A stretch of DNA of 64,000 nucleotides. It comes from Escherichia phage BAU.Micro_ELP-22. Position 1 is the first letter of the stretch; each line of letters opens with the position of its first letter. Both the position numbers and the translations under genes were made by a program. The stretch lies in sequence record OR699282.2; one strand, given 5' to 3'. This document shows, in pieces, positions 1-64,000 of this stretch. The notes beneath the pieces are model-generated. The model had not been told where the DNA came from. It worked only from the letters and a program-made list of their open reading frames with translations, and did not search any database.

Positions 1-365
1 AGTAGGCAGAGGAAGTCTGCCGTACTTTGTAGTTTCCAAGCTCCTTTTCCATTTTTCAAATTACATCAAATGTAATCAAAAGTAATCACGCAATGATTAG
101 TACTGAATTATTACTTTCACCTTAATTTCAATTACCCCTTTACCCTTCGGGGTAAAATTCCATTACCCCTTGAGGCTCCAGCAAAAAGTTGGTTAGTACT
201 CCATCCTAAATCTCGATCCTAAAAATTTTGGAGTACCTATGAAATAAAAGTTGGATCTTCGAAAGTTGAAATTTACGTTGGGACGTTTATGATTTGTGGG
301 ATATAATGATGTTTGTAGTCGGGTAGTTCTCAAGAATATCAGTACTGAATGGTGAAAGAAAGTTA

Positions 366-393
366 TTGACATTATGATTCAGTACTGTATAAT
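366..393 (+). promoter_or_regulatory. sigma70-like promoter without downstream ORF
   Basis: TTGACA 366-371, 16-bp spacer with CAGTACTG, TATAAT 388-393. Confidence 0.45.
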
Positions 394-782
394 GTTCTAC
401 ATAGAGAGATGAGTTGCTGCGAACAATTCATTTACTCTACCTCCTGTCGTGAGACAGTACAGAAAAGATAGTTCCTCCTGTGGTGGTACATCTTTTTGAA
501 CCTCATATGAAAATCGTAATAACAGTACTGATATTAACAGAATGGTGTCAGTACTGATTTTAATCTAAATCATTATGCCACCAGCACAAGCTGGTGGATT
601 CCCTCTAACAGTATTCAGTACTACATGATAGTCTTCATCCTCCTAGGGTAACATAGTGAGGGCTATGATGGCAGTACTGAATACTCCCTTTCAAAAGATA
701 GATCTATGGTATAGTACTGACGGATTTTGGGTGTAGTTACCCTGGATGGATTTTGGGCGTAGATATGTCTAGCCCTCCAGAA

Positions 783-897
783 GTCTGGAAGTAAAGATGG
801 CTATCCATCTAGACGGCTAAACGGCTAGATTTCTGGATGGCTGGATGGCTAGACGTTTGGACGGCTAAACGGCTAGATGGTTACACGTCTGGAAGTA
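783..897. repeat. Short imperfect direct repeats
   Basis: ACGGCTAAACGGCTAGAT at 813-830 and 861-878; GTCTGGAAGTA at 783-793 and 887-897. Confidence 0.6.
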
Positions 898-1527
898 TAG
901 ACGGCTAAATCAAAATTTTATTTTGTTTTTTCCAATAGTTCCCCTACCGCGTGGGGATAGTTTCCCCGCAGTATCTGGTGTTAGATTTTTCTGAATCTGG
1001 AATCATTATCTTATAAACTGGGGGCAATGTCAACGACCTGGACGGATATTTTTAAAAATTTTTTCAGTACTGAATTTTGGGCGTAACTATGCACCCGGTG
1101 GGCTGGAGTCTTTCTCGACTTGATGGAACTATTATACAGTACTGGAAAAATAAAGCAATACCCTGGAAGCAAAAAAGTTTTAATTAATTTGCTTGCTATC
1201 CTGGGCCGGACTATGGTACTATAATTCAGTACTGAGAAAGTGCGTTTGCCTGCTAGGGTGCGGGAGTGTATCCTTTTTTTATATCTTGAATTTTGGGCGT
1301 AATTCCGCACCCTCTGGGGTTTCCGCTTTCTCGTGTCTATGTAGTAATTATACGCTTTTTCAGGATCAAGTCAATACCTAAAAACAAAATAATTGAAAAT
1401 AATTTAACGCGTTTAAACGGCCTGTAAAGCCCTGGAATGATTGGAATGGTGCAAATGTATAGCTTATGTGTATTAATGCGTTAGAATGCGTCTGAGGCCG
1501 TTTTTTGGGGTGTAGTAGTGATTTGGT

Positions 1528-1619
1528 TGATTCAGTACTGAATAATAGTACTCCTATATAGAAAGATAGTTCCCCTGGATTGATTCAGTACTGAATAATA
1601 GTACTCCTATATAGAAAGA
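1528..1619. repeat. Direct repeat, two copies of 39 bp
   Basis: TGATTCAGTACTGAATAATAGTACTCCTATATAGAAAGA at 1528-1566 and 1581-1619. Confidence 0.8.
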
Positions 1620-1645
1620 AAACTATTTTAAAAGTATTTGTAGAA

Positions 1646-1709
1646 AGTACTTGCACCGTACTGATAAAAGCGTATAATGTTTTACATCGAGAGCGGGAAC
1701 ACTTCCCGC
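1646..1709 (+). promoter_or_regulatory. Early promoter + stem-loop cassette (PeSL-like)
   Basis: AGTACT 1646-1651, -35 TTGCAC 1651-1656, -10 TATAAT 1673-1678, hairpin GCGGGAA-CAC-TTCCCGC 1693-1709. Confidence 0.7.
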
Positions 1710-1724
1710 TACACTTTAAAAGAG

Positions 1725-2096
1725 ATGAAAACGATGGCGACTCAAATCAATAAAATCATGCTTAACCTGGTAAACTTCCGCGATGAGATGAAAGGTCTTC
1801 CGGCTGAAACTGTAAAAATTCACATTGCAGCTTATCGGGAACTTATTGCAATGTTGCCGCTTAAGCGTGAACAATACGCCGCTACTTTGATGCTGGATTC
1901 AATGATCCATATAATGATCTCAAATGATTTGACGATGGTTTATCAGTATATGGGCGAAAATTTCGCGGTGTGTAGTAAGCCAGTACCAGGGATGGCAACA
2001 ACTGAGGAATTGCACGGCTTAAACTTAAAACAAGATGCATGGGATAATATGCCTCGTTTCCTGGTATGGGCTGACAGTGGCAAAATTTACAAATAA
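1725..2096 (+). CDS. hypothetical protein (123 aa)
   Basis: Track ORF 1677..2096 trimmed to first ATG after promoter/hairpin; SD-like AAGAG just upstream. Confidence 0.65.
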   Translation: MKTMATQINKIMLNLVNFRDEMKGLPAETVKIHIAAYRELIAMLPLKREQYAATLMLDSMIHIMISNDLTMVYQYMGENFAVCSKPVPGMATTEELHGLNLKQDAWDNMPRFLVWADSGKIYK

Positions 2097-2105
2097 GTTT
2101 AATAA

Positions 2106-2169
2106 AGTACTTGCATACTAAGTTAAAACAAGTATAATACTTTCTATCAGGTGGGGAATAGTTCCCCAC
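2106..2169 (+). promoter_or_regulatory. PeSL-like promoter cassette
   Basis: AGTACT 2106-2111, TTGCAT 2111-2116, TATAAT 2133-2138, hairpin GTGGGGAATAGTTCCCCAC 2151-2169. Confidence 0.7.
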
Positions 2170-2190
2170 TATAATTAAGAGATTAATTTT

Positions 2191-2424
2191 ATGAGTACTA
2201 TTTTAACTGTTTCTCAATCCGTTGCACTGACTGACCTATTAAACGCTTTAAGCCGTTGCACTGAGGTTGGCTTGTTTGATGTGGTTGACGTTGCACCGGA
2301 CGTTATTAATCATTTTTGTGATGCGATGGAAGAATGTAAGGAAGATGATAGCCGTATGATGGCGGTCGCCTTTGAGGAAGTACAGCCAGGTGAGATCAAA
2401 GGTTTACCAGTACTGAAAAAATAG
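2191..2424 (+). CDS. hypothetical protein (77 aa)
   Basis: ATG 2191 after SD-like AAGAG; downstream of PeSL 2106-2169. Confidence 0.7.
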   Translation: MSTILTVSQSVALTDLLNALSRCTEVGLFDVVDVAPDVINHFCDAMEECKEDDSRMMAVAFEEVQPGEIKGLPVLKK

Positions 2425-2486
2425 TACTTGCAAACTAAGTTTAAAAGCGTATAATGTTTTACATCAGGTGGGGAATAGTTCCCCAC
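2423..2486 (+). promoter_or_regulatory. PeSL-like promoter cassette
   Basis: AGTACT 2423-2428, TTGCAA 2428-2433, TATAAT 2450-2455, hairpin 2468-2486. Confidence 0.7.
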
Positions 2487-2506
2487 TATATAAGAGGATT
2501 AAAAAA

Positions 2507-2746
2507 ATGGCAAAATCAAAAATGTTCTTAGGTCACAAAAACAAAACTCATTGGAATGTAAGCCTGTGGATTAATAACGATGAGGGATTGTATCGGTTGG
2601 CCCTGGATTTTATTAACGACAACACTAATCGCAATGATGCGGCCCGTCATATGATGTTATTTTTAGAACAGACTGGACAAGATAAAACACCGGACGGATT
2701 CAAATATAGCACTACTGCGATCCGTGCGGCGATGGTTGGAATGTAA
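2507..2746 (+). CDS. hypothetical protein, early paralog family A (79 aa)
   Basis: Track ORF 2468 trimmed to ATG 2507 (SD AAGAGGA); paralog of 4620..4859 (GHKNKTHWNVSLWINN ... TPDGFKYSTTAIRAAMVGM). Confidence 0.7.
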   Translation: MAKSKMFLGHKNKTHWNVSLWINNDEGLYRLALDFINDNTNRNDAARHMMLFLEQTGQDKTPDGFKYSTTAIRAAMVGM

Positions 2747-2765
2747 TAGAATAGAATTTATTTAA

Positions 2766-2799
2766 AGTACTATCGCAAAAAATGATAGTACTTTATAAT
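2766..2799 (+). promoter_or_regulatory. Promoter-like site with AGTACT inverted repeat
   Basis: AGTACTATC...GATAGTACT inverted repeat 2766-2792, TATAAT 2794-2799; no clear -35. Confidence 0.45.
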
Positions 2800-2836
2800 A
2801 GTGTTTTATTCATACACCAACGATAAGGGCAACAGC

Positions 2837-3103
2837 ATGAATATTAAGTATTTTGCGACGCGTGAACAAGCTCGGATCGCCGCACGCCAGGACGGGGCAA
2901 CGTTTAAAGATATGGGCGTACAATCGGAACGTGGTAAACGTTGGGCCATTGTAAAGCGTAGTACCGCCAGATCATTACAGTACTGGTTAGCGGCCTTAAA
3001 AAGTCCCGATAGTGTATCGCGTCGAGTGGTAGAAATAAAGCTCGACCGAAAGGGCAACCGCGTGACCGTGTACCGTACTAAAAAGATTGCAGTACTTGAA
3101 TAA
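2837..3103 (+). CDS. hypothetical protein, early paralog family B (88 aa)
   Basis: Track ORF 2801 trimmed to ATG 2837; N-terminal YFATREQARIAAR..TFKDMG and C-terminal DRKGNRVTVY shared with 16025..16420. Confidence 0.65.
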   Translation: MNIKYFATREQARIAARQDGATFKDMGVQSERGKRWAIVKRSTARSLQYWLAALKSPDSVSRRVVEIKLDRKGNRVTVYRTKKIAVLE

Positions 3104-3105
3104 AA

Positions 3106-3169
3106 AGTACTTGCAAACTAAGTTTAAAAGCGTATAATGTTTTACATCGAGAGCGGGAACACTTCCCGC
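3106..3169 (+). promoter_or_regulatory. PeSL-like promoter cassette
   Basis: AGTACT 3106-3111, TTGCAA 3111-3116, TATAAT 3133-3138, hairpin GCGGGAACACTTCCCGC 3153-3169. Confidence 0.7.
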
Positions 3170-3190
3170 CTATAACCTGGAGTAATAAAA

Positions 3191-3421
3191 ATGACTAATA
3201 TGTATATGACTGAAGTTAAAACCGTAAAAGATACTACCACAAATAAAGTTACTTACTTACAGCGGATCTGTGGTGTATGGCAACGTATCAGCAAATCAAA
3301 GTACTTTAAATTAACATCATATGCAAACCGTTCGGATTCATTCAGTACTGAAATAAAAGGTAATAAAGTACACCAATATGGCACTTATTATTATTATAGC
3401 CTGGACGCGATTGCAGTATAA
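3191..3421 (+). CDS. hypothetical protein (76 aa)
   Basis: ATG 3191 with SD GGAG; follows PeSL. Confidence 0.7.
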   Translation: MTNMYMTEVKTVKDTTTNKVTYLQRICGVWQRISKSKYFKLTSYANRSDSFSTEIKGNKVHQYGTYYYYSLDAIAV

Positions 3422-3451
3422 GCAGTTTACAAATCTTTACAATTGCCGGTA

Positions 3452-3530
3452 TTGACTTATTTTGTCAGTACTGGCATAATGTATTCATTGGCAGATAAGC
3501 CGTAGCCCATAGGGTGCGGGAGTGTATCTA
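3452..3530 (+). repeat. Repeated intergenic element, type A (promoter-like + conserved GCCCAyAGGGTGC segment)
   Basis: TTGACT 3452-3457, CATAAT 3475-3480, then CATTG..AGATA..TAGCCCATAGGGTGCGGGAGTGTATCT; related copies at 10639, 14687, 17668, 19931. Confidence 0.6.
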
Positions 3531-3561
3531 TAGAAAAATTAGTTTAGTATAGTTACAATTG

Positions 3562-3625
3562 TGCACCCGGTGGGTTAGCTGTTGTCATGTGGTATATTAT
3601 GCCAGTACTTGATAATGCTGTCAAT
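3562..3625 (-). repeat. Repeated intergenic element, type B (minus-strand promoter-like + CTAACCCACCGGGTGC)
   Basis: Reverse complement reads TTGACA-17-CATAAT then ..CTAACCCACCGGGTGCAC; convergent with element at 3452-3530; similar to 5798-5869 and 12313-12388. Confidence 0.55.
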
Positions 3626-3665
3626 ACTTTTTTTTACTATTCAGTACTGAAAACTATTTTTAAAA

Positions 3666-3698
3666 AGTACTTGCAAACTATGTTTAAAGGCGTATAAT
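3666..3698 (+). promoter_or_regulatory. PeSL-type promoter driving a non-coding element
   Basis: AGTACT 3666-3671, TTGCAA 3671-3676, TATAAT 3693-3698. Confidence 0.65.
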
Positions 3699-3705
3699 GT
3701 TTTAC

Positions 3706-3780
3706 ATCAGGACGGGGAACGAAATAAGTAACTTCCCGTTAAGTAGCCCAGGAGTAAGGCACACGAAAAACTCCCCTGAT
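3706..3780 (+). ncRNA. Candidate small structured RNA (repeated about 75-nt element)
   Basis: Starts at predicted TSS; closing helix ATCAGG/CCTGAT plus internal helix ACGGGGAA/TTCCCGT; no ATG; second copy at 14831-14903 with substitutions and a 2-nt indel. Confidence 0.4.
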
Positions 3781-3788
3781 AAAATAGT

Positions 3789-3816
3789 TTGACAAATGTT
3801 TTTAAAAGCGTATAAT
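3789..3816 (+). promoter_or_regulatory. sigma70-like promoter
   Basis: TTGACA 3789-3794, 16-bp spacer, TATAAT 3811-3816. Confidence 0.6.
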
Positions 3817-3848
3817 ACTTACATCAACTACTGAATGAGGGTTACAAA

Positions 3849-4537
3849 ATGAAAACTATCACTACTACTACTTTCGTTATGGATTTTTCTGAATTGAACG
3901 CAGAACAAAAAACGTCAGCTATCGAACTGGTTCGGGAACGTGAAAAAAACTCAAACGACATTTTTCTGAATTGAACGCAGAACAAAAAACGTCAGCTATC
4001 GAACTGGTTCGGGAACGTGAAAAAAACTCAAACGACAATTATTTTTCTGAAAGTGAAATTGAATACTATAAAGAAACAGTACTACCGGAATATGGCATTA
4101 ATGACGCTGAAATACAATTCAGTGGTTTTTGGTCCCAGGGTGACGGTGCATCAATCAGTACTGACCACGTTGACGCAGTGAAGTTTTTACGCAAGGTAAG
4201 AGCATTAACTAAGTATCGCTCAATCCGTCACTTGCTGAATGAAGATGATTTGGCGATGAGTGTAAAGCGTTCGCACTCCCACTACTCGCATGAGAATACT
4301 GTAAGCGGGTACATTGAATCGGCTTACACTGATTTAACCGCAAAACAAGAAACGTTAGTTAATGAGCTTGAGGAACTACTCACTGAAACTATTCGTGAAT
4401 TGTCCCGCAAGTTGTACCGTGATTTAGAGAATGCATATGAGGATCAATTCACTACTGAAAACATTACGGCACTGATTGAGGGTAACGAGTATCAATTCAA
4501 TGTTATTGATGGCGTAGTGGAATCAATCGAATATTAA
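3849..4537 (+). pseudogene. Acidic hypothetical protein gene disrupted by a 77-bp perfect tandem duplication
   Basis: ATG 3849; units 3884-3960 and 3961-4037 identical; 77 is not a multiple of 3, so frame from 3849 stops at 3972-3974 and the remainder (3971..4537) lacks an ATG; removing one unit restores one ORF. Confidence 0.7.
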
Positions 4538-4544
4538 TTTAAAA

Positions 4545-4600
4545 AGTACTTGTTTAAAGGCGTATAATACTTTATATCGAGGCGGGGAGTGGTTCCCCGC
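4545..4600 (+). promoter_or_regulatory. Degenerate PeSL cassette (shortened spacer)
   Basis: AGTACT 4545-4550, TATAAT 4563-4568 but -35/-10 spacing collapsed relative to other copies; hairpin GCGGGGAGTGGTTCCCCGC 4582-4600. Confidence 0.4.
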
Positions 4601-4619
4601 TCAAACGAGGATTAAAAAA

Positions 4620-4859
4620 ATGGCTAGTACTAAAACTTACAACGGGCACAAAAACAAAACTCATTGGAATGTAAGCCTTTGGATTAATAACGGTGAGTCA
4701 TTGTATCGGCTTGCTCAAAGTTGCATCGCACAAAGTAGAACTAAAGATATTGCAGCGGAATGTATGTACCGCAGATTAAAAGCCAACGGTACTACTACAA
4801 CGCCGGACGGATTCAAATATAGCACTACTGCGATCCGTGCGGCGATGGTTGGAATGTAA
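4620..4859 (+). CDS. hypothetical protein, early paralog family A (79 aa)
   Basis: ATG 4620, SD GAGGA; paralog of 2507..2746. Confidence 0.7.
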   Translation: MASTKTYNGHKNKTHWNVSLWINNGESLYRLAQSCIAQSRTKDIAAECMYRRLKANGTTTTPDGFKYSTTAIRAAMVGM

Positions 4860-4916
4860 TATTCAGTACTGAGATAATGGCGGGTAATAGTTCCCGCCTT
4901 TACTGAGGGTTATCTA

Positions 4917-5204
4917 ATGAGTAAAGTAATAAAGTACAATGTGTTAAGCAAATCATTGTCTATCAGTGAATGCACCGATGGTTTTTGGATGTACGATGAA
5001 ACGCGTGGCATGAATTTAGCTATGCGTGCAAAAACTGCTGAGGCGGCGTATATTCAAGCACTGGAATACTACCAGGAACGTTTAAAGGAAGTAGAAGAAG
5101 ATTATAAAAGCCTCAAAGCGAAAGTAGATCATTTCGTCGGTCAATTCGTGGAAGACAACGACGAGGACGGGCACTACTGCGACCGTTGCGGATCTTACAG
5201 TTAA
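4917..5204 (+). CDS. hypothetical protein (95 aa), C-terminal Cys pair
   Basis: ATG 4917, SD GAGGG; start context CTGAGGGTTATCTAATGAGT repeated at next gene. Confidence 0.65.
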   Translation: MSKVIKYNVLSKSLSISECTDGFWMYDETRGMNLAMRAKTAEAAYIQALEYYQERLKEVEEDYKSLKAKVDHFVGQFVEDNDEDGHYCDRCGSYS

Positions 5205-5221
5205 GTACTGAGGATTATCTA

Positions 5222-5425
5222 ATGAGTGATTTAATCGACCGCATCAAAGAGCTTGAAGAAAAAGAATTGCAGTTGATCGGGTTACGGAATAAAGTATTCC
5301 ATGATTTAGGTGGCTTTATTAATGCCTGGGATAGTGGCGATCCTGATGCGTTACCTGCTAACCGCCAGGCGATGATCAATGATGTGCGTGGTGTCTTTGA
5401 GTATGTTTTAAAGCAATTAAATTAA
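5222..5425 (+). CDS. hypothetical protein (67 aa)
   Basis: Track ORF 5186 (TTG) trimmed to ATG 5222; SD GAGGA. Confidence 0.65.
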   Translation: MSDLIDRIKELEEKELQLIGLRNKVFHDLGGFINAWDSGDPDALPANRQAMINDVRGVFEYVLKQLN

Positions 5426-5428
5426 AAA

Positions 5429-5492
5429 AGTACTTGCAATTAGTTTTCAGTACTGTATAATGGTTTACATCAAAGGGAGAAATGGTTCTCCC
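5429..5492 (+). promoter_or_regulatory. PeSL-like promoter cassette
   Basis: AGTACT 5429-5434, TTGCAA 5434-5439, TATAAT 5456-5461, hairpin GGGAGAAATGGTTCTCCC 5475-5492. Confidence 0.7.
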
Positions 5493-5511
5493 TGGTAATG
5501 AGGAAAATAAA

Positions 5512-5733
5512 ATGGCAAATATCACTACTCTTTCCCAACTGGAAGCACTGGTTAAATCTATGCGGGAACATGCCGACAAAATCGGCGTACAAGATCCAGC
5601 CGTTTGCTTCTGCGACGAATTGAATGATGATACCCTGGTAATAGCAGAAGTCCAGGACGTTTCTAACTATTCCTCGCGTTACACTGGCGGCGTAGCAAAT
5701 AAAGGTGACTTCTGTTTATACCTTACAAAATAA
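5512..5733 (+). CDS. hypothetical protein (73 aa)
   Basis: Track ORF 5482 trimmed to ATG 5512; SD GAGGAA. Confidence 0.7.
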   Translation: MANITTLSQLEALVKSMREHADKIGVQDPAVCFCDELNDDTLVIAEVQDVSNYSSRYTGGVANKGDFCLYLTK

Positions 5734-5738
5734 CAACG

Positions 5739-5768
5739 CGGGGAGATAATAACTCCCCGTTACTTTTT
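5739..5768 (+). terminator. Rho-independent terminator
   Basis: Stem CGGGGAG/CTCCCCG 5739-5759 with loop ATAATAA, then TTACTTTTTC. Confidence 0.65.
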
Positions 5769-5797
5769 CAGTACTGAATCATTTAATAGACGGATCT

Positions 5798-5869
5798 CGG
5801 CACCCGGTGGGTTAGTGACTGTTTCGTCTTGATGTAGTAATTATGCCAGTACTGGATGCACTTGTCAAC
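5798..5869 (-). repeat. Repeated intergenic element, type B
   Basis: Reverse complement: TTGACA-17-CATAAT then ACATCAAGACGAAACAGTCACTAACCCACCGGGTGC. Confidence 0.55.
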
Positions 5870-5901
5870 AACTATTTTTCAAATACTTTTTATTAAAATA
5901 C

Positions 5902-5954
5902 TTGCTAATAGTTTTTAAACGCGTATAATGTTTTGCATAGGGGAGCGGTTCCCC
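5902..5954 (+). promoter_or_regulatory. PeSL-like promoter cassette
   Basis: TTGCTA 5902-5907, TATAAT 5924-5929, hairpin GGGGAGCGGTTCCCC 5940-5954. Confidence 0.65.
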
Positions 5955-5975
5955 TGGTAACTAAGGAATAAGAAA

Positions 5976-6212
5976 ATGCTTGAACAAATCAAATCAACGT
6001 CTGCTAATGTAACGGGAACGGTATCACACTTTATTGGTGATGAATCGCGGGGCGTTCCCTATTGTGCTGTACATGTAAACACTGAGGGTAACTACTGGTT
6101 TACGGTTTACGGATCATATTCATTTGGACGGCCAGGGCATCAAAAAATTCTGGATAAAGTACAGCCAACGGGTAAAAATATCACGGCTGAAATGTTTTAT
6201 AAAAAATCATAA
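5976..6212 (+). CDS. hypothetical protein (78 aa)
   Basis: ATG 5976, SD AAGGAA. Confidence 0.7.
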   Translation: MLEQIKSTSANVTGTVSHFIGDESRGVPYCAVHVNTEGNYWFTVYGSYSFGRPGHQKILDKVQPTGKNITAEMFYKKS

Positions 6213-6276
6213 AGTACTTGATAATAGTTTTTAGTACTGTATAATATTTTACATAGCACGGGGGAGCGGTTCCCCC
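6213..6276 (+). promoter_or_regulatory. PeSL-like promoter cassette
   Basis: AGTACT 6213-6218, TTGATA 6218-6223, TATAAT 6240-6245, hairpin GGGGGAGCGGTTCCCCC 6260-6276. Confidence 0.7.
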
Positions 6277-6296
6277 TGGTAACTAAGGATAATCAA

Positions 6297-6596
6297 ATGA
6301 AAATTGCAATCATCGCCCTGGCTTTATCTGTTTCCTCTTTCGCTGTTAATGCGTCGTTAGATGTGAGTAGTGAAAAATTCATTCAGTGCACTGTTGCGAT
6401 GACCAATGAAAGTACGGGCGAGATTGTTTTAAAGGATTTAGAGATCCAGCCACAAGCATTTAAAAACGGGCCGTTCCATGAAGAAGACGAAAACGGTAGC
6501 ACAACCATTTACTATGATGCCAGTACTAAACGCGGTTCGGTCACGGTTATGGATACTGAGAAAGTAACTCATACAGGCGTTATTAATTGCCGTTGA
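6297..6596 (+). CDS. small secreted/periplasmic protein (99 aa) with N-terminal signal peptide
   Basis: MKIAIIALALSVSSFAVNA-SLD: basic N-terminus, hydrophobic core, AxA-like cleavage motif; SD AAGGA. Confidence 0.65.
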   Translation: MKIAIIALALSVSSFAVNASLDVSSEKFIQCTVAMTNESTGEIVLKDLEIQPQAFKNGPFHEEDENGSTTIYYDASTKRGSVTVMDTEKVTHTGVINCR

Positions 6597-6617
6597 TTGA
6601 TACTACGGGGTAACATC

Positions 6618-6848
6618 ATGACAGCACGAATAGTTTTACTTAACGAAAGCAGTACTACACAACTACTTAACGCCGTGCATTATGATATTGAAACGAGCGT
6701 TAATCTTATCAGTACTGTCGTACTGTTGGACACTGGAAAGGTCGCCAATGATAAAGCGATTGCAGGTATACTAACGGATCTTGAGCCTGGTAGCAGTGCA
6801 CCAATAACGTTAAATGGTAAAGTGTTTAACATTTTACTTACTGATTAA
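6618..6848 (+). CDS. hypothetical protein (76 aa)
   Basis: Track ORF 6597 trimmed to ATG 6618 (GGGG upstream); immediately follows 6297..6596. Confidence 0.55.
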   Translation: MTARIVLLNESSTTQLLNAVHYDIETSVNLISTVVLLDTGKVANDKAIAGILTDLEPGSSAPITLNGKVFNILLTD

Positions 6849-6854
6849 GTACAT

Positions 6855-6883
6855 AGCCCACCTGGTGGGCTTTTTTGTTTTTG
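6855..6883 (+). terminator. Rho-independent terminator
   Basis: AGCCCACC..GGTGGGCT stem followed by TTTTTTGTTTTTG. Confidence 0.7.
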
Positions 6884-6930
6884 TAGTATCGTAGTACTGA
6901 GATACTTTGAAAATAGTTTTAAAAAAGTAG

Positions 6931-6958
6931 TTGACATTACCGCAGAAAAGCGTAGAAT
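6931..6958 (+). promoter_or_regulatory. sigma70-like promoter
   Basis: TTGACA 6931-6936, 16-bp spacer, TAGAAT 6953-6958. Confidence 0.6.
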
Positions 6959-6965
6959 GTATTAC

Positions 6966-7027
6966 ATCAAGACGGGGAGCACTAAGTAGACCGCCAGTAA
7001 GTCGAACGAAAAACTGGACACGTCGAG
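6966..7027 (+). ncRNA. Diverged third copy of the candidate structured RNA element
   Basis: ATCAAGACGGGGAGC..AAGTAG..CAGTAAG..ACGAAAAACT resembles 3706-3780 and 14831-14903; no ORF. Confidence 0.3.
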
Positions 7028-7081
7028 AAAACTTTGATACACTAATAAACGTAAACTAAACTTTAATTGAGGATTTATAAA

Positions 7082-7564
7082 ATGGCTAATGTAAAATCAT
7101 TCATCAAAGCACTGGTAGCAAATGAAACTAACGTCGCGGCTGAGATCCTGGCTGAACTGGATAACGATACCATGAAAGCGGTACGCAATAATTTTAACAT
7201 CGCGTACAGTACTGCGAAAGAACTACAAGCAAATAAAGCGGCAGAAATTGAAGCGGCAAAGGCGGCCCGTGAAGCAGAACTACAAGCAACAATCGAAAGT
7301 ATTCAGGCGGCAGTAGTTGGATTGGATCTGGAAGTAGTTACAGAGATGGCACAAAAAGCCCTGGCGGTTAAGTATGGGGAAGACAAGCCAGAAGTAAAAG
7401 CCAAAAAATGGATTCAGGAACGCGTAGCGGTAGTACTGGACAACGGGGAAGAATATCTGATTCCGGTGCGTGGTAACTGTATTGCGGTAGTACTGGACGC
7501 GATTAACTCCAGTGGTATGACTCGCGAGGAATGGATCGAAGCTCATCGCAAAGTTGAAGCATAA
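7082..7564 (+). CDS. hypothetical protein (160 aa), Ala/Glu-rich helical N-terminus
   Basis: Track ORF 7067 trimmed to ATG 7082, SD GAGGA; followed by strong terminator. Confidence 0.7.
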   Translation: MANVKSFIKALVANETNVAAEILAELDNDTMKAVRNNFNIAYSTAKELQANKAAEIEAAKAAREAELQATIESIQAAVVGLDLEVVTEMAQKALAVKYGEDKPEVKAKKWIQERVAVVLDNGEEYLIPVRGNCIAVVLDAINSSGMTREEWIEAHRKVEA

Positions 7565-7585
7565 CAATTAAAGTACTGAATCACT

Positions 7586-7613
7586 AGCCCACCTTAAACG
7601 GTGGGCTTTTTTG
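7586..7613 (+). terminator. Rho-independent terminator
   Basis: AGCCCACC-TTAAAC-GGTGGGCT then TTTTTTG. Confidence 0.8.
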
Positions 7614-7761
7614 TGTTTATCGTTTACCAGGCCACCAGCACCGCCTAGAAACGATTCTAACGCATTAAACTGATTATCTGATGCATTGCCCTAGCTGGTG
7701 GCGTTAAGGTCGTTGTAATGCGATTGAGAGCGTTTAAAGTATTTTGCAAAAAGTAATAAAA

Positions 7762-7822
7762 AGTACTTGCACGATTAAGAGATTAGCGTATAATGTTTTA
7801 CATCGAGAGGGGGAAACGGTTC
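7762..7822 (+). promoter_or_regulatory. PeSL-like promoter cassette
   Basis: AGTACT 7762-7767, TTGCAC 7767-7772, TATAAT 7789-7794, hairpin in GAGAGGGGGAAACGGTTCTCC. Confidence 0.65.
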
Positions 7823-7849
7823 TCCTTCCAAATCAAAGGAATCAAAACA

Positions 7850-8077
7850 ATGGCTATTATCATTACTCGCGTATCTGGTACTACTGGCAACGAACAAGTA
7901 GTTGCAGTCATTACCAACAAGGAAGGTGCGGAATTGCAAAATGCAATGAATACCTGGGCCGTTAATGAGTTCGGTCAGTGGGCAAGTGTAGCATACATTG
8001 AAACCTATCAAGTGCCGTCGATTAGTTTAACTGATTTGGGCGTTGAGCGTATCCTTTGCCTGGATGAATTAAATTAA
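7850..8077 (+). CDS. hypothetical protein (75 aa)
   Basis: Track ORF 7793 (starts inside promoter) trimmed to ATG 7850; SD AAGGAA. Confidence 0.7.
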   Translation: MAIIITRVSGTTGNEQVVAVITNKEGAELQNAMNTWAVNEFGQWASVAYIETYQVPSISLTDLGVERILCLDELN

Positions 8078-8080
8078 AAA

Positions 8081-8145
8081 AGTACTTGCAAAGTAAATCG
8101 AATAAAGTATAATACATTACATCAAGGGGAGAAATGATTCTCCCC
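8081..8145 (+). promoter_or_regulatory. PeSL-like promoter cassette
   Basis: AGTACT 8081-8086, TTGCAA 8086-8091, TATAAT 8108-8113, hairpin GGGGAGAAATGATTCTCCCC 8126-8145. Confidence 0.7.
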
Positions 8146-8162
8146 ACTACAAGGAAACTAAT

Positions 8163-8306
8163 ATGAAAACTTGTCAATGTGGTCAGAAATCTATTACTGG
8201 TTTAAAGCGGGGCGTTGCTCTTTGCCAGTACCATTATAATTTACAAGTATGGGGTAAAGAATGGGCCGACCAGGTGGAAGCAGCAAAGAAAGCAAAAAGT
8301 AAGTAA
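8163..8306 (+). CDS. small Cys-containing protein (47 aa), not in ORF track
   Basis: ATG 8163 after SD AAGGAA and PeSL; MKTCQCGQ...CQYHY possible metal-binding Cys cluster; stop 8304-8306. Confidence 0.5.
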   Translation: MKTCQCGQKSITGLKRGVALCQYHYNLQVWGKEWADQVEAAKKAKSK

Positions 8307-8318
8307 AAATATTATCAC

Positions 8319-8354
8319 AGTACTATTGACATAGTTTGATAGTACTGGCATAAT
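8319..8354 (+). promoter_or_regulatory. Class-II promoter (AGTACT-TTGACA ... AGTACT-CATAAT), no stem-loop
   Basis: AGTACT 8319-8324, TTGACA 8326-8331, AGTACT 8341-8346, CATAAT 8349-8354; near-identical at 11513-11548. Confidence 0.65.
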
Positions 8355-8397
8355 AGATTTTATCAAAACGACACATATTAATTTAAGGAATACCAAA

Positions 8398-8721
8398 ATG
8401 GCTAAAACTATCATCAACACCGTTTCCCTGGCTGCAATCCGTGCAATCAATGTTGACGGTAAACGTTGGACTGATTCATATGGCAATACTTATCATTCTT
8501 GTCATGTAAGCGTTGAACTGGATAACGGTTTGAATGATCTGGCGGTTGAATCATTTACTTATGGCTATGAAGATGCATATCAACAAACGGCGTTTGATCT
8601 CTTAAAGGAATCAGTAGACGGGCTTGATACTGTTGAAACCTCCCTTACTCGTTTATGTAATGATTTGTCTATCCCGTTGCATTGTACTGTACAGAATGTT
8701 AAACGTAAAAAAGATCTTTAA
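8398..8721 (+). CDS. hypothetical protein, early paralog family C (107 aa)
   Basis: ATG 8398, SD AAGGAA; shares RWTDSxGNTYHSC and DVKRKKD with 15606..15929. Confidence 0.7.
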   Translation: MAKTIINTVSLAAIRAINVDGKRWTDSYGNTYHSCHVSVELDNGLNDLAVESFTYGYEDAYQQTAFDLLKESVDGLDTVETSLTRLCNDLSIPLHCTVQNVKRKKDL

Positions 8722-8801
8722 TTAGCTTTACTTTATGCAGATACTTTGATATAGTGTCTGCATAGGGGAAAGAAATTAAATTAACTTAAGAGGATAGTAT
8801 A

Positions 8802-9071
8802 ATGAAAAATATCAGTACTTTAATCGATGCAGGTACACATGTTCGTCGGTCTATGGTTACAACCAGTACTACAAAACAAGTAGCAAGCGGTTATCTTGTA
8901 TTTGTGCACGATGGAAAACTCCTGGAACGTTCAATCAATTTTGATGTTAAAAACAATTGCCGTTTTATTATCTTTAAGCGTGAACAATATAAAATCGATT
9001 TACCAGCGAAGCCCATAAGCGGGGCGTACAACGTGCAATCATTGTTTGAGCGTCAACCATACACCTATTAA
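8802..9071 (+). CDS. hypothetical protein (89 aa)
   Basis: ATG 8802, SD AAGAGGA; imperfect palindrome ATGCAGATA...TGTCTGCAT upstream (8736-8765). Confidence 0.65.
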   Translation: MKNISTLIDAGTHVRRSMVTTSTTKQVASGYLVFVHDGKLLERSINFDVKNNCRFIIFKREQYKIDLPAKPISGAYNVQSLFERQPYTY

Positions 9072-9122
9072 TCAAAACATCGTTAGCGGTCGATTCAGGC
9101 CGCTTATATTGGGGATTATACC

Positions 9123-9395
9123 ATGAACGTTAATCAAGTACTGAATGAGATCGAAAGCATCATTAAACCGATGAAGCGTACTGATGCTATGTTAACACCG
9201 GAAGAATGCCGCCTTTATGAGCGTTACAGCGTCGAACAAGTCCAGGCAATGGCTATGGCTACCCCAGCCGTTAAACCGCCTGAGAATGCGTTACAGGACG
9301 TTACAGGGGATTATATCATTAATCCAGTACTAGGGAAGATGGCTGCAATCACCGAAGATCAACAAGACTACTTAAGCCAGTACTTAAAAGGTTAA
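9123..9395 (+). CDS. hypothetical protein (90 aa)
   Basis: ATG 9123, SD GGGG. Confidence 0.6.
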   Translation: MNVNQVLNEIESIIKPMKRTDAMLTPEECRLYERYSVEQVQAMAMATPAVKPPENALQDVTGDYIINPVLGKMAAITEDQQDYLSQYLKG

Positions 9396-9400
9396 TTAAT

Positions 9401-9610
9401 ATGCTTACTGTACAGGATAAGATCGACATCTTAAAGGTTAATATGTATGTGATTGATGCAGTACCTGGTAAAGTATTTGCATACGATGACACTACTGTAA
9501 GCAATTTCTACTATAGCCAGGACGTGGGGGATCTTTCTGTACAGTCGGTTATTGAAAACGTAGTTAATGCAGCGTATGAGCATTTACTTTCAAATAGTAC
9601 TTGCAATTAG
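9401..9610 (+). CDS. hypothetical protein (69 aa)
   Basis: ATG 9401 tightly following previous gene; last codons overlap the -35 of the next PeSL. Confidence 0.6.
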   Translation: MLTVQDKIDILKVNMYVIDAVPGKVFAYDDTTVSNFYYSQDVGDLSVQSVIENVVNAAYEHLLSNSTCN

Positions 9611-9660
9611 TTTTTAAACGCGTATAATGTTTTACATGAAGGGGAGAAATGATTCTCCCC
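9596..9660 (+). promoter_or_regulatory. PeSL-like promoter cassette
   Basis: AGTACT 9596-9601, TTGCAA 9601-9606, TATAAT 9623-9628, hairpin GGGGAGAAATGATTCTCCCC 9641-9660. Confidence 0.7.
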
Positions 9661-9679
9661 ACTAATTAAGGAATATGAA

Positions 9680-9826
9680 ATGAAAGCATCAAAAAAGAGT
9701 AATACTAAGAAAGCACGTTCAACCTTAGATGGGGTATTCCCTTTACGTTTCGTTGATGAAGTAGTTTCCTACCCGCCGGGCCTTACTCCTGAGATGGTAG
9801 AAAGTTTGCGTAAATCTAAAAAATAG
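9680..9826 (+). CDS. small basic protein (48 aa), not in ORF track
   Basis: ATG 9680 with SD AAGGAA at 7-nt spacing, directly after PeSL; Lys/Arg-rich. Confidence 0.5.
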   Translation: MKASKKSNTKKARSTLDGVFPLRFVDEVVSYPPGLTPEMVESLRKSKK

Positions 9827-9885
9827 TACTTGCAATTAGTTTTTAGTACTGTATAATAGTTTACATGAAGGGGAAAACGTTCCCC
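9825..9885 (+). promoter_or_regulatory. PeSL-like promoter cassette
   Basis: AGTACT 9825-9830, TTGCAA 9830-9835, TATAAT 9852-9857, hairpin GGGGAAAACGTTCCCC 9870-9885. Confidence 0.7.
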
Positions 9886-9908
9886 TTACACCTAACGAGG
9901 AAAGTATA

Positions 9909-10160
9909 ATGGAAACAATTTTAATCAAAGACACTGCTACTACTGTAACTTATGATAATGATTGCATTATCCCAGGGACTGAGTACGGCGAACGTGTACC
10001 CGTTCAAGTAGAGATTGATACCACATACATCGACAAGGCTGACCAGTGTATCACTATTGTAATTGGTGAATATCGTTTTCTACCAGAAGAGATCCAAAAA
10101 TGGCAGAATATGATTGACCGTGCGAAATTAGTCGCACAAAGTTTAAAATACAAAGTTTAA
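9909..10160 (+). CDS. hypothetical protein (83 aa)
   Basis: ATG 9909, SD GAGGAAAG. Confidence 0.7.
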   Translation: METILIKDTATTVTYDNDCIIPGTEYGERVPVQVEIDTTYIDKADQCITIVIGEYRFLPEEIQKWQNMIDRAKLVAQSLKYKV

Positions 10161-10163
10161 AAT

Positions 10164-10228
10164 AATACTTGCAATTAGTTTTTAGTACTGTATAATGTTT
10201 TACATGAAGGGGAGAAATGATTCTCCCC
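10164..10228 (+). promoter_or_regulatory. PeSL-like promoter cassette
   Basis: TTGCAA 10169-10174, TATAAT 10191-10196, hairpin GGGGAGAAATGATTCTCCCC 10209-10228. Confidence 0.7.
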
Positions 10229-10246
10229 AATAACAGGAGAAACAAA

Positions 10247-10399
10247 ATGAAACAATACAACGCTCGGTTTGATGTTACTATCGGTAACGGCAAAGGTCAA
10301 TTCTCTTTCAGTACTCGCCGCAGTTATACAGAAAACTTCCTGCGTAATTGTGCACTGACCGCCGCTCAAATTAAACATTATTTTCAGGCTAAAAAATGA
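10247..10399 (+). CDS. hypothetical protein (50 aa)
   Basis: Track ORF 10217 trimmed to ATG 10247; SD AGGAGA. Confidence 0.6.
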   Translation: MKQYNARFDVTIGNGKGQFSFSTRRSYTENFLRNCALTAAQIKHYFQAKK

Positions 10400-10485
10400 G
10401 ATCATTAGCTTATTACAGTTCGGCCCTGGTCGGTGCATTGATCGCGGCGTTGTTAGTAACCTATCTATTCTTTATGGTGATTTAA
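10396..10485 (+). CDS. tiny hydrophobic peptide (29 aa), candidate membrane peptide
   Basis: ATG 10396 overlaps upstream stop (ATGA); single hydrophobic stretch SALVGALIAALLVTYLFFMVI. Confidence 0.4.
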   Translation: MRSLAYYSSALVGALIAALLVTYLFFMVI

Positions 10486-10629
10486 ATGAATCCAACAGGT
10501 TTAAACTATAAAAGTTGTTCGGCATTTACGAAAGCAAATAAAGCGAATGCACGTAAAGCGAAAGTACAGGAATACATCAAGCAAGGCATGACGCGAAAGG
10601 CGGCGATTCTAAAAGCTAAAAATAAATGA
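10486..10629 (+). CDS. small basic protein (47 aa)
   Basis: ATG 10486 directly after TAA of preceding peptide; Lys-rich; not in ORF track. Confidence 0.35.
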   Translation: MNPTGLNYKSCSAFTKANKANARKAKVQEYIKQGMTRKAAILKAKNK

Positions 10630-10638
10630 AAAAAGTGG

Positions 10639-10717
10639 TTGACTCCGGTCAGCCATTTTGCTATTATATATTCATTGAGAGATAGCTCACTAGCCCACAG
10701 GGTGCAGGAGTGTATCT
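10639..10717 (+). repeat. Repeated intergenic element, type A
   Basis: TTGACTCCGGTCAG..TATTATAT then CATTGAGAGATAGCTCACTAGCCCACAGGGTGCAGGAGTGTATCT. Confidence 0.6.
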
Positions 10718-10766
10718 ATTGTATAATGTTTGAGTACTGAAAACTATTTTAAAGTATTTGATAAAA

Positions 10767-10830
10767 AGTACTTGCAAACTATCTCAATAAGCGTATAATG
10801 TTTTACATCGCAAGGGGAAACGGTTTCCCC
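10767..10830 (+). promoter_or_regulatory. PeSL-like promoter cassette
   Basis: AGTACT 10767-10772, TTGCAA 10772-10777, TATAAT 10794-10799, hairpin GGGGAAACGGTTTCCCC 10814-10830. Confidence 0.7.
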
Positions 10831-10850
10831 TAGTAATAAGGAAACGAATC

Positions 10851-11192
10851 ATGACTATCTCAATTGCTCAATCTAACTTTGAAAATGAAATCATCGCCCA
10901 GGCACTGCGTTTAAATGATGGTCGGGCCGAAATCAATTACGGTTTCAATTCAGGCGGTTGTGAAAAATATCAGTACTTTGTAACGGCTGATGGCGGTGTC
11001 CTGGGTATCAATACAGTTATTGTAAACATCCAAAAAATTAATTTCAATGATCCAGACGATAGCCAGTTTTACATCACTGGCGTAGACGTGAACTATGAGG
11101 ATGACTCACTAACTGATGATCACACTGGTGAGCGGTTAGAAAGTGCATACGGTGAAGATGATTATCAGTCCGGTCCAGAAGATTTCGAATAA
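10851..11192 (+). CDS. acidic hypothetical protein (113 aa) with D/E-rich C-terminal tail
   Basis: ATG 10851; C-terminal third strongly acidic (DDSLTDDHTGERLESAYGEDDYQSGPEDFE). Confidence 0.7.
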   Translation: MTISIAQSNFENEIIAQALRLNDGRAEINYGFNSGGCEKYQYFVTADGGVLGINTVIVNIQKINFNDPDDSQFYITGVDVNYEDDSLTDDHTGERLESAYGEDDYQSGPEDFE

Positions 11193-11206
11193 TATAAAAA
11201 AATAGT

Positions 11207-11265
11207 TTGACAATAGATTATAGTACTGTATAATAGTTTACATCAAGGGGAGAATAGTTCTCCCC
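11207..11265 (+). promoter_or_regulatory. PeSL-like promoter cassette
   Basis: TTGACA 11207-11212, TATAAT 11229-11234, hairpin GGGGAGAATAGTTCTCCCC 11247-11265. Confidence 0.7.
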
Positions 11266-11287
11266 ACTAACAGAGAGAGAAAACAAA

Positions 11288-11500
11288 ATGGCTAATATCC
11301 GGTCGAAATTAAAAAATGCAAAACAAGTTTTATTTTCAGATCATGAATACTTTAATAAAGATATTACAGGAGTTACAAGTATCAAGGAAGTAAAAGAAAA
11401 AACCGGCGTTTTGTGTGATGTGCGATTAGTTGGAACATTTGGGAATAACGTGCTATATCGCTGCGGTGATTACAATTTTACACTGACTATCATTAACTAA
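11288..11500 (+). CDS. hypothetical protein (70 aa)
   Basis: ATG 11288, SD-like GAGAGAGA. Confidence 0.65.
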   Translation: MANIRSKLKNAKQVLFSDHEYFNKDITGVTSIKEVKEKTGVLCDVRLVGTFGNNVLYRCGDYNFTLTIIN

Positions 11501-11512
11501 AAATATTATCAC

Positions 11513-11548
11513 AGTACTATTGACATAGTTTGATAGTACTGACATAAT
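11513..11548 (+). promoter_or_regulatory. Class-II promoter
   Basis: AGTACT 11513-11518, TTGACA 11520-11525, AGTACT 11535-11540, CATAAT 11543-11548. Confidence 0.65.
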
Positions 11549-11582
11549 AACTTTTATCAACTACACTACTAAGGAATTAAAA

Positions 11583-11762
11583 ATGGCTATCATCGCAAAA
11601 ACTGAAATCATCGGCCTGGATTCTATCATCATGACGTTTGAAGATCAAAAAGGTATGTATGTGGTTTCCTATGGTGATTATGTTCGGGAGTATGAAACGG
11701 TAGACGAAGCCTTTGAAAGTTACATTCGCCAGGTGAATAAAGCATACGACGACTACCGCTAA
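11583..11762 (+). CDS. hypothetical protein (59 aa), not in ORF track
   Basis: ATG 11583 with SD AAGGAA; downstream of class-II promoter. Confidence 0.55.
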   Translation: MAIIAKTEIIGLDSIIMTFEDQKGMYVVSYGDYVREYETVDEAFESYIRQVNKAYDDYR

Positions 11763-11773
11763 AATATATTACC

Positions 11774-11817
11774 AGTACTATTAAATCTATTGACAATGTT
11801 TGATAGTACTGTATAAT
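11774..11817 (+). promoter_or_regulatory. Class-II promoter
   Basis: AGTACT upstream, TTGACA 11790-11795, TATAAT 11812-11817. Confidence 0.6.
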
Positions 11818-11861
11818 AAGTTTTATCAACAGTAGTTAACTTAACCTAAGAGAGAAACAAA

Positions 11862-12005
11862 ATGATCGCACTGGATTCATTCATCGACGCAGTACTGGCA
11901 AAAACTGGCGAGGATCTGACCGCAGAACAATACGCAATGATCGAGCAATGCCAGCAAGACGGTAAATCGGTGAAAGATACTGTTAAGATTATCCGCAAGA
12001 TGTAA
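11862..12005 (+). CDS. hypothetical protein (47 aa), not in ORF track
   Basis: ATG 11862 with SD AAGAGAGA; followed by stem-loop 12012-12037. Confidence 0.5.
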   Translation: MIALDSFIDAVLAKTGEDLTAEQYAMIEQCQQDGKSVKDTVKIIRKM

Positions 12006-12011
12006 GATTAT

Positions 12012-12040
12012 AGCCCACTGGTTAACGCTGGTGGGCTTTA
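12012..12040 (+). terminator. Stem-loop, possible terminator (weak U-run)
   Basis: AGCCCAC..GTGGGCT then TTTAATTC. Confidence 0.45.
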
Positions 12041-12110
12041 ATTCATTACCCTATACAATGCCAGTACTAAACCGTTTATCTCGTTAGAATGCGTTACAGG
12101 ACGTTTAACA

Positions 12111-12308
12111 ATGATTAGCATGAAATCAGTACAAAAACAAATAGAAACATTATCAAAAATTAAACGTAAACAGTACTCCTTAGAATATACAATCAATGGT
12201 AACTATCATCTAATGAAAGAAAATAATTTTATAGTCATTGATGAATCATTGCAAATCATTAGTATAGTACTGAAAGCATTAATCAATGACAGAAAAAAAT
12301 TAAAATAA
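12111..12308 (+). CDS. hypothetical protein (65 aa)
   Basis: ATG 12111; weak SD; AT-rich. Confidence 0.4.
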   Translation: MISMKSVQKQIETLSKIKRKQYSLEYTINGNYHLMKENNFIVIDESLQIISIVLKALINDRKKLK

Positions 12309-12312
12309 ACTA

Positions 12313-12388
12313 TTGACAATATCATCCAGTACTGGCATAATACTTACATCAAGACGAGAACGTCACTAACCCATAGGGTGCACAAATG
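12313..12388 (+). repeat. Repeated intergenic element (B-type sequence, plus orientation)
   Basis: TTGACA 12313-12318, CATAAT 12336-12341, then ACATCAAGACGAGAACGTCACTAACCCATAGGGTGCACA. Confidence 0.55.
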
Positions 12389-12403
12389 TAACTGTATAAT
12401 ATT

Positions 12404-12434
12404 GATCAAAAAATGATCTGATCAATACTTGATC
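12404..12434. promoter_or_regulatory. Cluster of four GATC sites (TGATCA repeats)
   Basis: GATC at 12404, 12415, 12420, 12431 within 31 bp, directly downstream of TATAAT 12395-12400. Confidence 0.4.
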
Positions 12435-12639
12435 AATTTGCGTAAAGTAGTATAATTCTATGCAGTTGGTTAGACGAAAGGTTATGATTAGTAGTGCAAG
12501 TGTATAAAAATTTTCATGGTGTATCGTTCCGCACATATGGGGATGAATATGTGGTATCATGTGGATTGGAAAAAGTAAGAACAAGTAATATTATTGTCGC
12601 ATTACAGTACTATAGTATTTTTATAATGAGGTTAAAATA

Positions 12640-12897
12640 ATGGCTGTAGGATTCGCGAAAGATGGGGCCGAACAAGACGAGATTAACGCAGTGATTCAGG
12701 CTGCCGTTAACCACGCTAGAAAGCAAATTAACGCACAAATAGAATCACTGATACATTGCCTCGACTGCGGCGATATAATCCCTGAGAAACGACGCCAGGC
12801 CGTTAAGGGATGTAAGTACTGCATAACTTGCCAGGAGGATCATGATAGTACTTTTAAACGTCCCCCGCGTAATTGTTGGCATAGATCTATGAGATAA
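12640..12897 (+). CDS. TraR/DksA-family C4 zinc-finger protein (85 aa)
   Basis: C-x2-C...C-x2-C (CLDCGDIIPEKRRQAVKGCKYCITC) C-terminal zinc-finger arrangement typical of TraR/DksA; SD GAGG. Confidence 0.7.
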   Translation: MAVGFAKDGAEQDEINAVIQAAVNHARKQINAQIESLIHCLDCGDIIPEKRRQAVKGCKYCITCQEDHDSTFKRPPRNCWHRSMR

Positions 12898-12904
12898 AAA
12901 GTAA

Positions 12905-12932
12905 TTGACAGTACTGAAAGATAGTGTATAAT
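12905..12932 (+). promoter_or_regulatory. sigma70-like promoter
   Basis: TTGACA 12905-12910, 16-bp spacer with CAGTACTG, TATAAT 12927-12932. Confidence 0.65.
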
Positions 12933-12961
12933 GTTTTATATCTTAACTGAGGATAGTAATC

Positions 12962-13318
12962 ATGGGAATACAACATATCACGCGTACTACTGACAATGGC
13001 GAGATCACTGGCTATCAAGTACAGGGCAAAGTAGCACAATTGCAGTACTGGTTTGTTAAACGTGGAATCATTGCACCGGATCTTGATTATGACCGTGTAG
13101 CGTTTATTGATTCTCTTTATGTTGATCCTGATAGTCGGGGCAATGGTGAAGGTAACGAATTAATGAATGCCTTTATCGATGCCGCCGATGATTCAGATTG
13201 TATCATCTTAGAATGCGATACGGGAGAAGATAACGCCTTTAATCTTAAAGAATGGTACGAAGGTTTCGGATTCGAGGTATTGATAGATAGTGAATATCCT
13301 ATCATGATTTTATCATAG
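12962..13318 (+). CDS. GNAT-family N-acetyltransferase (118 aa)
   Basis: IDSLYVDPDSRGNGEGNELMNAFIDAA matches the GNAT acetyl-CoA binding motif (V-x-P-x-x-R-G-x-G); SD GAGGA. Confidence 0.65.
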   Translation: MGIQHITRTTDNGEITGYQVQGKVAQLQYWFVKRGIIAPDLDYDRVAFIDSLYVDPDSRGNGEGNELMNAFIDAADDSDCIILECDTGEDNAFNLKEWYEGFGFEVLIDSEYPIMILS

Positions 13319-13378
13319 TACTTGCATTTAGTTTTCAGTACTGTTATAGTACTTGCATCAAGGGGAAACATCTTCCCC
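13317..13378 (+). promoter_or_regulatory. PeSL-like promoter cassette
   Basis: AGTACT 13317-13322, TTGCAT 13322-13327, TATAGT 13345-13350, hairpin GGGGAA-ACAT-CTTCCCC 13363-13378. Confidence 0.6.
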
Positions 13379-13396
13379 TACTAAGAGGAAATAAAA

Positions 13397-13585
13397 ATGG
13401 AAAACTTATCAAGTATTTTAGTACAAGATGATTTCGGTAATCCTGGAAGTGCTATCATTGTTCGGGGTAATAAAGCAACATTTGTTATTGCTGGTGGACC
13501 TGTACAGCGTAGCATTAAAAACAATGCCGTTACTATTAATAATGTACGCTATCGCTTAGATAAAGAATTGATTCATAAACTGTAA
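13397..13585 (+). CDS. hypothetical protein (62 aa)
   Basis: ATG 13397, SD AAGAGGAA. Confidence 0.65.
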   Translation: MENLSSILVQDDFGNPGSAIIVRGNKATFVIAGGPVQRSIKNNAVTINNVRYRLDKELIHKL

Positions 13586-13612
13586 TATTAATTTAATAGA
13601 GGATAACAATAA

Positions 13613-13936
13613 ATGTACATTCATACTACTATCACAAAGGAAGTCCGTTGCCAGTTCGAAAGTATTCCGGGCGTATGTTTCATCACTGGTACGTTTTCCC
13701 CTGGTGATCGTGATAATCCAGTACTGTTACAATTACGCCATCCATCATGGGATAAAGCATTTGATCTACCGTTGAATGAATTCGCAACTACTGCTGAAAA
13801 GTACATTAAAAATATTCGCGAGAATGATCGACTATTCATTAATGCTTTTAGTGATTCCGCGTTAAGCGAGATCCACGGCGTATTGGTTGCAATCATGGAA
13901 TCAATGCAGAAAACTAAATTCAAACAAGGTGAATAA
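13613..13936 (+). CDS. hypothetical protein (107 aa)
   Basis: ATG 13613, SD AGAGGA; no own promoter, likely co-transcribed. Confidence 0.65.
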   Translation: MYIHTTITKEVRCQFESIPGVCFITGTFSPGDRDNPVLLQLRHPSWDKAFDLPLNEFATTAEKYIKNIRENDRLFINAFSDSALSEIHGVLVAIMESMQKTKFKQGE

Positions 13937-13942
13937 AAACTA

Positions 13943-14002
13943 TTGACAATGCAATCCAGTACTGTATAATAAGTTACATGAAGGGGAGAAATGATTCTCC
14001 CC
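13943..14002 (+). promoter_or_regulatory. PeSL-like promoter cassette
   Basis: TTGACA 13943-13948, TATAAT 13965-13970, hairpin GGGGAGAAATGATTCTCCCC 13983-14002. Confidence 0.7.
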
Positions 14003-14019
14003 ACTGAGAGGAAAGAAAA

Positions 14020-14232
14020 ATGCAAGGTCAACTAATCGTTCGTAAATGGTCTGATACTAACGAAAAACCGTGGGATGTACAATACATCGGACCGGATGGG
14101 GTATCACGTTATCAGCCTGGCGTAACGCATAGTACTGAGCAATATGCCGCCGCTCACCGCGAACGCCTGTTAGAATCCATGAAACAGGGATACGGTGAAA
14201 AATTCATTCAAGATCATTGGCTGAAAGATTAA
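14020..14232 (+). CDS. hypothetical protein (70 aa)
   Basis: ATG 14020, SD GAGAGGAAAG. Confidence 0.7.
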   Translation: MQGQLIVRKWSDTNEKPWDVQYIGPDGVSRYQPGVTHSTEQYAAAHRERLLESMKQGYGEKFIQDHWLKD

Positions 14233-14249
14233 TAGAAGGAGTACAGCTT

Positions 14250-14342
14250 ATGCAAATGAATCCGATGATTATTGTTTTAGCTGTACTTATGATCATTCAT
14301 GCAATTGTAGAAGTATTAACGCAATCAGGAGTAATAAAATGA
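14250..14342 (+). CDS. tiny hydrophobic peptide (30 aa), candidate membrane peptide
   Basis: ATG 14250 with strong SD AAGGAG at 7 nt; MQMNPMIIVLAVLMIIHAIVEVL hydrophobic; not in ORF track. Confidence 0.5.
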   Translation: MQMNPMIIVLAVLMIIHAIVEVLTQSGVIK

Positions 14343-14512
14343 TTCAAGTAGAATTATCAGTACTGAAAGATCTGTTTTATCGGTTAGGTACTACTGGAGA
14401 GTATCCTAAAAGTGATACCGCAAAACTTTTTGTATCACTCGACTTATGGCAACGCGAACAATTAGTAATGTCCTGGCGTAAAGGTAAAGCAGATAGCGAG
14501 GTGAAAGCATGA
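14339..14512 (+). CDS. hypothetical protein (57 aa)
   Basis: ATG 14339 overlaps upstream stop (ATGA); not in ORF track. Confidence 0.45.
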   Translation: MIQVELSVLKDLFYRLGTTGEYPKSDTAKLFVSLDLWQREQLVMSWRKGKADSEVKA

Positions 14513-14658
14513 AAGAATTCTTATTCGAAGTAGTGTTTCAAGGTGTCGGTAGTAACCAACTGATTCGCTCAAGTGGTTACAATGTTAACCAGGCATGGAA
14601 TAACATTAAACAAATGTACCCGAACGCTATCACCTATCGCAACCCGAAAGAAGTTTAA
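14509..14658 (+). CDS. hypothetical protein (49 aa)
   Basis: ATG 14509 overlaps upstream stop (ATGA); third member of a coupled mini-operon. Confidence 0.45.
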   Translation: MKEFLFEVVFQGVGSNQLIRSSGYNVNQAWNNIKQMYPNAITYRNPKEV

Positions 14659-14686
14659 AAATAATTGAAAAAGGGATTGACTCCGG

Positions 14687-14750
14687 TCAGTCCCTTTGCT
14701 ATTATATACGCATAGAAACAAATCAGCCCACAGGGTGCATAAATGTATCT
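14687..14750 (+). repeat. Repeated intergenic element, type A
   Basis: TTGACTCCGGTCAGTCCCTTTGCTATTATAT then CGCATAGAAACAAATCAGCCCACAGGGTGCATAAATGTATCT. Confidence 0.6.
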
Positions 14751-14790
14751 ATTGTTAGCTGGTGGCTAGTACTGAAAACTATTTTTAAAA

Positions 14791-14823
14791 AGTACTTGCA
14801 TTGTACTTAGAATCAAGTATAAT
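14791..14823 (+). promoter_or_regulatory. PeSL-type promoter driving non-coding element
   Basis: AGTACT 14791-14796, TTGCAT 14796-14801, TATAAT 14818-14823. Confidence 0.65.
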
Positions 14824-14830
14824 GTTTTAC

Positions 14831-14903
14831 ATCAGGACGGGGAACGAAACAAGTAACCCCGTTAAGTAGTCCAGGAGTAAGACATACGAAAACCTCCCCT
14901 GAT
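14831..14903 (+). ncRNA. Candidate small structured RNA (second copy)
   Basis: ATCAGGACGGGGAACGAAACAAGTAACCCCGTTAAGTAGTCCAGGAGTAAGACATACGAAAACCTCCCCTGAT; same layout as 3706-3780. Confidence 0.4.
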
Positions 14904-14911
14904 AAAAAAGA

Positions 14912-14940
14912 TTGACAATAGTTTGAAGTACTGATAAAAT
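14912..14940 (+). promoter_or_regulatory. sigma70-like promoter
   Basis: TTGACA 14912-14917, 17-bp spacer with AGTACT, TAAAAT 14935-14940. Confidence 0.5.
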
Positions 14941-14972
14941 AATCACATCAACTACTGATAAGGAAACATAAA

Positions 14973-15248
14973 ATGCGGATTCTACTGACAGCTAACGAAA
15001 TCGAACAAGTACTGACTACTAACCTGGAAGACTGGAAACGTGAAGCAGATATCCAGGCGGTTCAATGGCTTAACGATAAGTTAACGCCGGATGACTTAAG
15101 CAAGATTGTAGATCCTCAATTCTACGAAGATATTCACGACACCGCGTTAAGCGTCGAGGATGTACTAGATAAGCACTACATTGATACTGATTTGCAGGTT
15201 TACGGTCGTAAAAACTTTATCACTATTCACGATATTTACAATAATTAA
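14973..15248 (+). CDS. hypothetical protein (91 aa)
   Basis: ATG 14973, SD AAGGAA. Confidence 0.7.
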   Translation: MRILLTANEIEQVLTTNLEDWKREADIQAVQWLNDKLTPDDLSKIVDPQFYEDIHDTALSVEDVLDKHYIDTDLQVYGRKNFITIHDIYNN

Positions 15249-15249
15249 G

Positions 15250-15310
15250 TATTGACAAAGTATCTTAGTACTGTATAATAGTTTACATCGAGAGGGGGAA
15301 TGGTTCCCCT
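15250..15310 (+). promoter_or_regulatory. PeSL-like promoter cassette (identical 44-bp promoter, copy 1 of 3)
   Basis: TTGACA 15252-15257, TATAAT 15274-15279, hairpin GGGGGAATGGTTCCCC; same promoter at 15519 and 18096. Confidence 0.7.
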
Positions 15311-15334
15311 CCTAACTAAAAGAGAGAAATAAAA

Positions 15335-15517
15335 ATGGCTAAGTGCACTATCTGTAATAAAGAAATAGTATTAGTTCCAAGTGCCCGTGAACGTGCCGCT
15401 CGGTTCGGTGGCAAAGCGTCAGACTATACAAAAATGTTTACTGCCCATACAGCTTGCCAGGTAGCAAAACGTTCACAAGAAAGCGTAGAATTAATGCGTA
15501 AACTTTCCAAAAAATAA
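15335..15517 (+). CDS. small Cys-containing protein (60 aa)
   Basis: ATG 15335; CTICNKE ... HTACQ possible zinc-ribbon; SD-like AGAGAGA. Confidence 0.65.
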   Translation: MAKCTICNKEIVLVPSARERAARFGGKASDYTKMFTAHTACQVAKRSQESVELMRKLSKK

Positions 15518-15518
15518 G

Positions 15519-15582
15519 TATTGACAAAGTATCTTAGTACTGTATAATAGTTTACATCAAGTGAGGGGAAACGGTTCCCCTC
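15519..15582 (+). promoter_or_regulatory. PeSL-like promoter cassette (copy 2 of 3)
   Basis: TTGACA 15521-15526, TATAAT 15543-15548, hairpin GAGGGGAAACGGTTCCCCTC 15564-15582. Confidence 0.7.
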
Positions 15583-15605
15583 CTAACAAAGAGAGAGAAA
15601 TAAAA

Positions 15606-15929
15606 ATGGCTATGATCCTTACCCAGAAAGTGGAACTGAAAATTGTAACCTCCTTTGACATTAACGTTAATCGGTGGACTGATTCACACGGCAATACTTA
15701 CCACTCTTGCTACGTGTCTGCTTTAATTGGCGACCGCTGGGAAGACCTGGGACACGAAACCTTTACATACGGTTACGGTACACAAGGCGAATACACGGGC
15801 TTGGAGATCATTAAAGAAACCGTTATAGGTTTCAACCCGAAAGAAAAAGTTATTCACCGCATCGAGGAAGAGATCAACAAAGAAATAACAGTTCGCTACC
15901 ACGATGTAAAACGTAAGAAAGACATGTAA
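15606..15929 (+). CDS. hypothetical protein, early paralog family C (107 aa)
   Basis: Track ORF 15561 trimmed to ATG 15606; paralog of 8398..8721. Confidence 0.7.
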   Translation: MAMILTQKVELKIVTSFDINVNRWTDSHGNTYHSCYVSALIGDRWEDLGHETFTYGYGTQGEYTGLEIIKETVIGFNPKEKVIHRIEEEINKEITVRYHDVKRKKDM

Positions 15930-15943
15930 TAGAATCCATTTAA

Positions 15944-15980
15944 AGTACTATTTGACATTGCCCAGATAGTACTTTATAAT
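15944..15980 (+). promoter_or_regulatory. Class-II promoter
   Basis: AGTACT 15944-15949, TTGACA 15952-15957, 17-bp spacer with AGTACT, TATAAT 15975-15980. Confidence 0.65.
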
Positions 15981-16024
15981 AGACTCTAACTTGTAGTACT
16001 AACTTAACTAATAGGATGTATACC

Positions 16025-16420
16025 ATGATTACTAAATTCTACGCTACCCGTGAAGCTGCCCGTATTGTTGCACGCGAGGAAGGCGAAACATTTAAAGACA
16101 TGGGCAAAGATGCACCGAAAGGTCAACGCTGGGCCGTACAGTTCAAAGAGATCTCTGATATTGTGAATTCACCGGAGCCAGTACTAACAGCAGCAGAACT
16201 AAAACGAGCGGATTTACTGGCGTCAATACTTGATGCACAAGATGAGTTTATCGCTGATTCTGATATCAAAGTACAGACAAACCATACCGCATGGACTCAC
16301 GCGGATCACCTGGCAAACCTTAAGCGTCCAAGTGAACTGATTCGCAACCAGAAAGAGATCCGACACGACCGTAAGGGTAATCGTGTAACAGTATACAGTA
16401 AACGCCGCCAGGTTATCTAA
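16025..16420 (+). CDS. hypothetical protein, early paralog family B (131 aa)
   Basis: ATG 16025 (SD AGGA at 8 nt; alternative ATG 16016); paralog of 2837..3103. Confidence 0.65.
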   Translation: MITKFYATREAARIVAREEGETFKDMGKDAPKGQRWAVQFKEISDIVNSPEPVLTAAELKRADLLASILDAQDEFIADSDIKVQTNHTAWTHADHLANLKRPSELIRNQKEIRHDRKGNRVTVYSKRRQVI

Positions 16421-16441
16421 TAACTTGCAGTACTAACAACA

Positions 16442-16468
16442 CGGCGGGATCAGTTCCCGCCTTTTTTA
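16442..16468 (+). terminator. Rho-independent terminator
   Basis: GGCGGGA-TCAG-TTCCCGCC then TTTTTTA. Confidence 0.75.
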
Positions 16469-16481
16469 TAGGACAAACAAA

Positions 16482-16736
16482 ATGATTAAGGTTCAACTAT
16501 ATAAAGATAACATCTTACGGGTACACTATAAAGCACCACAGAGAATCATCACAAAGGCCGTACAGCTTGCTAATGAGTTTATTAATGGTAACCTATTACC
16601 TAGGAAGTTAAGCAACGGGAAACTGCGTGTAATCGACGTGGACACTAACAACAGGATAGTAATCGAGAACACAGGAAAGATAAACCTTTATGAGCATCAA
16701 CAATACAATAAGAAAATAAAACTAATATCACGTTGA
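16482..16736 (+). CDS. hypothetical protein (84 aa)
   Basis: ATG 16482; SD weak. Confidence 0.6.
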   Translation: MIKVQLYKDNILRVHYKAPQRIITKAVQLANEFINGNLLPRKLSNGKLRVIDVDTNNRIVIENTGKINLYEHQQYNKKIKLISR

Positions 16737-16790
16737 CAGTACTCAAATGTTTTAGTACTATATGTACATACCAACACGGGGAGAAACAAA

Positions 16791-17033
16791 ATGATTACTT
16801 TAGAAAAACGTATCAAAGAAACTACATCGCTGGTGGAACTGTTAACAGTACTCAAATGTAAAACTACTCGGTTTAGTACACCGGACTTTATTAATATGGT
16901 TGATGTTAACGGTCGTTATCGTATTGCAGTAGAACAAGGCACGGCAAAAGTATTCAGTACTAAAAACACTAAGGAAGTGATTCACGCGGTTAGTGTGAAA
17001 AAAGTGGTTGCCATTGATAGTAAAGTACTGTAA
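16791..17033 (+). CDS. hypothetical protein (80 aa)
   Basis: ATG 16791, SD GGGGAG. Confidence 0.65.
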   Translation: MITLEKRIKETTSLVELLTVLKCKTTRFSTPDFINMVDVNGRYRIAVEQGTAKVFSTKNTKEVIHAVSVKKVVAIDSKVL

Positions 17034-17064
17034 GATAGTTTCATTAACTCAAGGAGAACATGCA

Positions 17065-17649
17065 ATGCGTAATTATACTAAATTCATCCGTACCCTGTCA
17101 GAAATGGAAACCAACAAAGAGATCCTTTCAGCTTGTCGGTTAGCTGGCCTGGAGATCATCGGTGCTGGTTCTTCCCGTATAGTTTTCGCTTTAAATGATC
17201 GGTTAGTGATTAAGGTCGCGAATTGTGATGCGGGTGTAGAACAAAATGAAACTGAATGTAAGGTATGGAATTTTTTAGACTATGACCGCCCTCAGTTGAA
17301 ACAGTACTTTGCAAAGGTGCATATGCATTTATGCGATCCTGATAATATGTTTATCGTTATGGATCGGTTGAGTACTGCAAGCAAAGGCAGTGTGAAGCAC
17401 GTAAACGCGTGCAATGAATTAAAGTACAATATTAAACGTAATGCAATCGAACGCCAGCACCGCTTTGCTGATGCACTACAACACGTTGATGATACATTAT
17501 CAACACTAACGATAAGAGATATCAGAAAACAGAATATCGGCCAGGATCGTAATGGACTTATTAAAGTACTTGATTACGGTTTAACCAGCAATATCTGGAA
17601 TCAGTACTATAAAAAGCGTGATGTGGCAGCAAGTAAGGTAACACGATAA
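17065..17649 (+). CDS. minimal Ser/Thr protein kinase-like protein (194 aa)
   Basis: Track ORF 17008 trimmed to ATG 17065 (SD AAGGAG, 8 nt); Gly-rich loop GAGSSRIVF, Lys in VIKVAN, catalytic-loop-like RDIRKQNIG, DFG-like LDYG. Confidence 0.65.
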   Translation: MRNYTKFIRTLSEMETNKEILSACRLAGLEIIGAGSSRIVFALNDRLVIKVANCDAGVEQNETECKVWNFLDYDRPQLKQYFAKVHMHLCDPDNMFIVMDRLSTASKGSVKHVNACNELKYNIKRNAIERQHRFADALQHVDDTLSTLTIRDIRKQNIGQDRNGLIKVLDYGLTSNIWNQYYKKRDVAASKVTR

Positions 17650-17667
17650 AAAAGATTAAAAAAGGGA

Positions 17668-17746
17668 TTGACTCCGGTCAGTCCCTTTGCTATTATATAT
17701 CCATTGAGAGATAACTCACTGACCCATAGGGTGCGGAAGTGTATCT
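17668..17746 (+). repeat. Repeated intergenic element, type A
   Basis: TTGACTCCGGTCAGTCCCTTTGCTATTATAT then CATTGAGAGATAACTCACTGACCCATAGGGTGCGGAAGTGTATCT. Confidence 0.6.
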
Positions 17747-17785
17747 ATTATATAAGTATTCAGTACTGAAAACTATTTGATAAAA

Positions 17786-17850
17786 AGTACTTGCATTGTA
17801 CTTAGAATCAAGTATAATGTTTTATATCGAGAGGGGGAAATGGTTCTCCC
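17786..17850 (+). promoter_or_regulatory. PeSL-like promoter cassette
   Basis: AGTACT 17786-17791, TTGCAT 17791-17796, TATAAT 17813-17818, hairpin GGGGGAAATGGTTCTCCC 17833-17850. Confidence 0.7.
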
Positions 17851-17872
17851 TGGTATATTAAGGAATAAAATC

Positions 17873-18094
17873 ATGACTACAATGACTTGCATTTACGCTT
17901 CCAATCTTCTGAATGATGCGGCCTTTAATGTTGATTCAGAATATCAATGTTATCGGGATGAAAATAAAAAAGTTTTTGTAGTTGATAATAATGGTTTCCA
18001 TATTGAATTGCAATCCGGTTTCACTGGTGTTGATGGTAAATCAGTATGGGGCGTACAGGATGATAAAGGCACATATCATTTTAAACGTAATTAA
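17873..18094 (+). CDS. hypothetical protein (73 aa)
   Basis: Track ORF 17777 trimmed to ATG 17873; SD AAGGAA. Confidence 0.7.
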   Translation: MTTMTCIYASNLLNDAAFNVDSEYQCYRDENKKVFVVDNNGFHIELQSGFTGVDGKSVWGVQDDKGTYHFKRN

Positions 18095-18095
18095 G

Positions 18096-18156
18096 TATTG
18101 ACAAAGTATCTTAGTACTGTATAATAGTTTACATCAAGGGGAGAATAGTTCTCCCC
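18096..18156 (+). promoter_or_regulatory. PeSL-like promoter cassette (copy 3 of identical promoter)
   Basis: TTGACA 18098-18103, TATAAT 18120-18125, hairpin GGGGAGAATAGTTCTCCCC 18138-18156. Confidence 0.7.
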
Positions 18157-18180
18157 ACACCAATAAAAGGAAACATAATT

Positions 18181-18453
18181 ATGTCTAGCTACTCCGCTAC
18201 TATGATCATTAAAGATATGAACGGTAATCCTACTTCTGCTGGTGGATCATTTGGAAACATTAATTTAGATGGTCGGTTATCCATGCAATCAGCAATCGAT
18301 GCAGCGAAAGAAGTTTTTAAGAATGAATGTACTGTTAGTAAGCTGGATTATATGGGATTTGCTATCGAAAAAACTAATCGTTTTGTGAACTACAAAAAAC
18401 CATTGATGATTGATACTAACCTGAAAGCTAACGAAGTGGAGTACTTATTATGA
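18181..18453 (+). CDS. hypothetical protein (90 aa)
   Basis: ATG 18181, SD AAAGGAAA. Confidence 0.7.
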   Translation: MSSYSATMIIKDMNGNPTSAGGSFGNINLDGRLSMQSAIDAAKEVFKNECTVSKLDYMGFAIEKTNRFVNYKKPLMIDTNLKANEVEYLL

Positions 18454-18641
18454 CAGTTGAAGAAGTTAAAAAAGTACTGGCAGTACTACGCTATCATAAT
18501 CATTGCAAGGTGAAGAATGATCCTGATTATCTCGATTCATCCCTGGAAGAGGATACACTACAAGCAATAAGCCATATGCAAACATTAGCAAAGCGTATGA
18601 CTGAAAAGAACATGCCGGACTATATCGGAAATAAAATTTAA
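18450..18641 (+). CDS. hypothetical protein (63 aa)
   Basis: ATG 18450 overlaps upstream stop (ATGA). Confidence 0.6.
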   Translation: MTVEEVKKVLAVLRYHNHCKVKNDPDYLDSSLEEDTLQAISHMQTLAKRMTEKNMPDYIGNKI

Positions 18642-18643
18642 AA

Positions 18644-18710
18644 AGTACTTGCATTGTAGTTAGATTAACGTATAATGTTTTATATCGAGAGGGGGAAATG
18701 GTTTCCCCTC
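18644..18710 (+). promoter_or_regulatory. PeSL-like promoter cassette
   Basis: AGTACT 18644-18649, TTGCAT 18649-18654, TATAAT 18671-18676, hairpin GAGGGGGAAATGGTTTCCCCTC 18687-18710. Confidence 0.7.
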
Positions 18711-18728
18711 AAGTCCAGGAGATACACC

Positions 18729-18992
18729 ATGAACACTATCGAAATCACTATCAATGCACACGTATACGACAACGTAGTACTGCAAACTACTATGACCGCT
18801 AATGATACCAGTACTTTGCGGAATACTGTTATTAGTGCCGTATGTGCCGCTATCGGTGATGTCGCCCTGGAAAATGCAAAACACGTAAACGATGGTTTCA
18901 CTATGTGCAAACGTGATAACGCAAAACATATCATCGTAGAAGGTTACGGCGGTGTAGAATATAATGTTTATATGAAAAAAGTACTTGCATAA
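18729..18992 (+). CDS. hypothetical protein (87 aa)
   Basis: Track ORF 18675 trimmed to ATG 18729 (SD AGGAGA); C-terminal codons overlap -35 of next PeSL. Confidence 0.7.
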   Translation: MNTIEITINAHVYDNVVLQTTMTANDTSTLRNTVISAVCAAIGDVALENAKHVNDGFTMCKRDNAKHIIVEGYGGVEYNVYMKKVLA

Positions 18993-19041
18993 TAACTAAA
19001 ACAAAGTATAATGTTTTGCATAGGGGGAGATATCCTCCCCC
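18980..19041 (+). promoter_or_regulatory. PeSL-like promoter cassette
   Basis: AGTACT 18980-18985, TTGCAT 18985-18990, TATAAT 19007-19012, hairpin GGGGGAGATATCCTCCCCC 19023-19041. Confidence 0.7.
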
Positions 19042-19059
19042 ACTAAAAGGAGTAATAAA

Positions 19060-19284
19060 ATGGCTAACTTTGATGAACTGATGCGGGAAGTAGCTACCCT
19101 GGCAGAAGAAAAGAAATCATTCGATTCTATCTATAGCACCGCTCACCGTGATTCAGTACTGGCATGTAACCAGGATCAAAAAGATGAACTAATCGCCACC
19201 TATCATGAAGCATGGAAGTACTACCGACAATGGGAGAAAGAAGAAAGAGAGTCTACCATTGACGGCCTCAATAATCTAATCTAA
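19060..19284 (+). CDS. hypothetical protein (74 aa)
   Basis: ATG 19060, SD AAGGAG. Confidence 0.7.
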   Translation: MANFDELMREVATLAEEKKSFDSIYSTAHRDSVLACNQDQKDELIATYHEAWKYYRQWEKEERESTIDGLNNLI

Positions 19285-19296
19285 AAGTTTTATTTC

Positions 19297-19333
19297 AGTA
19301 CTATTGACATAGCTTGATAGTACTGATGTAATA
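19297..19333 (+). promoter_or_regulatory. Class-II promoter
   Basis: AGTACT 19297-19302, TTGACA 19304-19309, AGTACT in spacer, -10-like GTAATA. Confidence 0.55.
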
Positions 19334-19360
19334 ACTTTACTAACTACAAGGGGAAACATA

Positions 19361-19618
19361 ATGGAACAGTTCACACAATATCGGGTAAATCCTCAAGCTA
19401 TGGCCTACGTAGAAGACCATAAAACATTACCAGTACTAACACCAATTAAAGGCCATATCTATCGTGCAATGTCATGGAATACCGCCCAGGATAGATATAC
19501 TACCGCTGGCGTGGGTATGTATTGCGGGAATGGTGAATGGTTTGATCCAAATAATCCGGTAGCCATTGACAGTACTGAAAAAATGAAATGGGCCGACTAC
19601 ATCGAAGATATTTCATAA
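19361..19618 (+). CDS. hypothetical protein (85 aa)
   Basis: ATG 19361, SD GGGGAAA. Confidence 0.65.
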   Translation: MEQFTQYRVNPQAMAYVEDHKTLPVLTPIKGHIYRAMSWNTAQDRYTTAGVGMYCGNGEWFDPNNPVAIDSTEKMKWADYIEDIS

Positions 19619-19625
19619 AAACTAT

Positions 19626-19686
19626 TTGACAGTACTAACCAGTAATGTATAATGTTTTACATAGAGCGGGGGAATAGTTCTCCCGC
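19626..19686 (+). promoter_or_regulatory. PeSL-like promoter cassette
   Basis: TTGACA 19626-19631, TATAAT 19648-19653, hairpin GCGGGGGAATAGTTCTCCCGC 19666-19686. Confidence 0.7.
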
Positions 19687-19708
19687 CAATAGTTTGGAGT
19701 AAAACATT

Positions 19709-19909
19709 ATGTCTATCGCTATCGCCCTGGTTGAAGTACTGAAAGAAGCTAAAGCCAACCAGATCGACGTAAAGATCCAGGAACTACAAAACGGCGTAAT
19801 CGGCTGTACTTGTACCGCTGGTGGAGCGGCAGACTATCGAGAACACGAATCACTCGAATCACTGGTTCGGTATCTTACCATGATCGTTGATGATTGGAGA
19901 ATCATCTAA
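19709..19909 (+). CDS. hypothetical protein (66 aa)
   Basis: ATG 19709, SD GGAG. Confidence 0.65.
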   Translation: MSIAIALVEVLKEAKANQIDVKIQELQNGVIGCTCTAGGAADYREHESLESLVRYLTMIVDDWRII

Positions 19910-19930
19910 CAAAAAAGAATAAAAAAGGGA

Positions 19931-20004
19931 TTGACTCCGGTCAGTCCCTTTGCTATTATATACGCATAGACAAAAACTAGCCCACAGGGTGCATAGGTGT
20001 ATCC
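19931..20004 (+). repeat. Repeated intergenic element, type A
   Basis: TTGACTCCGGTCAGTCCCTTTGCTATTATAT then CGCATAGACAAAAACTAGCCCACAGGGTGCATAGGTGTATCC. Confidence 0.6.
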
Positions 20005-20070
20005 AAAATATATAGTTAATAACGGTGAGTAACTATCTGCTGGTGGAGTGAAAACTATTAATAAAAAAGT

Positions 20071-20100
20071 ATTGACAAAGTATATCAGTACTGCGATAAT
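20071..20100 (+). promoter_or_regulatory. sigma70-like promoter
   Basis: TTGACA 20071-20076, spacer with CAGTACTG, GATAAT 20095-20100. Confidence 0.55.
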
Positions 20101-20153
20101 GTATCTCGTAGGGCGGCAATGGTGCAACGGCCCACAAAGTTAGGAGATTCAAA

Positions 20154-20486
20154 ATGAGTACTTCAATCGCTATCGTTAAAGCTTTCATCCGTACCAATGT
20201 TTCATCTGTATTCATCGACGGACTGGATCGTGAAGTAGAATACTCAATCATTATCGCACAGACTGCAAACGGTGCTCGGTATATCCTCAATGATAGTGAA
20301 GCAAATCACTACTACTTCACTAAAGCTACTGGCTTTAAACGCATCGATGCCGATGTAGTATACGCTAAGATGAATAAGCTGGTAGACAAGATTAACGCTA
20401 AAGGCACTATTGATTTACAGTACTGGACCGAAACCGATCCAGAATATGGATCTCACCGCTACCTGAATCCAGGTATCAAAATGTAA
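20154..20486 (+). CDS. hypothetical protein (110 aa)
   Basis: ATG 20154, SD AGGAGA. Confidence 0.7.
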   Translation: MSTSIAIVKAFIRTNVSSVFIDGLDREVEYSIIIAQTANGARYILNDSEANHYYFTKATGFKRIDADVVYAKMNKLVDKINAKGTIDLQYWTETDPEYGSHRYLNPGIKM

Positions 20487-20488
20487 AA

Positions 20489-20554
20489 AGTACTTGCATA
20501 GTACTTAGATTCATGTATAATGTTTTACATAGAGAGGGGGAAATGGTTCTCCCT
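20489..20554 (+). promoter_or_regulatory. PeSL-like promoter cassette
   Basis: AGTACT 20489-20494, TTGCAT 20494-20499, TATAAT 20516-20521, hairpin GAGGGGGAAATGGTTCTCCCTC 20533-20554. Confidence 0.7.
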
Positions 20555-20575
20555 CCTAAATTAAGGAGTTTTATC

Positions 20576-20977
20576 ATGACCTTCTCAATCACTTCCTTCG
20601 CTGACGTTTTAGTACTGGCTCGGACTTTTGGTAAAGATGCACTGGAGTACGCTGTAAGTAATGGCACTATCCAACCGGAACAGTGCCGCATCATTGGAAA
20701 CTGCAAACGTTGGGCGGTATCCAATACTATTGCACTGGAAAACTTCCACGATGGCAACAATGAATATTCTGTTGATGTAGTATTCGAAGCCGTTGATCTC
20801 GGCGGTATCTATAATACTAACCTGAATGATGTGCGTATCGTTCGCACTGGGTTCGGTGCTTATGATGTATCTATTCGTGAAGCTATGAACACCGGATACA
20901 TTAGCAAGGACTTACTTGCTCACATCATGCAGCTGTGTACGGAACGTAACGAAGCACGCACTATCTTAGGACTGTAA
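20576..20977 (+). CDS. hypothetical protein (133 aa)
   Basis: Track ORF 20513 trimmed to ATG 20576; SD AAGGAG. Confidence 0.7.
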   Translation: MTFSITSFADVLVLARTFGKDALEYAVSNGTIQPEQCRIIGNCKRWAVSNTIALENFHDGNNEYSVDVVFEAVDLGGIYNTNLNDVRIVRTGFGAYDVSIREAMNTGYISKDLLAHIMQLCTERNEARTILGL

Positions 20978-21045
20978 GCGTTACACATCACCAAACATCA
21001 TAGGCCGCTCTCTAGCGGCCTTAACTATATCAGGAGTACATACAC

Positions 21046-21255
21046 ATGATCTATACAGTATACAGCGTCCTAGGCACTATTGCAGGCGTACATGATAACG
21101 TCGATAGTGCTATGCGTACAGTACTGCAACAGGTTCCACTAAAGCCTAAGACCATTAAGCAGATGACAGCACGACTAACCAGGGCGACCGATGGCGTGGA
21201 AGTATGGCAGGACTACGGGGATACACAGATAATCGTTAGCGTAACGAAGGATTAA
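21046..21255 (+). CDS. hypothetical protein (69 aa)
   Basis: ATG 21046, SD AGGAG; last gene before the compositional shift. Confidence 0.65.
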   Translation: MIYTVYSVLGTIAGVHDNVDSAMRTVLQQVPLKPKTIKQMTARLTRATDGVEVWQDYGDTQIIVSVTKD

Positions 21256-21505
21256 TGCGTAAAGGGATCTAGTACTGATTCAGAAAAAAGTCAAGGCGTT
21301 TTTTAAATTATGCGTTAAAAAAATGCATAGGTAATCCCTTGACTTTTTTGAAATAAAAGGGATTGGACTATGGCAAAATGCGTAGGGGGCTAAAGGGCGG
21401 GTAACCTTTAGCGACTTCGATAAAGGGGTATTACGAATAAAATGTTATTGATTTTTTATACGAATCGTATATTATAGGATTGATATTATTTTTAATGGAG
21501 TCCCT
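21256..21505. promoter_or_regulatory. Boundary intergenic region with nested inverted repeats; probable array promoter
   Basis: AAAAAAGTCAAGG (21283-21296) / CCTTGACTTTTTT (21337-21350); GCTAAAGG..CCTTTAGC hairpin near 21388-21412; TTGATT 21448-21453 plus TATTAT-like -10. Confidence 0.45.
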
Positions 21506-21703
21506 ATGCGTATTTTAACTAAAGAACAGCACCACGAAAGACTTATCAATAACATGGCTATGATAATGTATAAGTCCCATGACCGTGGTATTGCCTATAA
21601 GCGTGAATTAATTATGGCACTATTCATTGGAACTAACTTTCAGGAAAGGTATGTCAACGATTGGATTTGGTATTTAATTGAAGATATAACGAGTAAACTA
21701 TGA
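21506..21703 (+). CDS. small tandem family F1 paralog (65 aa)
   Basis: ATG 21506, SD GGAG; C-terminal FIGTNFQERYV..WI..LI..I core. Confidence 0.65.
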   Translation: MRILTKEQHHERLINNMAMIMYKSHDRGIAYKRELIMALFIGTNFQERYVNDWIWYLIEDITSKL

Positions 21704-21900
21704 AAATGCGTATTTTAAATAAAGAAGAATATCAATCACTGTTACGTAAAAACTTCACAAAGATTTATAATACAGACACACACGTAGAACGAATGGAGTT
21801 ATACCTTTTGATTACTTTGGGAACTAACTATCAGGAAAGATGGGTGATTCAATATATGGATACATTGAAAAATAAAATATTGTCCACGAGGAAACAATGA
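21700..21900 (+). CDS. F1 paralog (66 aa)
   Basis: ATGA stop/start overlap; LGTNYQERWV core. Confidence 0.65.
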   Translation: MKMRILNKEEYQSLLRKNFTKIYNTDTHVERMELYLLITLGTNYQERWVIQYMDTLKNKILSTRKQ

Positions 21901-22106
21901 AAACTATAACACGAACCCAATCATACGGTCTTATCTTGAAATACATGGACTTAATGGTGGATATCAGCAAAGACCTTCCTAAAACTGAAATTGAAGTTGC
22001 AAGAGCAGAGATCCGCATGTTGGCTGTACTGAACACAAACCATCAGGAAGATTATGTTGAAGAATGGATTCGATTTTTAATAGAAGATATTAAGAGTAAA
22101 CTATGA
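21897..22106 (+). CDS. F1 paralog (69 aa)
   Basis: ATGA overlap; LNTNHQEDYV core. Confidence 0.65.
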   Translation: MKTITRTQSYGLILKYMDLMVDISKDLPKTEIEVARAEIRMLAVLNTNHQEDYVEEWIRFLIEDIKSKL

Positions 22107-22318
22107 TTATTATAGAAAACTCATATCAATATACTGAACGCATCGCTGCCAGACAACTTGAAATCCTCATAATATACGAAGAGACTTCTGATTTAAACTT
22201 AGCCGAGGTATTGGAAAATGATATACTATTGGGTGCATTCTTAGGAACAGACTATCAGAAGTATTATGAGGAAAAGTATTTGTCATCTCTTGAGAAATAT
22301 ATCAGGAGCAAATTATGA
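22103..22318 (+). CDS. F1 paralog (71 aa)
   Basis: ATGA overlap; LGTDYQKYY core. Confidence 0.65.
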   Translation: MIIIENSYQYTERIAARQLEILIIYEETSDLNLAEVLENDILLGAFLGTDYQKYYEEKYLSSLEKYIRSKL

Positions 22319-22527
22319 TTTTTTTAACACCAGAAGAATATAAGAAACGTTTCAATTCCGCACAGGGTGAAATCTTACTTATATACCTTTCAAATGCAGA
22401 CCTTAACTTATCAAGGGTATTAGAAAAAGATTTACTTATGGGTGCATTCCTTGATACAGACTTTCAGGTGTATTATGTAGGGGAATACTTAATTGCACTT
22501 CAGAATTATATCAGGAGTAAACTATGA
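22315..22527 (+). CDS. F1 paralog (70 aa)
   Basis: ATGA overlap; LDTDFQVYYV core; close to 22103..22318. Confidence 0.65.
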   Translation: MIFLTPEEYKKRFNSAQGEILLIYLSNADLNLSRVLEKDLLMGAFLDTDFQVYYVGEYLIALQNYIRSKL

Positions 22528-22742
22528 AACATTTAAGTAACTCCGAGAAGAATAAAATTATCGTTGCTGCAATAAACAAATATTTTACACTTCCTCACAC
22601 AGAAGGTTTATGTGTAAGGGAACACAGGATAAACACCACCGATATACGCATGATGGCTGTACTGGGGACGAACTTTCAGGAAGAGTATGTTGTTGCACAC
22701 ATAGTTGCCCTCACTGATCTAATAAGGGACAAATGTAAATGA
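22524..22742 (+). CDS. F1 paralog (72 aa)
   Basis: ATGA overlap; LGTNFQEEYV core. Confidence 0.65.
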   Translation: MKHLSNSEKNKIIVAAINKYFTLPHTEGLCVREHRINTTDIRMMAVLGTNFQEEYVVAHIVALTDLIRDKCK

Positions 22743-22996
22743 AACACTTAACTGATGATGAATTTGAAACTATAATTCGTAAACTAACCCCCATCACAAG
22801 GATAGTCTACGGTGACCCCAGCCTTACATGGAACCAAATGCGAGCTAAAGTTAATGAGCTATGGTTGCTGTACTTTATGGGGACTCAATATCAAGATAAG
22901 TTTTGCACAGAATATATCGAACAATTAACGAATGTTATACAGGATAAACTAGATGATTATTTGCTCACAAAACATGAAGACTTTATCAGGAGTTGA
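22739..22996 (+). CDS. F1 paralog (85 aa) with C-terminal extension
   Basis: ATGA overlap; MGTQYQDKF core; stop displaced so the reading frame runs into the next gene. Confidence 0.6.
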   Translation: MKHLTDDEFETIIRKLTPITRIVYGDPSLTWNQMRAKVNELWLLYFMGTQYQDKFCTEYIEQLTNVIQDKLDDYLLTKHEDFIRS

Positions 22997-23225
22997 GTAT
23001 CAAACTGCCCTATTCTCTTTAATCCATGCCCTTAGAAAAAACAATGCCTTATATGGTGCACCTGAAGTGGATGTTATCAACGGTGAACTTTATCTTATGA
23101 AATTCATTGGAACAAACTATCAAGATCTGTTCATTCAACGATACTTATCAGCATTAAGAAACCAAATCCAATATAAAACCCAGAGAGCCAAAAAAGAATG
23201 GAATAAACAATGCGACACAGACTAA
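22953..23225 (+). CDS. F1 paralog (90 aa; start uncertain, alt ATG 22974)
   Basis: IGTNYQDLFI core. Confidence 0.6.
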   Translation: MIICSQNMKTLSGVEYQTALFSLIHALRKNNALYGAPEVDVINGELYLMKFIGTNYQDLFIQRYLSALRNQIQYKTQRAKKEWNKQCDTD

Positions 23226-23458
23226 ATCACAAAATGTATTGTAAACTATTACAGACACTGGCACAGAAACACTATGACACGGTATCTGGAATATTACCCT
23301 ATGATATCATGCGTTTACTTCACTGTGAGGCCGAGATGCTTGTACTGATGACAGGCACTGATAAAAACGCAATTGCCAAATCAATAGATATGTTCATCGA
23401 AGCACACTGCCAACACATGAGAACCGAAATCTGGAGGAAAGAGAATGATAATCCTTAA
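23210..23458 (+). CDS. F1 paralog, divergent (82 aa; start uncertain)
   Basis: MTGTDKNAIAKSIDMFI core variant. Confidence 0.55.
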   Translation: MRHRLNHKMYCKLLQTLAQKHYDTVSGILPYDIMRLLHCEAEMLVLMTGTDKNAIAKSIDMFIEAHCQHMRTEIWRKENDNP

Positions 23459-23660
23459 TGAGTATCAGTATCATTGGAGGTTACAAACTATCAAATCAAA
23501 AGTGTATAGTATTGTGTTAAACAAATCTATTGCACAAGAGGACAAATGTGTTATAATAGCTGAAATGAAGTTGGGTGCTTTCGTAGGGACAAACTATCAA
23601 AACATCTACACTGACGTATTGTTAAGTGCCTTACGTAACAAGGTGGTATCCAAAATATGA
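23445..23660 (+). CDS. F1 paralog (71 aa)
   Basis: VGTNYQNIY core. Confidence 0.65.
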   Translation: MIILNEYQYHWRLQTIKSKVYSIVLNKSIAQEDKCVIIAEMKLGAFVGTNYQNIYTDVLLSALRNKVVSKI

Positions 23661-23875
23661 GAAATTTACAAGGCTTTGAATACATCAGACTCCTGAAAAC
23701 ATGTGGAAGCAGAAGGAGAATGATATCAAGCGATAAGAGCATCCAAGCTAACCTTAAGCACGCACTAGTAACTGAACTCTATGTAGGTGCACTCTTAGGC
23801 ACAAACTATCAACAAATGTATGTAGATCTATGGATTGACGCTCTACAGAAAGAGGTTAAAAGTAAATGCAAATGA
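23657..23875 (+). CDS. F1 paralog (72 aa)
   Basis: ATGA overlap; LGTNYQQMYV core. Confidence 0.65.
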   Translation: MRNLQGFEYIRLLKTCGSRRRMISSDKSIQANLKHALVTELYVGALLGTNYQQMYVDLWIDALQKEVKSKCK

Positions 23876-24084
23876 TTAATTTAAGTAAAGACGAATTTTA
23901 TGTTATACTGGCGAAAACTTATCCAGCACGTAAGGCCGTTTATGATAGTCACATTATTGAACCCTCAAAGAAGTTGATTTTAGTAAATGAGATAAAGATG
24001 CTTTCAGTCTTAGGAACAAACTATCAAGAGAATGCTGTACTGATGTTAATTGATGCCCTCCAGAGAGAGGTTAAACGTAAATGA
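23866..24084 (+). CDS. F1 paralog (72 aa)
   Basis: LGTNYQENAV core. Confidence 0.65.
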   Translation: MQMINLSKDEFYVILAKTYPARKAVYDSHIIEPSKKLILVNEIKMLSVLGTNYQENAVLMLIDALQREVKRK

Positions 24085-24311
24085 AAATGATTAATTTAAC
24101 TTACCATGAATATCAAAAACGTTTAAATGCATCCAGAGATATAAGGATTCAAATATTCAATAACAAAAAATTGAAACCTGATACCAGAAGAATCAAAATC
24201 ATAGAAGCCGTGTTGTGTAACTTCCTAGGGACTAACTATCAGGAAGGTAAGGTAGAAAACTATCTTATAGAACTCATGAATAGTATTGAAAATAAATGTA
24301 AGGGTAATTAA
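24081..24311 (+). CDS. F1 paralog (76 aa)
   Basis: ATGA overlap; LGTNYQEGKV core. Confidence 0.65.
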   Translation: MKMINLTYHEYQKRLNASRDIRIQIFNNKKLKPDTRRIKIIEAVLCNFLGTNYQEGKVENYLIELMNSIENKCKGN

Positions 24312-24312
24312 C

Positions 24313-24552
24313 ATGAAAATGATTAAATTATCTCAAGCAAAATATAAAGAACGCCTGGTGAAAATTGCACCTGGACTTAATGAAATCCATCACGGAGAAG
24401 TCATTAAACACGGAAATAAGATGATTATGAAACTTGAGTTAAAGGTGGGTGCATTCATAGGAACAAACTATCAGGAGTATTATGTAGATGAATACATAAT
24501 CGCACTTAAGAGATACATTGGAAGAAAACTATATATACAAACTAAAGAATAG
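24313..24552 (+). CDS. F1 paralog (79 aa)
   Basis: Track ORF 24286 trimmed to ATG 24313; IGTNYQEYYV core; shares about 50-bp junction repeat with next gene. Confidence 0.6.
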   Translation: MKMIKLSQAKYKERLVKIAPGLNEIHHGEVIKHGNKMIMKLELKVGAFIGTNYQEYYVDEYIIALKRYIGRKLYIQTKE

Positions 24553-24581
24553 TATTGAAAATAAATGTAAGGGTATTTAAC

Positions 24582-24845
24582 ATGAAAATGATTAATTTAA
24601 GTAAAGATGAATATACCGAGCGTATGACAAAAATTACGCACAAACGTAATACAATCTATCACAACCCAGAAATTCAACACAGTAAGAAAATGATTATGAT
24701 GCGTGAGTTAAAGATGGGTGTATTCTTAGGAACAAACTATCAAGATACAGAAGTAAATCGCTTAATCGCGGAGTTACTACTGGAAATCAGAGGTAAGCTG
24801 TACTTTCATCAAATGACCCAACCACTGAGGTGTACTGATCGATGA
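24582..24845 (+). CDS. F1 paralog (87 aa)
   Basis: Track ORF 24555 trimmed to ATG 24582; LGTNYQDTEV core. Confidence 0.6.
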   Translation: MKMINLSKDEYTERMTKITHKRNTIYHNPEIQHSKKMIMMRELKMGVFLGTNYQDTEVNRLIAELLLEIRGKLYFHQMTQPLRCTDR

Positions 24846-25093
24846 ATGCGATGAATATTGTGAATAACATCAGATTAGCAGAAAGATTTGATAGAATTGG
24901 GGAAGCACTGAGAAGATACGATAAAGAATATGGTCATTTGAGCTTTTCTATAGAAAAGAGATATGAACTTGAAGCAGAGTTTAAAATGCAGAGTCTCTTA
25001 GGCACACAGTATCAAAACCAATATATTCAAACTTGGATTGATTGTTTAATCCAGACAATTTACGTAAGAAACATTAAATGCAAAATGAAATGA
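24842..25093 (+). CDS. F1 paralog (83 aa)
   Basis: ATGA overlap; LGTQYQNQYI core. Confidence 0.65.
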   Translation: MNAMNIVNNIRLAERFDRIGEALRRYDKEYGHLSFSIEKRYELEAEFKMQSLLGTQYQNQYIQTWIDCLIQTIYVRNIKCKMK

Positions 25094-25332
25094 TATACTT
25101 AACACATGATGAGTTAACAGAAAGACTAGATAAATCCAAAAGACTTACAAATAAACTTCCTCACAACACAAATCAAACCCCAGCAGAAAGGAGTGCAGAA
25201 GTTTTATTCCAAAGATTACCATACCTTCTTGGAACTGATAGGCAAGAGTATCACATTGAACGTATAATTAAATATCTCAAAATTACTATTAAGGAAAAAG
25301 TAAATGCAAATGAAATACTTAACAGACGATGA
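25078..25332 (+). CDS. F1 paralog (84 aa; start uncertain)
   Basis: LGTDRQEYHI core; close paralog of 25304..25555. Confidence 0.6.
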   Translation: MQNEMIYLTHDELTERLDKSKRLTNKLPHNTNQTPAERSAEVLFQRLPYLLGTDRQEYHIERIIKYLKITIKEKVNANEILNRR

Positions 25333-25555
25333 GTTAAAAGAACGACTAATTAAATCCAGAAAACTTACAAATCAACTTCCAAACGACACAAACAAGTCAC
25401 ATGCCGAAAGGAGTGCAGAAGTTTTATACATTCAACTCATGTACTTTCTTGGCACTGACAGACAAGAGTATTACATTGAAAGTATGCTTCGATATCTTAA
25501 ATTCTCTATAAAGGAAAAGATACATGCTCAAGAATTTAAAAATCCTAACAGTTAA
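25304..25555 (+). CDS. F1 paralog (83 aa; start uncertain)
   Basis: LGTDRQEYYI core; shares HAERSAEVL with previous gene. Confidence 0.6.
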   Translation: MQMKYLTDDELKERLIKSRKLTNQLPNDTNKSHAERSAEVLYIQLMYFLGTDRQEYYIESMLRYLKFSIKEKIHAQEFKNPNS

Positions 25556-25766
25556 TGAATATCATACGATTGTAATGAAAACTAATAGTGCAATTTCTAA
25601 AAAATCAAACCCCAAGTACATACTGGAACACACATTTGAAGAACGTCAATTAGCTTTAGTTGAAGCAAAACTTCTTGCACTCCTAGGAACAAACTATCAA
25701 GAAGAATACATCAGAAAACTAATATACCTTTTAACTAAACATATAAGAAAAAGAAAAAATGCATGA
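25524..25766 (+). CDS. F1 paralog (80 aa)
   Basis: LGTNYQEEYI core. Confidence 0.6.
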   Translation: MLKNLKILTVNEYHTIVMKTNSAISKKSNPKYILEHTFEERQLALVEAKLLALLGTNYQEEYIRKLIYLLTKHIRKRKNA

Positions 25767-25993
25767 AACACTTGACAGATGATGAACATGGGCTTATAGT
25801 AATGGATGTAATCAACATCGAATACAAAAAGTTGATACGCTACCGTTGTTATGAAGATAAGCAACTCGTTCTAGCAGAACAGAAGTTGTTTCGACTCTTA
25901 AACACAAACTTCCAAGCACAATACGAAGAATCGTATATGTACCTTTTGGCGAGGAAAGCAAAAAGAGATTATGAAAATTTTAAGCAAAGGTGA
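25763..25993 (+). CDS. F1 paralog (76 aa)
   Basis: ATGA overlap; LNTNFQAQY core. Confidence 0.65.
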   Translation: MKHLTDDEHGLIVMDVINIEYKKLIRYRCYEDKQLVLAEQKLFRLLNTNFQAQYEESYMYLLARKAKRDYENFKQR

Positions 25994-26186
25994 TTCAGTA
26001 ATATTACTTATAGAGAGTTCAAGTAAATTCTTAAACATAACACTGTCTGATATAGATGAAGATGACAAAGAAGTACTGAGAGCAGATTTAAGAGTACTGT
26101 TACATATCGGAACAAACCTACAAGAAGAATATGTAGAGTGCTACATCAATGAACTTAAAGAATTAGTACTGAGAACATGCAAATGA
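25971..26186 (+). CDS. F1 paralog (71 aa)
   Basis: IGTNLQEEYV core. Confidence 0.6.
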   Translation: MKILSKGDSVILLIESSSKFLNITLSDIDEDDKEVLRADLRVLLHIGTNLQEEYVECYINELKELVLRTCK

Positions 26187-26419
26187 AAATCCTTTCACCA
26201 AGTGAATACCACGAACTATTAAGTAGTTTAATTCTAAAATTGTATATAGCAAAGACCACAGATTTACCTGATGAAGAAAAAAATATTCTAATGAGTGAAA
26301 TCTATGTTAATTCTACCCTAGGGACTAACTATCAAGAATGTAATATTAATGATTACATCAAAGAACTAAAAAGGTTTATCCAATGCAAATGCGAATCATT
26401 ACCGAAACAGAATACCTAA
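26177..26419 (+). CDS. F1 paralog (80 aa)
   Basis: LGTNYQECNI core; close paralog of next gene. Confidence 0.65.
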   Translation: MQMKILSPSEYHELLSSLILKLYIAKTTDLPDEEKNILMSEIYVNSTLGTNYQECNINDYIKELKRFIQCKCESLPKQNT

Positions 26420-26625
26420 CAATCATAAATGGACTGTTTTTGAAGTTATTTGCCATTAACACATCAAAACTACCAGATACTGATAAAATTATTAAGTTAA
26501 ATGAAATCTATGTTCAAGCTACACTGGGAACTAACTATCAAGAAGCCAATGTGTATAATTACATTAATACACTCAAAAGGGTAATAAAATTAAAATGCAC
26601 AAACAGCCAATACACAAACCACTAG
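26383..26625 (+). CDS. F1 paralog (80 aa)
   Basis: LGTNYQEANV core. Confidence 0.65.
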   Translation: MQMRIITETEYLTIINGLFLKLFAINTSKLPDTDKIIKLNEIYVQATLGTNYQEANVYNYINTLKRVIKLKCTNSQYTNH

Positions 26626-26825
26626 GAACAGCAGAATACATTGAACTCATGGCATTACACTTCTCATCCTTTCAGAAACTTAGGCGAGAATCAAAGAATG
26701 ATTTAGAATATACCATCAGAGGTTCCGATTTAAGAATGCTTCTCACCCTAGACACAGATTCCCAAGAGCGATTTGTCAATGAGCATATTAGAGCACTTTT
26801 AATGGAAATTCAAAGTAAACTATGA
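26595..26825 (+). CDS. F1 paralog (76 aa)
   Basis: LDTDSQERFV core. Confidence 0.6.
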   Translation: MHKQPIHKPLGTAEYIELMALHFSSFQKLRRESKNDLEYTIRGSDLRMLLTLDTDSQERFVNEHIRALLMEIQSKL

Positions 26826-27037
26826 AGATAATATCAAACCAAGAGTACTTGGCACTATTCAGGAAGAATAATCACAAATATATGGCACTTGATTCAAGAA
26901 CTGATATAAGTGAACTTGAAAAAAATCTTTTGCGTTCAGATATGATAGTACTGACACTCTTAGGAACACAGCATCAAGAGAGAACTGTTAATTCACACAT
27001 AGGGATTCTTATGCAGATAGTACAGGAAAAGATATGA
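26822..27037 (+). CDS. F1 paralog (71 aa)
   Basis: ATGA overlap; LGTQHQERTV core. Confidence 0.65.
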   Translation: MKIISNQEYLALFRKNNHKYMALDSRTDISELEKNLLRSDMIVLTLLGTQHQERTVNSHIGILMQIVQEKI

Positions 27038-27255
27038 GAATCATAACACAACAAGATATTCTTAAGTTCACAAGGGTTCATGCATCTGAATTTGATGCTA
27101 TATTATCAAAAAGTTACAACAACCCTTATACACAAGATGTACATTACAGTGAATTATGGATGTATATACTTTTAGGTACAAATAAGCAAGAGCAAGCCGT
27201 ACAGAAGTATTTGACAGCTTTACGTGATGCTACTGCTAATGGAGTACATGTTTAA
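27034..27255 (+). CDS. F1 paralog (73 aa)
   Basis: ATGA overlap; LGTNKQEQAV core. Confidence 0.65.
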   Translation: MRIITQQDILKFTRVHASEFDAILSKSYNNPYTQDVHYSELWMYILLGTNKQEQAVQKYLTALRDATANGVHV

Positions 27256-27256
27256 T

Positions 27257-27499
27257 ATGAAAGTACTGACAGAACTAGAAATGTATCATAGATTTAATAA
27301 GTACTATCATTTACTTAAGCCTATACAGAGGATTAAATGTCCATTTGAAGAGAAACAGGTTTTAATCTATGAGCACAAGTTCTTTGTATCATTAGGTACA
27401 GATCAACAAGAGTACTATTTGACGTTGTACTTGATTACATTAATAGATTTAATTCACTATAAAACCAAACAAGCTAATAAAGAGAAATATGAAAACTAA
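27257..27499 (+). CDS. F1 paralog (80 aa)
   Basis: Track ORF 27224 trimmed to ATG 27257; LGTDQQEYYL core. Confidence 0.6.
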   Translation: MKVLTELEMYHRFNKYYHLLKPIQRIKCPFEEKQVLIYEHKFFVSLGTDQQEYYLTLYLITLIDLIHYKTKQANKEKYEN

Positions 27500-27833
27500 T
27501 ATACAACTCAAGGTATATAAATCATTTGAACATACATATATCAAAAGTAGTCTATGTAGAGATGTAATGGATTACAAGGGTAAGCCATTCACAATTACCT
27601 ATGATTCTTATGTTAGTGATTTATATATATCATTTGTTAATTACGAAAATAAAATATACAAGCACGTTGATATTAAAGATTTAAGTACTTTATCACCAGA
27701 GGAATACTTTCAGGAATCATTAGTATGGGATTTAGAGTTTCCTATGCCATTAGTACATAAGATGATAGTACTAATGAAAGAATCTAAACAGGAGCCTAAT
27801 GGTGATTATGAAGAACACACAGTTGAGTATTAA
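27489..27833 (+). CDS. large tandem family F2 paralog (114 aa)
   Basis: PEEYFQESLVWD core followed by short helical C-terminus. Confidence 0.6.
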   Translation: MKTNIQLKVYKSFEHTYIKSSLCRDVMDYKGKPFTITYDSYVSDLYISFVNYENKIYKHVDIKDLSTLSPEEYFQESLVWDLEFPMPLVHKMIVLMKESKQEPNGDYEEHTVEY

Positions 27834-28203
27834 AAGTACTGATAATATTAAGAGTTATACAAGCTCAAGTACTGTGACAATCGAAGTGAATTCTCTTAAT
27901 GCTGGTAATACAGTAGATAAGTTCTTTATTGCTCAAGGGTACAGGAAAGATATTCATCAATATTGTTCAGTATATGGGGAGTACAATAGTACTGAAGATA
28001 TAATTTATTGGTCAACACATCAAGATTATATAACTAAAATTGGCGTTCCAGATGTTAGTACTTTATCTGAAGAAGAATACTTTCAGTACAGCTTAATATG
28101 TGATGTACCTATACCTTTAGGGTTAATCAAGGGTATACAGGAAGAGGTTCATAAGCTTAAATCCATGAGTAAAGGTACTTTCATTAGAACAGTGCAATAC
28201 TAG
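27799..28203 (+). CDS. F2 paralog (134 aa; start uncertain)
   Basis: EEEYFQYSLICD core. Confidence 0.6.
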   Translation: MVIMKNTQLSIKSTDNIKSYTSSSTVTIEVNSLNAGNTVDKFFIAQGYRKDIHQYCSVYGEYNSTEDIIYWSTHQDYITKIGVPDVSTLSEEEYFQYSLICDVPIPLGLIKGIQEEVHKLKSMSKGTFIRTVQY

Positions 28204-28204
28204 C

Positions 28205-28233
28205 TTGACAGTACTTTTCATTACTGATATAGT
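28205..28233 (+). promoter_or_regulatory. sigma70-like promoter inside array
   Basis: TTGACA 28205-28210, 17-bp spacer with AGTACT, TATAGT 28228-28233. Confidence 0.55.
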
Positions 28234-28262
28234 ACACTAACGTTAATCATAGGGTAAAAATT

Positions 28263-28508
28263 ATGTTAAATTTTTTAAATTTTCTTATCGTCTTGTGTAT
28301 TGTTCTTGGGATTGCACCATTTGTATTGTATTTCATGGATTCAGATGAAATGCAAAAGATGAATTGCACAAGGACAGGACAGAGTAGAGTAGAGACGATT
28401 CTTATGCCTGTTACGGTTATTGTTAATAATATGCCCATTACCAACATGGTCCCTACCCTAACGACAACGTACCAGTACTCTTGTGCTGACGGAGAGAGGT
28501 GGAGATGA
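28263..28508 (+). CDS. small membrane protein (81 aa), not a family member
   Basis: N-terminal hydrophobic helix FLNFLIVLCIVLGIAPFVLYF; own promoter; SD AGGG. Confidence 0.6.
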   Translation: MLNFLNFLIVLCIVLGIAPFVLYFMDSDEMQKMNCTRTGQSRVETILMPVTVIVNNMPITNMVPTLTTTYQYSCADGERWR

Positions 28509-28816
28509 AATTTAATATAGCAAAAACATCGAGTATATGTATTTTTGGTTATGCAGAAGAGTTAGGTGATATTGACATTCTTTTGTACAAAAAGGATGGT
28601 GTTATGCATTTCAAGTACCAGGATGAAGAGGCAGACAATTATCTTTTACCTAATTTAGTACAAATGCAGGAAGAGGAATTATTCCAGTACAGCTTAGTAT
28701 ACGACATTGATATTTGCACGATGCCAGTACTAATTAGTATTCAAAAAGTGATGCTCGATATGTATGATAAGCTAATACAAGGTATGTCAGGGAGGATCAT
28801 TGAAATTGACATATAA
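28505..28816 (+). CDS. F2 paralog (103 aa)
   Basis: Track ORF 28499 (GTG) trimmed to ATG 28505; EEELFQYSLVYD core. Confidence 0.6.
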   Translation: MKFNIAKTSSICIFGYAEELGDIDILLYKKDGVMHFKYQDEEADNYLLPNLVQMQEEELFQYSLVYDIDICTMPVLISIQKVMLDMYDKLIQGMSGRIIEIDI

Positions 28817-28838
28817 GAATATACCTAATGCATATGAA

Positions 28839-29012
28839 ATGAAGTACAGGGAGTTTATTAAAAATGTACACACCGATCCTTTTAATATCAAAATATCAGA
28901 GTTTGATGTATTATTTTATCTAGGGTCAATAGCACAGGATCAATGCGTTGATAAGCTCATATGGTCCTTGAAAATGGAGATACAATGCAGACCCAAATAT
29001 ATAAAAAGGTAG
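28839..29012 (+). CDS. F1-type paralog embedded in F2 array (57 aa)
   Basis: Track ORF 28800 (TTG) trimmed to ATG 28839; FYLGSIAQDQCV core. Confidence 0.55.
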   Translation: MKYREFIKNVHTDPFNIKISEFDVLFYLGSIAQDQCVDKLIWSLKMEIQCRPKYIKR

Positions 29013-29248
29013 ATTCTTTATTGTACGCTTCAAAGTACAGGGATTTTTGTTTACGAGGGGGAGAGGAAGATTTCTCTCTGAGATTATCTGAATTTAATAT
29101 GTTATTTTATCTTGGTACAAAAGATCAAGAAGATACAGTACAGAAATTTATCAAGCACCTTGAACAAAAAATTAATATGCAAATTTTGATGCTTAAGTTA
29201 CAGAATGAGATAAATGAATATGAATCCAGAAATAGTTCAGGATCTTAA
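28961..29248 (+). CDS. F1-type paralog embedded in F2 array (95 aa; alt ATG 28985)
   Basis: FYLGTKDQEDTV core. Confidence 0.55.
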   Translation: MVLENGDTMQTQIYKKVDSLLYASKYRDFCLRGGEEDFSLRLSEFNMLFYLGTKDQEDTVQKFIKHLEQKINMQILMLKLQNEINEYESRNSSGS

Positions 29249-29606
29249 AAAAGTAATATTTCTTTTGAATACCAGAAGTGAATTGTATACAGAGTTAAAA
29301 GAGATTAATGCATTTTATCAGAATTTTGTAATCCAAGAGATCAGTGATTTAATTACAGATGCATTATTTGAATTCTCGGAGAAATACAAAGGTTCAGAGT
29401 TCAGTGTTAAGAATGTTATTCGTCCAAGTGCAAGGAAAATTATATTATCACATTTTACATTTGACAATAAAGATTTATTCAGTCATAATCCAAGTACAGC
29501 TTTATATTTTATTCCTGATTCAGACAAAAATCATCCTATTCATTACGGATGGATTTTGTCATATATAGTACAAGGAAAGGAGTATCCTATTAAATGGAAA
29601 GATTAG
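29214..29606 (+). CDS. hypothetical protein (130 aa)
   Basis: Long ORF in array, no family core recognised. Confidence 0.5.
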   Translation: MNMNPEIVQDLKKVIFLLNTRSELYTELKEINAFYQNFVIQEISDLITDALFEFSEKYKGSEFSVKNVIRPSARKIILSHFTFDNKDLFSHNPSTALYFIPDSDKNHPIHYGWILSYIVQGKEYPIKWKD

Positions 29607-29754
29607 GGCGATTAGATTATTACACAATTAATACAAATTATTTGTTGCGTAATATAAAATCCGATTACAAAATATGGATAAAGAACAGAGATAGCATGTG
29701 TTATGAATTTTATTTAGATTATGCTATCAAACGATTTTTAAGAGAAGAACATTA

Positions 29755-29958
29755 ATGCAAAAGATTAATACGATAACATTAAATGCATTACAGGATTCAT
29801 TATTAGATAGTATTAAGATGTATTACAATATACATTTGAAGGGTGGTATTGATAATTACGATTATTATTTGAGTTTAATTACATTTGAGCACCTTTCAGT
29901 ACAGGACAGGATTTTACATCCTACAAATCCTAGGTATCCATCGATAGGTAAATTATGA
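29755..29958 (+). CDS. hypothetical protein (67 aa)
   Basis: ATG 29755; ATGA overlap with next gene. Confidence 0.5.
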   Translation: MQKINTITLNALQDSLLDSIKMYYNIHLKGGIDNYDYYLSLITFEHLSVQDRILHPTNPRYPSIGKL

Positions 29959-30503
29959 ATGAGATAGAGTTATTAGCACACAAGATAAGTACAATAATGC
30001 TTATCCTCAATAACAACCATCCTATATCGCATATAGATGGAATCCTGAGTCAGAGAACAGGTGGTAGTTTATATTTGTCCATAAACGCAGATATCGCAAG
30101 GAAATACATTGATATTGATGTTGAAATCGAATATGATACAACGGGGATTGTTGATGTAGGTGCATTAATCAGTTCAAATCCAGTATCAGCATCCCCATTG
30201 ACCAAAGGTGTTAGTACAGGATTCGAAGGGTATTTGTGGTACAATACCAATGATGATTATTTTATATATCAGCATTCCAATACAAATTATGATGAAGACA
30301 AATTTCAGTTCATAGACCCTTATGATGAAGCTGGCGTATTCCAACAATCATTAATCACAAAACCGCATGAGATGATGTATCTAATGTTATTCAGTACAAT
30401 GCATTTGAATTCATTAATTAAAGGTTTAAAATTTTATATTCAATTAAATTTAGTCCATGTAGTTTATGATTTATTAATGCAAGGATATAGTTATGAAGTA
30501 TAA
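29955..30503 (+). CDS. F2 paralog (182 aa), member of duplicated unit
   Basis: MNEIELLAHKIST N-terminus and LMQGYSYEV C-terminus shared with 30575..31081; VFQQSLI core. Confidence 0.65.
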   Translation: MNEIELLAHKISTIMLILNNNHPISHIDGILSQRTGGSLYLSINADIARKYIDIDVEIEYDTTGIVDVGALISSNPVSASPLTKGVSTGFEGYLWYNTNDDYFIYQHSNTNYDEDKFQFIDPYDEAGVFQQSLITKPHEMMYLMLFSTMHLNSLIKGLKFYIQLNLVHVVYDLLMQGYSYEV

Positions 30504-30574
30504 AATGTTGTATACCCCAAGATATGATTTATGTTGAATTAGAAGATGATGCATCCATCAATAGGTAATAATAT
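30493..30574 (+). pseudogene. Truncated, frameshifted remnant of a copy of gene 31071..31382
   Basis: ATGAAGTATAAAATGTTGTATACCCCAAGATATGATTTATGTTGAATTAGAAGATGATG matches start of 31071 gene but has 1-nt insertion and early stop. Confidence 0.6.
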
Positions 30575-31081
30575 ATGAATGAGATAGAATTATTAGCACA
30601 CAAGATTAGTACAGTAATGCTTATGCTCAAGAATAATCATTCTATGCATAAGTACATTTATATAGGTGATTTACGCATAGAAGATAGATATGATAAATTA
30701 TCGTTTTTGTTTAAAGATGAAAGTAATGCAAAAGTTTGTTTTGCAGCATTTGCCCAAGGCAATCCAGAACAAGCATCTCCTGTTATATACGAAAATAGTG
30801 AAGGGTATTTGTGGGTCAACACAAACGATTATTTCTTTTATGATTTGAAACAAAATGATGAAGTAGAAGCACGAATTGATTTAATTGATATTAGTTCAGA
30901 TTGTAGTTCTGAATTATTTCAGAAATCGTTATTATACAGTCCTCGTCAAATACATTATCTAAAGTTATTCAGTTCATTGTACGCGAATCCTTTAATTAAG
31001 GGTTTTAAATTTTATATCAAAATTCCGTACCTTTCAAACGTTTATGATATTTTGATGCAAGGATATAGTTATGAAGTATAA
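30575..31081 (+). CDS. F2 paralog (168 aa), duplicated unit
   Basis: Paralog of 29955..30503; ELFQKSLLY core. Confidence 0.65.
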   Translation: MNEIELLAHKISTVMLMLKNNHSMHKYIYIGDLRIEDRYDKLSFLFKDESNAKVCFAAFAQGNPEQASPVIYENSEGYLWVNTNDYFFYDLKQNDEVEARIDLIDISSDCSSELFQKSLLYSPRQIHYLKLFSSLYANPLIKGFKFYIKIPYLSNVYDILMQGYSYEV

Positions 31082-31382
31082 AATGATGTATACCCCAGAT
31101 ATGATTTATGTTGAATTAGAAGATGATGACGATGGGTGGAATTTGATTTATTCAAGAAGTTCAGGTTGGTACATGGCACATTTAAATGATTCGATAGTTA
31201 CAGATTATTTTGTAGATTTCAATACATTATCCGATGAAGAATTGTTCCAACAGCAATTAGTGATTGACACGGGTGGTTATGATGTCTTATTATTAAAAAA
31301 GATACAAAAAGCTGTTATTGATTTTAAGCCCATGATATGGCAAAGGAAATATTATGACCTCGAAGTACCATACCAGCAATGA
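31071..31382 (+). CDS. F2 paralog (103 aa)
   Basis: DEELFQQQLVID core. Confidence 0.6.
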   Translation: MKYKMMYTPDMIYVELEDDDDGWNLIYSRSSGWYMAHLNDSIVTDYFVDFNTLSDEELFQQQLVIDTGGYDVLLLKKIQKAVIDFKPMIWQRKYYDLEVPYQQ

Positions 31383-31920
31383 AATTCAGTACACCTACGC
31401 TAATGCCATCCTTATGGGACAAAAGTTAGCTTGTATTGTTGCAGCCTTATATAATGCCCAGAAATATCACAAGCGTCATTTCCACAAATGTATTGGTATT
31501 ATTCCATCGAAGTACAATACATATATTGCGTGCACGAGTCATTTTGATAAACGATTCAATACACCTGATACCCCAAATTCCCGTAGTGTTATTGGTCTTT
31601 TGGATTTCGCCCCTGGTGCTGTTATTGGAAAGAATGATTTAGAGTACGCATGGTATAATAAAAATGCCCCGTTAGTAATGGTAAAATATGATACAGAAAC
31701 GAACAAAACAATAGAGTACAATACATATAAATCAGAGGAAGAATTTTTCCAAGGTTCATTGCTTGTACCAGTGCGTTTGTTGTTTTATAATGTCCTTATT
31801 AGTACAGTACACAATAGTCCATTACACAAGAATCACAAAATTAATTTCAATTTTTGTGCTTATGCGATTGATGGTGTGTATGAGTGTTTAATGGAGGTAT
31901 TGAGTTATGAAGCTGAATAA
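31354..31920 (+). CDS. F2 paralog (188 aa; start uncertain)
   Basis: EEEFFQGSLL core. Confidence 0.6.
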   Translation: MTSKYHTSNEIQYTYANAILMGQKLACIVAALYNAQKYHKRHFHKCIGIIPSKYNTYIACTSHFDKRFNTPDTPNSRSVIGLLDFAPGAVIGKNDLEYAWYNKNAPLVMVKYDTETNKTIEYNTYKSEEEFFQGSLLVPVRLLFYNVLISTVHNSPLHKNHKINFNFCAYAIDGVYECLMEVLSYEAE

Positions 31921-32248
31921 TACATTTGATATTAATAAGTTAAGAGAATGGTTTTATAGTATTGAAATTGAAGCCATCCCGTATCATAGATATGAACAAT
32001 ATAATTTAACCAGTATTGATATCAGTGAGTTGTACGCGTATTATCAAAGTGCATTAGAGATGCATAAGTTATTTTTGAGTACAGATTTTGTTCTAAATTA
32101 CAATTTTGAGGAATTTAAAAATTATAATTTAGTACAGAAATATGTAGTAGCAAAGTACATGTACAATCAAGGAATCAAAGGTTGCATCGAATTCAATACC
32201 GTTCTTGTTTTAGTTGAGGTAATTTTATGCACCGCATGTCTGATTTAG
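31907..32248 (+). CDS. F2-like paralog, divergent (113 aa)
   Basis: ELYAYYQSAL variant core. Confidence 0.5.
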   Translation: MKLNNTFDINKLREWFYSIEIEAIPYHRYEQYNLTSIDISELYAYYQSALEMHKLFLSTDFVLNYNFEEFKNYNLVQKYVVAKYMYNQGIKGCIEFNTVLVLVEVILCTACLI

Positions 32249-32733
32249 AGTTCAGTTTAGATGCAGCATTTAAATTTGTTCACAAAATAGAAACAATATA
32301 CAGTACATTATGTGCAATAACATCAGTATCAAAAGAGCTTGATGTTGGTGAAAGGTATCAGGTGTGGAATAATTCATTTTTTAATAAAGAACATTCTTCG
32401 ACGGCATTTTATATTTTAGCATTTAATCCCAGCAATTGTTACCCAGAGAAGCATGAACGTTATCCGAATGACGACATGTGGTTTGAGTACAAAGAAGATT
32501 CTGATATGTCGTCAATTGTAGTTCCTGATGATTTTAATGCACAAGATTTAACAGAAGAGTGGTGGTTCCAGCAGAATTTAGTACATGATGATATTGATTT
32601 ATTTTTCTATATTGCATTTAAAATGCTTTATCACAACAATATAGTTAAAGAAAGTGTATCGTTTTCATGTCTATATATTGATGATTTGTACAATGAAATT
32701 CAAATAAACATGCCCAGAACGCCTGTATCGTAA
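32227..32733 (+). CDS. F2 paralog (168 aa)
   Basis: EEWWFQQNLVHD core. Confidence 0.6.
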   Translation: MHRMSDLEFSLDAAFKFVHKIETIYSTLCAITSVSKELDVGERYQVWNNSFFNKEHSSTAFYILAFNPSNCYPEKHERYPNDDMWFEYKEDSDMSSIVVPDDFNAQDLTEEWWFQQNLVHDDIDLFFYIAFKMLYHNNIVKESVSFSCLYIDDLYNEIQINMPRTPVS

Positions 32734-32815
32734 GATATGGGCTTTTTTCGTTTTGGTATTGACATAGAAGACCAAAGCTGTTATCATGTGTATTCATTTT
32801 AAAGGAGAACATATA

Positions 32816-33328
32816 GTGAGTTTCATAATCCCAAGTACATACGAAGATGCATCAAGTGCAGTTCATAAGATTCATTATATTTTTAATTTAATTATTAGAT
32901 CTGCAAAAATTAAAATGTATGCACCTCTTGTGACAAATAATCGAAATGAAGAAATTTTTATTAGCACAGACAAAATTATTTTTCCATATTTCAATGAAGA
33001 TAGATTGTGGTTCATACATTTAGCTGCATTACAAAAATATAAGATGTCAATTCGTAATAATTTGGTTATACCGTTATATCATCCCGATATTGGAGAGGAT
33101 GAGTATTTTCAGTACAGCACAGTACACCGCCATGAAGATATCTTTGCTGCTATGCTTATTGCTAAATTGAACACCGTTGATTTGGAGCAGTACAAATACA
33201 ATAATAAATCATGTAAGATCATAATCCCTGCATTCATAGCTCTTTATGATTATGTGGTGCATAACAAAAAAGATGATACATATGCTTTCAATGAAGAGTA
33301 TTTGAATTTTTTTAAGGAGAAAATATGA
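32816..33328 (+). CDS. F2 paralog (about 170 aa; GTG start favoured)
   Basis: GTG 32816 has strong SD AAGGAG at 8 nt; alternative ATG 32786 lacks SD; EDEYFQYSTVH core. Confidence 0.55.
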   Translation: MSFIIPSTYEDASSAVHKIHYIFNLIIRSAKIKMYAPLVTNNRNEEIFISTDKIIFPYFNEDRLWFIHLAALQKYKMSIRNNLVIPLYHPDIGEDEYFQYSTVHRHEDIFAAMLIAKLNTVDLEQYKYNNKSCKIIIPAFIALYDYVVHNKKDDTYAFNEEYLNFFKEKI

Positions 33329-33864
33329 GCAGTACAACAGTATCAAAAGTACAGAAAGCAATGTCATTCAATGAAATTGGTACATTTAAAGATAAGATCA
33401 TTGATTGCCTTGAATACATGATTTGTAGTAATATCGAAAGTATCGAGATATTTAACAAGACAAATCGCTCTTACCATATGATGTACATTGCAAACAATAA
33501 TGGTATCATTCCATTTATTTCGGATAGTACAATATGGTACGCATGTGATACGAAAAAATACACAGCAGGTTCGTATAGCTTAGGGTCACATACGGAATTG
33601 ATTATTCCTGAGCATTGTATGCAAGAAGAAGAATATTTTCAAATGCAATGTATACATTCACCATTAGTGTTGTTTAGTTTATATATTATACCTTATATCA
33701 CCAAATGTGTTCATGAGAATAAAGCTCCGTGGAATCATGAATTTGTATCGTTGAAGTTATTGTATAATGTATTAGTAGAATATTATGATTACAGGCACAA
33801 TGGTACAATCAGTGATGTATGGGAATTTGAATCGCTAAGGGTGAAAACATACACAGGTGAATGA
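33325..33864 (+). CDS. F2 paralog (179 aa)
   Basis: ATGA overlap; EEEYFQMQCIH core. Confidence 0.6.
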   Translation: MSSTTVSKVQKAMSFNEIGTFKDKIIDCLEYMICSNIESIEIFNKTNRSYHMMYIANNNGIIPFISDSTIWYACDTKKYTAGSYSLGSHTELIIPEHCMQEEEYFQMQCIHSPLVLFSLYIIPYITKCVHENKAPWNHEFVSLKLLYNVLVEYYDYRHNGTISDVWEFESLRVKTYTGE

Positions 33865-34480
33865 TATGACCAGAATTAAAATGTATGATTTGATGCAGTA
33901 CAGTAAAATTGCCATTCCAGTGCTTAATAAAGTGCTGGATGCATTCATTGCCAAATACCCTGAGAATTCAGTGTTATGTATTCCATTTAGTGTTCCAGAT
34001 AAAGATGATATATTCCAAGTGAATGTCAGTACACGTGGTATTACATTACAGCAGAAATACATGGATACGGAATATTATGGAATAAAGTTGGATTCAGTAC
34101 AGGGTTCAAAATCAGCCTATGATTTTTTTGTTCCTAATAATATAGAGTCATGGGAAACAAACATTTCAAAGAAAGATGAAAATGATGTTCCTATTAGTGG
34201 TGTGTTCAACAATAAAGTTTTTTATTATTACGAAACCGACAAATTCCCTGAAGAGTTATATTACAATTCAGAAATGAATGAAGATGTAGATGCATTCATG
34301 TTTCAATTATCTTTAGTACATGATATCATTGATGTTCAAGAGTTAAGAGCAGAAATCAATTTAGCTAAAGAGTTATCGGACATGCTGCCACCGTTTAGTA
34401 TGCTTTTTTGTGAAGGTGGTTATTTTTCAAAAGAAGTGTTTGAACATTTCGTAGATGTTGTAAAAGGGTTGGATATATAG
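33857..34480 (+). CDS. F2 paralog (207 aa)
   Basis: DAFMFQLSLVHD core. Confidence 0.6.
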   Translation: MNDMTRIKMYDLMQYSKIAIPVLNKVLDAFIAKYPENSVLCIPFSVPDKDDIFQVNVSTRGITLQQKYMDTEYYGIKLDSVQGSKSAYDFFVPNNIESWETNISKKDENDVPISGVFNNKVFYYYETDKFPEELYYNSEMNEDVDAFMFQLSLVHDIIDVQELRAEINLAKELSDMLPPFSMLFCEGGYFSKEVFEHFVDVVKGLDI

Positions 34481-34481
34481 T

Positions 34482-34676
34482 ATGCTTACAGTTGATGTTA
34501 AACAAAAATACCGTAAGTTTGATTGGTTCACCGACAGTTTCCAGCTTGAATTATTACATTTGAATATCTGTGAAACATTATGTGCAGAAACACAAGATGA
34601 ATTTGATGATAGAGTGATGAACATAGTAATGCTTTCTTGCTTTAAACATTTTGGTTATTTTTTCGGACAGAATTGA
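34482..34676 (+). CDS. hypothetical protein (64 aa)
   Basis: ORF between family members; no core recognised. Confidence 0.45.
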   Translation: MLTVDVKQKYRKFDWFTDSFQLELLHLNICETLCAETQDEFDDRVMNIVMLSCFKHFGYFFGQN

Positions 34677-34684
34677 GGTAAAAA

Positions 34685-35203
34685 ATGCATCAACACAAGC
34701 ATCATTCATATGATTTTGCAATTAACATTATGAAGTTCATTCGAGCGTTGGAGGATGGGAAGCTTAGTCATAAGTACAGAAAAGAGGGTAACAATTGGTT
34801 CAGAAATGATGATGATGAGTTCAGAAGTCATAAGATTGTTTACAGCAATAATTACAGTGCCAATTACCTACAAGATGTAGTGATGTGTTTTGAATACGTG
34901 TTGCAGTTCAGGGGTTCAATCCAGGATGAGTTGATGGAGCACATGTACATCAGATACCTTCCAATGCTCAAAGATGAAAATGTATTATTAAATTCAATAT
35001 ACCAACGAGTTCGTGAAATTGAGTGCAGGGATATATTAGATACAGAAGAATCGTATTTCCAGCAATCCCTGATTTATGCACCTGATTTATTACAGGTACA
35101 TAATTTGTTTAATACATTACGTCAAAACATCAGTACAGACATATTTTTGTCATTATCGGATTATGATACATTTGTCAAAGATTTAGAGGAAATAGGTTTA
35201 TGA
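34685..35203 (+). CDS. F2 paralog (172 aa)
   Basis: EESYFQQSLIY core. Confidence 0.6.
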   Translation: MHQHKHHSYDFAINIMKFIRALEDGKLSHKYRKEGNNWFRNDDDEFRSHKIVYSNNYSANYLQDVVMCFEYVLQFRGSIQDELMEHMYIRYLPMLKDENVLLNSIYQRVREIECRDILDTEESYFQQSLIYAPDLLQVHNLFNTLRQNISTDIFLSLSDYDTFVKDLEEIGL

Positions 35204-35544
35204 GTCAATTTTCGGTTTATATAGTAAACGTCAGTAAAGATGGTAGTTTAATTGAATTTGATGTAGTTGATAACAATGATAATTCATATGGTATTAAGGT
35301 ACAGGACAATGATGTACAGTTCAGTACAAGGACAAATTTTGAGAATCCAGTCCAAGTTCCGAATTTCATAGAAGATGAAGCTGCACGATTCCAATACGAA
35401 ACGGCATATGACAATGTACATATGCATATTATTATGCAAACGAGTTTAGTTCAATTAGTTCCTTTGTTCAGACAAAATATATATGTACATGAAGTGTCGA
35501 TTAATGGCATTCAAAGTTCCGTTTTGTTCGGTACAAATATGTAA
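35200..35544 (+). CDS. F2 paralog, divergent (114 aa)
   Basis: ATGA overlap; ARFQYETAYD core variant. Confidence 0.55.
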   Translation: MSQFSVYIVNVSKDGSLIEFDVVDNNDNSYGIKVQDNDVQFSTRTNFENPVQVPNFIEDEAARFQYETAYDNVHMHIIMQTSLVQLVPLFRQNIYVHEVSINGIQSSVLFGTNM

Positions 35545-35554
35545 GGAAAGTACA

Positions 35555-36106
35555 ATGAGTTCAATGAGTTTATTAGATACATTAGAAAAAGACAGAAGTG
35601 CAATTAAGCGTTTAAAAGAGCAAGTACAAAAGATTGTATACAACGTTGATAAGTTTGAAGTCCCAGGAAGATTTGGTGATATTTCCCATACGGAGATCAA
35701 ATCCCTTAAGTCAGATTTGTTGATTAAAAATAAAAATGGGTTGATTTTAGTTTTGAGTTCAGATATGATGGGGGCAACACATAGTTATAATGCAGTATCG
35801 GTGCGTTCAGAGTGTGAAGGTATATATCTATCACAGGGTTTCAATAGCGAGACACAGGTTTGTTTTTGTGATGCAGTACATGACCCTATGAAGTTCACGA
35901 GAAGTGAAGCCCAAGCGTTATTAGAGCTATCAGACGAGAGTTTGTTTCAGTACAGTACAATGTATGACAATGATAAGCTTCGTTGTATGTACGCTGTAAA
36001 GCATTATACACAGGAGTTTTCTGGATTTGCATACCTTTTAGTTAGAACCAATACCAGATATATTGATATGTTAGAAGATTACATCGATAAAGTTGTTAAT
36101 GTATGA
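35555..36106 (+). CDS. F2 paralog (183 aa)
   Basis: Track ORF 35483 trimmed to ATG 35555 (SD AAGGAAAG); DESLFQYSTMYD core. Confidence 0.6.
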   Translation: MSSMSLLDTLEKDRSAIKRLKEQVQKIVYNVDKFEVPGRFGDISHTEIKSLKSDLLIKNKNGLILVLSSDMMGATHSYNAVSVRSECEGIYLSQGFNSETQVCFCDAVHDPMKFTRSEAQALLELSDESLFQYSTMYDNDKLRCMYAVKHYTQEFSGFAYLLVRTNTRYIDMLEDYIDKVVNV

Positions 36107-36296
36107 TGTATTATTATGGGATGGGATAATGCTGATGAAAGAGTTATTTGAAGATCAGTTCAATACATATGTGGATAATATTCTTTATTCCAGCCGTGCT
36201 AGTCAACGAGGAAATCGTGCTTACAATATAGATTACCTATTAGTGGTGCTGAGTTCACAGTACACCTACGCTGTACAGAGGACATATTATGAATAA
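36093..36296 (+). CDS. hypothetical protein (67 aa)
   Basis: Small overlapping ORF, no core. Confidence 0.4.
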   Translation: MLMYDVLLWDGIMLMKELFEDQFNTYVDNILYSSRASQRGNRAYNIDYLLVVLSSQYTYAVQRTYYE

Positions 36297-36492
36297 TTTT
36301 AGAGATGTTGCTAAGGAGAAGTTCAAGTGCAGTTTAGATTACGGTTTAAATGATTTTCTTACATGCACAATGTACAGGAATGATGATTATGAGCAATCCG
36401 TAATTTCGTTGCACAGATATTTCGAAATAATTTACGCAAGATATCTTAGAAGGTTAGATGGGATAGGGGATTGGAATTATGATTACGTTTGA
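36289..36492 (+). CDS. hypothetical protein (67 aa)
   Basis: Small overlapping ORF, no core. Confidence 0.4.
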   Translation: MNNFRDVAKEKFKCSLDYGLNDFLTCTMYRNDDYEQSVISLHRYFEIIYARYLRRLDGIGDWNYDYV

Positions 36493-36688
36493 AGAGCCGG
36501 AAGTGTTAAGTTCGCATAGTATTAAGGGTTTTGAATACATGATGGATTTGATTTTGAAGGATACATATTTGGTTCAGAGTGTAGATAATACGGTACACCG
36601 AGTATTGAATTTATACGAGATGACGAGTCGAAGGCTTTGTGCGATGAAAAGGATTGAAGAAATCAAGCTTTCTAGGCTGAATAAATAG
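36479..36688 (+). CDS. hypothetical protein (69 aa)
   Basis: Small overlapping ORF, no core. Confidence 0.4.
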   Translation: MITFEEPEVLSSHSIKGFEYMMDLILKDTYLVQSVDNTVHRVLNLYEMTSRRLCAMKRIEEIKLSRLNK

Positions 36689-36884
36689 AGACGTTTCATT
36701 TTTACAGGCCGCAGGGGGTCAAAAAAATTTCCGCTGAAAAACATGCTAAGGTATATGTTTAATATAAAGTTTTATATTGTGTTTTTCAGAGTACAGTCCA
36801 TGTTTCCTGAAACAAAAAATACCCCGCCCCCGCAACGTGCTCCTTATATTGGAGTTTACCTTATTAATTATAGTAGAGATTAAG

Positions 36885-37262
36885 ATGGAAATAAAATATA
36901 ATGAATTTTGTGCAAGGACATGGATGTACACTGGTGAGTTAGTTACGCACTCTAACTTATACAAGGGTGATTTAAACTACGCTAGGGACAAGATTTTAAA
37001 GTACTGGAATGCTGACTTTTATTTGATGGATTTTAGTACTGGGTTTCATGGGATATCTATCGAGATGCCGGACTATACAGTACTTGATGATGCTGCACTG
37101 TTCCAGGAGGCATTAGTATTTGATAAGAAGTACATCTGTACATTAGAAGAGATGATTGAATTACAGCGTAGAATTAAATGTATTCACAGGGAATGTATAG
37201 ATATCTGGTGCAGTACTGGTGAGGCCGATTTCTGGAAATTTTTTAATCTAGGAGAAGAGTGA
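36885..37262 (+). CDS. F2 paralog, subfamily ELFQESLVFDKKY (125 aa)
   Basis: Track ORF 36777 trimmed to ATG 36885; MPDYTVLDDAALFQEALVFDKKYICTLEE. Confidence 0.6.
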   Translation: MEIKYNEFCARTWMYTGELVTHSNLYKGDLNYARDKILKYWNADFYLMDFSTGFHGISIEMPDYTVLDDAALFQEALVFDKKYICTLEEMIELQRRIKCIHRECIDIWCSTGEADFWKFFNLGEE

Positions 37263-37618
37263 TGGAATTTGATTTTTTAATATCAGTACATACTTTCAAG
37301 CACAGTTATCAGTACTTTTGTAATTTAAACAAAGGTGATTTAATGCACAGTGCGAATGAGTATGTTCATTACACTCAGGGTAAATTTACATTCATTGATT
37401 ACAGTTCATTACAGTATCCACACCAAGATATGCCGGACTATACATTAATGGATACCGCAGAACTATTCCAAGAATCATTAGTATTTGATAAGAAGTACTT
37501 GTGTACATTTGAAGAAGTTATTGCAATACAAAATGAAATGAAAGAGTATGCTGCTTTGCATAAACCCAATGCAAGTATTAATCAAGAATACAAATTCAAT
37601 TTAGGAATTCAAGAATGA
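37259..37618 (+). CDS. F2 paralog, same subfamily (119 aa)
   Basis: ATGA overlap; MPDYTLMDTAELFQESLVFDKKYLCTFEE. Confidence 0.65.
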   Translation: MMEFDFLISVHTFKHSYQYFCNLNKGDLMHSANEYVHYTQGKFTFIDYSSLQYPHQDMPDYTLMDTAELFQESLVFDKKYLCTFEEVIAIQNEMKEYAALHKPNASINQEYKFNLGIQE

Positions 37619-37974
37619 CATATGATTATTCTATGTACTATTATAAGTTACCTAAAGGATGGGACTTGTGCTGTAATCTTATTAAGGGCGACTCGGAACA
37701 TGAGTTGAGTTTATATATGCATTACAAAGATTCTTGTTTTAAATTTATTCATGTATCACATGACGACTATGACTATGAATCTGAGAGTCTTATAGATTAT
37801 ACAGTACTGGACGATGGCGAACTATTTCAGGCTGCATTAGTGTTTGATAAGAATAAGTACTCCTGTACATTTGAAGAAATGGTTTCTTTGCAAAATGAAA
37901 TGAAGAGATTTGAAAAAGAAAACGTATTTAATCCATCCCCATCAAGAACGAATAATTATTATTTCAATATATGA
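37615..37974 (+). CDS. F2 paralog, same subfamily (119 aa)
   Basis: ATGA overlap; IDYTVLDDGELFQAALVFDKNKYSCTFEE. Confidence 0.65.
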   Translation: MTYDYSMYYYKLPKGWDLCCNLIKGDSEHELSLYMHYKDSCFKFIHVSHDDYDYESESLIDYTVLDDGELFQAALVFDKNKYSCTFEEMVSLQNEMKRFEKENVFNPSPSRTNNYYFNI

Positions 37975-37983
37975 GATTATAAA

Positions 37984-38475
37984 ATGACATTACAGAGTTC
38001 ATTGGAAAAAGCAAAGAAGATTCATGAGTACATGAATATGGCAAAAGAAGGTTCAGTTTACGGTGTTTTCAAAGACACAAGTACTCAATATTATGTACCG
38101 GATAACCTCCTTTATAATGACTGCTCAGATACAGAAACGTGCGTACTGGATACAGAAACGTGCATACTAGATACCGACCCTAATGATTATGAATGCTTCA
38201 TTAATATGCATAATGAGTACATGGTCTATATTAATGATACAGATACCATCAACAGTACTGACAGCGATTCCAATGACATTATAATTCCGAGTGAAGTACT
38301 GGAAGGTCCGTGGGATAGTGAAGAGTATTACTTCCAACAAAGTACTGTATATGATAATGAAGTACTTGATGTTATTATAATTATGTGGTACTTTAAAAGT
38401 ATTGGTTCTGGGAACTTCTATTTCGATTACAAATACGTAAAGAAAACTGTAGATAACGGTATTAACAGGGGTTGA
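37984..38475 (+). CDS. F2 paralog, subfamily MSLESALK (163 aa)
   Basis: EEYYFQQSTVYDNEVLDVIIIMWYFKSIG; very close to 39387..39878. Confidence 0.65.
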   Translation: MTLQSSLEKAKKIHEYMNMAKEGSVYGVFKDTSTQYYVPDNLLYNDCSDTETCVLDTETCILDTDPNDYECFINMHNEYMVYINDTDTINSTDSDSNDIIIPSEVLEGPWDSEEYYFQQSTVYDNEVLDVIIIMWYFKSIGSGNFYFDYKYVKKTVDNGINRG

Positions 38476-38476
38476 A

Positions 38477-38947
38477 ATGAGTTTAGAAAGAGCATTAGAG
38501 ATTGCGAAGTTAATTGATTTATGCAGCAAAGAAATTGTAGCAAATTGTCTTAATGGATATCTATTCAAGGAAGGTAAATCTTATTGTCGAATGAGATACG
38601 ATGACAGTAGTGAGTACATTCACATGTATGAAGAAAACTTAGATTCTTCTGAAACAACACTCAATGGGTGTGATGTTAATTTGGAAGATAATTACATGTA
38701 CTTCTGTCGTGATGCTGATATTTTAATACAAGATTCTGACATTATATCTGGTGCAGCAGAGAAACATCTTCCGTATTCAGTACTGGATAATGACTGGGGA
38801 AGTGAAGAGTTCTACTTCCAGCAGAATACTATCTACGAGGAATATGTGCTTGACAAGCTTGTCATTCTGTGGTACTTTAATAATACCGATTGTCCTAGCT
38901 TCTATCTGGACTTGGATCTACTACGAGTTATTAAAGAGGATATATGA
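38477..38947 (+). CDS. F2 paralog, same subfamily (156 aa)
   Basis: EEFYFQQNTIYEEYVLDKLVILWYF. Confidence 0.65.
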   Translation: MSLERALEIAKLIDLCSKEIVANCLNGYLFKEGKSYCRMRYDDSSEYIHMYEENLDSSETTLNGCDVNLEDNYMYFCRDADILIQDSDIISGAAEKHLPYSVLDNDWGSEEFYFQQNTIYEEYVLDKLVILWYFNNTDCPSFYLDLDLLRVIKEDI

Positions 38948-39384
38948 GTTTAGCAAGTGCACTTAAACTGGCACACAAAATACATCACTTCCACGATAAC
39001 ATAAAAAGTGGTTTCTATGGTGATAAAGTAAGTGCATTTGGTAATGAGTATTATCTATCAGGTATAAAGACATACTCTGATGATATTTTACTTATGGGCC
39101 ATGATAAAGACAATACTATACAGTACTCTTCATGTAGTCAATATACTAGTTTCTTTGTATATATTCCAGGTACTAAGATTACTTTTGACACATCAAATAC
39201 ACCTGTTGACTTCGGGGTACTTGATGGGCCGTGGGGTACTGAAGAGTATTACTTCCAACAGAGTCTTATTTTTAACCAAGAAATGCTTGATTCCTTGGTT
39301 GTTTTGTGGTACTTTAAGGAATTGAATTTTGAACCCTTCTTCCTTGACTGGGGAGCATGTGAATATTTAAGTACAGGGGATTAG
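38944..39384 (+). CDS. F2 paralog, same subfamily (146 aa)
   Basis: ATGA overlap; EEYYFQQSLIFNQEMLDSLVVLWYF. Confidence 0.65.
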   Translation: MSLASALKLAHKIHHFHDNIKSGFYGDKVSAFGNEYYLSGIKTYSDDILLMGHDKDNTIQYSSCSQYTSFFVYIPGTKITFDTSNTPVDFGVLDGPWGTEEYYFQQSLIFNQEMLDSLVVLWYFKELNFEPFFLDWGACEYLSTGD

Positions 39385-39386
39385 TA

Positions 39387-39878
39387 ATGTCATTAGAAAG
39401 TGCATTGAAAGAAGCAAAGAAGATTCATGAGTACATGATTATGGTACAAGAAGGTTCAGTGCCTGGTGTGTATAAAACATCTGATACTGAATTTTTTGTA
39501 AAAGACCGCGACGATTATGATGAGTCAGAGATACATGCAGAAACGTTAGTACTACACACTGATACGGGTGATACTGATGACTGTGAATATCATATGTACA
39601 ATCAGTACATTAGTTATTGTAGAGATGAAGATATTATAATTTACAGCCCTGATTACGATGATTATGACACAATCATTCCGTATTCAGTACTAGAAGGTCC
39701 GTGGGATAGTGAAGAATATTACTTCCAGAATAGTACGTTGTACAATGAAGAAGAATTAGATGTTATTGTAATTATGTGGTACTTTAAAAGTATTGGTTCT
39801 GATAGTTTCTATTTCGATTATGAATACGTAGAGAATACTGTAGGGGAAGATAATGTCATTACAAAGTGCTCTGGATAA
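39387..39878 (+). CDS. F2 paralog, same subfamily (163 aa)
   Basis: EEYYFQNSTLYNEEELDVIVIMWYFKSIG. Confidence 0.65.
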   Translation: MSLESALKEAKKIHEYMIMVQEGSVPGVYKTSDTEFFVKDRDDYDESEIHAETLVLHTDTGDTDDCEYHMYNQYISYCRDEDIIIYSPDYDDYDTIIPYSVLEGPWDSEEYYFQNSTLYNEEELDVIVIMWYFKSIGSDSFYFDYEYVENTVGEDNVITKCSG

Positions 39879-40296
39879 AGCAAAAGAACTACAGGTATAT
39901 ATTGAAGATATCAAGGCTGGGAAGTTCGAAGAAGTATACAAAGCCGAGAATGGTAACTACTACAAGGATAGTGATTTTGCTACAACTACAGTTATTCTTG
40001 GGTTGAATTCCAAAAGTCCCGCAGATTTTTCACAATACAATCCAGATGCAGAATTTATCAGTTATGCTTATGGTGGTGAAATCCGTTTTTATAATCGCAG
40101 CAGACCTTTAAAATTGAACTTTGAAGTACTGAAAGGTCCGTGGGATAGTGAAGAGTATTACTTTCAGAATAGTACTTTGTATGATGATGAAGTACTAGAT
40201 ACTTTAGTTATTATGTGGTACTTTAAAAGTATTGATAGTACAAGGTTTTATTTGGATTATGAATATGTACGTGCCGAACATAAGGGTAAACGATGA
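39853..40296 (+). CDS. F2 paralog, same subfamily (147 aa)
   Basis: EEYYFQNSTLYDDEVLDTLVIMWYFKSID. Confidence 0.65.
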   Translation: MSLQSALDKAKELQVYIEDIKAGKFEEVYKAENGNYYKDSDFATTTVILGLNSKSPADFSQYNPDAEFISYAYGGEIRFYNRSRPLKLNFEVLKGPWDSEEYYFQNSTLYDDEVLDTLVIMWYFKSIDSTRFYLDYEYVRAEHKGKR

Positions 40297-40607
40297 AATT
40301 ATTATACAGTATTCAGTACATTCCAGGTACAATTAGTTTAATGTATTTCTTCGATCATGATAATTTCCAGCACCTTGCCGTTAGAAGATGTAATGAATCT
40401 TTAATGATTGAATATCTTCACGATTGTGATTATCTTCCTGACTTCCTTGAATGTGATTACAGAGATGATCATGAATCATTTATTTTTCAGGAATCACTTG
40501 TATGGGATAAGAGAATTAATTTTTATGCTTTACTTGAGATACAAAAACATGTGAAGTACTACTGGGATTACTTAATTACCCAAAAATATATAGAGATTGA
40601 AATATAA
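40293..40607 (+). CDS. F2 paralog (104 aa)
   Basis: ATGA overlap; HESFIFQESLVWD core. Confidence 0.6.
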   Translation: MKLLYSIQYIPGTISLMYFFDHDNFQHLAVRRCNESLMIEYLHDCDYLPDFLECDYRDDHESFIFQESLVWDKRINFYALLEIQKHVKYYWDYLITQKYIEIEI

Positions 40608-41080
40608 TGTACGAAAGTGATCTTAAGCACGCTGAGGAATTAGTTAATATAGTAAAGTTCTTTCAAAATAATGTAAAGTACTTAGACGACAAAGGGGCAT
40701 ATATTAGTACTATAAGTGTTGGTACAGATATTCTAGGATTAGGTAATGAATATAAGTACGAGTCCCATGATTATGATTTGGAATTCAAGTACTTCGAATG
40801 GAATCCTGGAACTTTCTATTCAATCGATGAAAGTGGGAAATATTTTGAATTCACCGAAGAAGACGTACTATTCTTAAATTCAGAAGATGCTTACTTCCAG
40901 TACAGTACTATATACCCAAATAGTGCATTAAGATCTTTAGTAGTTTTTAATGCATTTCTGAAAGAGAACTTTAATAATTCTATATTCATTGATTTAAATT
41001 ATGTATATGAACTAAATCAGGTGATATATATGGAGTCCAGAAAAAATGAGTTACGAAAGTGCAATCAAGAAAGCAAATGA
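40607..41080 (+). CDS. F2 paralog (157 aa)
   Basis: EDAYFQYSTIY core. Confidence 0.6.
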   Translation: MYESDLKHAEELVNIVKFFQNNVKYLDDKGAYISTISVGTDILGLGNEYKYESHDYDLEFKYFEWNPGTFYSIDESGKYFEFTEEDVLFLNSEDAYFQYSTIYPNSALRSLVVFNAFLKENFNNSIFIDLNYVYELNQVIYMESRKNELRKCNQESK

Positions 41081-41492
41081 TATTCTAAAAGTTGTTAAGT
41101 TCTTCAAAGAAAATCCTGAATACGTAGATGATGAACGAAGAGAAGTTTCTAATGGCACGAAGATTACAATTGATTCTTTATTTGATACTAGCAACAACAA
41201 CTGTAGTACTATTGAATTAGCATACGATTATATTTCATTGAACAGAAAATATGATGAAGTTACGATAGAGCGTCATGAGAATGAAGAATCTTTTAAAATT
41301 TCTGATATTTTATCTCTGAGTACAGAAGAAGGGTACTTCCAGGGAAGTACTGTTTATAATGAAGGAACACTAGACAATCTATGTACATTTAGTGTACTAT
41401 ATCAGAAGTCAGTACTGGATATATTTTATCTAGACACTGAAAAACTTGATAGGTTAGTTGATTTCGTTACTATAGAAGAGGCATCCGTTTGA
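41046..41492 (+). CDS. F2 paralog (148 aa)
   Basis: EEGYFQGSTVY core. Confidence 0.6.
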   Translation: MSYESAIKKANDILKVVKFFKENPEYVDDERREVSNGTKITIDSLFDTSNNNCSTIELAYDYISLNRKYDEVTIERHENEESFKISDILSLSTEEGYFQGSTVYNEGTLDNLCTFSVLYQKSVLDIFYLDTEKLDRLVDFVTIEEASV

Positions 41493-42025
41493 GAAAAATT
41501 AACATTAATGATTATGATGCATTACAAGATTTATCAAAAAAGATTCGCACTATCGTACCAGTACTGAAGAAATGCAGTACTGGTTTAATCGATCCTAGTA
41601 CTGTTGTTAATGAGAAGTACAATTTTCATTATGTATTACAGGGTACTGGGGCATTCCAGAAGTGTGAGGTGCGTGAGACACACGTAATTGATACATCATT
41701 GTTTTCTATTGGTGCACCTGTGTCGAATAATACTATTTTCCTAGACAACGCTGGAAATATTCAACAATTAACATTTAAGAAAAGGAAAAAGAACAATAAC
41801 ATTGGTGTGTATGCGATGAAGTGGGGTCAACCTGATTTGAAGCGTGAAATTCACATCCCTAAGTACAATTACAATGCATTTGACGAACAGTGTTTTCAAC
41901 TATCGTGTACTGACCCTGACTATGCTATTATTCAGTTCTATATGGAATTGCAGATAGCATTTAACAGTAATTTGTATATTAACTTATTGGCGATGAACAT
42001 CGATGAAGTATTCAAAAACATTTAA
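41489..42025 (+). CDS. F2 paralog, divergent (178 aa)
   Basis: ATGA overlap; DEQCFQLSCTD core variant. Confidence 0.55.
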   Translation: MRKININDYDALQDLSKKIRTIVPVLKKCSTGLIDPSTVVNEKYNFHYVLQGTGAFQKCEVRETHVIDTSLFSIGAPVSNNTIFLDNAGNIQQLTFKKRKKNNNIGVYAMKWGQPDLKREIHIPKYNYNAFDEQCFQLSCTDPDYAIIQFYMELQIAFNSNLYINLLAMNIDEVFKNI

Positions 42026-42221
42026 TCGAATTGAATACATGAGAACTGTGAGTGCAGTGTGGGACATATGGTTCACTACTAAACCAAAAATGGATTACCA
42101 TGACTTTAAGCTCTTGTTCTTCGTTGGCTCTAACAAACAGGATGTTGCAATGAAGGGTTATATTCAGCACTTACAGGAACTAATCCAGAAGAGAATATAT
42201 GAAAATAATAGACCAAAATGA
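42003..42221 (+). CDS. F1-type paralog embedded in F2 array (72 aa)
   Basis: FFVGSNKQDVAMKGYIQHLQELI core. Confidence 0.55.
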   Translation: MKYSKTFNRIEYMRTVSAVWDIWFTTKPKMDYHDFKLLFFVGSNKQDVAMKGYIQHLQELIQKRIYENNRPK

Positions 42222-42390
42222 CATTGCTAAACTATTCAATATATATTCTACTAGAATGATGCAAACAGACTCATATAGTACTGAATTCAAAGAGTTGAAA
42301 GTCCTGATGTACTTGGGAACCCAATATCAGGAACAAGTTATTTTGGAATATATTAATTCGCTGAAGAAGGATATCCGTTATGTACGATGA
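42199..42390 (+). CDS. F1-type paralog embedded in F2 array (63 aa)
   Basis: MYLGTQYQEQVILEYINSL core. Confidence 0.6.
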   Translation: MKIIDQNDIAKLFNIYSTRMMQTDSYSTEFKELKVLMYLGTQYQEQVILEYINSLKKDIRYVR

Positions 42391-42940
42391 TTTAGATCTT
42401 GCGTTTGAACGTATGGTAATTTTAATGCAATGTGCAGAAATGCATGAAACAATCCGTCGCACCAAAGGGATTGAATATACAAGTAAACTATTCTCATACG
42501 AAAGTCGTCGAGGGATGGATCATTTTTACTGCACTGATTGTTCAAAGTTTTCAGTACTGAAATATTATCATCCTACTGTTTCCAATAATAGTTTAATATC
42601 CACATATGACGGTGATCTGTTTAGTGTAATGTATGACACATTACATCCATCAATTTCAATCTATAAAGATTGCGATAGTAGTTTATCGTATATAATTGAA
42701 GATTACTTATCTCCTAATACTGAAGAGAATATTTTTCAGAACAGTGTGTTGTATGATGAATTAAGTATAAAATGCATCTATATGTTCAATAAGTTAAAAG
42801 AGTACGCCGATAATAATTACTTAATTGATAAGTTAGCAGTATTGTCTGTTTCCGTTTTTAATACAAATGACATTGATATGAAATACTATAATGAGATTTG
42901 TAAAGTACATCATATGTATAAGGAACTATTATGTCAATAA
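42380..42940 (+). CDS. F2 paralog (186 aa)
   Basis: EENIFQNSVLYD core. Confidence 0.6.
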   Translation: MYDDLDLAFERMVILMQCAEMHETIRRTKGIEYTSKLFSYESRRGMDHFYCTDCSKFSVLKYYHPTVSNNSLISTYDGDLFSVMYDTLHPSISIYKDCDSSLSYIIEDYLSPNTEENIFQNSVLYDELSIKCIYMFNKLKEYADNNYLIDKLAVLSVSVFNTNDIDMKYYNEICKVHHMYKELLCQ

Positions 42941-43533
42941 ATGCAAATAAATGTTGTAGTGCAGATGTGCATTTGTTTTTTAAGAAATTAGCAAATGATA
43001 TTATATATATGCAGGAAATGATTTATCACAAACGAGCGGATTTAGAAAAAGCATTAGTACAGTTCTCATTTATGCTTGATGGTGATATATTTCTAGAGAG
43101 TGATGCATTGCGAATAGTATTAGACAAAAATGCTAAAAGATTTTTATTTCATATAGATAATAAATTATGTTCCTCCGTATGTCGTACTTTTTATAATCGT
43201 GATTCGGACTTATATCAATTCCTTTATTCTAAAGGTGCAGTAGAAGCATCATATGGTGATGGTTATGCCCTAGGAAAGAGTATTCCATTTATGAAATCAT
43301 TTAAAATAGAACACATCAGTACTGATGAAGATGTAATGTTCACAAATGATATAACTATGGGACGTGAAGATGCAATGCGATATATTACAAATTCTATGCA
43401 TACATTCTTTCAACGAACAGAATTTGATAATGTATATATATCAAATGTAAATATTTTCAATGACCTGTGTCAGTACTTGAAAAGTGTTTGTGATTTTGAT
43501 GAAAGCTATTGTAAGCTATACACTGAGGTATAA
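42931..43533 (+). CDS. hypothetical protein in array (200 aa), core not evident
   Basis: Long ORF; possible degenerate core DVMFTNDIT. Confidence 0.5.
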   Translation: MSINANKCCSADVHLFFKKLANDIIYMQEMIYHKRADLEKALVQFSFMLDGDIFLESDALRIVLDKNAKRFLFHIDNKLCSSVCRTFYNRDSDLYQFLYSKGAVEASYGDGYALGKSIPFMKSFKIEHISTDEDVMFTNDITMGREDAMRYITNSMHTFFQRTEFDNVYISNVNIFNDLCQYLKSVCDFDESYCKLYTEV

Positions 43534-43538
43534 AACCA

Positions 43539-43901
43539 ATGAACACATTAAGTATTACATACTATACAACTAAAAAATTAGTTACTTGTTTAATATCATT
43601 GAAGACAAATCATGATGATATGTTTGATATGGCGGCATATGAATTAGAATTATCAGAAGATGGCTTCAAGAGCTATGAAGTATATAGCTATGTTCGTGAA
43701 GATGTAATTGACACTACACTAATGCAAGAGGATGAGTTATTCCAAGAAAGTTTAGTATGGGATAATAAGTACGATTGTAACTTTGATTTCTTATGTTTAA
43801 TCCAGAAAGAAATGAAAAGAATCTTTGATAATTATCCAGTGAAGAGATTGAGTACTGGACCGGAGCAGTACAGGAGAATTTTATTCCGTTATGAAGACTG
43901 A
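43539..43901 (+). CDS. F2 paralog, ELFQESLV subfamily (120 aa)
   Basis: EDELFQESLVWDNKYDCNFD. Confidence 0.6.
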   Translation: MNTLSITYYTTKKLVTCLISLKTNHDDMFDMAAYELELSEDGFKSYEVYSYVREDVIDTTLMQEDELFQESLVWDNKYDCNFDFLCLIQKEMKRIFDNYPVKRLSTGPEQYRRILFRYED

Positions 43902-44226
43902 ATTAGTGAAAGTAATGTACGCTACTCATATTAAACTACTACTTGTGAAATTTGATTATAATAAAAAACATAATGATTTCTATACTTTAATTCGTGATGA
44001 AAATACATTCTCCTTGCGATGCAACAATATACCGTTGAAGATAAATGATTTTACTTCACTTGACGAGGGTGAATTATTTCAAGAATCATTAGTTTTTAAT
44101 AGTAATATAAAAATTGATATAGAAGTTATTAAAAAATACCAGATTTTATTGAACAAAATTATGAATTGTTATCCATGTGAAATAGGTGGTCATATGCAGT
44201 TCAAATCAAAAATGTATGAATTATGA
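43891..44226 (+). CDS. F2 paralog, ELFQESLV subfamily (111 aa)
   Basis: EGELFQESLVFNSN. Confidence 0.6.
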   Translation: MKTELVKVMYATHIKLLLVKFDYNKKHNDFYTLIRDENTFSLRCNNIPLKINDFTSLDEGELFQESLVFNSNIKIDIEVIKKYQILLNKIMNCYPCEIGGHMQFKSKMYEL

Positions 44227-44233
44227 GGTTTAT

Positions 44234-44770
44234 ATGTTAGATGAAAAAATGAACAATGGAACACAATATAATCATCTTAAGTTAGATACATTCGAATCAG
44301 CTATCAGTACTGCACAAGATATAATTGATATTATCAAGTTCATTAAAGAAAATAAGTTCAAATGTTTGAAAATACTAAATCGTTCAATGTACCGTGATAA
44401 CAATATTCATGTATCAGTACGTAGACCGAAAGATAAAGAAAGTGGGAGAGATTTCTATAACAACAGTGAGCAGTTCGAATGTGAATATGATCCAGAATTC
44501 AGAGGCGGTTTCATGTGTTACAGTATAAAGGATACCTCACACATTGAGATACGTTCATCGAAAGGTGGCATACGTACATTAGAGTTCATTGATATAGTTT
44601 TAAATCAGGAATACTACTTTCAACTATCATTATTGTTTCCTGCATACGATTTAGGAGTTCTATTCATGTATAAGTACTTTTATGAGCACTGGAATGAAGA
44701 CTTCTATCTGGACTTAGAAGATTACCAATTAGTTTGGAAAGAAATGGTAGAACTTCGCAATCCCTCTTGA
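44234..44770 (+). CDS. F2 paralog (178 aa)
   Basis: Track ORF 44186 trimmed to ATG 44234 (SD GAGG); QEYYFQLSLLF core. Confidence 0.6.
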   Translation: MLDEKMNNGTQYNHLKLDTFESAISTAQDIIDIIKFIKENKFKCLKILNRSMYRDNNIHVSVRRPKDKESGRDFYNNSEQFECEYDPEFRGGFMCYSIKDTSHIEIRSSKGGIRTLEFIDIVLNQEYYFQLSLLFPAYDLGVLFMYKYFYEHWNEDFYLDLEDYQLVWKEMVELRNPS

Positions 44771-44819
44771 CACCCACCGATTCTTTGTGATATAATCCCT
44801 TTATATTAATTGTAAAGGG
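44767..44819 (+). promoter_or_regulatory. Internal array promoter with stem-loop
   Basis: TTGACA 44767-44772, 18-bp spacer, TG-n-TATAAT 44791-44796, hairpin CCCTTTA..TAAAGGG 44797-44819. Confidence 0.6.
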
Positions 44820-44829
44820 TTATAACACA

Positions 44830-45306
44830 ATGTCCAAAGACCTATCATTTAGCAATGCACAAAAAATAGCAAAAGACATTATCAGGGTTTATAAATTCCT
44901 TGCGAATGTTACTGAAGATTTTTCCGTGGGGGAACATAAAGTTATTAAACGAAATGGATACCTTTCATTTATGGATGGGTTACTCTATAGTTCAGATGAA
45001 TCAACTTGTAGCATTAGAGTACTTGATGAAGTACCAAGTGGTGATTTTATTTCATACCATTTTCCAAGTTCAGATAATTTCAAATACTACAATCATCTTC
45101 TTATAAATGAAGCATTTAATACGATTGTAATTAACACTGAAGAAGAGTTCTTCCAGTACAGTACTGTGTATCCAGAGAGGATTGTTTTCAGTTCAGTGAT
45201 TTTAACAGCCCTTAAAAATGAACTAAATTCCGATAGTGATCATTTCTACTTGGACCTGAACAATGTCGATTGTATTATTGAGTACCTGGAGAAAAATGGT
45301 TTATGA
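44830..45306 (+). CDS. F2 paralog (158 aa)
   Basis: EEEFFQYSTVYP core. Confidence 0.6.
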   Translation: MSKDLSFSNAQKIAKDIIRVYKFLANVTEDFSVGEHKVIKRNGYLSFMDGLLYSSDESTCSIRVLDEVPSGDFISYHFPSSDNFKYYNHLLINEAFNTIVINTEEEFFQYSTVYPERIVFSSVILTALKNELNSDSDHFYLDLNNVDCIIEYLEKNGL

Positions 45307-45788
45307 TTACTACAGAATATGATTACTATGGTGTTTTAGAATTTACAGAAAATATCTATCGCATTGCAAAGGAGTTCAGAAGTCCTAAGCCTTTTGGTGG
45401 AATGCCTTTTGGTGGTATGTTTCAATACGATGAGTTCAGTTCATCTAAAGGAAGACTAGCATTTACTAATGGTAGAGGTAATCAAATCTACGCGGAGTAC
45501 TTTGATGATAATGACTTTCATTACAAAGCCGAATACATTTCATATTGCCCTGGGTCTGATTTGAAGATTAATATTGATACATTTAGAGAAGCAGTATTTG
45601 TTCCGTATAATGATTTAGTCTTCATGTCAGAGGAAATGTACTTTCAGGGTTCTTGTATTCATGATGTAAAAGTACTTAATGCTATGTTATTTTATGGTGC
45701 ACTACTTAATCATTACAAATACAATCAACGATTCTTTTTAGATTTAGCAGTCTACTATAAATGCGTGGATTATTTGAATGCAAAATAA
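45303..45788 (+). CDS. F2 paralog (161 aa)
   Basis: ATGA overlap; EEMYFQGSCIHD core. Confidence 0.6.
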   Translation: MITTEYDYYGVLEFTENIYRIAKEFRSPKPFGGMPFGGMFQYDEFSSSKGRLAFTNGRGNQIYAEYFDDNDFHYKAEYISYCPGSDLKINIDTFREAVFVPYNDLVFMSEEMYFQGSCIHDVKVLNAMLFYGALLNHYKYNQRFFLDLAVYYKCVDYLNAK

Positions 45789-46140
45789 GAAAACAATTCA
45801 GTACATGACGGATGGCAATGAATGCTTTGCTTCAAGATATGAATTCAACAAGAACCATTTCGTAACCTATATCCCTGAATATAATCAGTTTTATCTACAG
45901 ATTTACCAAAATGATTCATATATGAATGAGATATATTCTGAAATAAAAATCCTGGATTATAGTACTTTATCAGAAGAGGAATTGTTTCAGCAGAGCACTA
46001 TCAGTACTGAAGATGTGTATGAAATAATGGAATACCAGAAGGTACTTAAATATTTCCATGAAGTTCAGGATATACAAATGGATAGTGTTAAAGCGTGGAA
46101 TTATAACACATACGAGGTAAATTATGTTCGAAATGATTAA
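45778..46140 (+). CDS. F2 paralog (120 aa)
   Basis: EEELFQQSTIS core. Confidence 0.6.
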   Translation: MQNKKTIQYMTDGNECFASRYEFNKNHFVTYIPEYNQFYLQIYQNDSYMNEIYSEIKILDYSTLSEEELFQQSTISTEDVYEIMEYQKVLKYFHEVQDIQMDSVKAWNYNTYEVNYVRND

Positions 46141-46537
46141 AATTATGCAACGATGTATTGTAGACCAACACGGGATATATGGATATAGTTTAAGTGCTCC
46201 TATTGACAAAAATAAAACAACCTATGTAAGCTATAATGCTGTACAAGGATTTGATATATTCATTGATGCCAACAATAAAATCAAACAAGCTAAGGATGTG
46301 TCTATAATGACCCCTGACGAGCTATTTCAGTACAGCTTAGTTCTGCCTACCTGTATTGATTTACAACGTCTAGGAGCTATACAGAAGGTTTTACGCGAAC
46401 ATAAAGTACAACCCAATAAAGTCACACACATTCCAGAAACAATCTTCAAAACCATAGAAGTAGAAACTCCTGATTATATGTTAAGTGATGATGAGTACTA
46501 CGAGAAACACTTCCCTGGTAAAGTTTGGAGAGACTAA
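46124..46537 (+). CDS. F2 paralog (137 aa)
   Basis: PDELFQYSLVLP core. Confidence 0.6.
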   Translation: MFEMIKIMQRCIVDQHGIYGYSLSAPIDKNKTTYVSYNAVQGFDIFIDANNKIKQAKDVSIMTPDELFQYSLVLPTCIDLQRLGAIQKVLREHKVQPNKVTHIPETIFKTIEVETPDYMLSDDEYYEKHFPGKVWRD

Positions 46538-47019
46538 TGAACCGAAAGTACAGAGAAACTATGAAGTTCGCTAAGGAGTGTTTAGAGACAGTTGATTTCA
46601 TTTTCGATAACAAAGACTCACTGGGTCATCACTTCGTAATTACAAAGAAAGAAGATAAGAGATACAAGTGTGAAAGATTAGGATACAGTATTGAGTTCTC
46701 CTTAATGATTGATGGAATGATAAACTCCTTATATGAATGTGGTAAGACTGATTACCTTTCATTTAGATCATGGAGTGAAGGTATCATGTTCTTGAGAACA
46801 AATGGAGTTTTATATCCGTTTCTTGATGATTTATCAGAAGAAAGTTACTTTCAAAATAGTTTAATTTACACAGAAAAAGAACTCAAGATGCTATTCATTA
46901 TGTCGTACTTTAAAAAGTACTGCAATTTTAAATCATTATCTTTTGAGATCTCTGCAATGAAAGTATTCATTAAAAATGTAAAAGAATTAAAGAGGATTTA
47001 CGATGTACATAGAAAATGA
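46525..47019 (+). CDS. F2 paralog (164 aa)
   Basis: EESYFQNSLIY core. Confidence 0.6.
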   Translation: MERLMNRKYRETMKFAKECLETVDFIFDNKDSLGHHFVITKKEDKRYKCERLGYSIEFSLMIDGMINSLYECGKTDYLSFRSWSEGIMFLRTNGVLYPFLDDLSEESYFQNSLIYTEKELKMLFIMSYFKKYCNFKSLSFEISAMKVFIKNVKELKRIYDVHRK

Positions 47020-47545
47020 TAATGTAAAATGCATTGCCGACATTTGTATAAAATTAATGAAAATTTTCATTAACCCAAAATACAAGACTCGTTCTTTACG
47101 TCATAATATTGATGAGCATTGTACCATTAATATACTAGGTAGTATTCTTGATGTAAAATATGATGGTAAAATGTTATTCGGTATAAGAGAAGAGAAGATA
47201 GATGATGCATTCTTTTCTTCTAAAGATAAATTTGAACCTTCTGATTATAAAGTGATTATTCGTGATGATAGCATCTATATTAGTAGTGATTATTCAAATT
47301 ACTTCGATAAAATATACACTGAAAACGTTGACTACCATTATGAAATGATTGATTTACCAGTAACAGACATTGATATGGAGAGAATCAAATTTTCATTATC
47401 AGATAATGAGTACTTAGGTATACAAACATATTATTCACTACAAGGAAAGATTCCACCTGCTATGTATATAAGGATTGAGATTGGTAATGTATTCAATGAT
47501 AAGGTTATATCAATTGCTGATAAAATATTGAGGGTTGAATTATGA
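47003..47545 (+). CDS. hypothetical protein in array (180 aa), core not evident
   Basis: Long ORF, ATGA coupling to next gene. Confidence 0.5.
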   Translation: MYIENDNVKCIADICIKLMKIFINPKYKTRSLRHNIDEHCTINILGSILDVKYDGKMLFGIREEKIDDAFFSSKDKFEPSDYKVIIRDDSIYISSDYSNYFDKIYTENVDYHYEMIDLPVTDIDMERIKFSLSDNEYLGIQTYYSLQGKIPPAMYIRIEIGNVFNDKVISIADKILRVEL

Positions 47546-48105
47546 ATATCAATGATTACCAATTTCATAGGCTTGAATTTCGTCATTGTGTTGCATTTGC
47601 AAAAACATTGATGTGCATCATTGACACTCTTTCATCCAAACAATTTCGTAAGGATAATGATTTATTTCTGAAAAAAGGTCGTGTAACATCATCCGATATC
47701 AGTGTTGAACTATTTGTTGATATCAGTGTTGATACCGGAGACAGTACAAGGGTTGGTTGTATAGGTCATATTGGTACACATTGCTTCACATGGAATCCAA
47801 ATACAAGTCAAGTACGAATTGATTATAGAAATTCACGTTGGGTTGATCTTAGTACTGAATCCGATTTAGAATCAGCTATGTTCCAGCTAAGTTTAATTCA
47901 CAATCCTAATGAACTTCTTTACATTATTACTTTCAGTTATCTGTTACAAAACTACGATAATCCATCAGGGTTTTTCATAGAATCGGATATAGAAGAAATT
48001 ATGGAAGAGTTTCCTAGTTTAAAGGATATTCTGGAAGAAAAAGATTTCTATGAAGACTTCAGAGATTTATACGACATGCACTTGGAGTTATTTAAGAATG
48101 GATAA
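47542..48105 (+). CDS. F2 paralog (187 aa)
   Basis: ATGA overlap; LESAMFQLSLIHN core. Confidence 0.6.
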   Translation: MNINDYQFHRLEFRHCVAFAKTLMCIIDTLSSKQFRKDNDLFLKKGRVTSSDISVELFVDISVDTGDSTRVGCIGHIGTHCFTWNPNTSQVRIDYRNSRWVDLSTESDLESAMFQLSLIHNPNELLYIITFSYLLQNYDNPSGFFIESDIEEIMEEFPSLKDILEEKDFYEDFRDLYDMHLELFKNG

Positions 48106-48616
48106 AGATGATATTCTAATTAGACTAATTAAGAGTTTAATAAAGTTCTCAAATAATGATGTCGATACATACAAAGTAGGGGATATTGAATTCAAATCAT
48201 TTGGTATGTACGGTGAGGACAAAACATATTATGCGTCAATGAAAATTCAAGATTTTCACGAGATGTTAATATCGTTATCATATGAAGATGTTGATCCAAG
48301 ATGGAGTTCCAGTATTTCACTATCGAGAATGGTAATTCGTAGTAAGCATCGTTACATTTCGTCAAAGAATACTCCTAACTTGATTAATATTGTGTTGAAT
48401 GAAAATACCAATCCTATATCTAAACTTGATATCGTACCGTTAACCGATGAAGTACTTTTTCAATTGAGTACCATTTGTGATGAAGATGTGATATCATGTA
48501 TGAAAATTTATGAGACGGTTGGGAGTGATATTCCCATGAACTATTACCTAACGATAGATGGAACATACCTCAGAGATGAAGCTCTAGCGTACATTGACAG
48601 TGTTTTACCAAAATAA
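48098..48616 (+). CDS. F2 paralog (172 aa)
   Basis: Track ORF 48050 trimmed to ATG 48098 (overlaps upstream stop); DEVLFQLSTICD core. Confidence 0.55.
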   Translation: MDKDDILIRLIKSLIKFSNNDVDTYKVGDIEFKSFGMYGEDKTYYASMKIQDFHEMLISLSYEDVDPRWSSSISLSRMVIRSKHRYISSKNTPNLINIVLNENTNPISKLDIVPLTDEVLFQLSTICDEDVISCMKIYETVGSDIPMNYYLTIDGTYLRDEALAYIDSVLPK

Positions 48617-48640
48617 AGACCCTTATTGGGTCTTTTTGTG
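48617..48640 (+). terminator. Rho-independent terminator inside array
   Basis: AGACCC-TTATT-GGGTCT then TTTTTGTGTTT. Confidence 0.75.
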
Positions 48641-48648
48641 TTTACGTC

Positions 48649-48677
48649 TTTACAGTAGCATTCAGATGTGTTATAAT
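48649..48677 (+). promoter_or_regulatory. Promoter with extended -10
   Basis: TG-T-TATAAT 48669-48677; weak -35 TTACAG; precedes gene 48705. Confidence 0.5.
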
Positions 48678-48704
48678 CGCTTTTAATAGAGTACAGGAGA
48701 AGAT

Positions 48705-49271
48705 ATGAGTACTGAATTAATTAAAGAAGTTACCTTACTTCTGAAGCATTGTTTTAAGTTCATTCCTGATACTGGTTCACGCCAGTACATTAAAGTTAAT
48801 GAGAAATATAACATCAATATCCTTGTATCTGAAACTGCGAGCAGTTATGCTAACATTGAGTTGGATTCTGAAGAAAAATATACAGTATTACAAATCATAG
48901 CAGATGTACAACGTAAACAAGATTATCGTTCTTCATTTTACAACGATTATCTGTGTGTTTGCTCAAACTTCAGTGAGAATAAAATTGTGTATAAGAATTT
49001 ATACACACATGAAGTGATTGATACATATAATTATAAAATTTCATCTGATGAATACAATGTGCTAATGTTCAACGCAAACCTTTTGTATGATGCCAGTACT
49101 GTACGCTGTTTAGAGTTAGCATATAAAATTCCAAAGATCATGGAAAGAAAAGATTTGATTCACTTTAAAACTATTTTAAAATACAGTACAAAAGAATTAG
49201 AGGATTTAGTACAGGCTCTTAAGAATTTCATTAATGAACATGTACCTGTTAAATTCGAGGATGCACAATGA
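48705..49271 (+). CDS. F2-like paralog (188 aa)
   Basis: SD AGGAGA; variant core VLMFNANLLYD. Confidence 0.55.
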   Translation: MSTELIKEVTLLLKHCFKFIPDTGSRQYIKVNEKYNINILVSETASSYANIELDSEEKYTVLQIIADVQRKQDYRSSFYNDYLCVCSNFSENKIVYKNLYTHEVIDTYNYKISSDEYNVLMFNANLLYDASTVRCLELAYKIPKIMERKDLIHFKTILKYSTKELEDLVQALKNFINEHVPVKFEDAQ

Positions 49272-49852
49272 ACCATATCAGAACTAAAATTTTGAGACTC
49301 ATGCATGACATTGCAGAACTTTCAGAGATTCATGACATTACAGAAATTGTTGAATTTGATGATTATCGACTGAAAATTGAAAACAAATCCAAACATCGTT
49401 TTGGATCAGTTCAGTTGGATGTATATAAAACTTATGAATTTTCTAAAAAAATTAAAAGTTCATGGGATACGATTACTATGTACATTCGCACATCCAGAAA
49501 TCGTGAACGTATTGGTTCTATTTCTTCTAATATGGTATTTGCGAATGCATTACATGAAAAAATGAATAAAATTGTAGAATCTGATTTCAGTGAAGATGAT
49601 GGTTTTATTGGGTTGGATGTTCCACCAGAATTAGACCAAAGTGAAGATATTCGAGATGCATTCATTTTCCAGAAATCATTGTTGGACAATTACAAAGAAT
49701 TCGAGTACTTAATGCTTTGTTACGATACTGCAAAAGTTCTTGATTGTGGTGAACTAGTTATGTACAATGATTTTATCAATTACAAGACTGATGTTCTGAA
49801 TACACTACTTCAAAATATAGAATCGGTTAAGGAAAAATATGAACGCTTATAG
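49268..49852 (+). CDS. F2 paralog (194 aa)
   Basis: ATGA overlap; DAFIFQKSLLDN core. Confidence 0.6.
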   Translation: MNHIRTKILRLMHDIAELSEIHDITEIVEFDDYRLKIENKSKHRFGSVQLDVYKTYEFSKKIKSSWDTITMYIRTSRNRERIGSISSNMVFANALHEKMNKIVESDFSEDDGFIGLDVPPELDQSEDIRDAFIFQKSLLDNYKEFEYLMLCYDTAKVLDCGELVMYNDFINYKTDVLNTLLQNIESVKEKYERL

Positions 49853-50417
49853 TTATATGACAGAACGCCATCAGTTATTATATGATATCAGTACAAAAAT
49901 GTTATCAATTGTTAGTAGTGCAAAAGAAATTGAAAAACAATACCTCATCCGTGATGTAGCAATTTCATCTAAATGTTGGTCCAATGAATATTACGATCAC
50001 GGTATTCTTACTATTTCTGGGGCTAGAAATATTTGTATTGTAAAAAATAAAAATAAAAGTAATGAAGAGTGTGAGATTATAACCGATATACAAATTAAGG
50101 ATGATGGAAGTTTTTCACACCACCCATTCCATATTAGTACTATTGGTGTTTTATATAATATTAAAGTACTATTCGGTGATGAAGAGTATGTGTTAAAATC
50201 TATCAATCCAGAATCAAGTACAGTTGAAGAAGAACTGTTCCAGATGAGCACTGTTATACCTGAAGAGGTTCTTAGTACTGTTATTTTTTGTAGTTTAATT
50301 TATCATGAATACAAAAAGTACCAGTTCGATTTCCACATGTTAGGAACATACATCTTCAATAATTTGAATGTAGATCGTTTAACAGCATTAAATGCAGCAA
50401 TGGATAAGGTGCTATAA
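49839..50417 (+). CDS. F2 paralog (192 aa)
   Basis: EEELFQMSTVIP core. Confidence 0.6.
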   Translation: MNAYSYMTERHQLLYDISTKMLSIVSSAKEIEKQYLIRDVAISSKCWSNEYYDHGILTISGARNICIVKNKNKSNEECEIITDIQIKDDGSFSHHPFHISTIGVLYNIKVLFGDEEYVLKSINPESSTVEEELFQMSTVIPEEVLSTVIFCSLIYHEYKKYQFDFHMLGTYIFNNLNVDRLTALNAAMDKVL

Positions 50418-50845
50418 TGACAAGAGATGATTGTTTGTACATATGGGATATAATTGAAACTACACTTTCAAATCCAGAAAATTATAAAACAAAAAAAAGA
50501 CAACGACACAAAATATGGATAGATTTGTTCGTTGAGGGCATACACGCAGTGACTATTTGGGATTCACCGAGGGCATCATCATCTACTCTGTTGGACAATG
50601 AATGCATTGATTGCATTAATTCCACTTTTCATCTCCACGGTACTACAATTTTTGGTACATTTCTGGATATTGAAAGTAAAGATGATATTGATTCACTTGC
50701 GTTACAATACCAAGTACTATATAATACTAAATTAATTTACGATTTAGTACTAGCTTCTTATGTGTATAAATTAATGATGAAATATAATCATATTTCTGTT
50801 TCAGTTTATACTAAGGATATTCTTTCATTAAGAGACAAAACATGA
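50417..50845 (+). CDS. F2-like paralog, divergent (142 aa)
   Basis: Variant core SLALQYQVLYN. Confidence 0.5.
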   Translation: MTRDDCLYIWDIIETTLSNPENYKTKKRQRHKIWIDLFVEGIHAVTIWDSPRASSSTLLDNECIDCINSTFHLHGTTIFGTFLDIESKDDIDSLALQYQVLYNTKLIYDLVLASYVYKLMMKYNHISVSVYTKDILSLRDKT

Positions 50846-51351
50846 GTTTATTAAATGCACGCGAATTGGTTGAGATGTATGAGATTTTGTCTTCATATAA
50901 AAATTCTCCAAAAGATGTAATTCTAAACAAAAAGTTCCATGTCAGTGTTGAACATATAACAAATATAGATATGATTTCTTTGGTGGAAAGTAATAAGTCA
51001 GGTCTGGAGCGTGATATCATGCGTTTGATTTATATTCCTAAACCATCATATACTAATGATAGTACTATTAGCAATGAGACATTCATGTATAGTCCTGGTA
51101 CGGATTCTACTATAGTATCGCTGTCCAATAAATCAATGGATACTTTCCAATTCATCTATACCAGTACTGATAACATTGAAGAAATTGAATTTCAAAACAA
51201 TACATTAAGTCCATGTAGTAGTGTTATAACCTTTATGTCATATCTATGGTCAACTAAAACAAGTGCTGTTGTATATAGTTCAAATTATACACAAGATAGT
51301 ATTGTTGAATCATATAAAGTTCTAAAGGAATACTATGAAAATAACAAATGA
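50842..51351 (+). CDS. hypothetical protein in array (169 aa)
   Basis: ATGA overlap; weak variant MDTFQFIYTSTD. Confidence 0.5.
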   Translation: MSLLNARELVEMYEILSSYKNSPKDVILNKKFHVSVEHITNIDMISLVESNKSGLERDIMRLIYIPKPSYTNDSTISNETFMYSPGTDSTIVSLSNKSMDTFQFIYTSTDNIEEIEFQNNTLSPCSSVITFMSYLWSTKTSAVVYSSNYTQDSIVESYKVLKEYYENNK

Positions 51352-51916
51352 TTTTATTAAAAGTGTAGTACACCCTATGCTTAGTATTATGAAAAAAATA
51401 CAGAATCTACCGGAAGATAACGATTACAAGTTTAATCGTTTTGATTCAGATGTGTTTTGTATTGAAATTGAAATTAATAACAATCGTAATTTACATTTAA
51501 AATTCAAAGAATCTTCGAGTCCGTACTACAACTTTGATATGAATTTTAAAATAGATACTGACATTGAAGAAAACGTAATATCAAATCATACTAGCAAAAA
51601 TGGTTTTATGCATAGAACTACTATGTACAATAATAAAAATAGTATTATATCTAAATGGAATCAACAATTCACTAAAATTTGTGAAATTGAATATAATGAT
51701 TTTGGTGAAGAACATTACTTTCAGTTAAGTACAATTCATGAACTTCCACCATATGATTATGTTAAAACATGGTTTGATATTCATAATATAATTGATGATG
51801 CAATCAAACTTCCATTTGGTGTGTCAATATCATATACTGCTCCTAAAACATTTGTTTTTACTGAAGATATGATTATGAAAAAGATATGGGCAATCATCCC
51901 ACTTATGATGGATTAA
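51335..51916 (+). CDS. F2 paralog (193 aa)
   Basis: EEHYFQLSTIHE core. Confidence 0.6.
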   Translation: MKITNDFIKSVVHPMLSIMKKIQNLPEDNDYKFNRFDSDVFCIEIEINNNRNLHLKFKESSSPYYNFDMNFKIDTDIEENVISNHTSKNGFMHRTTMYNNKNSIISKWNQQFTKICEIEYNDFGEEHYFQLSTIHELPPYDYVKTWFDIHNIIDDAIKLPFGVSISYTAPKTFVFTEDMIMKKIWAIIPLMMD

Positions 51917-51921
51917 ATTTG

Positions 51922-51947
51922 TACCAGGGGTTGACTCTGGTTTTTTT
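51922..51947 (+). terminator. Possible terminator (short stem, long T-run)
   Basis: ACCAGG..CTGGT then TTTTTTT; overlaps candidate -35 TTGACT. Confidence 0.4.
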
Positions 51948-51977
51948 GTATGATACATTGTTCTCAAGGAGAATTTT

Positions 51978-52529
51978 ATGAACTACAATCATGATCTTTT
52001 TACATTATGTGCATCCAAATGTGTTGAAGGATGGGCAGATAAAATCAATACCATAATTCATCGATATCTCGTCTTTAGTTCCCGTGCACGAAGTGAGGGG
52101 GCTATGGATTTCAAATATACACTATCTATTGATGGTGTAACTATCCATGCAGACGAAGAACGTCTGAACATTAATTTGTATGATTCCTGTGTATTTGCTA
52201 TTCACCAAAAGATGGGGAAAGGATGGGGTTGTAATAACATTAACTCCAAAGCTATCTTTTGGGTTGGTCACCATCAGACAGTACTTGATCCTTCAATCAA
52301 ATCTAATCTTTTATCCGATAATATGGTTTATGATTTATTGTACTCCGAAGAACAACATTTTCAGTTAAGTACATTACATGATCTGGCACAGTACGAGGAT
52401 TGTTACAAAACATTAGAACTATGCCATTCCCTTGAACTTAAAGATAAATTGATACAAGTTTACCCTTCATTCTTTCATGAAGAAGTACAAAGTACACTAG
52501 ATCATATTTTATATGGATACGATAAATGA
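51978..52529 (+). CDS. F2 paralog (183 aa)
   Basis: SD AAGGAG; EEQHFQLSTLHD core. Confidence 0.6.
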   Translation: MNYNHDLFTLCASKCVEGWADKINTIIHRYLVFSSRARSEGAMDFKYTLSIDGVTIHADEERLNINLYDSCVFAIHQKMGKGWGCNNINSKAIFWVGHHQTVLDPSIKSNLLSDNMVYDLLYSEEQHFQLSTLHDLAQYEDCYKTLELCHSLELKDKLIQVYPSFFHEEVQSTLDHILYGYDK

Positions 52530-53128
52530 GAAAAAGTTATCAAGAAGCTATTGACTTAATTCGTGAAGTTATCAAGGTGGCTCCTGCTGCTATTGAGTTC
52601 AAGAAGTCCATATACAAGAAGTATGGTTCAATGTCGAGTATGTGCTTTCAAAAGAAACGTAGAGCATTCACTACCCAGTACTGGAATGATTCTATCATCC
52701 TGAGCAATGAGACTCAGCGTATTTTAACACTAGAATCTGAACCTAATGAGTACGGGGAAGGGAACATTTGTGTACCTGATTATGATGAAATTAACTTCAA
52801 CTGCGGTGATTTTGAAACAACATTATTACTTCATGAGGGTTATCCAGAAGGTGATGTATTAGCTGAGTACAATCCAAAAACTAAAATTCTCAAAAGAGGA
52901 ATCCAGTTCACTATTAATAACAAAGATGATGTTCAAGCAGCACTGATGCAACTGAGTACAAGTGAACCTATCACTATTAGTGTAGAAGAGTTATGGGGAA
53001 TTATTTCAGTACTCAATGAGTGCTACAAAGTAAAATCATTGCGTAAACACAGCATTATATTACATACCAATATGGCAAATATAAAATGTAAGCACATTCA
53101 AGAAATGGTGGTTCCAGATGGACTTTAA
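52526..53128 (+). CDS. F2-like paralog (200 aa)
   Basis: ATGA overlap; variant AALMQLSTSEP. Confidence 0.5.
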   Translation: MRKSYQEAIDLIREVIKVAPAAIEFKKSIYKKYGSMSSMCFQKKRRAFTTQYWNDSIILSNETQRILTLESEPNEYGEGNICVPDYDEINFNCGDFETTLLLHEGYPEGDVLAEYNPKTKILKRGIQFTINNKDDVQAALMQLSTSEPITISVEELWGIISVLNECYKVKSLRKHSIILHTNMANIKCKHIQEMVVPDGL

Positions 53129-53702
53129 AGAAATTGAAAGTAAATTAAAGTACTTCAAAGATATCAAACTTCTTTGGAAAAAGTATAAAGTTGATTACAA
53201 TTTCAGTGATGATGAGACAATAAAATACATTGAGATTAATATCAAAATCAAGTTCAAGAATAATAATTATGGTGAAGTAACCTTAAATCATACTGGTATA
53301 TCACTCAAGGACTATGATGGTACAACACTCGCATATTTTGACTTCACACCAGAACCAGGTGAAACACTACTTAGTGAGATAAATTCCTATGACATGGAAG
53401 TGTTCGGCGGGAATCCGTTACTGTTCCGACTTTCTGAAGAGTGGAGTGAAGAGTACTACACTTACAAAGATGGTGTAGTACTTGACATTCATGGAGAAGT
53501 TGTGAATGACTTGGAAGAACGTTTGTTCCAAGAATTGTGTGTTTCAAATACTTCATATGCATACAATCATATCCTTGACATGTTTGATTTATATAGTAAA
53601 ATAGATGCTGAAATGAAGGCACATGGTATTCATTACCTTACAATTAACGACTATGCTCAACTCGAAACCGCTGTGAAAGCATTGACTAAAGTACTGAAAT
53701 AG
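53118..53702 (+). CDS. F2 paralog (194 aa)
   Basis: EERLFQELCVSN core. Confidence 0.55.
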   Translation: MDFKEIESKLKYFKDIKLLWKKYKVDYNFSDDETIKYIEINIKIKFKNNNYGEVTLNHTGISLKDYDGTTLAYFDFTPEPGETLLSEINSYDMEVFGGNPLLFRLSEEWSEEYYTYKDGVVLDIHGEVVNDLEERLFQELCVSNTSYAYNHILDMFDLYSKIDAEMKAHGIHYLTINDYAQLETAVKALTKVLK

Positions 53703-53711
53703 GAATGAAAT

Positions 53712-54125
53712 ATGAAACTGTATCATGCGAGTACTGTAAAAATTGATAACTTTTATATCCCGTATGGTGGTCTTCATATGGGAGGTAAACACAGTGCTTT
53801 GGAAGCTGCATTACGCAAGCTGAGAAGCCCACTGAACGTAGTAGACGCATGTACAGTATACTTGCATACCTTAGAAGTTGATGTTGATAACGTGCTTCTG
53901 TGTGAAGATTTAGGCAGTGATGATGAGTGGCGTTCACTTATTGAGAATTGCACTGCTCAAGGTTATGATGCTGTTCAGTACAAAAATGATTACGAGCCAG
54001 ACAATGTTCCTAGCTTTATGATTTGGGATGCATCTAAAGTTCGCATCATTGAAGTTGATGCTATGCATATGGATGAAGCTGAAATGATTATCGAAGATTT
54101 TCTTGATGAATATGAAGGTGTATAA
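53712..54125 (+). CDS. hypothetical protein (137 aa), not a family member
   Basis: ATG 53712 with SD AGGAA; no F1/F2 core; acidic C-terminus. Confidence 0.55.
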   Translation: MKLYHASTVKIDNFYIPYGGLHMGGKHSALEAALRKLRSPLNVVDACTVYLHTLEVDVDNVLLCEDLGSDDEWRSLIENCTAQGYDAVQYKNDYEPDNVPSFMIWDASKVRIIEVDAMHMDEAEMIIEDFLDEYEGV

Positions 54126-54661
54126 TGACTGACCCGATGGTAGCACTGGCACGTACTAAGTTACTATTAAAGATTGGTGAGATTTTTACGGTTCTTCTGT
54201 CCAATAATATTGATATTACTGAGCTAGATATTAAGCAACCGTGGGAAGTGACTATGTTCTCGGCGTTCCACCGATTGTCATATAAAGGTGAAAGTGTTCT
54301 TGATTTTAACCCTAAAGCAAAATTCATAGATTATGCTGCGTTGTACAGAGAGTTGCACCGAAATATTTATTCCGGTTGTATAACCAATAACTTCAAAGAA
54401 ATTAAAGTTCAAACTGCATCACATGAGTTCAATGATTTACTTTATCCAGAATTTAATCTAACGGAAGAATTACTCTTTCAGTACTCGTTAATTCTCACAA
54501 ATCTCGAAACGCTAGAGTACTACAAAGAGTTAGTAGATATTTTTATGAATACACGTCTTTCAAAAGATATTGTGATATTCTGGTATACAGAGCATGTTAC
54601 GGAGGAATTGCTTACTGAATTTCTTCTAAATATGACAGCTATAAAGGAGAAGTTATGTTAG
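54125..54661 (+). CDS. F2 paralog (178 aa)
   Basis: TEELLFQYSLIL core. Confidence 0.6.
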   Translation: MTDPMVALARTKLLLKIGEIFTVLLSNNIDITELDIKQPWEVTMFSAFHRLSYKGESVLDFNPKAKFIDYAALYRELHRNIYSGCITNNFKEIKVQTASHEFNDLLYPEFNLTEELLFQYSLILTNLETLEYYKELVDIFMNTRLSKDIVIFWYTEHVTEELLTEFLLNMTAIKEKLC

Positions 54662-55128
54662 ATATTTTAGGAAACATCGACACTGCAAATTATTTTATTC
54701 AAGATGCATTGTTTAATACAGTACAACAAGGTTTAGAAGTTCACCACAATGTTTATCAGGGTGATGGATATTTTGTTGATATTATCGAGACACGTAAAAA
54801 TACATTTAATGTTAACATTACGACGCTTGGAAGACAGAACATTGCACGAATTTTAGTAAGTAAAGATGAAATAGTACTGAGATACAGTGCTAAGTTTATG
54901 TTGACTTATAAGAAAAAAACTGATATGTTCAGTACTAATTTATTTGATGAGCCATTTGACCTTGAAGATATTGAAGCTACTTTCTTTACTCAAAGTACTA
55001 TGGTAAAATACACTGATGTTCAATTTTCTGCTGATGTAATGTCGGAAACATTACAAATGATCAAGGTATTATTTTATGCATTTGAGCAATTTAGAGAAGA
55101 AAGAAACAAGGTTAACAACCACAGATGA
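54655..55128 (+). CDS. F2-like paralog (157 aa)
   Basis: Variant core EATFFTQSTMV. Confidence 0.5.
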   Translation: MLDILGNIDTANYFIQDALFNTVQQGLEVHHNVYQGDGYFVDIIETRKNTFNVNITTLGRQNIARILVSKDEIVLRYSAKFMLTYKKKTDMFSTNLFDEPFDLEDIEATFFTQSTMVKYTDVQFSADVMSETLQMIKVLFYAFEQFREERNKVNNHR

Positions 55129-55489
55129 ACTAATAGAGGCGATCACTAAGGAGTCAAAATACCACAAAGGGATTCGTCTATATTTTATAGATATTGGTTC
55201 AATGGAAGGCATATACATTTATGGTTCACAATCTTTATCTTATGATGTAATGCCAAAAAAACATGTAAAAATCTTTTTAGGTTCAGATAAAAAAACTTTC
55301 TTGACAATTAATGATAAAAACGTTATTATGAATTCGTTGGGTCATGATAAGGTGGAAATTGATCTAAACACACTGGAGGATATTGATTTTTTTCAATACG
55401 AGTGTTTAGGTGTTGACTTACATGGCATTAGTAGCGATATGATAAAATCATTAATCAAATATTTCGAAGGTGTTCATAAATGTATCTAA
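55076..55489 (+). CDS. F2-like paralog (137 aa; start uncertain)
   Basis: Variant core DIDFFQYECLG. Confidence 0.5.
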   Translation: MHLSNLEKKETRLTTTDELIEAITKESKYHKGIRLYFIDIGSMEGIYIYGSQSLSYDVMPKKHVKIFLGSDKKTFLTINDKNVIMNSLGHDKVEIDLNTLEDIDFFQYECLGVDLHGISSDMIKSLIKYFEGVHKCI

Positions 55490-55977
55490 CTAAATCAATG
55501 AAAAATTCATTTGATAAAATCAAGAGTTGTCTTGATGGGGAAAATATTACAAGTGTTACACAAACTGCTGACCAAATTCAAAGCAGTTCAAGTGATTGTA
55601 CTGTTATTTTAGGTTTACATAGTCTACGTTTATCAATAGTAAATAATATTGACAACACTGCTATTGTAATCACACCATGCCATATTCAAAATGAGAATGG
55701 TGTATATCTTCATCACATGGGAACAGTATTTCATATTTTCAATACAAACGAAAACATTGTTAAGGAATACAAATCTCTTAATATTGATTCAGGTGAATTA
55801 TTTCAAATGAGTACTTTGTACTCATGTAATTTTACAGATACTTCATGTATTTTGCCATTTTTCTTGGAAATTATTAAGAAAATGGAAAATTTAAAACGTG
55901 AATACAATAAAGAAATGGTTCCTGAAGCTATATTAAATATTACTAATGCTATAGAGAAGTATAATGCAGTGACTTAA
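55480..55977 (+). CDS. F2 paralog (165 aa)
   Basis: SGELFQMSTLYS core; last member before array ends. Confidence 0.6.
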   Translation: MYLTKSMKNSFDKIKSCLDGENITSVTQTADQIQSSSSDCTVILGLHSLRLSIVNNIDNTAIVITPCHIQNENGVYLHHMGTVFHIFNTNENIVKEYKSLNIDSGELFQMSTLYSCNFTDTSCILPFFLEIIKKMENLKREYNKEMVPEAILNITNAIEKYNAVT

Positions 55978-56019
55978 TAAAAACGCACATGGAGTGCATT
56001 AGAAGATCAAGGATAGATC

Positions 56020-56493
56020 ATGGAGATTAAAACTGTTGAAAATGGGAAAATTGATGACATTTTAGAGTTGGACGCATTCAAAGTTCATGATATAATGTTT
56101 AATGTGAAGGACATTATTCAATGTCTATTTTTGTGTAGCAAGACAATGCATGATTTTTTTCACAACCCAAATACTAACGTTTTTATACTAACAATCAGTA
56201 CTGAAAACTCGTTTATCATGGGTATGCCTATGAGTACAAATGAACAATATATTGATTGTGTTATTCGTAATAACGATAGTATTACGCCACAATCTGAAGT
56301 ACGTAAAAAGAAAAACACCTACACAATCAAAGATGATAAAATTATGATGTGCTGTAGTAAAGGGTTTATATTAGATAATTTTATCATCAAAGACAGTTAT
56401 CACGACTTTAAAGTGTCTGAAAATCAATCCAATGTAGTTCTTTATGCGAGTGACATAGAAAGTCTAACAGTTAAAGATCCCAGTTTGGAGTAA
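56020..56493 (+). CDS. hypothetical protein (157 aa)
   Basis: ATG 56020, SD-like AAGGA; no family core. Confidence 0.6.
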   Translation: MEIKTVENGKIDDILELDAFKVHDIMFNVKDIIQCLFLCSKTMHDFFHNPNTNVFILTISTENSFIMGMPMSTNEQYIDCVIRNNDSITPQSEVRKKKNTYTIKDDKIMMCCSKGFILDNFIIKDSYHDFKVSENQSNVVLYASDIESLTVKDPSLE

Positions 56494-56495
56494 GT

Positions 56496-56627
56496 ATGGC
56501 TAAGAAAGTAAACAATTTCGTACAGAAACACATGAATGAGTTTAACAAGCCTCAGACACATGTTGATCGTAAGAAAGAAATGAAAAATGGTAAAGTAAAA
56601 CACAAGTCGAGATTTATTCTCGACTAA
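56496..56627 (+). CDS. small basic protein (43 aa), not in ORF track
   Basis: ATG 56496 with SD GGAG at 5 nt; Lys-rich. Confidence 0.45.
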   Translation: MAKKVNNFVQKHMNEFNKPQTHVDRKKEMKNGKVKHKSRFILD

Positions 56628-56656
56628 TTTTTTGTCTAAATTTATGGAGATTTTAT

Positions 56657-57508
56657 ATGTTAGATAGCACTGACTTTCGCAATTTCAAAAAGTATTCAGT
56701 TCTTGAACATATAAACGAATTTCTAAATTCTACTACACCATTTGGCATCAGTGCGTTCGACTCATACGATGGGTATAGAATCTTCTCATGCAATGACTTT
56801 CAAATTTCCGTCAAAAAAGGTTTTACAAAAGAAGTTGCAATTCGTGATGTAGTACTGTATAGCGATTCTTCCATTTCTTACTGTCATGATGCGAACAATT
56901 TTGAATCTCTTTCAACACCTAATTGTTCATACTACAAATCCCATGACACGATGATGTACAAAGAACAACATATCAATGGTGTTTCGTTCTATAAAACGAA
57001 CAGTGATAAGTCATATACATCGAGAGATGATTTTGGAAAGTACACATGTACTATGCACGCGGATAATGAAAAAACAAGCTACACACATTCATTCGAGTCC
57101 AAATTCAAAGAGAGTGACTTTTCAAATATCACTATTCAAGAACAAGTTACAGAAGAAGGTGTTGTATATCGTAGTACTGCATTCTTTCGCATGAAAGATA
57201 TTGTCACTGGTAGACCAATGATGTACAATATTGACATATATATGAAAGGTGATATATCCGAAGTAGTGATTAGTACTGGTTATCGTGAAAAATATACAGT
57301 TACGATGGAATCACCAGATGCATCACTAGTTCACCTCTTTAACAATTTATACACATTCCAATTCGAACTTAGTTTCGAACCCAATGAATATCAAATATTC
57401 GATGTATTAAAAAGTAATATTATTAATAAGTTAGAATATTACTACAAGTTAGGTGGGAAAATGAGCATAGTTAATACTATGTTACATAACATAAAAGAAA
57501 CATTATAA
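56657..57508 (+). CDS. hypothetical protein (283 aa)
   Basis: ATG 56657, SD GGAG; Ser/Thr/Tyr-rich. Confidence 0.65.
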   Translation: MLDSTDFRNFKKYSVLEHINEFLNSTTPFGISAFDSYDGYRIFSCNDFQISVKKGFTKEVAIRDVVLYSDSSISYCHDANNFESLSTPNCSYYKSHDTMMYKEQHINGVSFYKTNSDKSYTSRDDFGKYTCTMHADNEKTSYTHSFESKFKESDFSNITIQEQVTEEGVVYRSTAFFRMKDIVTGRPMMYNIDIYMKGDISEVVISTGYREKYTVTMESPDASLVHLFNNLYTFQFELSFEPNEYQIFDVLKSNIINKLEYYYKLGGKMSIVNTMLHNIKETL

Positions 57509-57523
57509 ATTGGAGGATTTGGG

Positions 57524-57817
57524 ATGGATACTAAATTCAAAGTTATATTTAAAACTAAGCCGTATATTCCGCATACAGCAGAACGTTTTATACCACATGG
57601 TGCAGAGGAAATTATTCACCATGATGGTACAAAGTTATATCTAGTGCCATGTTCATATGAACGTGCAGTAGAAATGTTACTCATGAATTCTAAATTATGT
57701 ACAAACAAGTACATTAGCTACTTATACAATGAACATATTTTAGATTTTAATGATGAAAATATGTTTATTCTAGCAATTGAAGATTTTAATAATTGGTACA
57801 ACATTATTAAAATCTGA
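57524..57817 (+). CDS. hypothetical protein (97 aa)
   Basis: ATG 57524, SD GGAGGA. Confidence 0.65.
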   Translation: MDTKFKVIFKTKPYIPHTAERFIPHGAEEIIHHDGTKLYLVPCSYERAVEMLLMNSKLCTNKYISYLYNEHILDFNDENMFILAIEDFNNWYNIIKI

Positions 57818-57825
57818 TAAAAATA

Positions 57826-57863
57826 TTGTGAACATATTAAATCTTTATGATATAATGTTCACA
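57826..57863 (+). promoter_or_regulatory. Promoter overlapped by 9-bp inverted repeat (candidate operator)
   Basis: TGTGAACAT 57827-57835 and ATGTTCACA 57855-57863 flank/overlap TATAAT 57851-57856. Confidence 0.5.
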
Positions 57864-57887
57864 TCTTTTTTGATAATGGAGATATAG

Positions 57888-58274
57888 ATGAATACAAGTT
57901 CAATCCTAAAAGCAATTGGTGGTGTTTTACTTATTGAAGTGAAAGGTGAACCAAAACTATGCTGTTTGGAAGATATGAAGAATACAAAACACTTCAGTAC
58001 TGGTCAGATTTTTAATGCCATTCGTGTTCTAAATGATAAATCAATCGCTGATTATGGTAAAGTTTGGCCTGTATATCAAAACGCAGAGGGTGATATCAGT
58101 TCTGACTGGAAAACCATCGAAGCAGTTCGACAAAGTTGCGATAGTGACTGGGACTTTATTGTCGAAGTATGTGATCAACTACAAGAAGATGTTCCAGAAA
58201 TTGTCGAACGAAAAGAAGTCCTAGCACGACTTGAAAAATTCCGTCACGGAACACTACAGTATGACACAATCTAA
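57888..58274 (+). CDS. hypothetical protein (128 aa)
   Basis: ATG 57888, SD GGAG. Confidence 0.65.
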   Translation: MNTSSILKAIGGVLLIEVKGEPKLCCLEDMKNTKHFSTGQIFNAIRVLNDKSIADYGKVWPVYQNAEGDISSDWKTIEAVRQSCDSDWDFIVEVCDQLQEDVPEIVERKEVLARLEKFRHGTLQYDTI

Positions 58275-58323
58275 TCTGCTTATTAAAAATATCTAATTAA
58301 CATTATATAAAAGGAATTTAAAA

Positions 58324-58629
58324 ATGGAAGACAATGGAATGAAATTTGATATGTTTGAAGGTGTACCAGAGTTCGATTTCAATAAACTTGAAAATGGTGA
58401 AGAATCAGAACTAGTAAGTGTTACACTAAAATCAGATACCAAAAAGAAATATTCCCCATCAGTTCGTTCACGTTCTCAAGAAGAATATGAAACCTTCATT
58501 GAGAGTATTCATTACGAAACGTTCCATCATGCAGATGGTACTCCGTATGAAGTTCGTGTTACAGTACTGAAGCCTGAAGTAAACCCAATGGAAAATCTAC
58601 GTCCTGTTTACTGCTGGGCAAGCCACTAA
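58324..58629 (+). CDS. hypothetical protein (101 aa)
   Basis: ATG 58324, SD AAGGAA; followed by strong terminator. Confidence 0.65.
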   Translation: MEDNGMKFDMFEGVPEFDFNKLENGEESELVSVTLKSDTKKKYSPSVRSRSQEEYETFIESIHYETFHHADGTPYEVRVTVLKPEVNPMENLRPVYCWASH

Positions 58630-58639
58630 TAAACCAAAG

Positions 58640-58669
58640 GACGGGATATAATATCTCGTCTTTTTTTTT
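58640..58669 (+). terminator. Rho-independent terminator
   Basis: GACGGGATAT..ATATCTCGTC stem then nine T. Confidence 0.8.
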
Positions 58670-58681
58670 GTCTGGAGATAT

Positions 58682-59530
58682 ATGAAACTTTATCTAATCG
58701 TTGACTACAGTAAGGGTTATTATGACTACGCAGAAGAATCTGAAGGGTATTGCTCGTCTACTAATGTCAATGTACGCACCAGTAGTACACATGAGCATGA
58801 ATCTATTACAAACCTAAAAGATTTCATCGCATATCGAGCATTTGAAAAGAATTTCTGTCGTAGTAGATATTCGAAGTTTGAGTACCCGTTAATTGATGTT
58901 CCTGATGAATTGATGTTCCAGTTAATGCTCACTGGAGTACAAGATTATGATTACATCGCGTACAATCACATTACTAAGAAAATTTATATCGGTACGTCAA
59001 CACATGACATTTCTATGTATGCATCATGCCCCGATGATCGAATGAATGATAGAAAATCATACTATAGTGGATCAGTTGGTTCAAATGATTCATTAAATAA
59101 AAATTTATTCTTTGAGTACGAGTTTGATAATCATCGAGGGAAAAAAGACCGAGAAGATTATTGTACTGAAATTGATAGTACCAATGGATATGAAGAAGTG
59201 AAAGAAGCGATAATGCCATATATCCTTGACAAGTACTACAAAGATTTTCAGTACTGTAGTAATTTTCTAATCCGAAATTCTATCATAATCGGTCGTCAAA
59301 GTACTGCATTCTCTAAGTACTACAATGATTCCCCTGTTGCTGAAAATGAAAACTGTAATATTCTCTCAATCCCACGTGAAGATATGGTATTCATGTTCAC
59401 ATCTTTCATTGAAGATGATGAGTTGTATGTAAAAAACAAGCACAGGTTCATGCCAAGTAAGATTGAGGTTATGAGAAGCTTAAGTGCAGATATCTTAACT
59501 AATTTCACTGAAAAAACAGAATACAACTGA
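58682..59530 (+). CDS. hypothetical protein (282 aa)
   Basis: ATG 58682, SD GGAGA. Confidence 0.65.
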   Translation: MKLYLIVDYSKGYYDYAEESEGYCSSTNVNVRTSSTHEHESITNLKDFIAYRAFEKNFCRSRYSKFEYPLIDVPDELMFQLMLTGVQDYDYIAYNHITKKIYIGTSTHDISMYASCPDDRMNDRKSYYSGSVGSNDSLNKNLFFEYEFDNHRGKKDREDYCTEIDSTNGYEEVKEAIMPYILDKYYKDFQYCSNFLIRNSIIIGRQSTAFSKYYNDSPVAENENCNILSIPREDMVFMFTSFIEDDELYVKNKHRFMPSKIEVMRSLSADILTNFTEKTEYN

Positions 59531-59560
59531 GACATACCATAAGTTTATGATATAATGTAA

Positions 59561-59594
59561 GGTGACAGCAGAATATGTTGTCGCCTTTTTTTTT
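59561..59594 (+). terminator. Rho-independent terminator
   Basis: GGTGACAGC-AGAATAT-GTTGTCGCC (G-U tolerant) then nine T. Confidence 0.7.
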
Positions 59595-60132
59595 AATCCT
59601 GAAAGGTTCCATATGGAAATGATTAAAGCCTAATCCACTCGAAAAGTAGAGGGTAGATGAGTAGTCCTTTCAGTACGAACAGCAAATGAAACCCGTTAGA
59701 TGATGGCATAGTTTGAACCACTCACGGCAATGCGGCTGTATAAAGAACTCCAATAGGATAAAGAGAGTTCCTCGATAGACATATAAGGATCGCACCTTAC
59801 CAATTATCTAAGGGAGATTTCATGAGAAATTTGCGGTCGTAATTTATACAAAATAGTTGCGTCCAAAATTCGTGAAATCAAATACAAGTACTGGTCATAT
59901 GGTATTTGTATTATGTGTCGGGATGTTTAAGACCGACGACCGTTGCTACAAGAACCGCGATAGAGAGAAACAGAGCAACCCGCTTTCGTCTCGTAAGAGA
60001 ATTCGTGATATGAACTATGTGAAGGCCACCAGCGTCAAACTTTTTTGTTCTTTCCCCTGCGGGGGGATGAAATATGCTCAAGCAAACCCCGTCAATATTA
60101 ATTAAAAGAAAATAGTACTTGTAGAATTAGAC
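59595..60132. other. Non-coding island, GC-richer than flanks
   Basis: No ORF with RBS; contains hairpin TCCCCTGCGGGGGGA near 60052-60068; no tRNA-like T-loop seen. Confidence 0.45.
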
Positions 60133-60753
60133 ATGCGTAGCATGGTAATTCTACTGATGTTGATGGAATCAACGTCACGTATATTCATTGATGTTTCCAT
60201 AGGAATAATGATGGCATTTATTAGAAAACAAAAAACTTTTACCTATAAGACTTTGGATTTTGTTGATTGTGAAAACCAATTACAAGATGAAGATAACTTT
60301 ACAGGATTTGTTGTTATTAAAGAAAAAGGATGCATTTCGTATATAAAGGAATTACAGAACGGCATTGAAGTTACTTCAGTCAAATTACTTCCTACACAAA
60401 AACCAACAATATTAAAAGCACAGTATGGTAATTATTTCGAGGAAAGATATAGTAATAATTTAATAAGTGTTAAGGCTCATATTATAAAAGGAGAACTAGA
60501 AGGAGAATATAGAAAATACAACCCACAAGGAAAATGTGTTTGGGTTAAATACTTCAATTCAGGAAATGATGTAACATCTGAAATAATTGAGTTTTTAGGT
60601 TTAACATGTACCCCTGAAACTCTTCATGATTACAAATTTAATACTGAAGAAGAGTTTAATCTGATGATGCGTTATGGTTCACATTTTAAATTTTTATATG
60701 AATATAACATTGACAGTAGTACTTTTGATAAGATAGTACAGAACTGTCTCTAA
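60133..60753 (+). CDS. hypothetical protein (206 aa; alternative start ATG 60208 with SD AGGAA)
   Basis: Long ORF; possible MORN-like G..Y..NG repeats (weak). Confidence 0.55.
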   Translation: MRSMVILLMLMESTSRIFIDVSIGIMMAFIRKQKTFTYKTLDFVDCENQLQDEDNFTGFVVIKEKGCISYIKELQNGIEVTSVKLLPTQKPTILKAQYGNYFEERYSNNLISVKAHIIKGELEGEYRKYNPQGKCVWVKYFNSGNDVTSEIIEFLGLTCTPETLHDYKFNTEEEFNLMMRYGSHFKFLYEYNIDSSTFDKIVQNCL

Positions 60754-60769
60754 CAAAAGGAATTATATA

Positions 60770-61291
60770 ATGTCGAAGAAGGATGCTTCGAAAAAACATT
60801 CAGTACATTTTAGTACTGGTAAAGATAACTGGACAACTCCAAAAGATTTCTTTGAAGAGTTAGATGAGTTATGGGGATTTACGCTTGATGCTGCTTGTGT
60901 TGATGAGACTGCATTATGTGAGAATTATTTTACACCAAATGATGATTCTCTTTCACAGGATTGGGGAAAGAATATAGTTTGGTTGAACCCTCCATATAGT
61001 GATTTGAAAACATGGTTATCTAAAGCAGTAGATGCGTATAATAAAGGAGCAACTGTATTAATTCTTGTACCATCAAGAACGGATACTATAGCCTTTCAGG
61101 ATTATGCTGCGAAAGTTTGTGATTGTATTTGTTTTATTAAGGGAAGGTTACGATTTGGTATCCCAGAAGAACCAGAGAAGAAAACAGATTCAGCACCATT
61201 TCCTTCGTGTCTGATAGTACTGGATAAGTACTTAACCACTGCTAAAATCAATTATCTTAAATCTCTTGGATTGGTGATGAAGAATTTATGA
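60770..61291 (+). CDS. dam: DNA N6-adenine methyltransferase, phage Dam type (173 aa)
   Basis: FTLDAAC...VWLNPPYS: target-binding/catalytic NPPY motif and overall layout typical of small phage Dam methylases; SD AAGGAA. Confidence 0.8.
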   Translation: MSKKDASKKHSVHFSTGKDNWTTPKDFFEELDELWGFTLDAACVDETALCENYFTPNDDSLSQDWGKNIVWLNPPYSDLKTWLSKAVDAYNKGATVLILVPSRTDTIAFQDYAAKVCDCICFIKGRLRFGIPEEPEKKTDSAPFPSCLIVLDKYLTTAKINYLKSLGLVMKNL

Positions 61292-61821
61292 AAGAAACAT
61301 GCGTATTAACTTTTGGACGTGTTAATCCCGTACATCGTGGACATGGTTTAGTTTTTGAAAAGGCCAAAACATTACAAGAACAGTACAATGCTGATTTAAA
61401 AATATATCTAAGCACCAGTACTGACAATATAAAAAACCCACTCCCACCTGAACTAAAAATGTATTATACAGAGGGATTTTATCCTTCAGTGCAAGAGAAC
61501 ATCTACACAGAAGACAATCTGTTTGATATAATGAGAGAACTGGATGGAAAGTACTTAGATGTTCTTTTCATATGTGGTTCTGACCGTATTGATTCTTTTC
61601 AAAAAACTCTTGACATGTACAATGGTAAGTTGTATAATTTTTGTAGTATAAAAGTAATTCAAGCAGGTATTGACCGTAATGTAAGTCAATATAGCTCAAC
61701 ACAAATGCGTAACTTCGCAAAAAATGAAGATTTTGATAGTTTTCGTGAGTTTTTACCTGGAAATGACGAGAACTTAAAAATACAATTATTTGAAGACGTT
61801 ATAAAATACATGAGGAAATAA
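61288..61821 (+). CDS. HxGH-motif nucleotidyltransferase (NMNAT/NadD-like adenylyltransferase) (177 aa)
   Basis: ATGA overlap with dam; FGRVNPVHRGH (G-x-F-x-P-x-H-x-G-H) and C-terminal SSTQMR (S-x-T-x-x-R) motifs. Confidence 0.7.
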   Translation: MKETCVLTFGRVNPVHRGHGLVFEKAKTLQEQYNADLKIYLSTSTDNIKNPLPPELKMYYTEGFYPSVQENIYTEDNLFDIMRELDGKYLDVLFICGSDRIDSFQKTLDMYNGKLYNFCSIKVIQAGIDRNVSQYSSTQMRNFAKNEDFDSFREFLPGNDENLKIQLFEDVIKYMRK

Positions 61822-61823
61822 TT

Positions 61824-62117
61824 ATGTCAGTACTGTTCAAAACCAATCCAGTACTTTGGGATCAAAATGAGCAATCAGGATTTCGTTCCATCCATGTTGA
61901 ATACAAAGGTAATACTGTAGTTGCAATTATTGCTAACAAAACTCTAGGAAACTGGACTGCACAGGTTGTTCCTATGGGATATTCTTACACATCTGATGAG
62001 GTTCAATTCCTGGCTGAACTATATCGTCAAGTGCCGTTTATCATTAATGTACTAGAAGGTAATGATACATTATCACATGCAGATGTGATTAATTTTCTTG
62101 GAAACTTGCATGTGTGA
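61824..62117 (+). CDS. hypothetical protein (97 aa)
   Basis: ATG 61824 two nt after upstream stop. Confidence 0.6.
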   Translation: MSVLFKTNPVLWDQNEQSGFRSIHVEYKGNTVVAIIANKTLGNWTAQVVPMGYSYTSDEVQFLAELYRQVPFIINVLEGNDTLSHADVINFLGNLHV

Positions 62118-62397
62118 TGAAATAAATCTTACAGGATATTTTTTACAAGAATCAATGATTAAATTTAGTGATAAATTTTCAGTACTGGATGGTATCGAAA
62201 TGTGGCATGTCAAACCACTGTTCCACACTTTCAGTAAAGAGCACAAAATGTTATTGACTGAAGCGAGTAAATCAAATAACATATGTGAAATCAAAATTGG
62301 TGTAAATGTCTATAAAGGGATGGTTATCTTTTTTGACAATAACAGCAACTACTTTTATATTGTTAAGGAGCATTACGTTGACAAATACAAATACTAA
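62110..62397 (+). CDS. hypothetical protein (95 aa)
   Basis: Track ORF 62098 (TTG) trimmed to ATG 62110; overlaps upstream gene by 8 nt. Confidence 0.55.
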   Translation: MCDEINLTGYFLQESMIKFSDKFSVLDGIEMWHVKPLFHTFSKEHKMLLTEASKSNNICEIKIGVNVYKGMVIFFDNNSNYFYIVKEHYVDKYKY

Positions 62398-62992
62398 TAC
62401 ATACTTCCGTTATCTTCGCTTAGGTCTTTCCCTACGTCCGATCCGTGGAAAGTGCGATTCACTCGCTGACCTTGACTATGCATATGCATTACATCATGAA
62501 GGTGTACAGTATGTATTGGGTGATTATGGTGAATTTGAAGAAACAAATGACAGTACTGGAATTAATGCTGGTGTAGAAAATCTTAACAACATTGCTAACA
62601 GTTCTCGCCATGACATTGTGTTACAGATTCAAAACTTTATTGAGCAGCACACAGGTAAACGTGTTTGGTGCTATGTCGGTACTGATGCACAAATGTCAAT
62701 TTCATTCGGTAACGATGAAGGATATGTTGCACAGCTTATTATGGATTTTGAATCTGAAGAGAAGTTTTTAGAATTCAAAGAAAAGATTATTCAGTCACTT
62801 GTTGATATGGGTATCCCCGAAGATAAAATGCCAGAAGTTCAAAACATTGATGAATTTGTTTTGATTCCATCTGATGAGAAATATGATGCAATGTTTACTG
62901 CCCTTAATATTCCAGGAGTTATTGTGGAGTACTTTGATGATGGTGATGATAGTATCTATATCGATCTAGATGACGATGACGACGATGAATAA
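62378..62992 (+). CDS. acidic hypothetical protein (204 aa), poly-Asp C-terminus, probable TTG start
   Basis: TTG 62378 preceded by SD AAGGAG at 7 nt; C-terminus DDGDDSIYIDLDDDDDDE. Confidence 0.55.
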   Translation: MTNTNTNTYFRYLRLGLSLRPIRGKCDSLADLDYAYALHHEGVQYVLGDYGEFEETNDSTGINAGVENLNNIANSSRHDIVLQIQNFIEQHTGKRVWCYVGTDAQMSISFGNDEGYVAQLIMDFESEEKFLEFKEKIIQSLVDMGIPEDKMPEVQNIDEFVLIPSDEKYDAMFTALNIPGVIVEYFDDGDDSIYIDLDDDDDDE

Positions 62993-62998
62993 TGTACA

Positions 62999-63027
62999 TA
63001 GCCCGACATAAGTTCGGGCTATTTTTG
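62999..63027 (+). terminator. Rho-independent terminator
   Basis: TAGCCCGA-CATAAGT-TCGGGCTA then TTTTTG. Confidence 0.8.
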
Positions 63028-63038
63028 TAAGGGGATAT

Positions 63039-63314
63039 ATGAATTATAAAGTTCTACAATATACATACAGTGTTTTGTTTGATTTACATCACAATGGAAG
63101 ATATCTCAATACAATACGAGAAAACACATTCACTCATACTATCTGGATTAATCACTTAATAATGATACGTGAATATTTTGTTAATAGTGAGATAATCATT
63201 CGTGGTAAAAAACAGAAGATAGAACAAGTTAATAGTTTTGGTGGTAAATTAGTACTATCATTTATAGATAGTAATACTAATGAAAGATATAGTATAGATT
63301 TGGTGGACATATGA
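63039..63314 (+). CDS. tandem family F3 paralog (91 aa)
   Basis: MNYKVLQYTYSVLFDLHHNG; SD GGGGA. Confidence 0.6.
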   Translation: MNYKVLQYTYSVLFDLHHNGRYLNTIRENTFTHTIWINHLIMIREYFVNSEIIIRGKKQKIEQVNSFGGKLVLSFIDSNTNERYSIDLVDI

Positions 63315-63577
63315 ATTATAAAGATTTCCTACTAACATACAAGATTATTCGAGATTTAGCACACGACAATGATAGCCCTAGTCTAGAAGACACATGCACT
63401 GAAATGATTCATACAATTCGTGGTAAGATTAAAAAAAAATTCAGTACTGTTATTATTGGTGATGACCATGCAGAATTTTCTGATATAATCATTAGACGTG
63501 ATGGTAAAGTTGAGGTTCAGTACTACACTGATTTTGGATTTACCAGTATTCCGTTGGAGATATTCCCTTGGGATTAA
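63311..63577 (+). CDS. F3 paralog (88 aa)
   Basis: ATGA overlap; MNYKDFLLTYKIIRDLAHDN. Confidence 0.6.
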   Translation: MNYKDFLLTYKIIRDLAHDNDSPSLEDTCTEMIHTIRGKIKKKFSTVIIGDDHAEFSDIIIRRDGKVEVQYYTDFGFTSIPLEIFPWD

Positions 63578-63879
63578 ATTTAAATGATATACAATTCACT
63601 TATAAGATCCTATATGATTTGTATGATGTATACCTTGTTAGTAACAAAATAGGTTCACATAACCCATACAAAGAACAACCATTTATTGATTTATATATTG
63701 AGTACTTAGATTCAGTAGGTGAATATATAAAAAAGAATTACAGTACTTTTATCGATGGAAATGATAAATTCGATTTCTATGGTGTGCAATCATATAATGG
63801 TATAATCCATGTTCAATTTCAGGAAATAACCGATAGGGGATTTATCGAGATTAAAGTTGTGAAGTTGGTGAATTTATAA
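63568..63879 (+). CDS. F3 paralog (103 aa), no in-frame ATG (TTG start?)
   Basis: LNDIQFTYKILYDLYDV; TTG 63568 with SD GGAGA upstream; may be decaying. Confidence 0.45.
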   Translation: MGLNLNDIQFTYKILYDLYDVYLVSNKIGSHNPYKEQPFIDLYIEYLDSVGEYIKKNYSTFIDGNDKFDFYGVQSYNGIIHVQFQEITDRGFIEIKVVKLVNL

Positions 63880-63889
63880 GAGGTTACAT

Positions 63890-64000
63890 ATGTTATTAAA
63901 TGATATACAATTCACATACAAATTTTTGTATATCCAATACGCTACGGTTGATGCTGGAGAATATCTCTACAGTGAAATCTATCGTTCGGTATGGATAAAG
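63890..64000 (+). CDS. F3 paralog, 5' partial (runs off window)
   Basis: ATG 63890; MLLNDIQFTYKFLY matches previous gene. Confidence 0.55.
   Translation, partial: MLLNDIQFTYKFLYIQYATVDAGEYLYSEIYRSVWIK

Follow-up and report, generated by a model that had tools for sequence, protein, structure and literature searches.

In the Bacillus jumbo phage G, zinc-ribbon proteins have undergone a lineage-specific expansion to about 35 (PMC7824862). In the 64,000-nucleotide stretch of the Escherichia phage BAU.Micro_ELP-22 genome analyzed here (the window), an array of paralogs that we name the L family resembles the phage G set, in that a jumbo phage bears dozens of copies of a small domain whose function is only guessed. 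The folds are unrelated and L proteins lack conserved cysteines; moreover, whereas the phage G expansion belongs to one phage, L is common to at least two genera, is strictly tandem, and adjoins a terminal repeat. Terminal multigene families also occur in large eukaryotic DNA viruses, including MGF360/505/110 of ASFV and the Bcl-2-like and ankyrin/PRANC families of poxviruses. Like L, these flank the terminal repeats of large, linear dsDNA genomes as tandem arrays of highly divergent paralogs, vary in repertoire by strain, and encode non-structural proteins; however, they belong to eukaryotic viruses, their folds are unrelated, and their immune-evasion and host-range roles have been demonstrated experimentally, whereas for L we only infer such a role. 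Host-takeover modules expressed early are found at phage genome ends, as exemplified by the T5 pre-early genes, the SPO1 terminal-redundancy module, and T4 early genes. PA5oct, a related phage, expresses its terminal-repeat genes early, and its infection relies on host RNA polymerase (PMC7318152). These modules share with the array small genes at or beside terminal redundancy, strong host-type promoters, and expression ahead of other genes, a timing we infer for L from its promoter consensus and from PA5oct, a different phage; yet they are collections of unrelated genes, whereas in the L array one fold is repeated at least 40 times. Finally, the phage anti-defence binders and sponges Ocr, Tad1, Tad2, and Acb2 are, like L, small, soluble, often acidic, and early, but they show no sequence or fold similarity to L and are single genes rather than arrays.

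The window is the left-hand end of a jumbo coliphage genome of the Asteriusvirus type (PBECO4/121Q/SP27 group). It begins with a ~21-kb terminal repeat rich in sigma70 promoters, followed by a second array (the S family) and then by the L array. L sits immediately interior to the linear genome's left direct terminal repeat and shares the orientation of that promoter-rich repeat. Positions 1–16794 align to 1–15614 of fEgEco12, in which the direct terminal repeat has been mapped at 20,993 bp (PMC13070987). The repeat contains 11 perfect sigma70 promoter matches, plus strand in every case, and 101 sigma70 promoter sites versus 66.8 ± 9.5 expected; functions annotated there by the depositor are typically early (spackle, DksA-like, GNAT proteins, kinase). 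The S family (21506..27499, plus strand) consists of 27 head-to-tail ORFs encoding basic proteins of 65–96 aa with an LGTNYQE core. It accompanies L in both genera and is unrelated to it by hhalign.

An iterated HMM, run to convergence, assigned 39 plus-strand ORFs, and no minus-strand ORF out of 253, to the L family. An independent HMM, built solely from proteins of Klebsiella phage RaK2 and database proteins <45% identical to any window protein, recovered 39/39 of these, added the ORFs at 33857, 35200, 50842, and 52526, and found no match in the window outside the array; hhalign added 41489 and 47003. The count is thus 39 certain and 45 supported members (six extra), and at most ~51, as about six further ORFs carry a degraded motif. 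The pattern [DE][DE].[YFLHWIM]FQ.[SN] matched 25 array ORFs, no other six-frame ORF, and on shuffled array proteins a mean of 0.023. The co-oriented ~28-kb paralog array proposed in the first-pass annotation is real and its limits exact, with the first member starting at 27489 and the last ending at 55977 on the plus strand; the proposed "roughly 50" copies was slightly generous. That annotation did not recognize the family and had set HMM searches beforehand as a refuting test; these place the module in no characterized family, with no characterized match in Pfam, NCBIfam, PADLOC, or PDB. Members each match their own PHROG (E 1e-50 to 1e-142), so that the same proteins are divided among 24 groups (9317, 12674, 13866, 15629, 19795, and 19 singleton-like), all of "unknown function", and no database treats L as a single family. 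At the protein level, L is one family of small, acidic, uncharacterized proteins whose diverged copies fill ~28 kb near the genome end.

Members are given here in order, all on the plus strand, with length and HMM E-value. The array opens with a short form at 27489..27833 (114 aa, 5.7e-12), 27799..28203 (134 aa, EEEYFQYS, 2.3e-11), and another short form at 28499..28816 (105 aa, 6.5e-11), each also recovered by the independent HMM. The ORF at 29955..30503 (182 aa, 9.1e-14) is a tandem duplicate, at 41% identity, of 30575..31081 (168 aa, 5.9e-13), whose counterpart in phAPEC6 is only 43.5% identical, a mosaic replacement. There follow a short form at 31071..31382 (103 aa, 1.3e-11), 31354..31920 (188 aa, 1.5e-15), 32227..32733 (168 aa, 8.4e-14), 32786..33328 (180 aa, 1.6e-11), 33325..33864 (179 aa, 6.5e-16), a probable member at 33857..34480 (207 aa, AFMFQLSLVHD; hhalign probability 88%, independent HMM E 0.0058), 34685..35203 (172 aa, 4.3e-15), a probable member with the degenerate motif ARFQYET at 35200..35544 (114 aa; expanded HMM E 9.2e-5, independent HMM E 3.8e-4), and 35483..36106 (207 aa, 2.8e-15). 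The ORF at 36777..37262 (161 aa as called, 3.9e-7) has a TTG start, and its true start is probably later; it is 37% identical to the short form at 37259..37618 (119 aa, 9.9e-13), which precedes another at 37615..37974 (119 aa, 1.8e-10). Our alignment reference, 37984..38475 (163 aa, motif E113–S120, 5.5e-23), heads a subcluster (37984–40296) comprising also 38477..38947 (156 aa, 5.6e-17), 38944..39384 (146 aa, 1e-17), 39387..39878 (163 aa, 3.8e-20), and 39853..40296 (147 aa, 2.4e-21); the reference and 39387, at 54% identity, are the youngest duplicate pair.

Downstream lie a short form at 40293..40607 (104 aa, 5.7e-10), 40607..41080 (157 aa, 1.6e-15), 41046..41492 (148 aa, EEGYFQGS, 3.3e-16), a probable member at 41489..42025 (178 aa, DEQCFQLSC; hhalign probability 90%), 42380..42940 (186 aa, 2.5e-13), and two short forms, 43539..43901 (120 aa, 6.6e-11) and 43891..44226 (111 aa, 3e-8). 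These are followed by 44186..44770 (194 aa, 1.3e-11), 44830..45306 (158 aa, 9.2e-17), 45303..45788 (161 aa, 8.8e-17), a short form at 45778..46140 (120 aa, 5.2e-14), 46124..46537 (137 aa, 3e-6; expanded HMM 3.8e-13), and 46525..47019 (164 aa, 8.2e-17), whose phAPEC6 counterpart is only 63.5% identical. A possible member at 47003..47545 (180 aa; hhalign probability 57%) precedes 47542..48105 (187 aa, 9.7e-11; reciprocal best hit RaK2 267428-268036), 48050..48616 (188 aa, 2.6e-14), 49839..50417 (192 aa, 4.7e-14), and a probable member at 50842..51351 (169 aa, EEIEFQNNT; independent HMM E 3.4e-6, hhalign probability 66%). The remainder are 51335..51916 (193 aa, 3.6e-14), 51978..52529 (183 aa, 8.9e-6; expanded HMM 1.6e-6), a possible member at 52526..53128 (200 aa, AALMQLSTS, in which M takes the place of F; independent HMM E 0.0023, no hhalign support), 54125..54661 (178 aa, 1.3e-9; reciprocal best hit RaK2 274108-274659), and the last in the array, 55480..55977 (165 aa, 5.1e-11).

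In total, the array (27489..55977) contains 66 co-oriented, non-nested ORFs with a minimum length of 50 aa; about 20 are small and fall outside the family, four S-family copies among them. The earlier statement that nearly every gene belongs to the family was therefore too strong, although the dense packing it described stands: at 58 of 65 junctions, the ORFs overlap or are separated by no more than 15 nt, with 13 exact 4-nt and four 1-nt overlaps among the tight junctions, and only seven gaps exceed 40 nt. This packing suggests translational coupling. Extended −10 promoter-like sites coincide exactly with the few intergenic gaps. Plus-strand sigma70-type sites lie at 28205..28233, in a 59-nt gap (TTGACA-17-TATAGT with TG), at 44767..44796 (a perfect 12/12 match with an extended −10), and at 48649..48677 (TTTACA-17-TATAAT with TG), and a plus-strand terminator-like hairpin lies at 48615..48635, all as first annotated. 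To these we add a plus-strand hairpin followed by a T run at 32721..32742, the promoter-like site directly 3' of it at 32759..32787 (TTGACA-17-TATCAT with TG), and a hairpin containing TTGACT at 51923..51941, these too on the plus strand. Sigma70-type promoters and a few terminators divide the array into about eight polycistronic units.

L gene products are ~105–210 aa, mostly acidic (median pI 4.94), and soluble, with a convincing membrane segment in no member and no shared N-terminal targeting sequence. The lone hydrophobic stretch, in 36777, sits within its probably mis-called N-terminal extension. AlphaFold modeled the alignment reference as a single compact domain (pLDDT 84.9, pTM 0.80), with a predicted alpha/beta fold in which an N-terminal helix leads into a five-strand sheet with variable loops, followed by a short motif helix ([ST]-E-E-x-Y-F-Q-x-S), a tight turn, a long helix, a strand, and a helix. 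Among 164 representatives that are otherwise ~15% identical, the motif keeps an invariant Phe and Gln (F 100%, Q 99%, E-E and S 80–91%), motif codons differ at synonymous positions, as had been noted, and hydrophobic core positions outside the motif interchange (e.g., Y/F/W/I). The N-terminal two thirds, earlier described as unalignable, are so only in pairwise comparison; in the profile, conserved positions are spread along the entire protein (A10, I13, Y36, Y79, Y82, E113, E114, F117, Q118, S120, Y123, F145) and fall also on the N-terminal helix and beta-sheet of the model. A variable N-terminal effector fused to a conserved C-terminal module thus does not describe the long members. Short forms (about 105–135 aa) keep only the hairpin, motif helix, and long helix, and the conserved C-terminal core is therefore real; in a second AlphaFold model, of 37259..37618, core residues 61–100 have pLDDT 88–97. 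No solved structure in the PDB resembles the predicted fold, and BFVD yields structural matches solely with paralogs of 121Q, SP27, and RaK2 (TM 0.45–0.65).

Far from being a peculiarity of one phage, as first supposed, the array is present in 35/35 matching Asteriusvirus-type records, and RaK2 carries at least 33 copies, whose order is partly collinear (13 collinear reciprocal best hits; Spearman 0.80, p = 0.001). An exhaustive search yielded 174 clusters at the 50% identity level, every one of them 65–210 aa long and almost all covering the greater part of the profile, and phages A4 and JNE01 have members <45% identical to any in the window; a motif-pattern search of 100,044 cellular species genomes found no copies. 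The closest relatives are often neighbors (e.g., 37984–40296 and 36777–37974), and DNA repeats in the array are confined to motif codons and old duplicates at 60–80% identity. Expansion by tandem duplication is supported, whereas the ongoing unequal crossing-over implied by the first-pass annotation is not. L is an old, tandemly duplicated, unusually expanded multigene family confined to jumbo phages of the RaK2 type. Its repertoire differs strongly within a genus: orthologs 43–75% identical sit beside neighbors at 98–100%, and uninterrupted coverage of 80% or more of the array is seen in only four of 35 related records, versus 30 for the adjacent 8 kb. Pooled dN/dS across 38 ortholog pairs was 0.31 versus 0.12 in flanking genes; a value of ~0.3 shows relaxed purifying selection and falls short of demonstrating positive selection.

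The most plausible reading of the family, to which we give somewhat less than an even chance, is an early, non-structural, diversified set of host-interaction or counter-defence proteins, although we found no similarity to known anti-defence or host-takeover proteins. Unmodified host RNA polymerase would transcribe the L genes early, and their products would remain cytoplasmic and unpackaged, each paralog binding a different host target (a defence, takeover, or host-range factor) via its divergent sheet and loops, with the invariant F-Q site giving a shared function or structural core. Strain-to-strain repertoire differences would be maintained by birth-and-death evolution and by cassette-like exchange among phages, while every retained copy would stay under purifying selection. 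The motif itself could have a structural role alone, as an N-capping box combined with a helix-turn-helix corner.

Alternatively, the E-E-x-Y-F-Q-x-S helix may dock all paralogs on one machine (a host or phage protease, chaperone, RNA polymerase, or ribosome) while the variable part recruits different substrates, as F-box and PRANC proteins do in eukaryotic viruses. Motif invariance at ~15% identity, interchangeable core positions elsewhere, and retention of just the motif core in short forms fit such an adaptor, but the motif is predicted as a well-packed helix inside the domain (pLDDT >90) rather than a free docking peptide, the long forms have one domain, not two modules, and no candidate partner came to light; we consider it unlikely. 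Invariant aromatic, glutamine, and acidic residues commonly recognize bases, as in the Q motif of DEAD-box proteins, and F-Q might stack on and hydrogen-bond a nucleotide or small molecule, with nearby acidic residues contributing. Small, soluble, probably early L proteins could then be sponges or enzymes of different specificities, for instance against immune signaling nucleotides. This is distinctly unlikely, as the strongly conserved polar residues all lie on one short helix, forty-plus specificities seems excessive, and there is no fold likeness to Tad1, Tad2, Acb2, or any PDB nucleotide-binding protein. We regard as similarly improbable that L regulates the phage program or acts in superinfection exclusion or competition with other phages rather than against host defences. 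Early genes lie alongside the array, among them a spackle-like exclusion gene within the terminal repeat, and the basic S family, co-occurring in both genera, could be a partner set; but regulators seldom need 40 or more diverged copies, and repertoire turnover between close relatives better fits an external, variable target.

Packaging, also raised in the first-pass annotation, is largely refuted and very improbable. Giant phages such as T4 and phiKZ do package families of processed proteins, and several copies read EEGYFQGS, EEMYFQGS, or EEEFFQGS, reminiscent of the E-x-x-Y-x-Q|S/G sites of 3C/NIa-type proteases, at which L proteins might be cleaved before packaging or injection. None of the phAPEC6 orthologs gp404c–gp466c, however, is among the 62 proteins of that phage's published virion proteome (a single-phage data set, which low-copy proteins could escape), the residue after Q is variable with the conserved Ser one position later, the motif is confidently predicted as helical, and a common targeting sequence is lacking. 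That the ORFs are chance or decaying pseudogene debris, for which the lack of annotation and nothing else speaks, we reject as practically negligible given conservation of the ORFs across genera, the dN/dS of 0.31, confident AlphaFold models, and packing suggestive of translational coupling.

By megablast, the window belongs to the Asteriusvirus group of jumbo coliphages (PBECO4, 121Q, SP27, G17, and phAPEC6), and SP27 is 97.8–98% identical to it across the array region. Positions 1–15614 of phage fEgEco12 align with window positions 1–16794; since the physical ends of that phage have been mapped and bound a direct terminal repeat of 20,993 bp (PMC13070987), the window start corresponds to the left physical end of the genome. 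Past the terminal repeat, whose genes are separated by intergenic spacers, lie two tightly packed plus-strand arrays. The first comprises 27 small ORFs encoding basic proteins that we term the S family (21506–27499), and the second encodes the acidic paralogs that we term the L family (27489–55977). The first 20 kb contain 101 sigma70-like promoter matches, compared with 66.8 ± 9.5 in shuffled sequence; 11 of these matches are perfect (12/12), and every one of the 11 is on the plus strand. These perfect promoters (window 1–20000) nearly always have a 16-nt spacer and number about one per small gene. We also observed a repeated cassette in the terminal repeat (10632–10659, 14670–14697, 17661–17688, and 19924–19951), with similar copies at 51923–51941 and about 21340–21370. 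It consists of a hairpin with a 12-bp stem (AAAGGGATTGACTCCGGTCAGTCCCTTT) that holds a −35-like TTGACT and is followed by a TG-extended TATTAT, so a terminator-like hairpin and a promoter-like site overlap in one element.

The first-pass annotation, a reading of the sequence alone, had proposed a single family of roughly 50 paralogs in the L array. A regular expression for the L motif, E-E-x-Y-F-Q-x-S, matched 25 ORFs within the array and none among the other six-frame ORFs of the window; shuffled array proteins gave a mean of 0.023 matches. An HMM iterated from the motif-bearing C-termini converged on 39 ORFs of the plus strand and on none of the minus strand. Because this test is circular, we built a second, independent HMM from 133 sequences, comprising only proteins of RaK2, a Klebsiella phage of another genus, and database proteins with under 45% identity to every protein of the window. 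This model recovered 39/39 members together with the ORFs starting at 33857, 35200, 50842, and 52526, and it matched nothing in the window outside 27489–55977. Profile-profile comparison added 41489 (90%) and 47003 (57%) and confirmed 33857 (88%) and 50842 (66%). In several further ORFs of the distal array, 137–194 aa in length, a degraded motif stands where it is expected, with scores that are not significant; at 48705, 49268, and 50417, the motif-like segment is correctly placed but does not score significantly. The ORFs at 28263, 29214, 31907, 42931, 53118, 53712, 54655, and 55076 drew no support from hhalign or the HMM tests and were rejected as members. From the HMM and profile-profile results, 39 L members are therefore certain, 45 are supported, and about 51 are the most that can be counted among the 66 array ORFs of at least 50 aa. 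The proposal of one family thus stands, with its number adjusted accordingly.

Packing within the L array is as dense as first described: 58 of 65 junctions overlap or lie no more than 15 nt apart, 13 of them as exact 4-nt overlaps, and only seven gaps exceed 40 nt. Four of these gaps carry strong sigma70-type promoter-like sites (28205, 32759, 44767 [12/12], and 48649, plus strand), all consensus matches with a TG-extended −10, and three carry terminator-like hairpins (32721, 48615, and 51923, plus strand). The promoters noted initially at 28205, 44767, and 48649 are thereby found again, as is the terminator placed near 48617. DNA-level repeats are limited to the motif codons and a few old duplicates at 60–80% identity, and the motif codons differ at synonymous positions, in agreement with the earlier reading. 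Directly downstream of the promoter-like site at 28205 sits an 81-aa ORF outside the family (28263–28508), whose N-terminal segment is strongly hydrophobic (Kyte-Doolittle 19-residue mean, 2.77); its product may be a small membrane protein.

The S array, which begins directly at the end of the terminal repeat, consists of head-to-tail paralogs of 65–96 aa, and four more copies are scattered within the L array (28800–29012, 28961–29248, 42003–42221, and 42199–42390). S proteins share the core LGTNYQE..V...I..L, are basic (median pI 8.69), and correspond to phrog_4148, a group of unknown function. Comparison by hhalign revealed no relation between the L and S families (probability 0.2%).

In an alignment of the 39 L members, F117 and Q118 (numbered as in the protein of 37984–38475) are the sole invariant positions. 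Across 164 representatives that share less than 50% identity with one another and come from the window, RaK2, and databases, F is conserved in 100%, Q in 99%, S120 in 91%, and E113 and E114 in about 80% each. Further conserved aromatic or aliphatic positions extend from the N-terminal helix (A10 and I13) through the strands (Y36, Y79, and Y82) to Y123 and F145, and L homology is therefore full-length. The N-terminal two thirds, initially described as unalignable, are so in pairwise comparison but not at the profile level. AlphaFold2 run on the paralog alignment predicts a confident single domain for the protein of 37984–38475 (pLDDT 84.9, pTM 0.80), composed of helix 3–22, five strands, helices 103–107, 113–120 (the motif), and 125–139, strand 145–148, and helix 149–158, with less confident inter-strand loops. 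In the model of a short member (37259–37618), the confident core is a hairpin, the motif helix, the long helix, and a strand, preceded by a disordered N-terminus. L proteins are acidic (median pI 4.94; pI below 5.5 in 32 of 39), and no convincing membrane segment occurs in any of the 39; the only hydrophobic stretch, found in 36777, lies within an N-terminal extension that is probably mis-called. The invariance of F-Q, set beside core hydrophobics that interchange freely elsewhere, suggests that the pair forms a functional site common to the family and does not merely serve packing.

The family had gone unrecognized in the first-pass annotation, and the HMM searches it called for bear this out. 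None of the 39 members matched a Pfam family at E 0.01 or better, NCBIfam and PADLOC yielded only isolated single-member chance matches and no family, and sequence-profile searches of the PDB returned nothing. PHROGs spreads the 39 proteins over 24 groups, all annotated as unknown function; no database treats them as one family.

An exhaustive profile search returned 174 clusters (50% identity level) at E ≤ 1e-3, all of 65–210 aa and nearly all matching most of the profile, and repeating the search at E = 10 gained one protein. About 100 of these clusters stay below 45% identity to every window and RaK2 protein, and nearly all of those retain [ST]EExYFQxS[LT][VIL]Y; some stem from A4 and JNE01, two further jumbo phages of E. 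coli within the Asteriusvirus group. Using a degenerate DNA pattern of the motif as a query, we found 121Q, RaK2, and two metagenomic contigs in IMG/VR, and ten true loci in metagenomes, typically with several tandem members. Among 100,044 cellular species genomes, the pattern gave only three chance matches, none accepted by the HMM. A tblastn search with the L HMM consensus gave no matches, probably because of low-complexity masking, and a candidate syntenic region in Serratia phage BF (128–177 kb) contains structural genes and no array. RaK2 encodes 33 L members at 245–276 kb, interleaved with 12 S copies. Downstream of them lie genes for a Dam methyltransferase and a cytidylyltransferase, the same as those annotated just past the phAPEC6 array, and the window and RaK2 arrays share 13 collinear reciprocal best hits (Spearman 0.80, p = 0.001).

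For 25 of 41 window members, the nearest relative lies in the same genome, often as the adjacent gene. Taken with the collinear hits in RaK2, this is the pattern of an ancient L array that evolves by birth and death. Measured against phAPEC6, pooled dN/dS reaches 0.31 in the L family (38 orthologs) and 0.37 in the S array, compared with 0.12 in flanking genes; by this measure, the L ORFs are real genes, and the purifying selection on them is somewhat relaxed. The same comparison is mosaic, with 30575, 39853, 40293, 41046, and 46525 at 43–75% identity between neighbors at 98–100%. Over 25 kb of the array, coverage of at least 80% as a single piece occurs in only 4 of 35 related records, and coverage falls to 23% in A4 and 1% in JNE01 and Turkey5; the adjacent 8 kb are at least 80% covered in 30 records. 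Repertoire turnover among close relatives, combined with purifying selection on the copies that are kept, is expected for proteins facing variable external targets. The sole clear dN/dS outlier of the phAPEC6 comparison is an S-family pair (27034–27255) at about 3, calculated from small counts (17.5 non-synonymous and 1.5 synonymous differences).

Given this turnover under purifying selection and the F-Q invariance, we favor, tentatively, the reading that L is a diversified host-interaction or counter-defense family, which we regard as quite possible. Adjacency to the terminal repeat, host-type promoters, and the precedent of phage PA5oct point to L proteins that would be early, cytoplasmic, and accessory. 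Sigma70-type promoters upstream of operons are a mark of the early gene class, and the consensus matches at 28205, 32759, 44767, and 48649 conform to it. In PA5oct, terminal-repeat genes are early and infection requires host RNA polymerase (PMC7318152); our literature search found no Asteriusvirus transcriptome, making PA5oct the only analogy for timing. Mechanistically, L proteins might instead act as adaptors or bind ligands; these are the main alternatives. A broader proposal, which we consider rather unlikely, is that the terminal multigene families of poxviruses and ASFV have a bacterial-virus counterpart in RaK2-like phages: two adjacent early arrays (~45 L proteins, acidic, and ~31 S proteins, basic; together about 10% of the genome) with a previously unseen fold, in which F-Q would engage one host hub or signaling molecule, variable surfaces would neutralize many defenses, and the repertoire would set host range. 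The likeness to those families of large DNA viruses, a functional analogy only, is that L consists of tandem diverged paralogs adjoining a terminal repeat and that its repertoire varies between close strains.

The first-pass annotation had also entertained packaged proteins. The phAPEC6 array orthologs, gp404c–gp466c, are absent from the 62 virion proteins of that phage (Table 1 of PMC7247149; one phage, one proteome), and a structural or packaged role is therefore unlikely. The L family moreover lacks a shared N-terminal targeting propeptide with a protease site, its N-termini being different or, in short forms, missing. On both grounds we rejected virion cargo resembling the T4 IP-like or phiKZ inner-body-like families. 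A reading of the motif as a 3C/NIa protease site (E-x-x-Y-x-Q, cut before S or G) was likewise rejected, as it misfits the proteome data and the predicted structure: such a site is exposed with a small P1′, whereas here P1′ is variable, the conserved Ser falls at P2′, and the helix has pLDDT >90.

Jumbo phages of the Asteriusvirus group have repeatedly been isolated as therapy candidates, and more than 80% of their genes are without known function. The L family occupies about 8% of the genome (about 10% with the S array), and one L profile labels some 45 "hypothetical proteins" per genome. It offers a concrete, tractable target, with the invariant F-Q pair as a handle for mutagenesis and strain-to-strain repertoire differences that can be correlated with host range. 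Should L turn out to be a counter-defense arsenal, it would rank with the largest phage examples known and might lead to new host immune systems; binding to a common host hub would instead reveal a new takeover mechanism. A structure would be new as well, since no relative of the predicted fold has been solved. Large paralog expansions are already known in big viruses; new are the L family, its predicted fold, and its scale in a phage. In the papers searched we found no description of the family; the nearest is a general statement that paralogues make up about 10% of the RaK2 proteins (PMC3622015), and the family goes unmentioned in a comparative jumbo-phage review (PMC7824862).

Beyond the arrays, an ORF-less segment of ~365 nt (window about 59625–59989) shows 70–78% nucleotide identity to jumbo phages of Serratia, Yersinia, Erwinia, and Xanthomonas, in which it is unannotated; conservation does not extend into the flanks. 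Searched against Rfam, the segment stays unmatched even at E = 1; the z-score of its fold is −2.0, and it is possibly an undescribed structured RNA.

Follow-up and report, generated by a model that had tools for sequence, protein, structure and literature searches.

Tailed phages reportedly become mosaic through illegitimate recombination at gene boundaries and subsequent homologous exchange, as set out in the Hendrix/Juhala model for lambdoid phages. In the hyperplastic regions of T4-type phages, modular shuffling proceeds via repeated PeSL cassettes, which combine a promoter with a stem-loop terminator (Arbiol et al. 2010, PMC2839356; Comeau et al. 2014, PMC4122927). For jumbo phages, tandem gene duplication has been named as a route of genome expansion (Hua et al., as cited in the phAPEC6 paper, PMC7247149), and sets of paralogs were noted in phage CBB (PMC5259590). 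The literature on Sharanji, fEgEco12, phAPEC6 and CBB holds nothing on the protein family or the locus described below; for phAPEC6 it offers a general remark on tandem duplication only, and for CBB a general note on paralogous ORFs only.

Here we analyze a stretch of 64,000 nucleotides from Escherichia phage BAU.Micro_ELP-22 (OR699282.2), hereafter the window, which belongs to the genus Asteriusvirus (PBECO4/121Q-type jumbo coliphages). The analysis centers on a small fragment, or scar, that lies between two related genes, A and B, just upstream of a third gene, C (Table 1). The 3.5 kb around A, the fragment and B match 33 phage records, all of them from jumbo phages of Escherichia or Salmonella within the genus Asteriusvirus (PBECO4, 121Q, slurp01 and others), with JP4 as the best match at 98.7%. 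The genes in this neighborhood are all encoded on the + strand, small and mutually overlapping. Gene C overlaps the stop codon of B by 11 nt, and C', the truncated copy of C within the scar, overlaps the stop codon of A likewise.

The locus resembles the T4-type hyperplastic regions in three respects: both are plastic regions crowded with small, non-essential genes whose functions are unknown; very close relatives differ there by insertions, deletions and replacements that end in short repeated sequences; and a cassette of one gene can be excised when neighboring repeats recombine. Unlike PeSLs, however, the repeats at this locus are formed by the coding ends of genes (the final ~40 nt of A or B together with the overlapping start of C), and there is no promoter or terminator signal at the junction. 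With tandem duplication in jumbo phages the locus shares a long same-strand paralog array and a tandem junction between two of its members, but these members appear to have been already diverged (46% amino acid identity) when they were joined, so that we would speak of the stacking and exchange of old versions and not of the birth of a copy. As in the Hendrix/Juhala model, a novel joint at a gene boundary, with 1–3 nt of microhomology, seems to have spread via flanking conserved sequence; unlike the lambdoid case, the phage is a lytic jumbo myovirus, the joint lies inside a paralog array, and in place of a clean boundary a visible gene stub was left behind. The locus is a clear but ordinary case of gene-cassette shuffling in a phage paralog array, and it reveals no new mechanism and no protein function. 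Its value is that of a well-resolved natural example of how a jumbo-phage paralog array changes, probably by one illegitimate joint, after which the cassette spread and was lost by way of short conserved gene ends, with all three haplotypes (A only, B only, and A plus B) still circulating.

Table 1 Features of the A-fragment-B locus (window coordinates unless another record is named)
Feature	Coordinates	Strand	Remarks
Upstream gene 'up', 67 aa	29755..29958	+	3' end is the source of the right-hand part of the scar
5' repeat, A start region	29949..30025	+	87% identical to the B start region (30569-30645)
Gene A, 182 aa, PHROG 19795	29955..30503	+	Resident version of the pre-C slot in most Asteriusvirus genomes
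Left direct repeat (A end + C')	30462..30551	+	Pairs with 31040-31128 at 93%/97% identity
C', truncated gene C copy (first 58 nt)	30493..30551	+	1-nt insertion, one substitution, stop
Right half of the scar	30552..30574	+	30552-30568 derived from the 'up' 3' end; 30569-30574 (TAATAT), native pre-B spacer
Gene B, 168 aa, PHROG 19795	30575..31081	+	Deeply diverged A version, not carried by all relatives
Right direct repeat (B end + C start)	31040..31128	+	Pairs with 30462-30551
Gene C, 103 aa, PHROG 33987	31071..31382	+	Intact; 5' end copied into the scar
Gene X	A4 2158-2508; contig L020 3519-3878; contig L023 3626-3994; Turkey3 180-509

Anatomy of the fragment

The scar (30493-30574; 82 nt) is a composite of three pieces: 59 nt of C', 17 nt that we call up', and a 6-nt spacer native to B. 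An earlier note on this DNA had described the whole segment as a copy of the first ~80 nt of gene C carrying a 1-nt insertion and an early stop. The segment does prove homologous to the start of C, and both the insertion and the stop are present, but the part derived from C is only 59 nt long. This part (30493-30551) copies the first 58 nt of C with 57 of 58 positions matching, the sole substitution being a T at 30508 where gene C has an A. The extra base lies within a C4A2 run (30515-20), and the resulting frame reads 14 codons, MKYKMLYTPRYDLC*, before it meets TGA at 30535-37. With 58 of the 312 nt of C kept, a +1 frameshift and a stop after 14 codons, C' has the features of a truncated pseudogene. 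Its last 32 nt (30520-30551) are identical to 31097-31128, whereas no such match arose in 100 dinucleotide-preserving shuffles, and among the intergenic gaps between 21.5 and 56 kb only the one at 30504-30574 has a match elsewhere in the window, at the start of gene C.

The 17 nt that follow C' (30552-30568; CATCCATCAATAGGTAA) show no similarity to gene C at 31129-31151 and match the 3' end of 'up' (29935-29951; TATCCATCGATAGGTAA). The allele that UE-S1 carries at this end of 'up' (TATCCATCAATAGGTAA) equals up' at 17 of 17 positions, and the corresponding alleles of 121Q, TH47 and WPEC3 are very different from it. The start of one gene is here fused head to tail to the end of a gene that lies upstream. 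The TAATAT that completes the scar also precedes B in phages that have B only.

The fragment is not the same in all phages that carry it. The WPEC3 type retains 6 extra nt of C (..GACGATG|TATCC..), and in WPEC3 and vB_Ec-M-J the fragment matches the start of an A4-type C at 52 of 52 nt and not the C of the same genome. In the PBECO4-like clade, which includes the window, the fragment has both the +1 frameshift and a 6-nt deletion, and the frameshift is a derived character at the level of this clade. Separately, the BF17 record contains a 12-nt tandem duplication (ATGAAGTATAAA x2) at about 1700-1723, exactly where A stops and the fragment starts, which is private to BF17.

Divergence of A and B and their haplotypes among relatives

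Genes A and B both start with MNEIELLAHKIST and end with LMQGYSYEV, as the earlier note had recognized, but its description of them as close paralogs does not hold. Only 45.8% of residues are identical (76/166; 60% nucleotide identity), dS is about 1.0, and at third codon positions in the middle of the genes 42.6% match (55/129 silent positions) against 30.8% expected from composition. Likeness between the two is confined to the first ~77 nt (87%) and to the last ~40 nt plus the fragment (93-97%), and does not extend along the whole length as it would in a fresh tandem duplication. The repeat period is 578-620 nt, and its unit is a single gene with stubs of both neighbors, not the two-gene unit that had been proposed. 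As C' matches C at 57 of 58 positions and A matches B at 55 of 129 silent positions (Fisher p = 3e-15), the fragment is far younger than the split between A and B.

In a neighbor-joining tree all B alleles form one clade, sister to all A alleles, and A and B are sister clades relative to the paralog D (31354-31920). The A alleles (A1, A2 and A3) are down to 54% identical in amino acids, and B has an allelic series of its own in genomes without A (99, 93 and 79% amino acid identity). On this basis A1, A3 and B look like three deep versions of the gene that fills the slot before C. Gene A is intact in 18 of 18 relatives examined, and the A and B ORFs that occur are intact in every genome except the CMSTMSU record (MH494197, UNVERIFIED_ORG), in which frameshifts break both A and B, probably as a matter of sequence quality and not of biology. 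Among B alleles dN/dS is high and ranges from 0.35 to 1.1 (0.35 against the SRR23924980 contig, 0.86 against A4 and ~1.1 against WPEC3), which suggests relaxed or diversifying selection; in WPEC3 most changes in B relative to the window lie in its recombinant 3' end.

We compared the layout of the locus across 23 phage records and 7 assembly contigs, the latter metagenomic or genomic. The order up-A-fragment-B-C is present in JP4, BF17, slurp01, ECO103 4-12-1, TH47, WPEC3, vB_Ec-M-J, CMSTMSU, Turkey3, EC.P1 and fEgEco12 and, by BLAST coverage, in WPEC5 and EC22.5-2. The order up-A-C, with neither fragment nor B, is found in PBECO4, 121Q, E9.1, phAPEC6, G17, CRJP21, UB, SD-15_S21, UE-S1, Ecwhy_1 and ph0011. 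A third order, up-X-B-C, is without A and occurs in phage A4 and seven further contigs or genomes. Counted by BLAST coverage over the 33 records, B is present in 14, of which 13 have the scar-plus-B layout and one, A4, has B only. A 28-mer spanning the junction was absent from IMG/VR and from the JGI metagenomes, and the haplotype sample therefore stands at about 40 genomes and contigs.

Gene X encodes an unrelated protein of 109-122 aa whose N-terminus is hydrophobic and signal-like and whose AQAV repeats vary in number. Haplotypes with B only encode a B protein that is 93% or 79-81% identical to that of the window, and they carry the same ATAGGTAATAATATATG before B as the scar phages. In Turkey3, gene X sits between 'up' and A3, and forms another presence/absence cassette at the same boundary.

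Wherever B follows the scar, its nucleotide identity is 98-100%. The right-hand junction ...TCCATCAATAGGTAATAATATATG-B, checked base by base, is identical in at least 11 other deposited genomes from two sublineages, and phages bearing it come from China, Poland, Turkey, the USA, Thailand, India, the Czech Republic and Finland. The comparison with related phages that the earlier note had called for shows that the junction is private neither to the window nor to its immediate relatives and that B alleles exist without A. What the note read as the footprint of a recent duplication is indeed tandem and of the duplication type, but with a junction shared by at least 11 phages and silent sites saturated between A and B it is not recent.

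WPEC3 also has two tandem C-like genes (2352-2663 and 2669-3001) after B, which in Ecwhy_1 follow A. Tandem C-like genes are seen in the relative records L016, L018, L028 (Turkey3), L029 and L030 as well. With this arrangement, WPEC3-like phages provide another instance of stacked versions, in the next slot downstream.

Movement and origin of the cassette

The fragment and B of WPEC3 and vB_Ec-M-J are 94-99% identical to those of the window, against 59-79% for A and 72-76% for C. The last ~40 nt of B in these two phages are A-type sequence (GATTTATTAATG), which appears to mark a crossover at that point. Ecwhy_1 matches WPEC3 at 99-100% identity across 1.6 kb of left flank and at 98-99% across 0.4 kb of right flank, but lacks a stretch of ~0.58 kb, consisting of the fragment and B, that is bounded by a direct repeat of ~50 nt. 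PBECO4, E9.1, G17 and others are exactly 578 nt shorter than the window here. This length is the spacing of the 90-nt repeats at 30462-30551 and 31040-31128, and recombination between the two would delete exactly 578 nt. Each sublineage contains genomes with and without B whose flanks are almost identical, with the indel bounded by 50-90-nt direct repeats at gene ends; a one-gene cassette is, in other words, present or absent between near-identical relatives, with end points in direct repeats. When the presence of B is set against a 6-nt indel in A, all four combinations exist, and recombination or repeated events must therefore have occurred. Against its relatives the array is a patchwork in which blocks of 100% identity stand beside blocks of 60-80%, and allele mosaicism runs throughout it.

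The shared junction, the mosaic identities, the A-type end of B, the clean indels, the four combinations and the patchwork of the array together point to repeated gain and loss of the cassette via homologous recombination in the conserved gene ends. In genomes without B the repeat sequences fit gain and loss equally, as both routes give the same product. Asteriusvirus-type phages encode a recombinase of their own (PMC11895373). The earlier note had taken the duplication as direct evidence that the array is still expanding; the array is dynamic, but the basis for saying so is the polymorphism for B and the allele mosaicism, not a new duplication at this place.

We infer the order of events, the mechanism of recombination and, for each polymorphism, its direction from these arrangements, and consider the following account probable: a single old, microhomology-mediated unequal crossover stacked two gene versions that had already diverged, and the cassette has since been gained and lost by homologous recombination. 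The unequal, illegitimate event would have fused gene C at position ~64 with 'up' at position -17, and its probable site is a shared ATG (GACGATG|GG in C and CTATG|TATCC in the UE-S1-type 'up'). This possible microhomology is visible from the UE-S1 allele of 'up', gene C and the longer WPEC3-type fragment. The crossover would have placed A and B, two versions of PHROG 19795, in tandem in the slot before C, and by then they would have been old, deeply diverged alternatives for that slot. It could have taken place between two co-infecting phages with different versions, or a true duplicate could have been overwritten soon afterwards by the B version from another phage. The account predicts a parent of layout up-B-C, in which an 'up' ending ...TATCCATCAATAGGTAATAATATATGA is directly followed by B. 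Such a layout, with B directly after 'up', was not found among the genomes compared; all haplotypes with B only have the unrelated gene X between the two.

The joining event would be older than the divergence of the known Asteriusvirus isolates that carry B. From then on the fragment plus B would have behaved as a presence/absence element that moved between lineages and could be deleted precisely, with the last ~40 nt of A or B and the first ~50-60 nt of C or C' as probable sites of exchange. The fragment would have decayed further in the PBECO4-like clade, and in the WPEC3-like clade it would have kept an open frame of 26 codons. Because the C' part tracks a different C allele in each of the two fragment types, one or more additional exchanges in or next to the fragment must be assumed.

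An ancient duplication in situ, which we consider unlikely, would have made A, B and the fragment together. The gene ends and the fragment would then have been kept similar by gene conversion or selection, and the haplotypes with A only or B only would derive from later deletions or replacements. Such a history would accommodate the position of A and B as sister clades relative to paralog D and the conserved ends of all alleles, conversion would produce C' parts that track different C alleles, and the direct repeats would ease precise loss. The 17 nt of up', however, have no homology on their left flank to drive conversion, and yet they are exactly those of one modern 'up' allele, in a gene whose 3' ends vary widely from lineage to lineage. 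The fragment and B also hardly vary (94-100% identity) among lineages with only 59-79% identity in their flanks, which fits recent spread and not ancient co-residence, and the more diverse B alleles sit in haplotypes with B only.

The fragment might also be kept as a short leader frame, on whose ATG ribosomes leaving A would restart. This idea is compatible with any origin, and we find it a little more doubtful still. An intact frame of 26 codons, MKYKMLYTKDMIYVELE(D/V)NDDVSINR*, is present in WPEC3, vB_Ec-M-J, Turkey3, EC.P1, fEgEco12 and CMSTMSU; its TAA is followed by TAATAT-ATG, so that it ends 6 nt before the start codon of B, and the ATG of the fragment overlaps the stop of A exactly as C overlaps the stop of B. 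Consistent with restarting, no promoter-like or terminator-like site was seen at the junction. More widely, 28.5-32.5 kb holds no terminator-like site and no enrichment of promoter-like sites (23 against 28.7 expected). The frame is broken, however, in the window and in the five PBECO4-like relatives examined, where it stops 37 nt before B while B is still intact. Folding of the gap as RNA detected no structure (z-score 0.78), and the substitutions in the frame are not obviously synonymous (D/V).

A fresh tandem duplication of A plus C in this genome, with the fragment as its new footprint, is highly improbable. The junction has the form expected of such an event and C' is nearly identical to C (57/58), but a junction that recurs unchanged in 11 or more other genomes, spread over several continents and two sublineages, together with the divergence of A from B (46% of residues, dS ~1), refutes it; the fragment moreover shows lineage-specific decay, and B alleles occur without A. 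The case is a caution that a near-perfect gene stub beside a pair of paralogs need not mean a recent duplication when the array recombines with those of its relatives. An assembly artefact, in which the 77-90-nt repeats of the region were mis-joined from short reads, can be set aside, as more than 10 assemblies, made independently by different laboratories and on different platforms, show this structure, and B is a full, uninterrupted ORF that has alleles of its own elsewhere.

Beyond the proposed stacking of A and B by an old unequal crossover, it is possible, though we put it forward tentatively, that conserved coding ends act as built-in recombination linkers through which deeply diverged versions of fast-evolving accessory genes are swapped, stacked and dropped, making up a cassette system that diversifies the array. 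The linkers may consist of the first ~20 codons of a gene and of its last ~14 codons plus the overlapping start of the next. If this were true, A-fragment-B would be the first caught example of 'allele stacking'.

The surrounding paralog array

Whole-profile matches assign A (E = 1.6e-92), B (E = 1.7e-32) and D (E = 1.4e-85) to PHROG 19795. Gene C belongs to PHROG 33987, and PHROGs gave only families of unknown function. Pfam has no family for A, B, C or four of their neighbors, and BFVD returns only matches to uncharacterized proteins of related jumbo phages (RaK2, GAP32, CBB, fHe-Yen9-03/04 and pEa_SNUABM_47). A profile search of 1.84 billion representatives gave 31 hits only, and the family is therefore narrow. 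A common motif, EE-x-(F/Y/L)FQ-x-S-L-(I/V), is carried by at least 15 ORFs of 103-194 aa on the + strand between 27489 and 54661, and an alignment of 23 paralogs shows its F115 and Q116 to be invariant. This large paralog array is restricted to RaK2-like jumbo phages. Any role in host interaction or counter-defence would be a guess.

When 28800-32700 is compared with 16 relative records (L001-L016), identity jumps abruptly between ~100% and 60-85%. The interval 28800-29100 is 100% identical in PBECO4, JP4 and BF17 and 61-81% in E9.1, G17 and phAPEC6; 29300-29900 is 68-87% identical in TH47, and 32100-32400 is 84-89% identical in slurp01.

Elsewhere in the window, from 1600 to 20600, about 40 intergenic gaps of 50-460 nt lie between small + strand genes and share repeated sequence families, which may be regulatory cassettes by analogy with T4-type PeSLs. 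In one family 2423-2465 equals 3108-3148 and is similar to 3664-3711, 1665-1709 and 10762-10810; in another, 11221-11267 equals 18112-18158 and is similar to 9843-9874 and 15535-15561; in a third, 14668-14741, 19922-19995 and 17659-17699 resemble one another.

Follow-up and report, generated by a model that had tools for sequence, protein, structure and literature searches.

Does the inverted repeat at the promoter of gene 57888..58274 mark an operator at which a dimeric repressor occludes transcription, as the original prediction held, or does its symmetry have another origin? The repeat lies in the window, by which we mean the whole stretch of 64,000 nucleotides from Escherichia phage BAU.Micro_ELP-22 (record OR699282.2) that was analysed here. 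Our comparison with related phages indicates that the site is very probably a promoter and not an operator. The best explanation of the locus as a whole is a promoter whose two arms are complementary as a by-product, and we see about an even chance that this explanation is right.

The phage that contributed the window belongs to the 121Q/PBECO4/SP27 group of Asteriusvirus jumbo coliphages. The 4.2 kb around the site match 59 phage records, all Asteriusvirus jumbo myoviruses of ~350 kb, the closest being SP27 with 95.6% identity, followed by PBECO4, 121Q, G17, UE-S1 and others with 90-94% identity. All genes near the site are encoded on the + strand and are labelled 'hypothetical' in the records of the relatives. 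Searches of Pfam and PHROGs with the ten genes around the site allowed us to name only a Dam methylase and a cytidylyltransferase-like protein, and a tRNA scan of the whole window found no tRNA gene. Genome-wide counts were made in the complete 347-kb genome of SP27, a relative of the window phage. For the comparison of orthologous genes we used 16 phage records and 32 loci from IMG/VR and metagenomes; a query with a single protein reached 121Q only and the other genera were reached with an alignment as query. The features discussed below are the following:

57524..57817, + strand: upstream gene of 97 aa (phrog_22921, a hypothetical-protein family), also annotated in relatives
57827..57835, + strand: left arm TGTGAACAT, which includes the entire -35-like box
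57829..57834, + strand: -35-like hexamer TGAACA, which is TGGACA in deeper-branching Asteriusviruses and corresponds to the class box (G/T)(G/A)GACA
57848..57856, + strand: extended -10 element TGaTATAAT, invariant in all Asteriusvirus relatives aligned
57855..57863, + strand: right arm ATGTTCACA, comprising the last 2 nt of the -10 element, the discriminator and the probable transcription start near A57863
57864..57871, + strand: T-tract TCTTTTTT, with 5-8 T in relatives and present in all Asteriusviruses
57878..57881, + strand: Shine-Dalgarno sequence GGAG, 6 nt before the ATG at 57888; a ribosome binding site is annotated equivalently in UE-S1
57888..58274, + strand: downstream gene of 128 aa (phrog_15570, a hypothetical-protein family), conserved among RaK2-like jumbo phages
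59529..59556, + strand: second promoter, likewise a class member (GAGACA, 16 nt, TGaTATAAT), which carries TTTATGATATAATGT at 59544-59558

The promoter of gene 57888..58274 and its class

The promoter call for gene 57888..58274 was borne out by the promoter elements themselves, by membership in a genome-wide class and by orthology. We regard the site as a predicted promoter of the sigma-70 family with an extended -10 element that serves this conserved gene. Its -10 hexamer TATAAT (57851-57856) matches the consensus at 6/6 positions, is invariant in 11 Asteriusvirus sequences and is preceded, one base 5', by the dinucleotide TG (57848-57849). The -35-like hexamer TGAACA, separated from the -10 element by a 16-nt spacer, agrees with TTGACA at 4/6 positions and the TGGACA of the relatives at 5/6. 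Based on the usual 7-nt distance to the -10 element, transcription probably starts near A57863; the distance between the -10 element and the ATG at 57888 is 32 nt. The T-tract downstream of the start would either give the gene's own transcript a U-rich 5' leader or serve as U-tract in a terminator of read-through transcripts. With extended -10 promoters of Escherichia coli sigma-70 the site shares the perfect TATAAT, the TG one base upstream and a purine 7 nt past the -10 element. Its -35-like hexamer, at a distance of 16 nt, matches theirs at 4/6 positions, and the consensus of its class box is GGGACA rather than TTGACA. Either host sigma-70 or a phage-encoded sigma factor would presumably direct transcription from this promoter. 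Our literature search retrieved no data on transcription starts or 3' ends for any Asteriusvirus.

Listing every extended -10 element in the complete SP27 genome revealed the class to which the promoter belongs. In Asteriusvirus its members consist of an A-rich upstream region, the box (G/T)(G/A)GACA, 16 nt and TGnTATAAT, often with GT next. The pattern [GTA][GA][GA]AC[AG]-N15-17-TA[TC]AAT with the TG has 30 matches on the + strand of SP27 and a single one on the - strand, compared with ~0.6 per strand in shuffled sequences. Nearly all of these copies are found 30-90 nt upstream of + strand genes, tRNA genes or copies of the RNA element described below, and the genes downstream include gyrB, clpP and ClpA. 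The SP27 orthologue of the window promoter (189379) matches the class pattern and the window copy is a variant with a weak box. The -10 context TTTATGATATAATGT had been reported to recur at 59544-59558; this recurrence is exact, with a further copy at 56084 that has one mismatch. It recurs at 59544 because both promoters belong to one genome-wide class: the second promoter (window 59551) corresponds to the class member at 191080 of SP27.

A related class has been predicted in other jumbo phages. The report on phage CBB describes a divergent RpoD-like class with the box TGAAACG ('Promoter 1' in Table S6) and states that it also occurs in GAP32 (PMC5259590). In the CBB/GAP32 lineage we find the class in the form TGAAAC(G)-N17-TGnTATAAT. 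The CBB promoter Porf_66, given in Table S6 as TGAAACAGAATAATTTTTTATGGTATAAT at 29,539-29,567 (PMC5259590), is located just upstream of the orthologue of gene 57888..58274 in the CBB contig (L036) and hence is the orthologous promoter. Both versions of the class share the extended -10 element TGnTATAAT, an A/T-rich 3' half of the spacer, a non-canonical -35 element 16-17 nt upstream and a location on the + strand just before genes. They differ in the box, which is (G/T)(G/A)GACA in Asteriusvirus (TGAACA in the window) but TGAAAC(G) in CBB and GAP32, and in the spacer of 16 nt in Asteriusvirus compared with 17 nt in the other lineage. In addition, the -35 region is complementary to the start region only in the Asteriusvirus copy of this promoter and not in that of CBB/GAP32. 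The Asteriusvirus version of the class was not described in the literature that we searched and is not marked in the Asteriusvirus records examined. The site itself adds a promoter to a class that had been predicted in related jumbo phages, and matters little on its own. The class (G/T)(G/A)GACA-N16-TGnTATAAT, on the other hand, is useful for annotation as it identifies ~30 transcription units per genome.

The inverted repeat and the conservation of its arms

The 9-bp inverted repeat is exactly as originally claimed: TGTGAACAT at 57827-57835 and ATGTTCACA at 57855-57863 are complementary at 9/9 positions and separated by a 19-nt spacer. They had also been described as bracketing the -35 and -10 elements. 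The arms are indeed located at the promoter, but they overlap its elements instead of flanking them. The centres of the arms (57831 and 57859) are 28 bp apart, and the right arm belongs to the conserved string TGATATAATGTTCACATC. If arms of 9 bp or more and a spacer of at most 40 nt are required, the window has 43 distinct perfect inverted repeats compared with 15.6 ± 4.4 in sequences shuffled under a first-order Markov model, and a lone 9-bp repeat is weak evidence in such A+T-rich DNA. As a stricter null model, we paired -35 regions with start regions taken from other promoters of the class. Of these cross pairs, 0.9% are complementary over 9 bp or more and 0.1% over 10 bp or more. Since at least 9 bp are reached by only 0.9% of the cross pairs, the repeat is unusual for one promoter but marginal across ~30. 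The orthologous site in SP27 has a complementarity of 10 bp between -35 and start region, the longest among the 30 class promoters of this genome. Within the same promoter, at least 7 bp are complementary in 5/30 class promoters compared with 6% of the cross pairs, an enrichment that is marginal. We considered a hairpin as a feature of the whole class and rejected it because the -35 and start regions of the same promoter are barely more complementary than cross pairs. The end of a repeat family or of a mobile element was likewise rejected, as the paired site has no second copy in the 347 kb of SP27.

The two arms are conserved independently of each other. Besides Asteriusvirus, the 7t3/Munch lineage (GGGACA, 17 nt, TGaTATAAT) and the GAP32/CBB/BF/Yen9-04 lineages (TGAAACA, 17 nt, TGgTATAAT) have an orthologous promoter before this gene, and RaK2 lacks it. 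Behind the -10 element, Asteriusvirus has TATAATGTTC(A/G)CATC and the GAP32 lineage TATAATGTAC(G/A)CACC. In the GAP32 lineage, the string TATAATGTACGCACC is accompanied by a -35 region with which it shares no complementarity. In SP27, the 20-mer TGTGATATAATGTTCACATC is also found behind two tandem TTGACA promoters (273409 and 273503), in both cases without the left arm. As the right arm is kept without the left arm in other genera and at other SP27 promoters, it represents a conserved module of core promoter and transcript start. Judged from this distribution, the right arm is the predicted end of the -10 element plus an old, conserved and putatively ancestral initial transcribed sequence (GTTCACATC), and the left arm is the predicted -35 box of the class with its flanks. 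The transcript start GT(T/A)C(G/A)CA(T/C)C (window 57857-57887) is kept across genera whose proteins are 48-62% identical. It is followed by a T-run in Asteriusvirus or an A-run in the 7t3 lineage and then by the ribosome binding site (orthologous leaders L024-L055).

When 11 Asteriusvirus sequences are aligned, variation is free in the spacer that separates the arms; fixed are the -35 core, the extended -10 element, TGATATAATGTTC, GTTC, CATC and the leader with its T-run, GATAA and ribosome binding site. The left arm occurs in the relatives as TGTGGACAT, TGTGGACAA or TCTGGACAT; the variant of the right arm is ATGTTCGCA. All of these changes are one-sided and among six haplotypes no pair has changed on both sides. 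Because the variants are never mirrored, the symmetry of the DNA drops to 6-8/9 outside the clade of 121Q, SP27 and the window: Watson-Crick symmetry is 6-8/9 in four of the six haplotypes, with 6-7/9 in deeper-branching relatives, and 10/10 in SP27 and 121Q. If the states of the outgroups are ancestral, complementarity grew over time. At the level of RNA, both arm positions that vary on one side yield G.U pairs on the + strand. Pairing is broken in three cells of two other pairs (A.A in ph0011 and C.C in A4 and L055). Altogether 97% of the cells pair if G.U is counted, with zero compensatory double changes. With six haplotypes, no double change and an uninformative shuffle control, however, this covariation test cannot tell RNA pairing from independent conservation.

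By-product, operator or terminator

In our preferred explanation, the two arms are two independently constrained parts of the promoter, namely the -35-like box on one side and the end of the -10 element with the initial transcribed sequence on the other. Their complementarity would most likely be a by-product that became perfect only in the clade of 121Q, SP27 and the window via two G-to-A transitions. That it has no function of its own is a reading that might prove right or wrong with similar probability. A dimeric or otherwise multimeric repressor that binds both arms and thereby occludes the -35 box and the start site is, in contrast, very improbable. Its appeal lies in the perfect dyad symmetry in the window, SP27 and 121Q, in the position of the arms, which cover the -35 box and +1 such that binding would repress, and in the many phage proteins of no known function here that leave room for a cognate binder. 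Classical dimeric operators occupy one face of the helix with 10-11 bp between the centres of their half-sites. The 28 bp at the present site correspond to 2.7 turns and would place the half-sites on different faces of B-DNA. The operator reading also failed every other test that could be run. A search for further paired sites returned two other exact half-sites in the window, both unpaired and in a number expected by chance. In the 347 kb of SP27, nine exact half-sites compare with 8.3 ± 2.6 expected, half-sites with at most one mismatch with 207 expected (132 found) and inverted pairs with at most three mismatches with 17.3 expected (12 found), such that the half-site is not enriched and only the orthologous site is a perfect pair. 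The suggested check for a small HTH protein nearby, made with Pfam and PHROGs, revealed no HTH domain among the ten neighbouring proteins. The one-sided changes that degrade the symmetry in the relatives and the presence of the right arm without the left at two other SP27 promoters and in other genera argue in the same direction. The site therefore shares with lambda OR/OL, the LexA box and the CRP site a dyad symmetry that overlaps promoter elements but differs from these classical operators in the distance between its centres, the missing second site, the poorly conserved symmetry and the lack of a cognate regulator among the proteins searched. The arms even contain the half-site pentamers of the CRP site TGTGA-N6-TCACA. 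We rejected a CRP site, as the distance between TGTGA and TCACA is 27 nt rather than 6 and the pentamers are degraded in relatives. Improbable, too, is an action of the complementarity on the DNA or on initiation, be it through extrusion of a hairpin or cruciform, promoter melting or promoter escape, or with the left arm as a longer recognition element for a phage sigma factor or activator combined with reiterative transcription at the T-run. Asteriusviruses have been reported to encode a sigma factor (PMC7247149, PMC13070987), the T-run begins at ~+2 to +4 and the complementarity of at least 7 bp within 5/30 class promoters exceeds that of the cross pairs. However, this excess is marginal, the length of the T-run drifts between 5 and 8 among close relatives, and a cruciform is energetically unlikely with A/T-rich 9-bp arms and a 19-nt loop.

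The more serious competitor of the by-product explanation is a composite of terminator and promoter, which we consider possible but doubtful. Here, the arms would pair in read-through transcripts from the upstream gene array, and the U-tract UCUUUUUU would complete an intrinsic terminator of low strength. The hairpin as proposed would combine a stem of 9 bp with a short inner helix and a terminal loop of 5 nt, and the promoter would be located within the loop of its own insulating terminator. Since the gene's own transcripts would start at the last base of the 3' arm, they would be devoid of the hairpin and escape termination. In such a 'promoter-in-the-loop' terminator, suggested tentatively from the sequence, the 5' arm would be the -35 box of the next unit and the 3' arm would end at its start site. 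Read-through RNA would thus end at the very base at which the new transcript begins, and the new transcript could not form the hairpin. Consistent with this proposal, the RNA folds with -10.9 kcal/mol (z = -2.6), and the closed hairpin flush with the T-tract reaches -10.1 kcal/mol, which ranks it at about position 16 of 352 T-tract candidates on the + strand and is comparable to terminators annotated in relatives at 58640-58660 and 56605-56625. The window contains 15 candidates of -10 kcal/mol or below compared with 2-6 in shuffled sequences; still, chance would account for ~30% of the candidates at such strength. On the same strand, the hairpin begins at 57827, 10 nt past the stop codon of the upstream gene (TGA at 57815-57817). 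Of five lineages folded, four retain the pairing with -9.6 to -11 kcal/mol, and the high share of pairing cells with G.U counted points the same way, but compensatory double changes are absent, and the A4-type hairpin is weak (-4.7 kcal/mol, z = +0.75) even though its T-tract persists. The T-tract directly 3' of the hairpin is common to all Asteriusviruses, yet outgroups carry A-runs at the same position of the leader and the T-run may therefore be just unstructured leader. The stem is A/U-rich with 3/9 G-C pairs, the 19 nt between the arms, although partly paired, exceed the usual loop of 3-8 nt, and the hairpin was called neither by a simple scan for loops of 3-8 nt nor in the ARNold-based annotations of G17 or among the terminator features of UE-S1. 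Composites of terminator and promoter do occur elsewhere in these genomes: SP27 has the arrangement GGGTTGACttcgGTCAGCCCtttttTGyTATAAT at 97385, 107734 and 109016, a terminator hairpin overlaps a -35 box at SP27 10435, and a covarying hairpin with a T-run immediately follows the promoter at 59551 and its orthologues. Nested modules of terminator and promoter are common in this phage group. The present site resembles the rho-independent terminators that overlap promoters in compact modules of phage genomes, as its hairpin directly adjoins a U-tract and is located a few nt past a stop codon. It differs from such modules in that the hairpin would enclose the whole promoter, in its A/U-rich stem with 19 nt between the arms and in the absence of covariation. 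Three observations count against a mere by-product: the repeat is the longest within the class of 30 SP27 promoters, the T-tract that directly adjoins it is the longest T run beside any class promoter and terminator-like together with the repeat, and the one-sided substitutions in the arms fit RNA pairing. If the terminator reading is right, the site would be a compact insulator geometry of modest interest and one of several nested terminator/promoter insulator geometries of RaK2-like jumbo phages.

A structured RNA, AGTACT and further observations

Several observations beyond the site emerged from this analysis. A 13-bp perfect inverted repeat of almost exclusively A/T, AGATTTTAATAAT and ATTATTAAAATCT (57781-57793 and 57803-57815, 9-nt spacer), marks the extreme 3' end of the upstream gene and directly adjoins the stop codon. 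In the SP27 modules with GGGTTGACttcgGTCAGCCCtttttTGyTATAAT (L018:47340-47400; L019:7690-7745 and 8970-9025, corresponding to SP27 97385, 107734 and 109016), the -35 hexamer lies within the terminator stem and the T-run within the spacer. AGCGGGataaaCCCGCTgtttgTGaTATAAT at L017:10395-10445 of SP27 is a similarly compact case of terminator and promoter. A single intergenic region of 400 bp in SP27 contains three tandem strong promoters (273280-273540; L022:23280-23540), each combining TTGACA and TGTGATA(T/C)AAT with an A-tract; a 94-bp direct repeat harbours two of them, which carry the same TGTGATATAATGTTCACATC as the promoter of gene 57888..58274.

Behind the second class promoter (59529-59556), downstream of gene 57888..58274, come a hairpin with its T-run (59559-59587) and 540 nt without a credible reading frame. 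This region contains a non-coding element of ~480 nt (window 59590-60132), probably driven by the second promoter, that has a raised G+C content and is more conserved than the flanking genes. The element matches 61 phage records with 67-76% DNA identity, from phages with hosts ranging from Escherichia to Xanthomonas, and occurs across all genera of RaK2-like jumbo phages with 4-5 copies per genome. The four copies of SP27, among them L018:38990-39441, L021:46415-46944 and L023:25303-25776, are each located 40-50 nt downstream of their own class promoter. A signature 23-mer of the element was found at 41 places in IMG/VR, nearly all of them in contigs of 350-380 kb. RNAalifold predicted 73 pairs for ten copies, 41 of which are supported by compensatory double changes. 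Rfam 15 gave no match for the whole window at the gathering score or for 59500-60250 at E <= 1. The ~480-nt element is a strong candidate for an undescribed family of large structured RNAs. This RNA and the excess of AGTACT described below are more interesting than the site itself and each merits an evaluation of its own.

Palindromic hexamers deviate from expectation in both directions. Throughout the SP27 genome (L017-L023), CCATGG, AGGCCT and AGCGCT have 0 copies compared with ~32 expected, and CCCGGG, CCGCGG and CGCGCG have 0 copies compared with ~8 expected; the missing of these G+C-containing palindromes fits restriction-site avoidance. The palindrome AGTACT, in turn, has 255 copies in the window, where ~16 would be expected, and 912 in SP27, where the expectation is ~100-118. 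It is 8- to 16-fold over-represented, usually as cAGTACTg, and by far the most enriched palindromic hexamer. AGTACT is present in all three reading frames and between genes, with the highest density at window 1-20000, and a search of the literature yielded nothing on AGTACT in jumbo phages. It also occurs within strong early promoters in the form AGTACTGTATAAT. These promoters constitute a second, very strong class that consists of TTGACA, 9 nt, AGTACTG and TATAAT, followed by agtttACAT, with -10 hexamers in the window at 388, 6240, 11229, 11812, 13965, 15274, 15543, 15975, 18120 and 19648. As another AGTACT is often found upstream of the -35 element, this element is bracketed by an inverted repeat containing AGTACT, for example at 11773-11811 and 15941-15976. 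The AGTACT promoters are better candidates for a promoter embedded in an inverted repeat than the site studied here.
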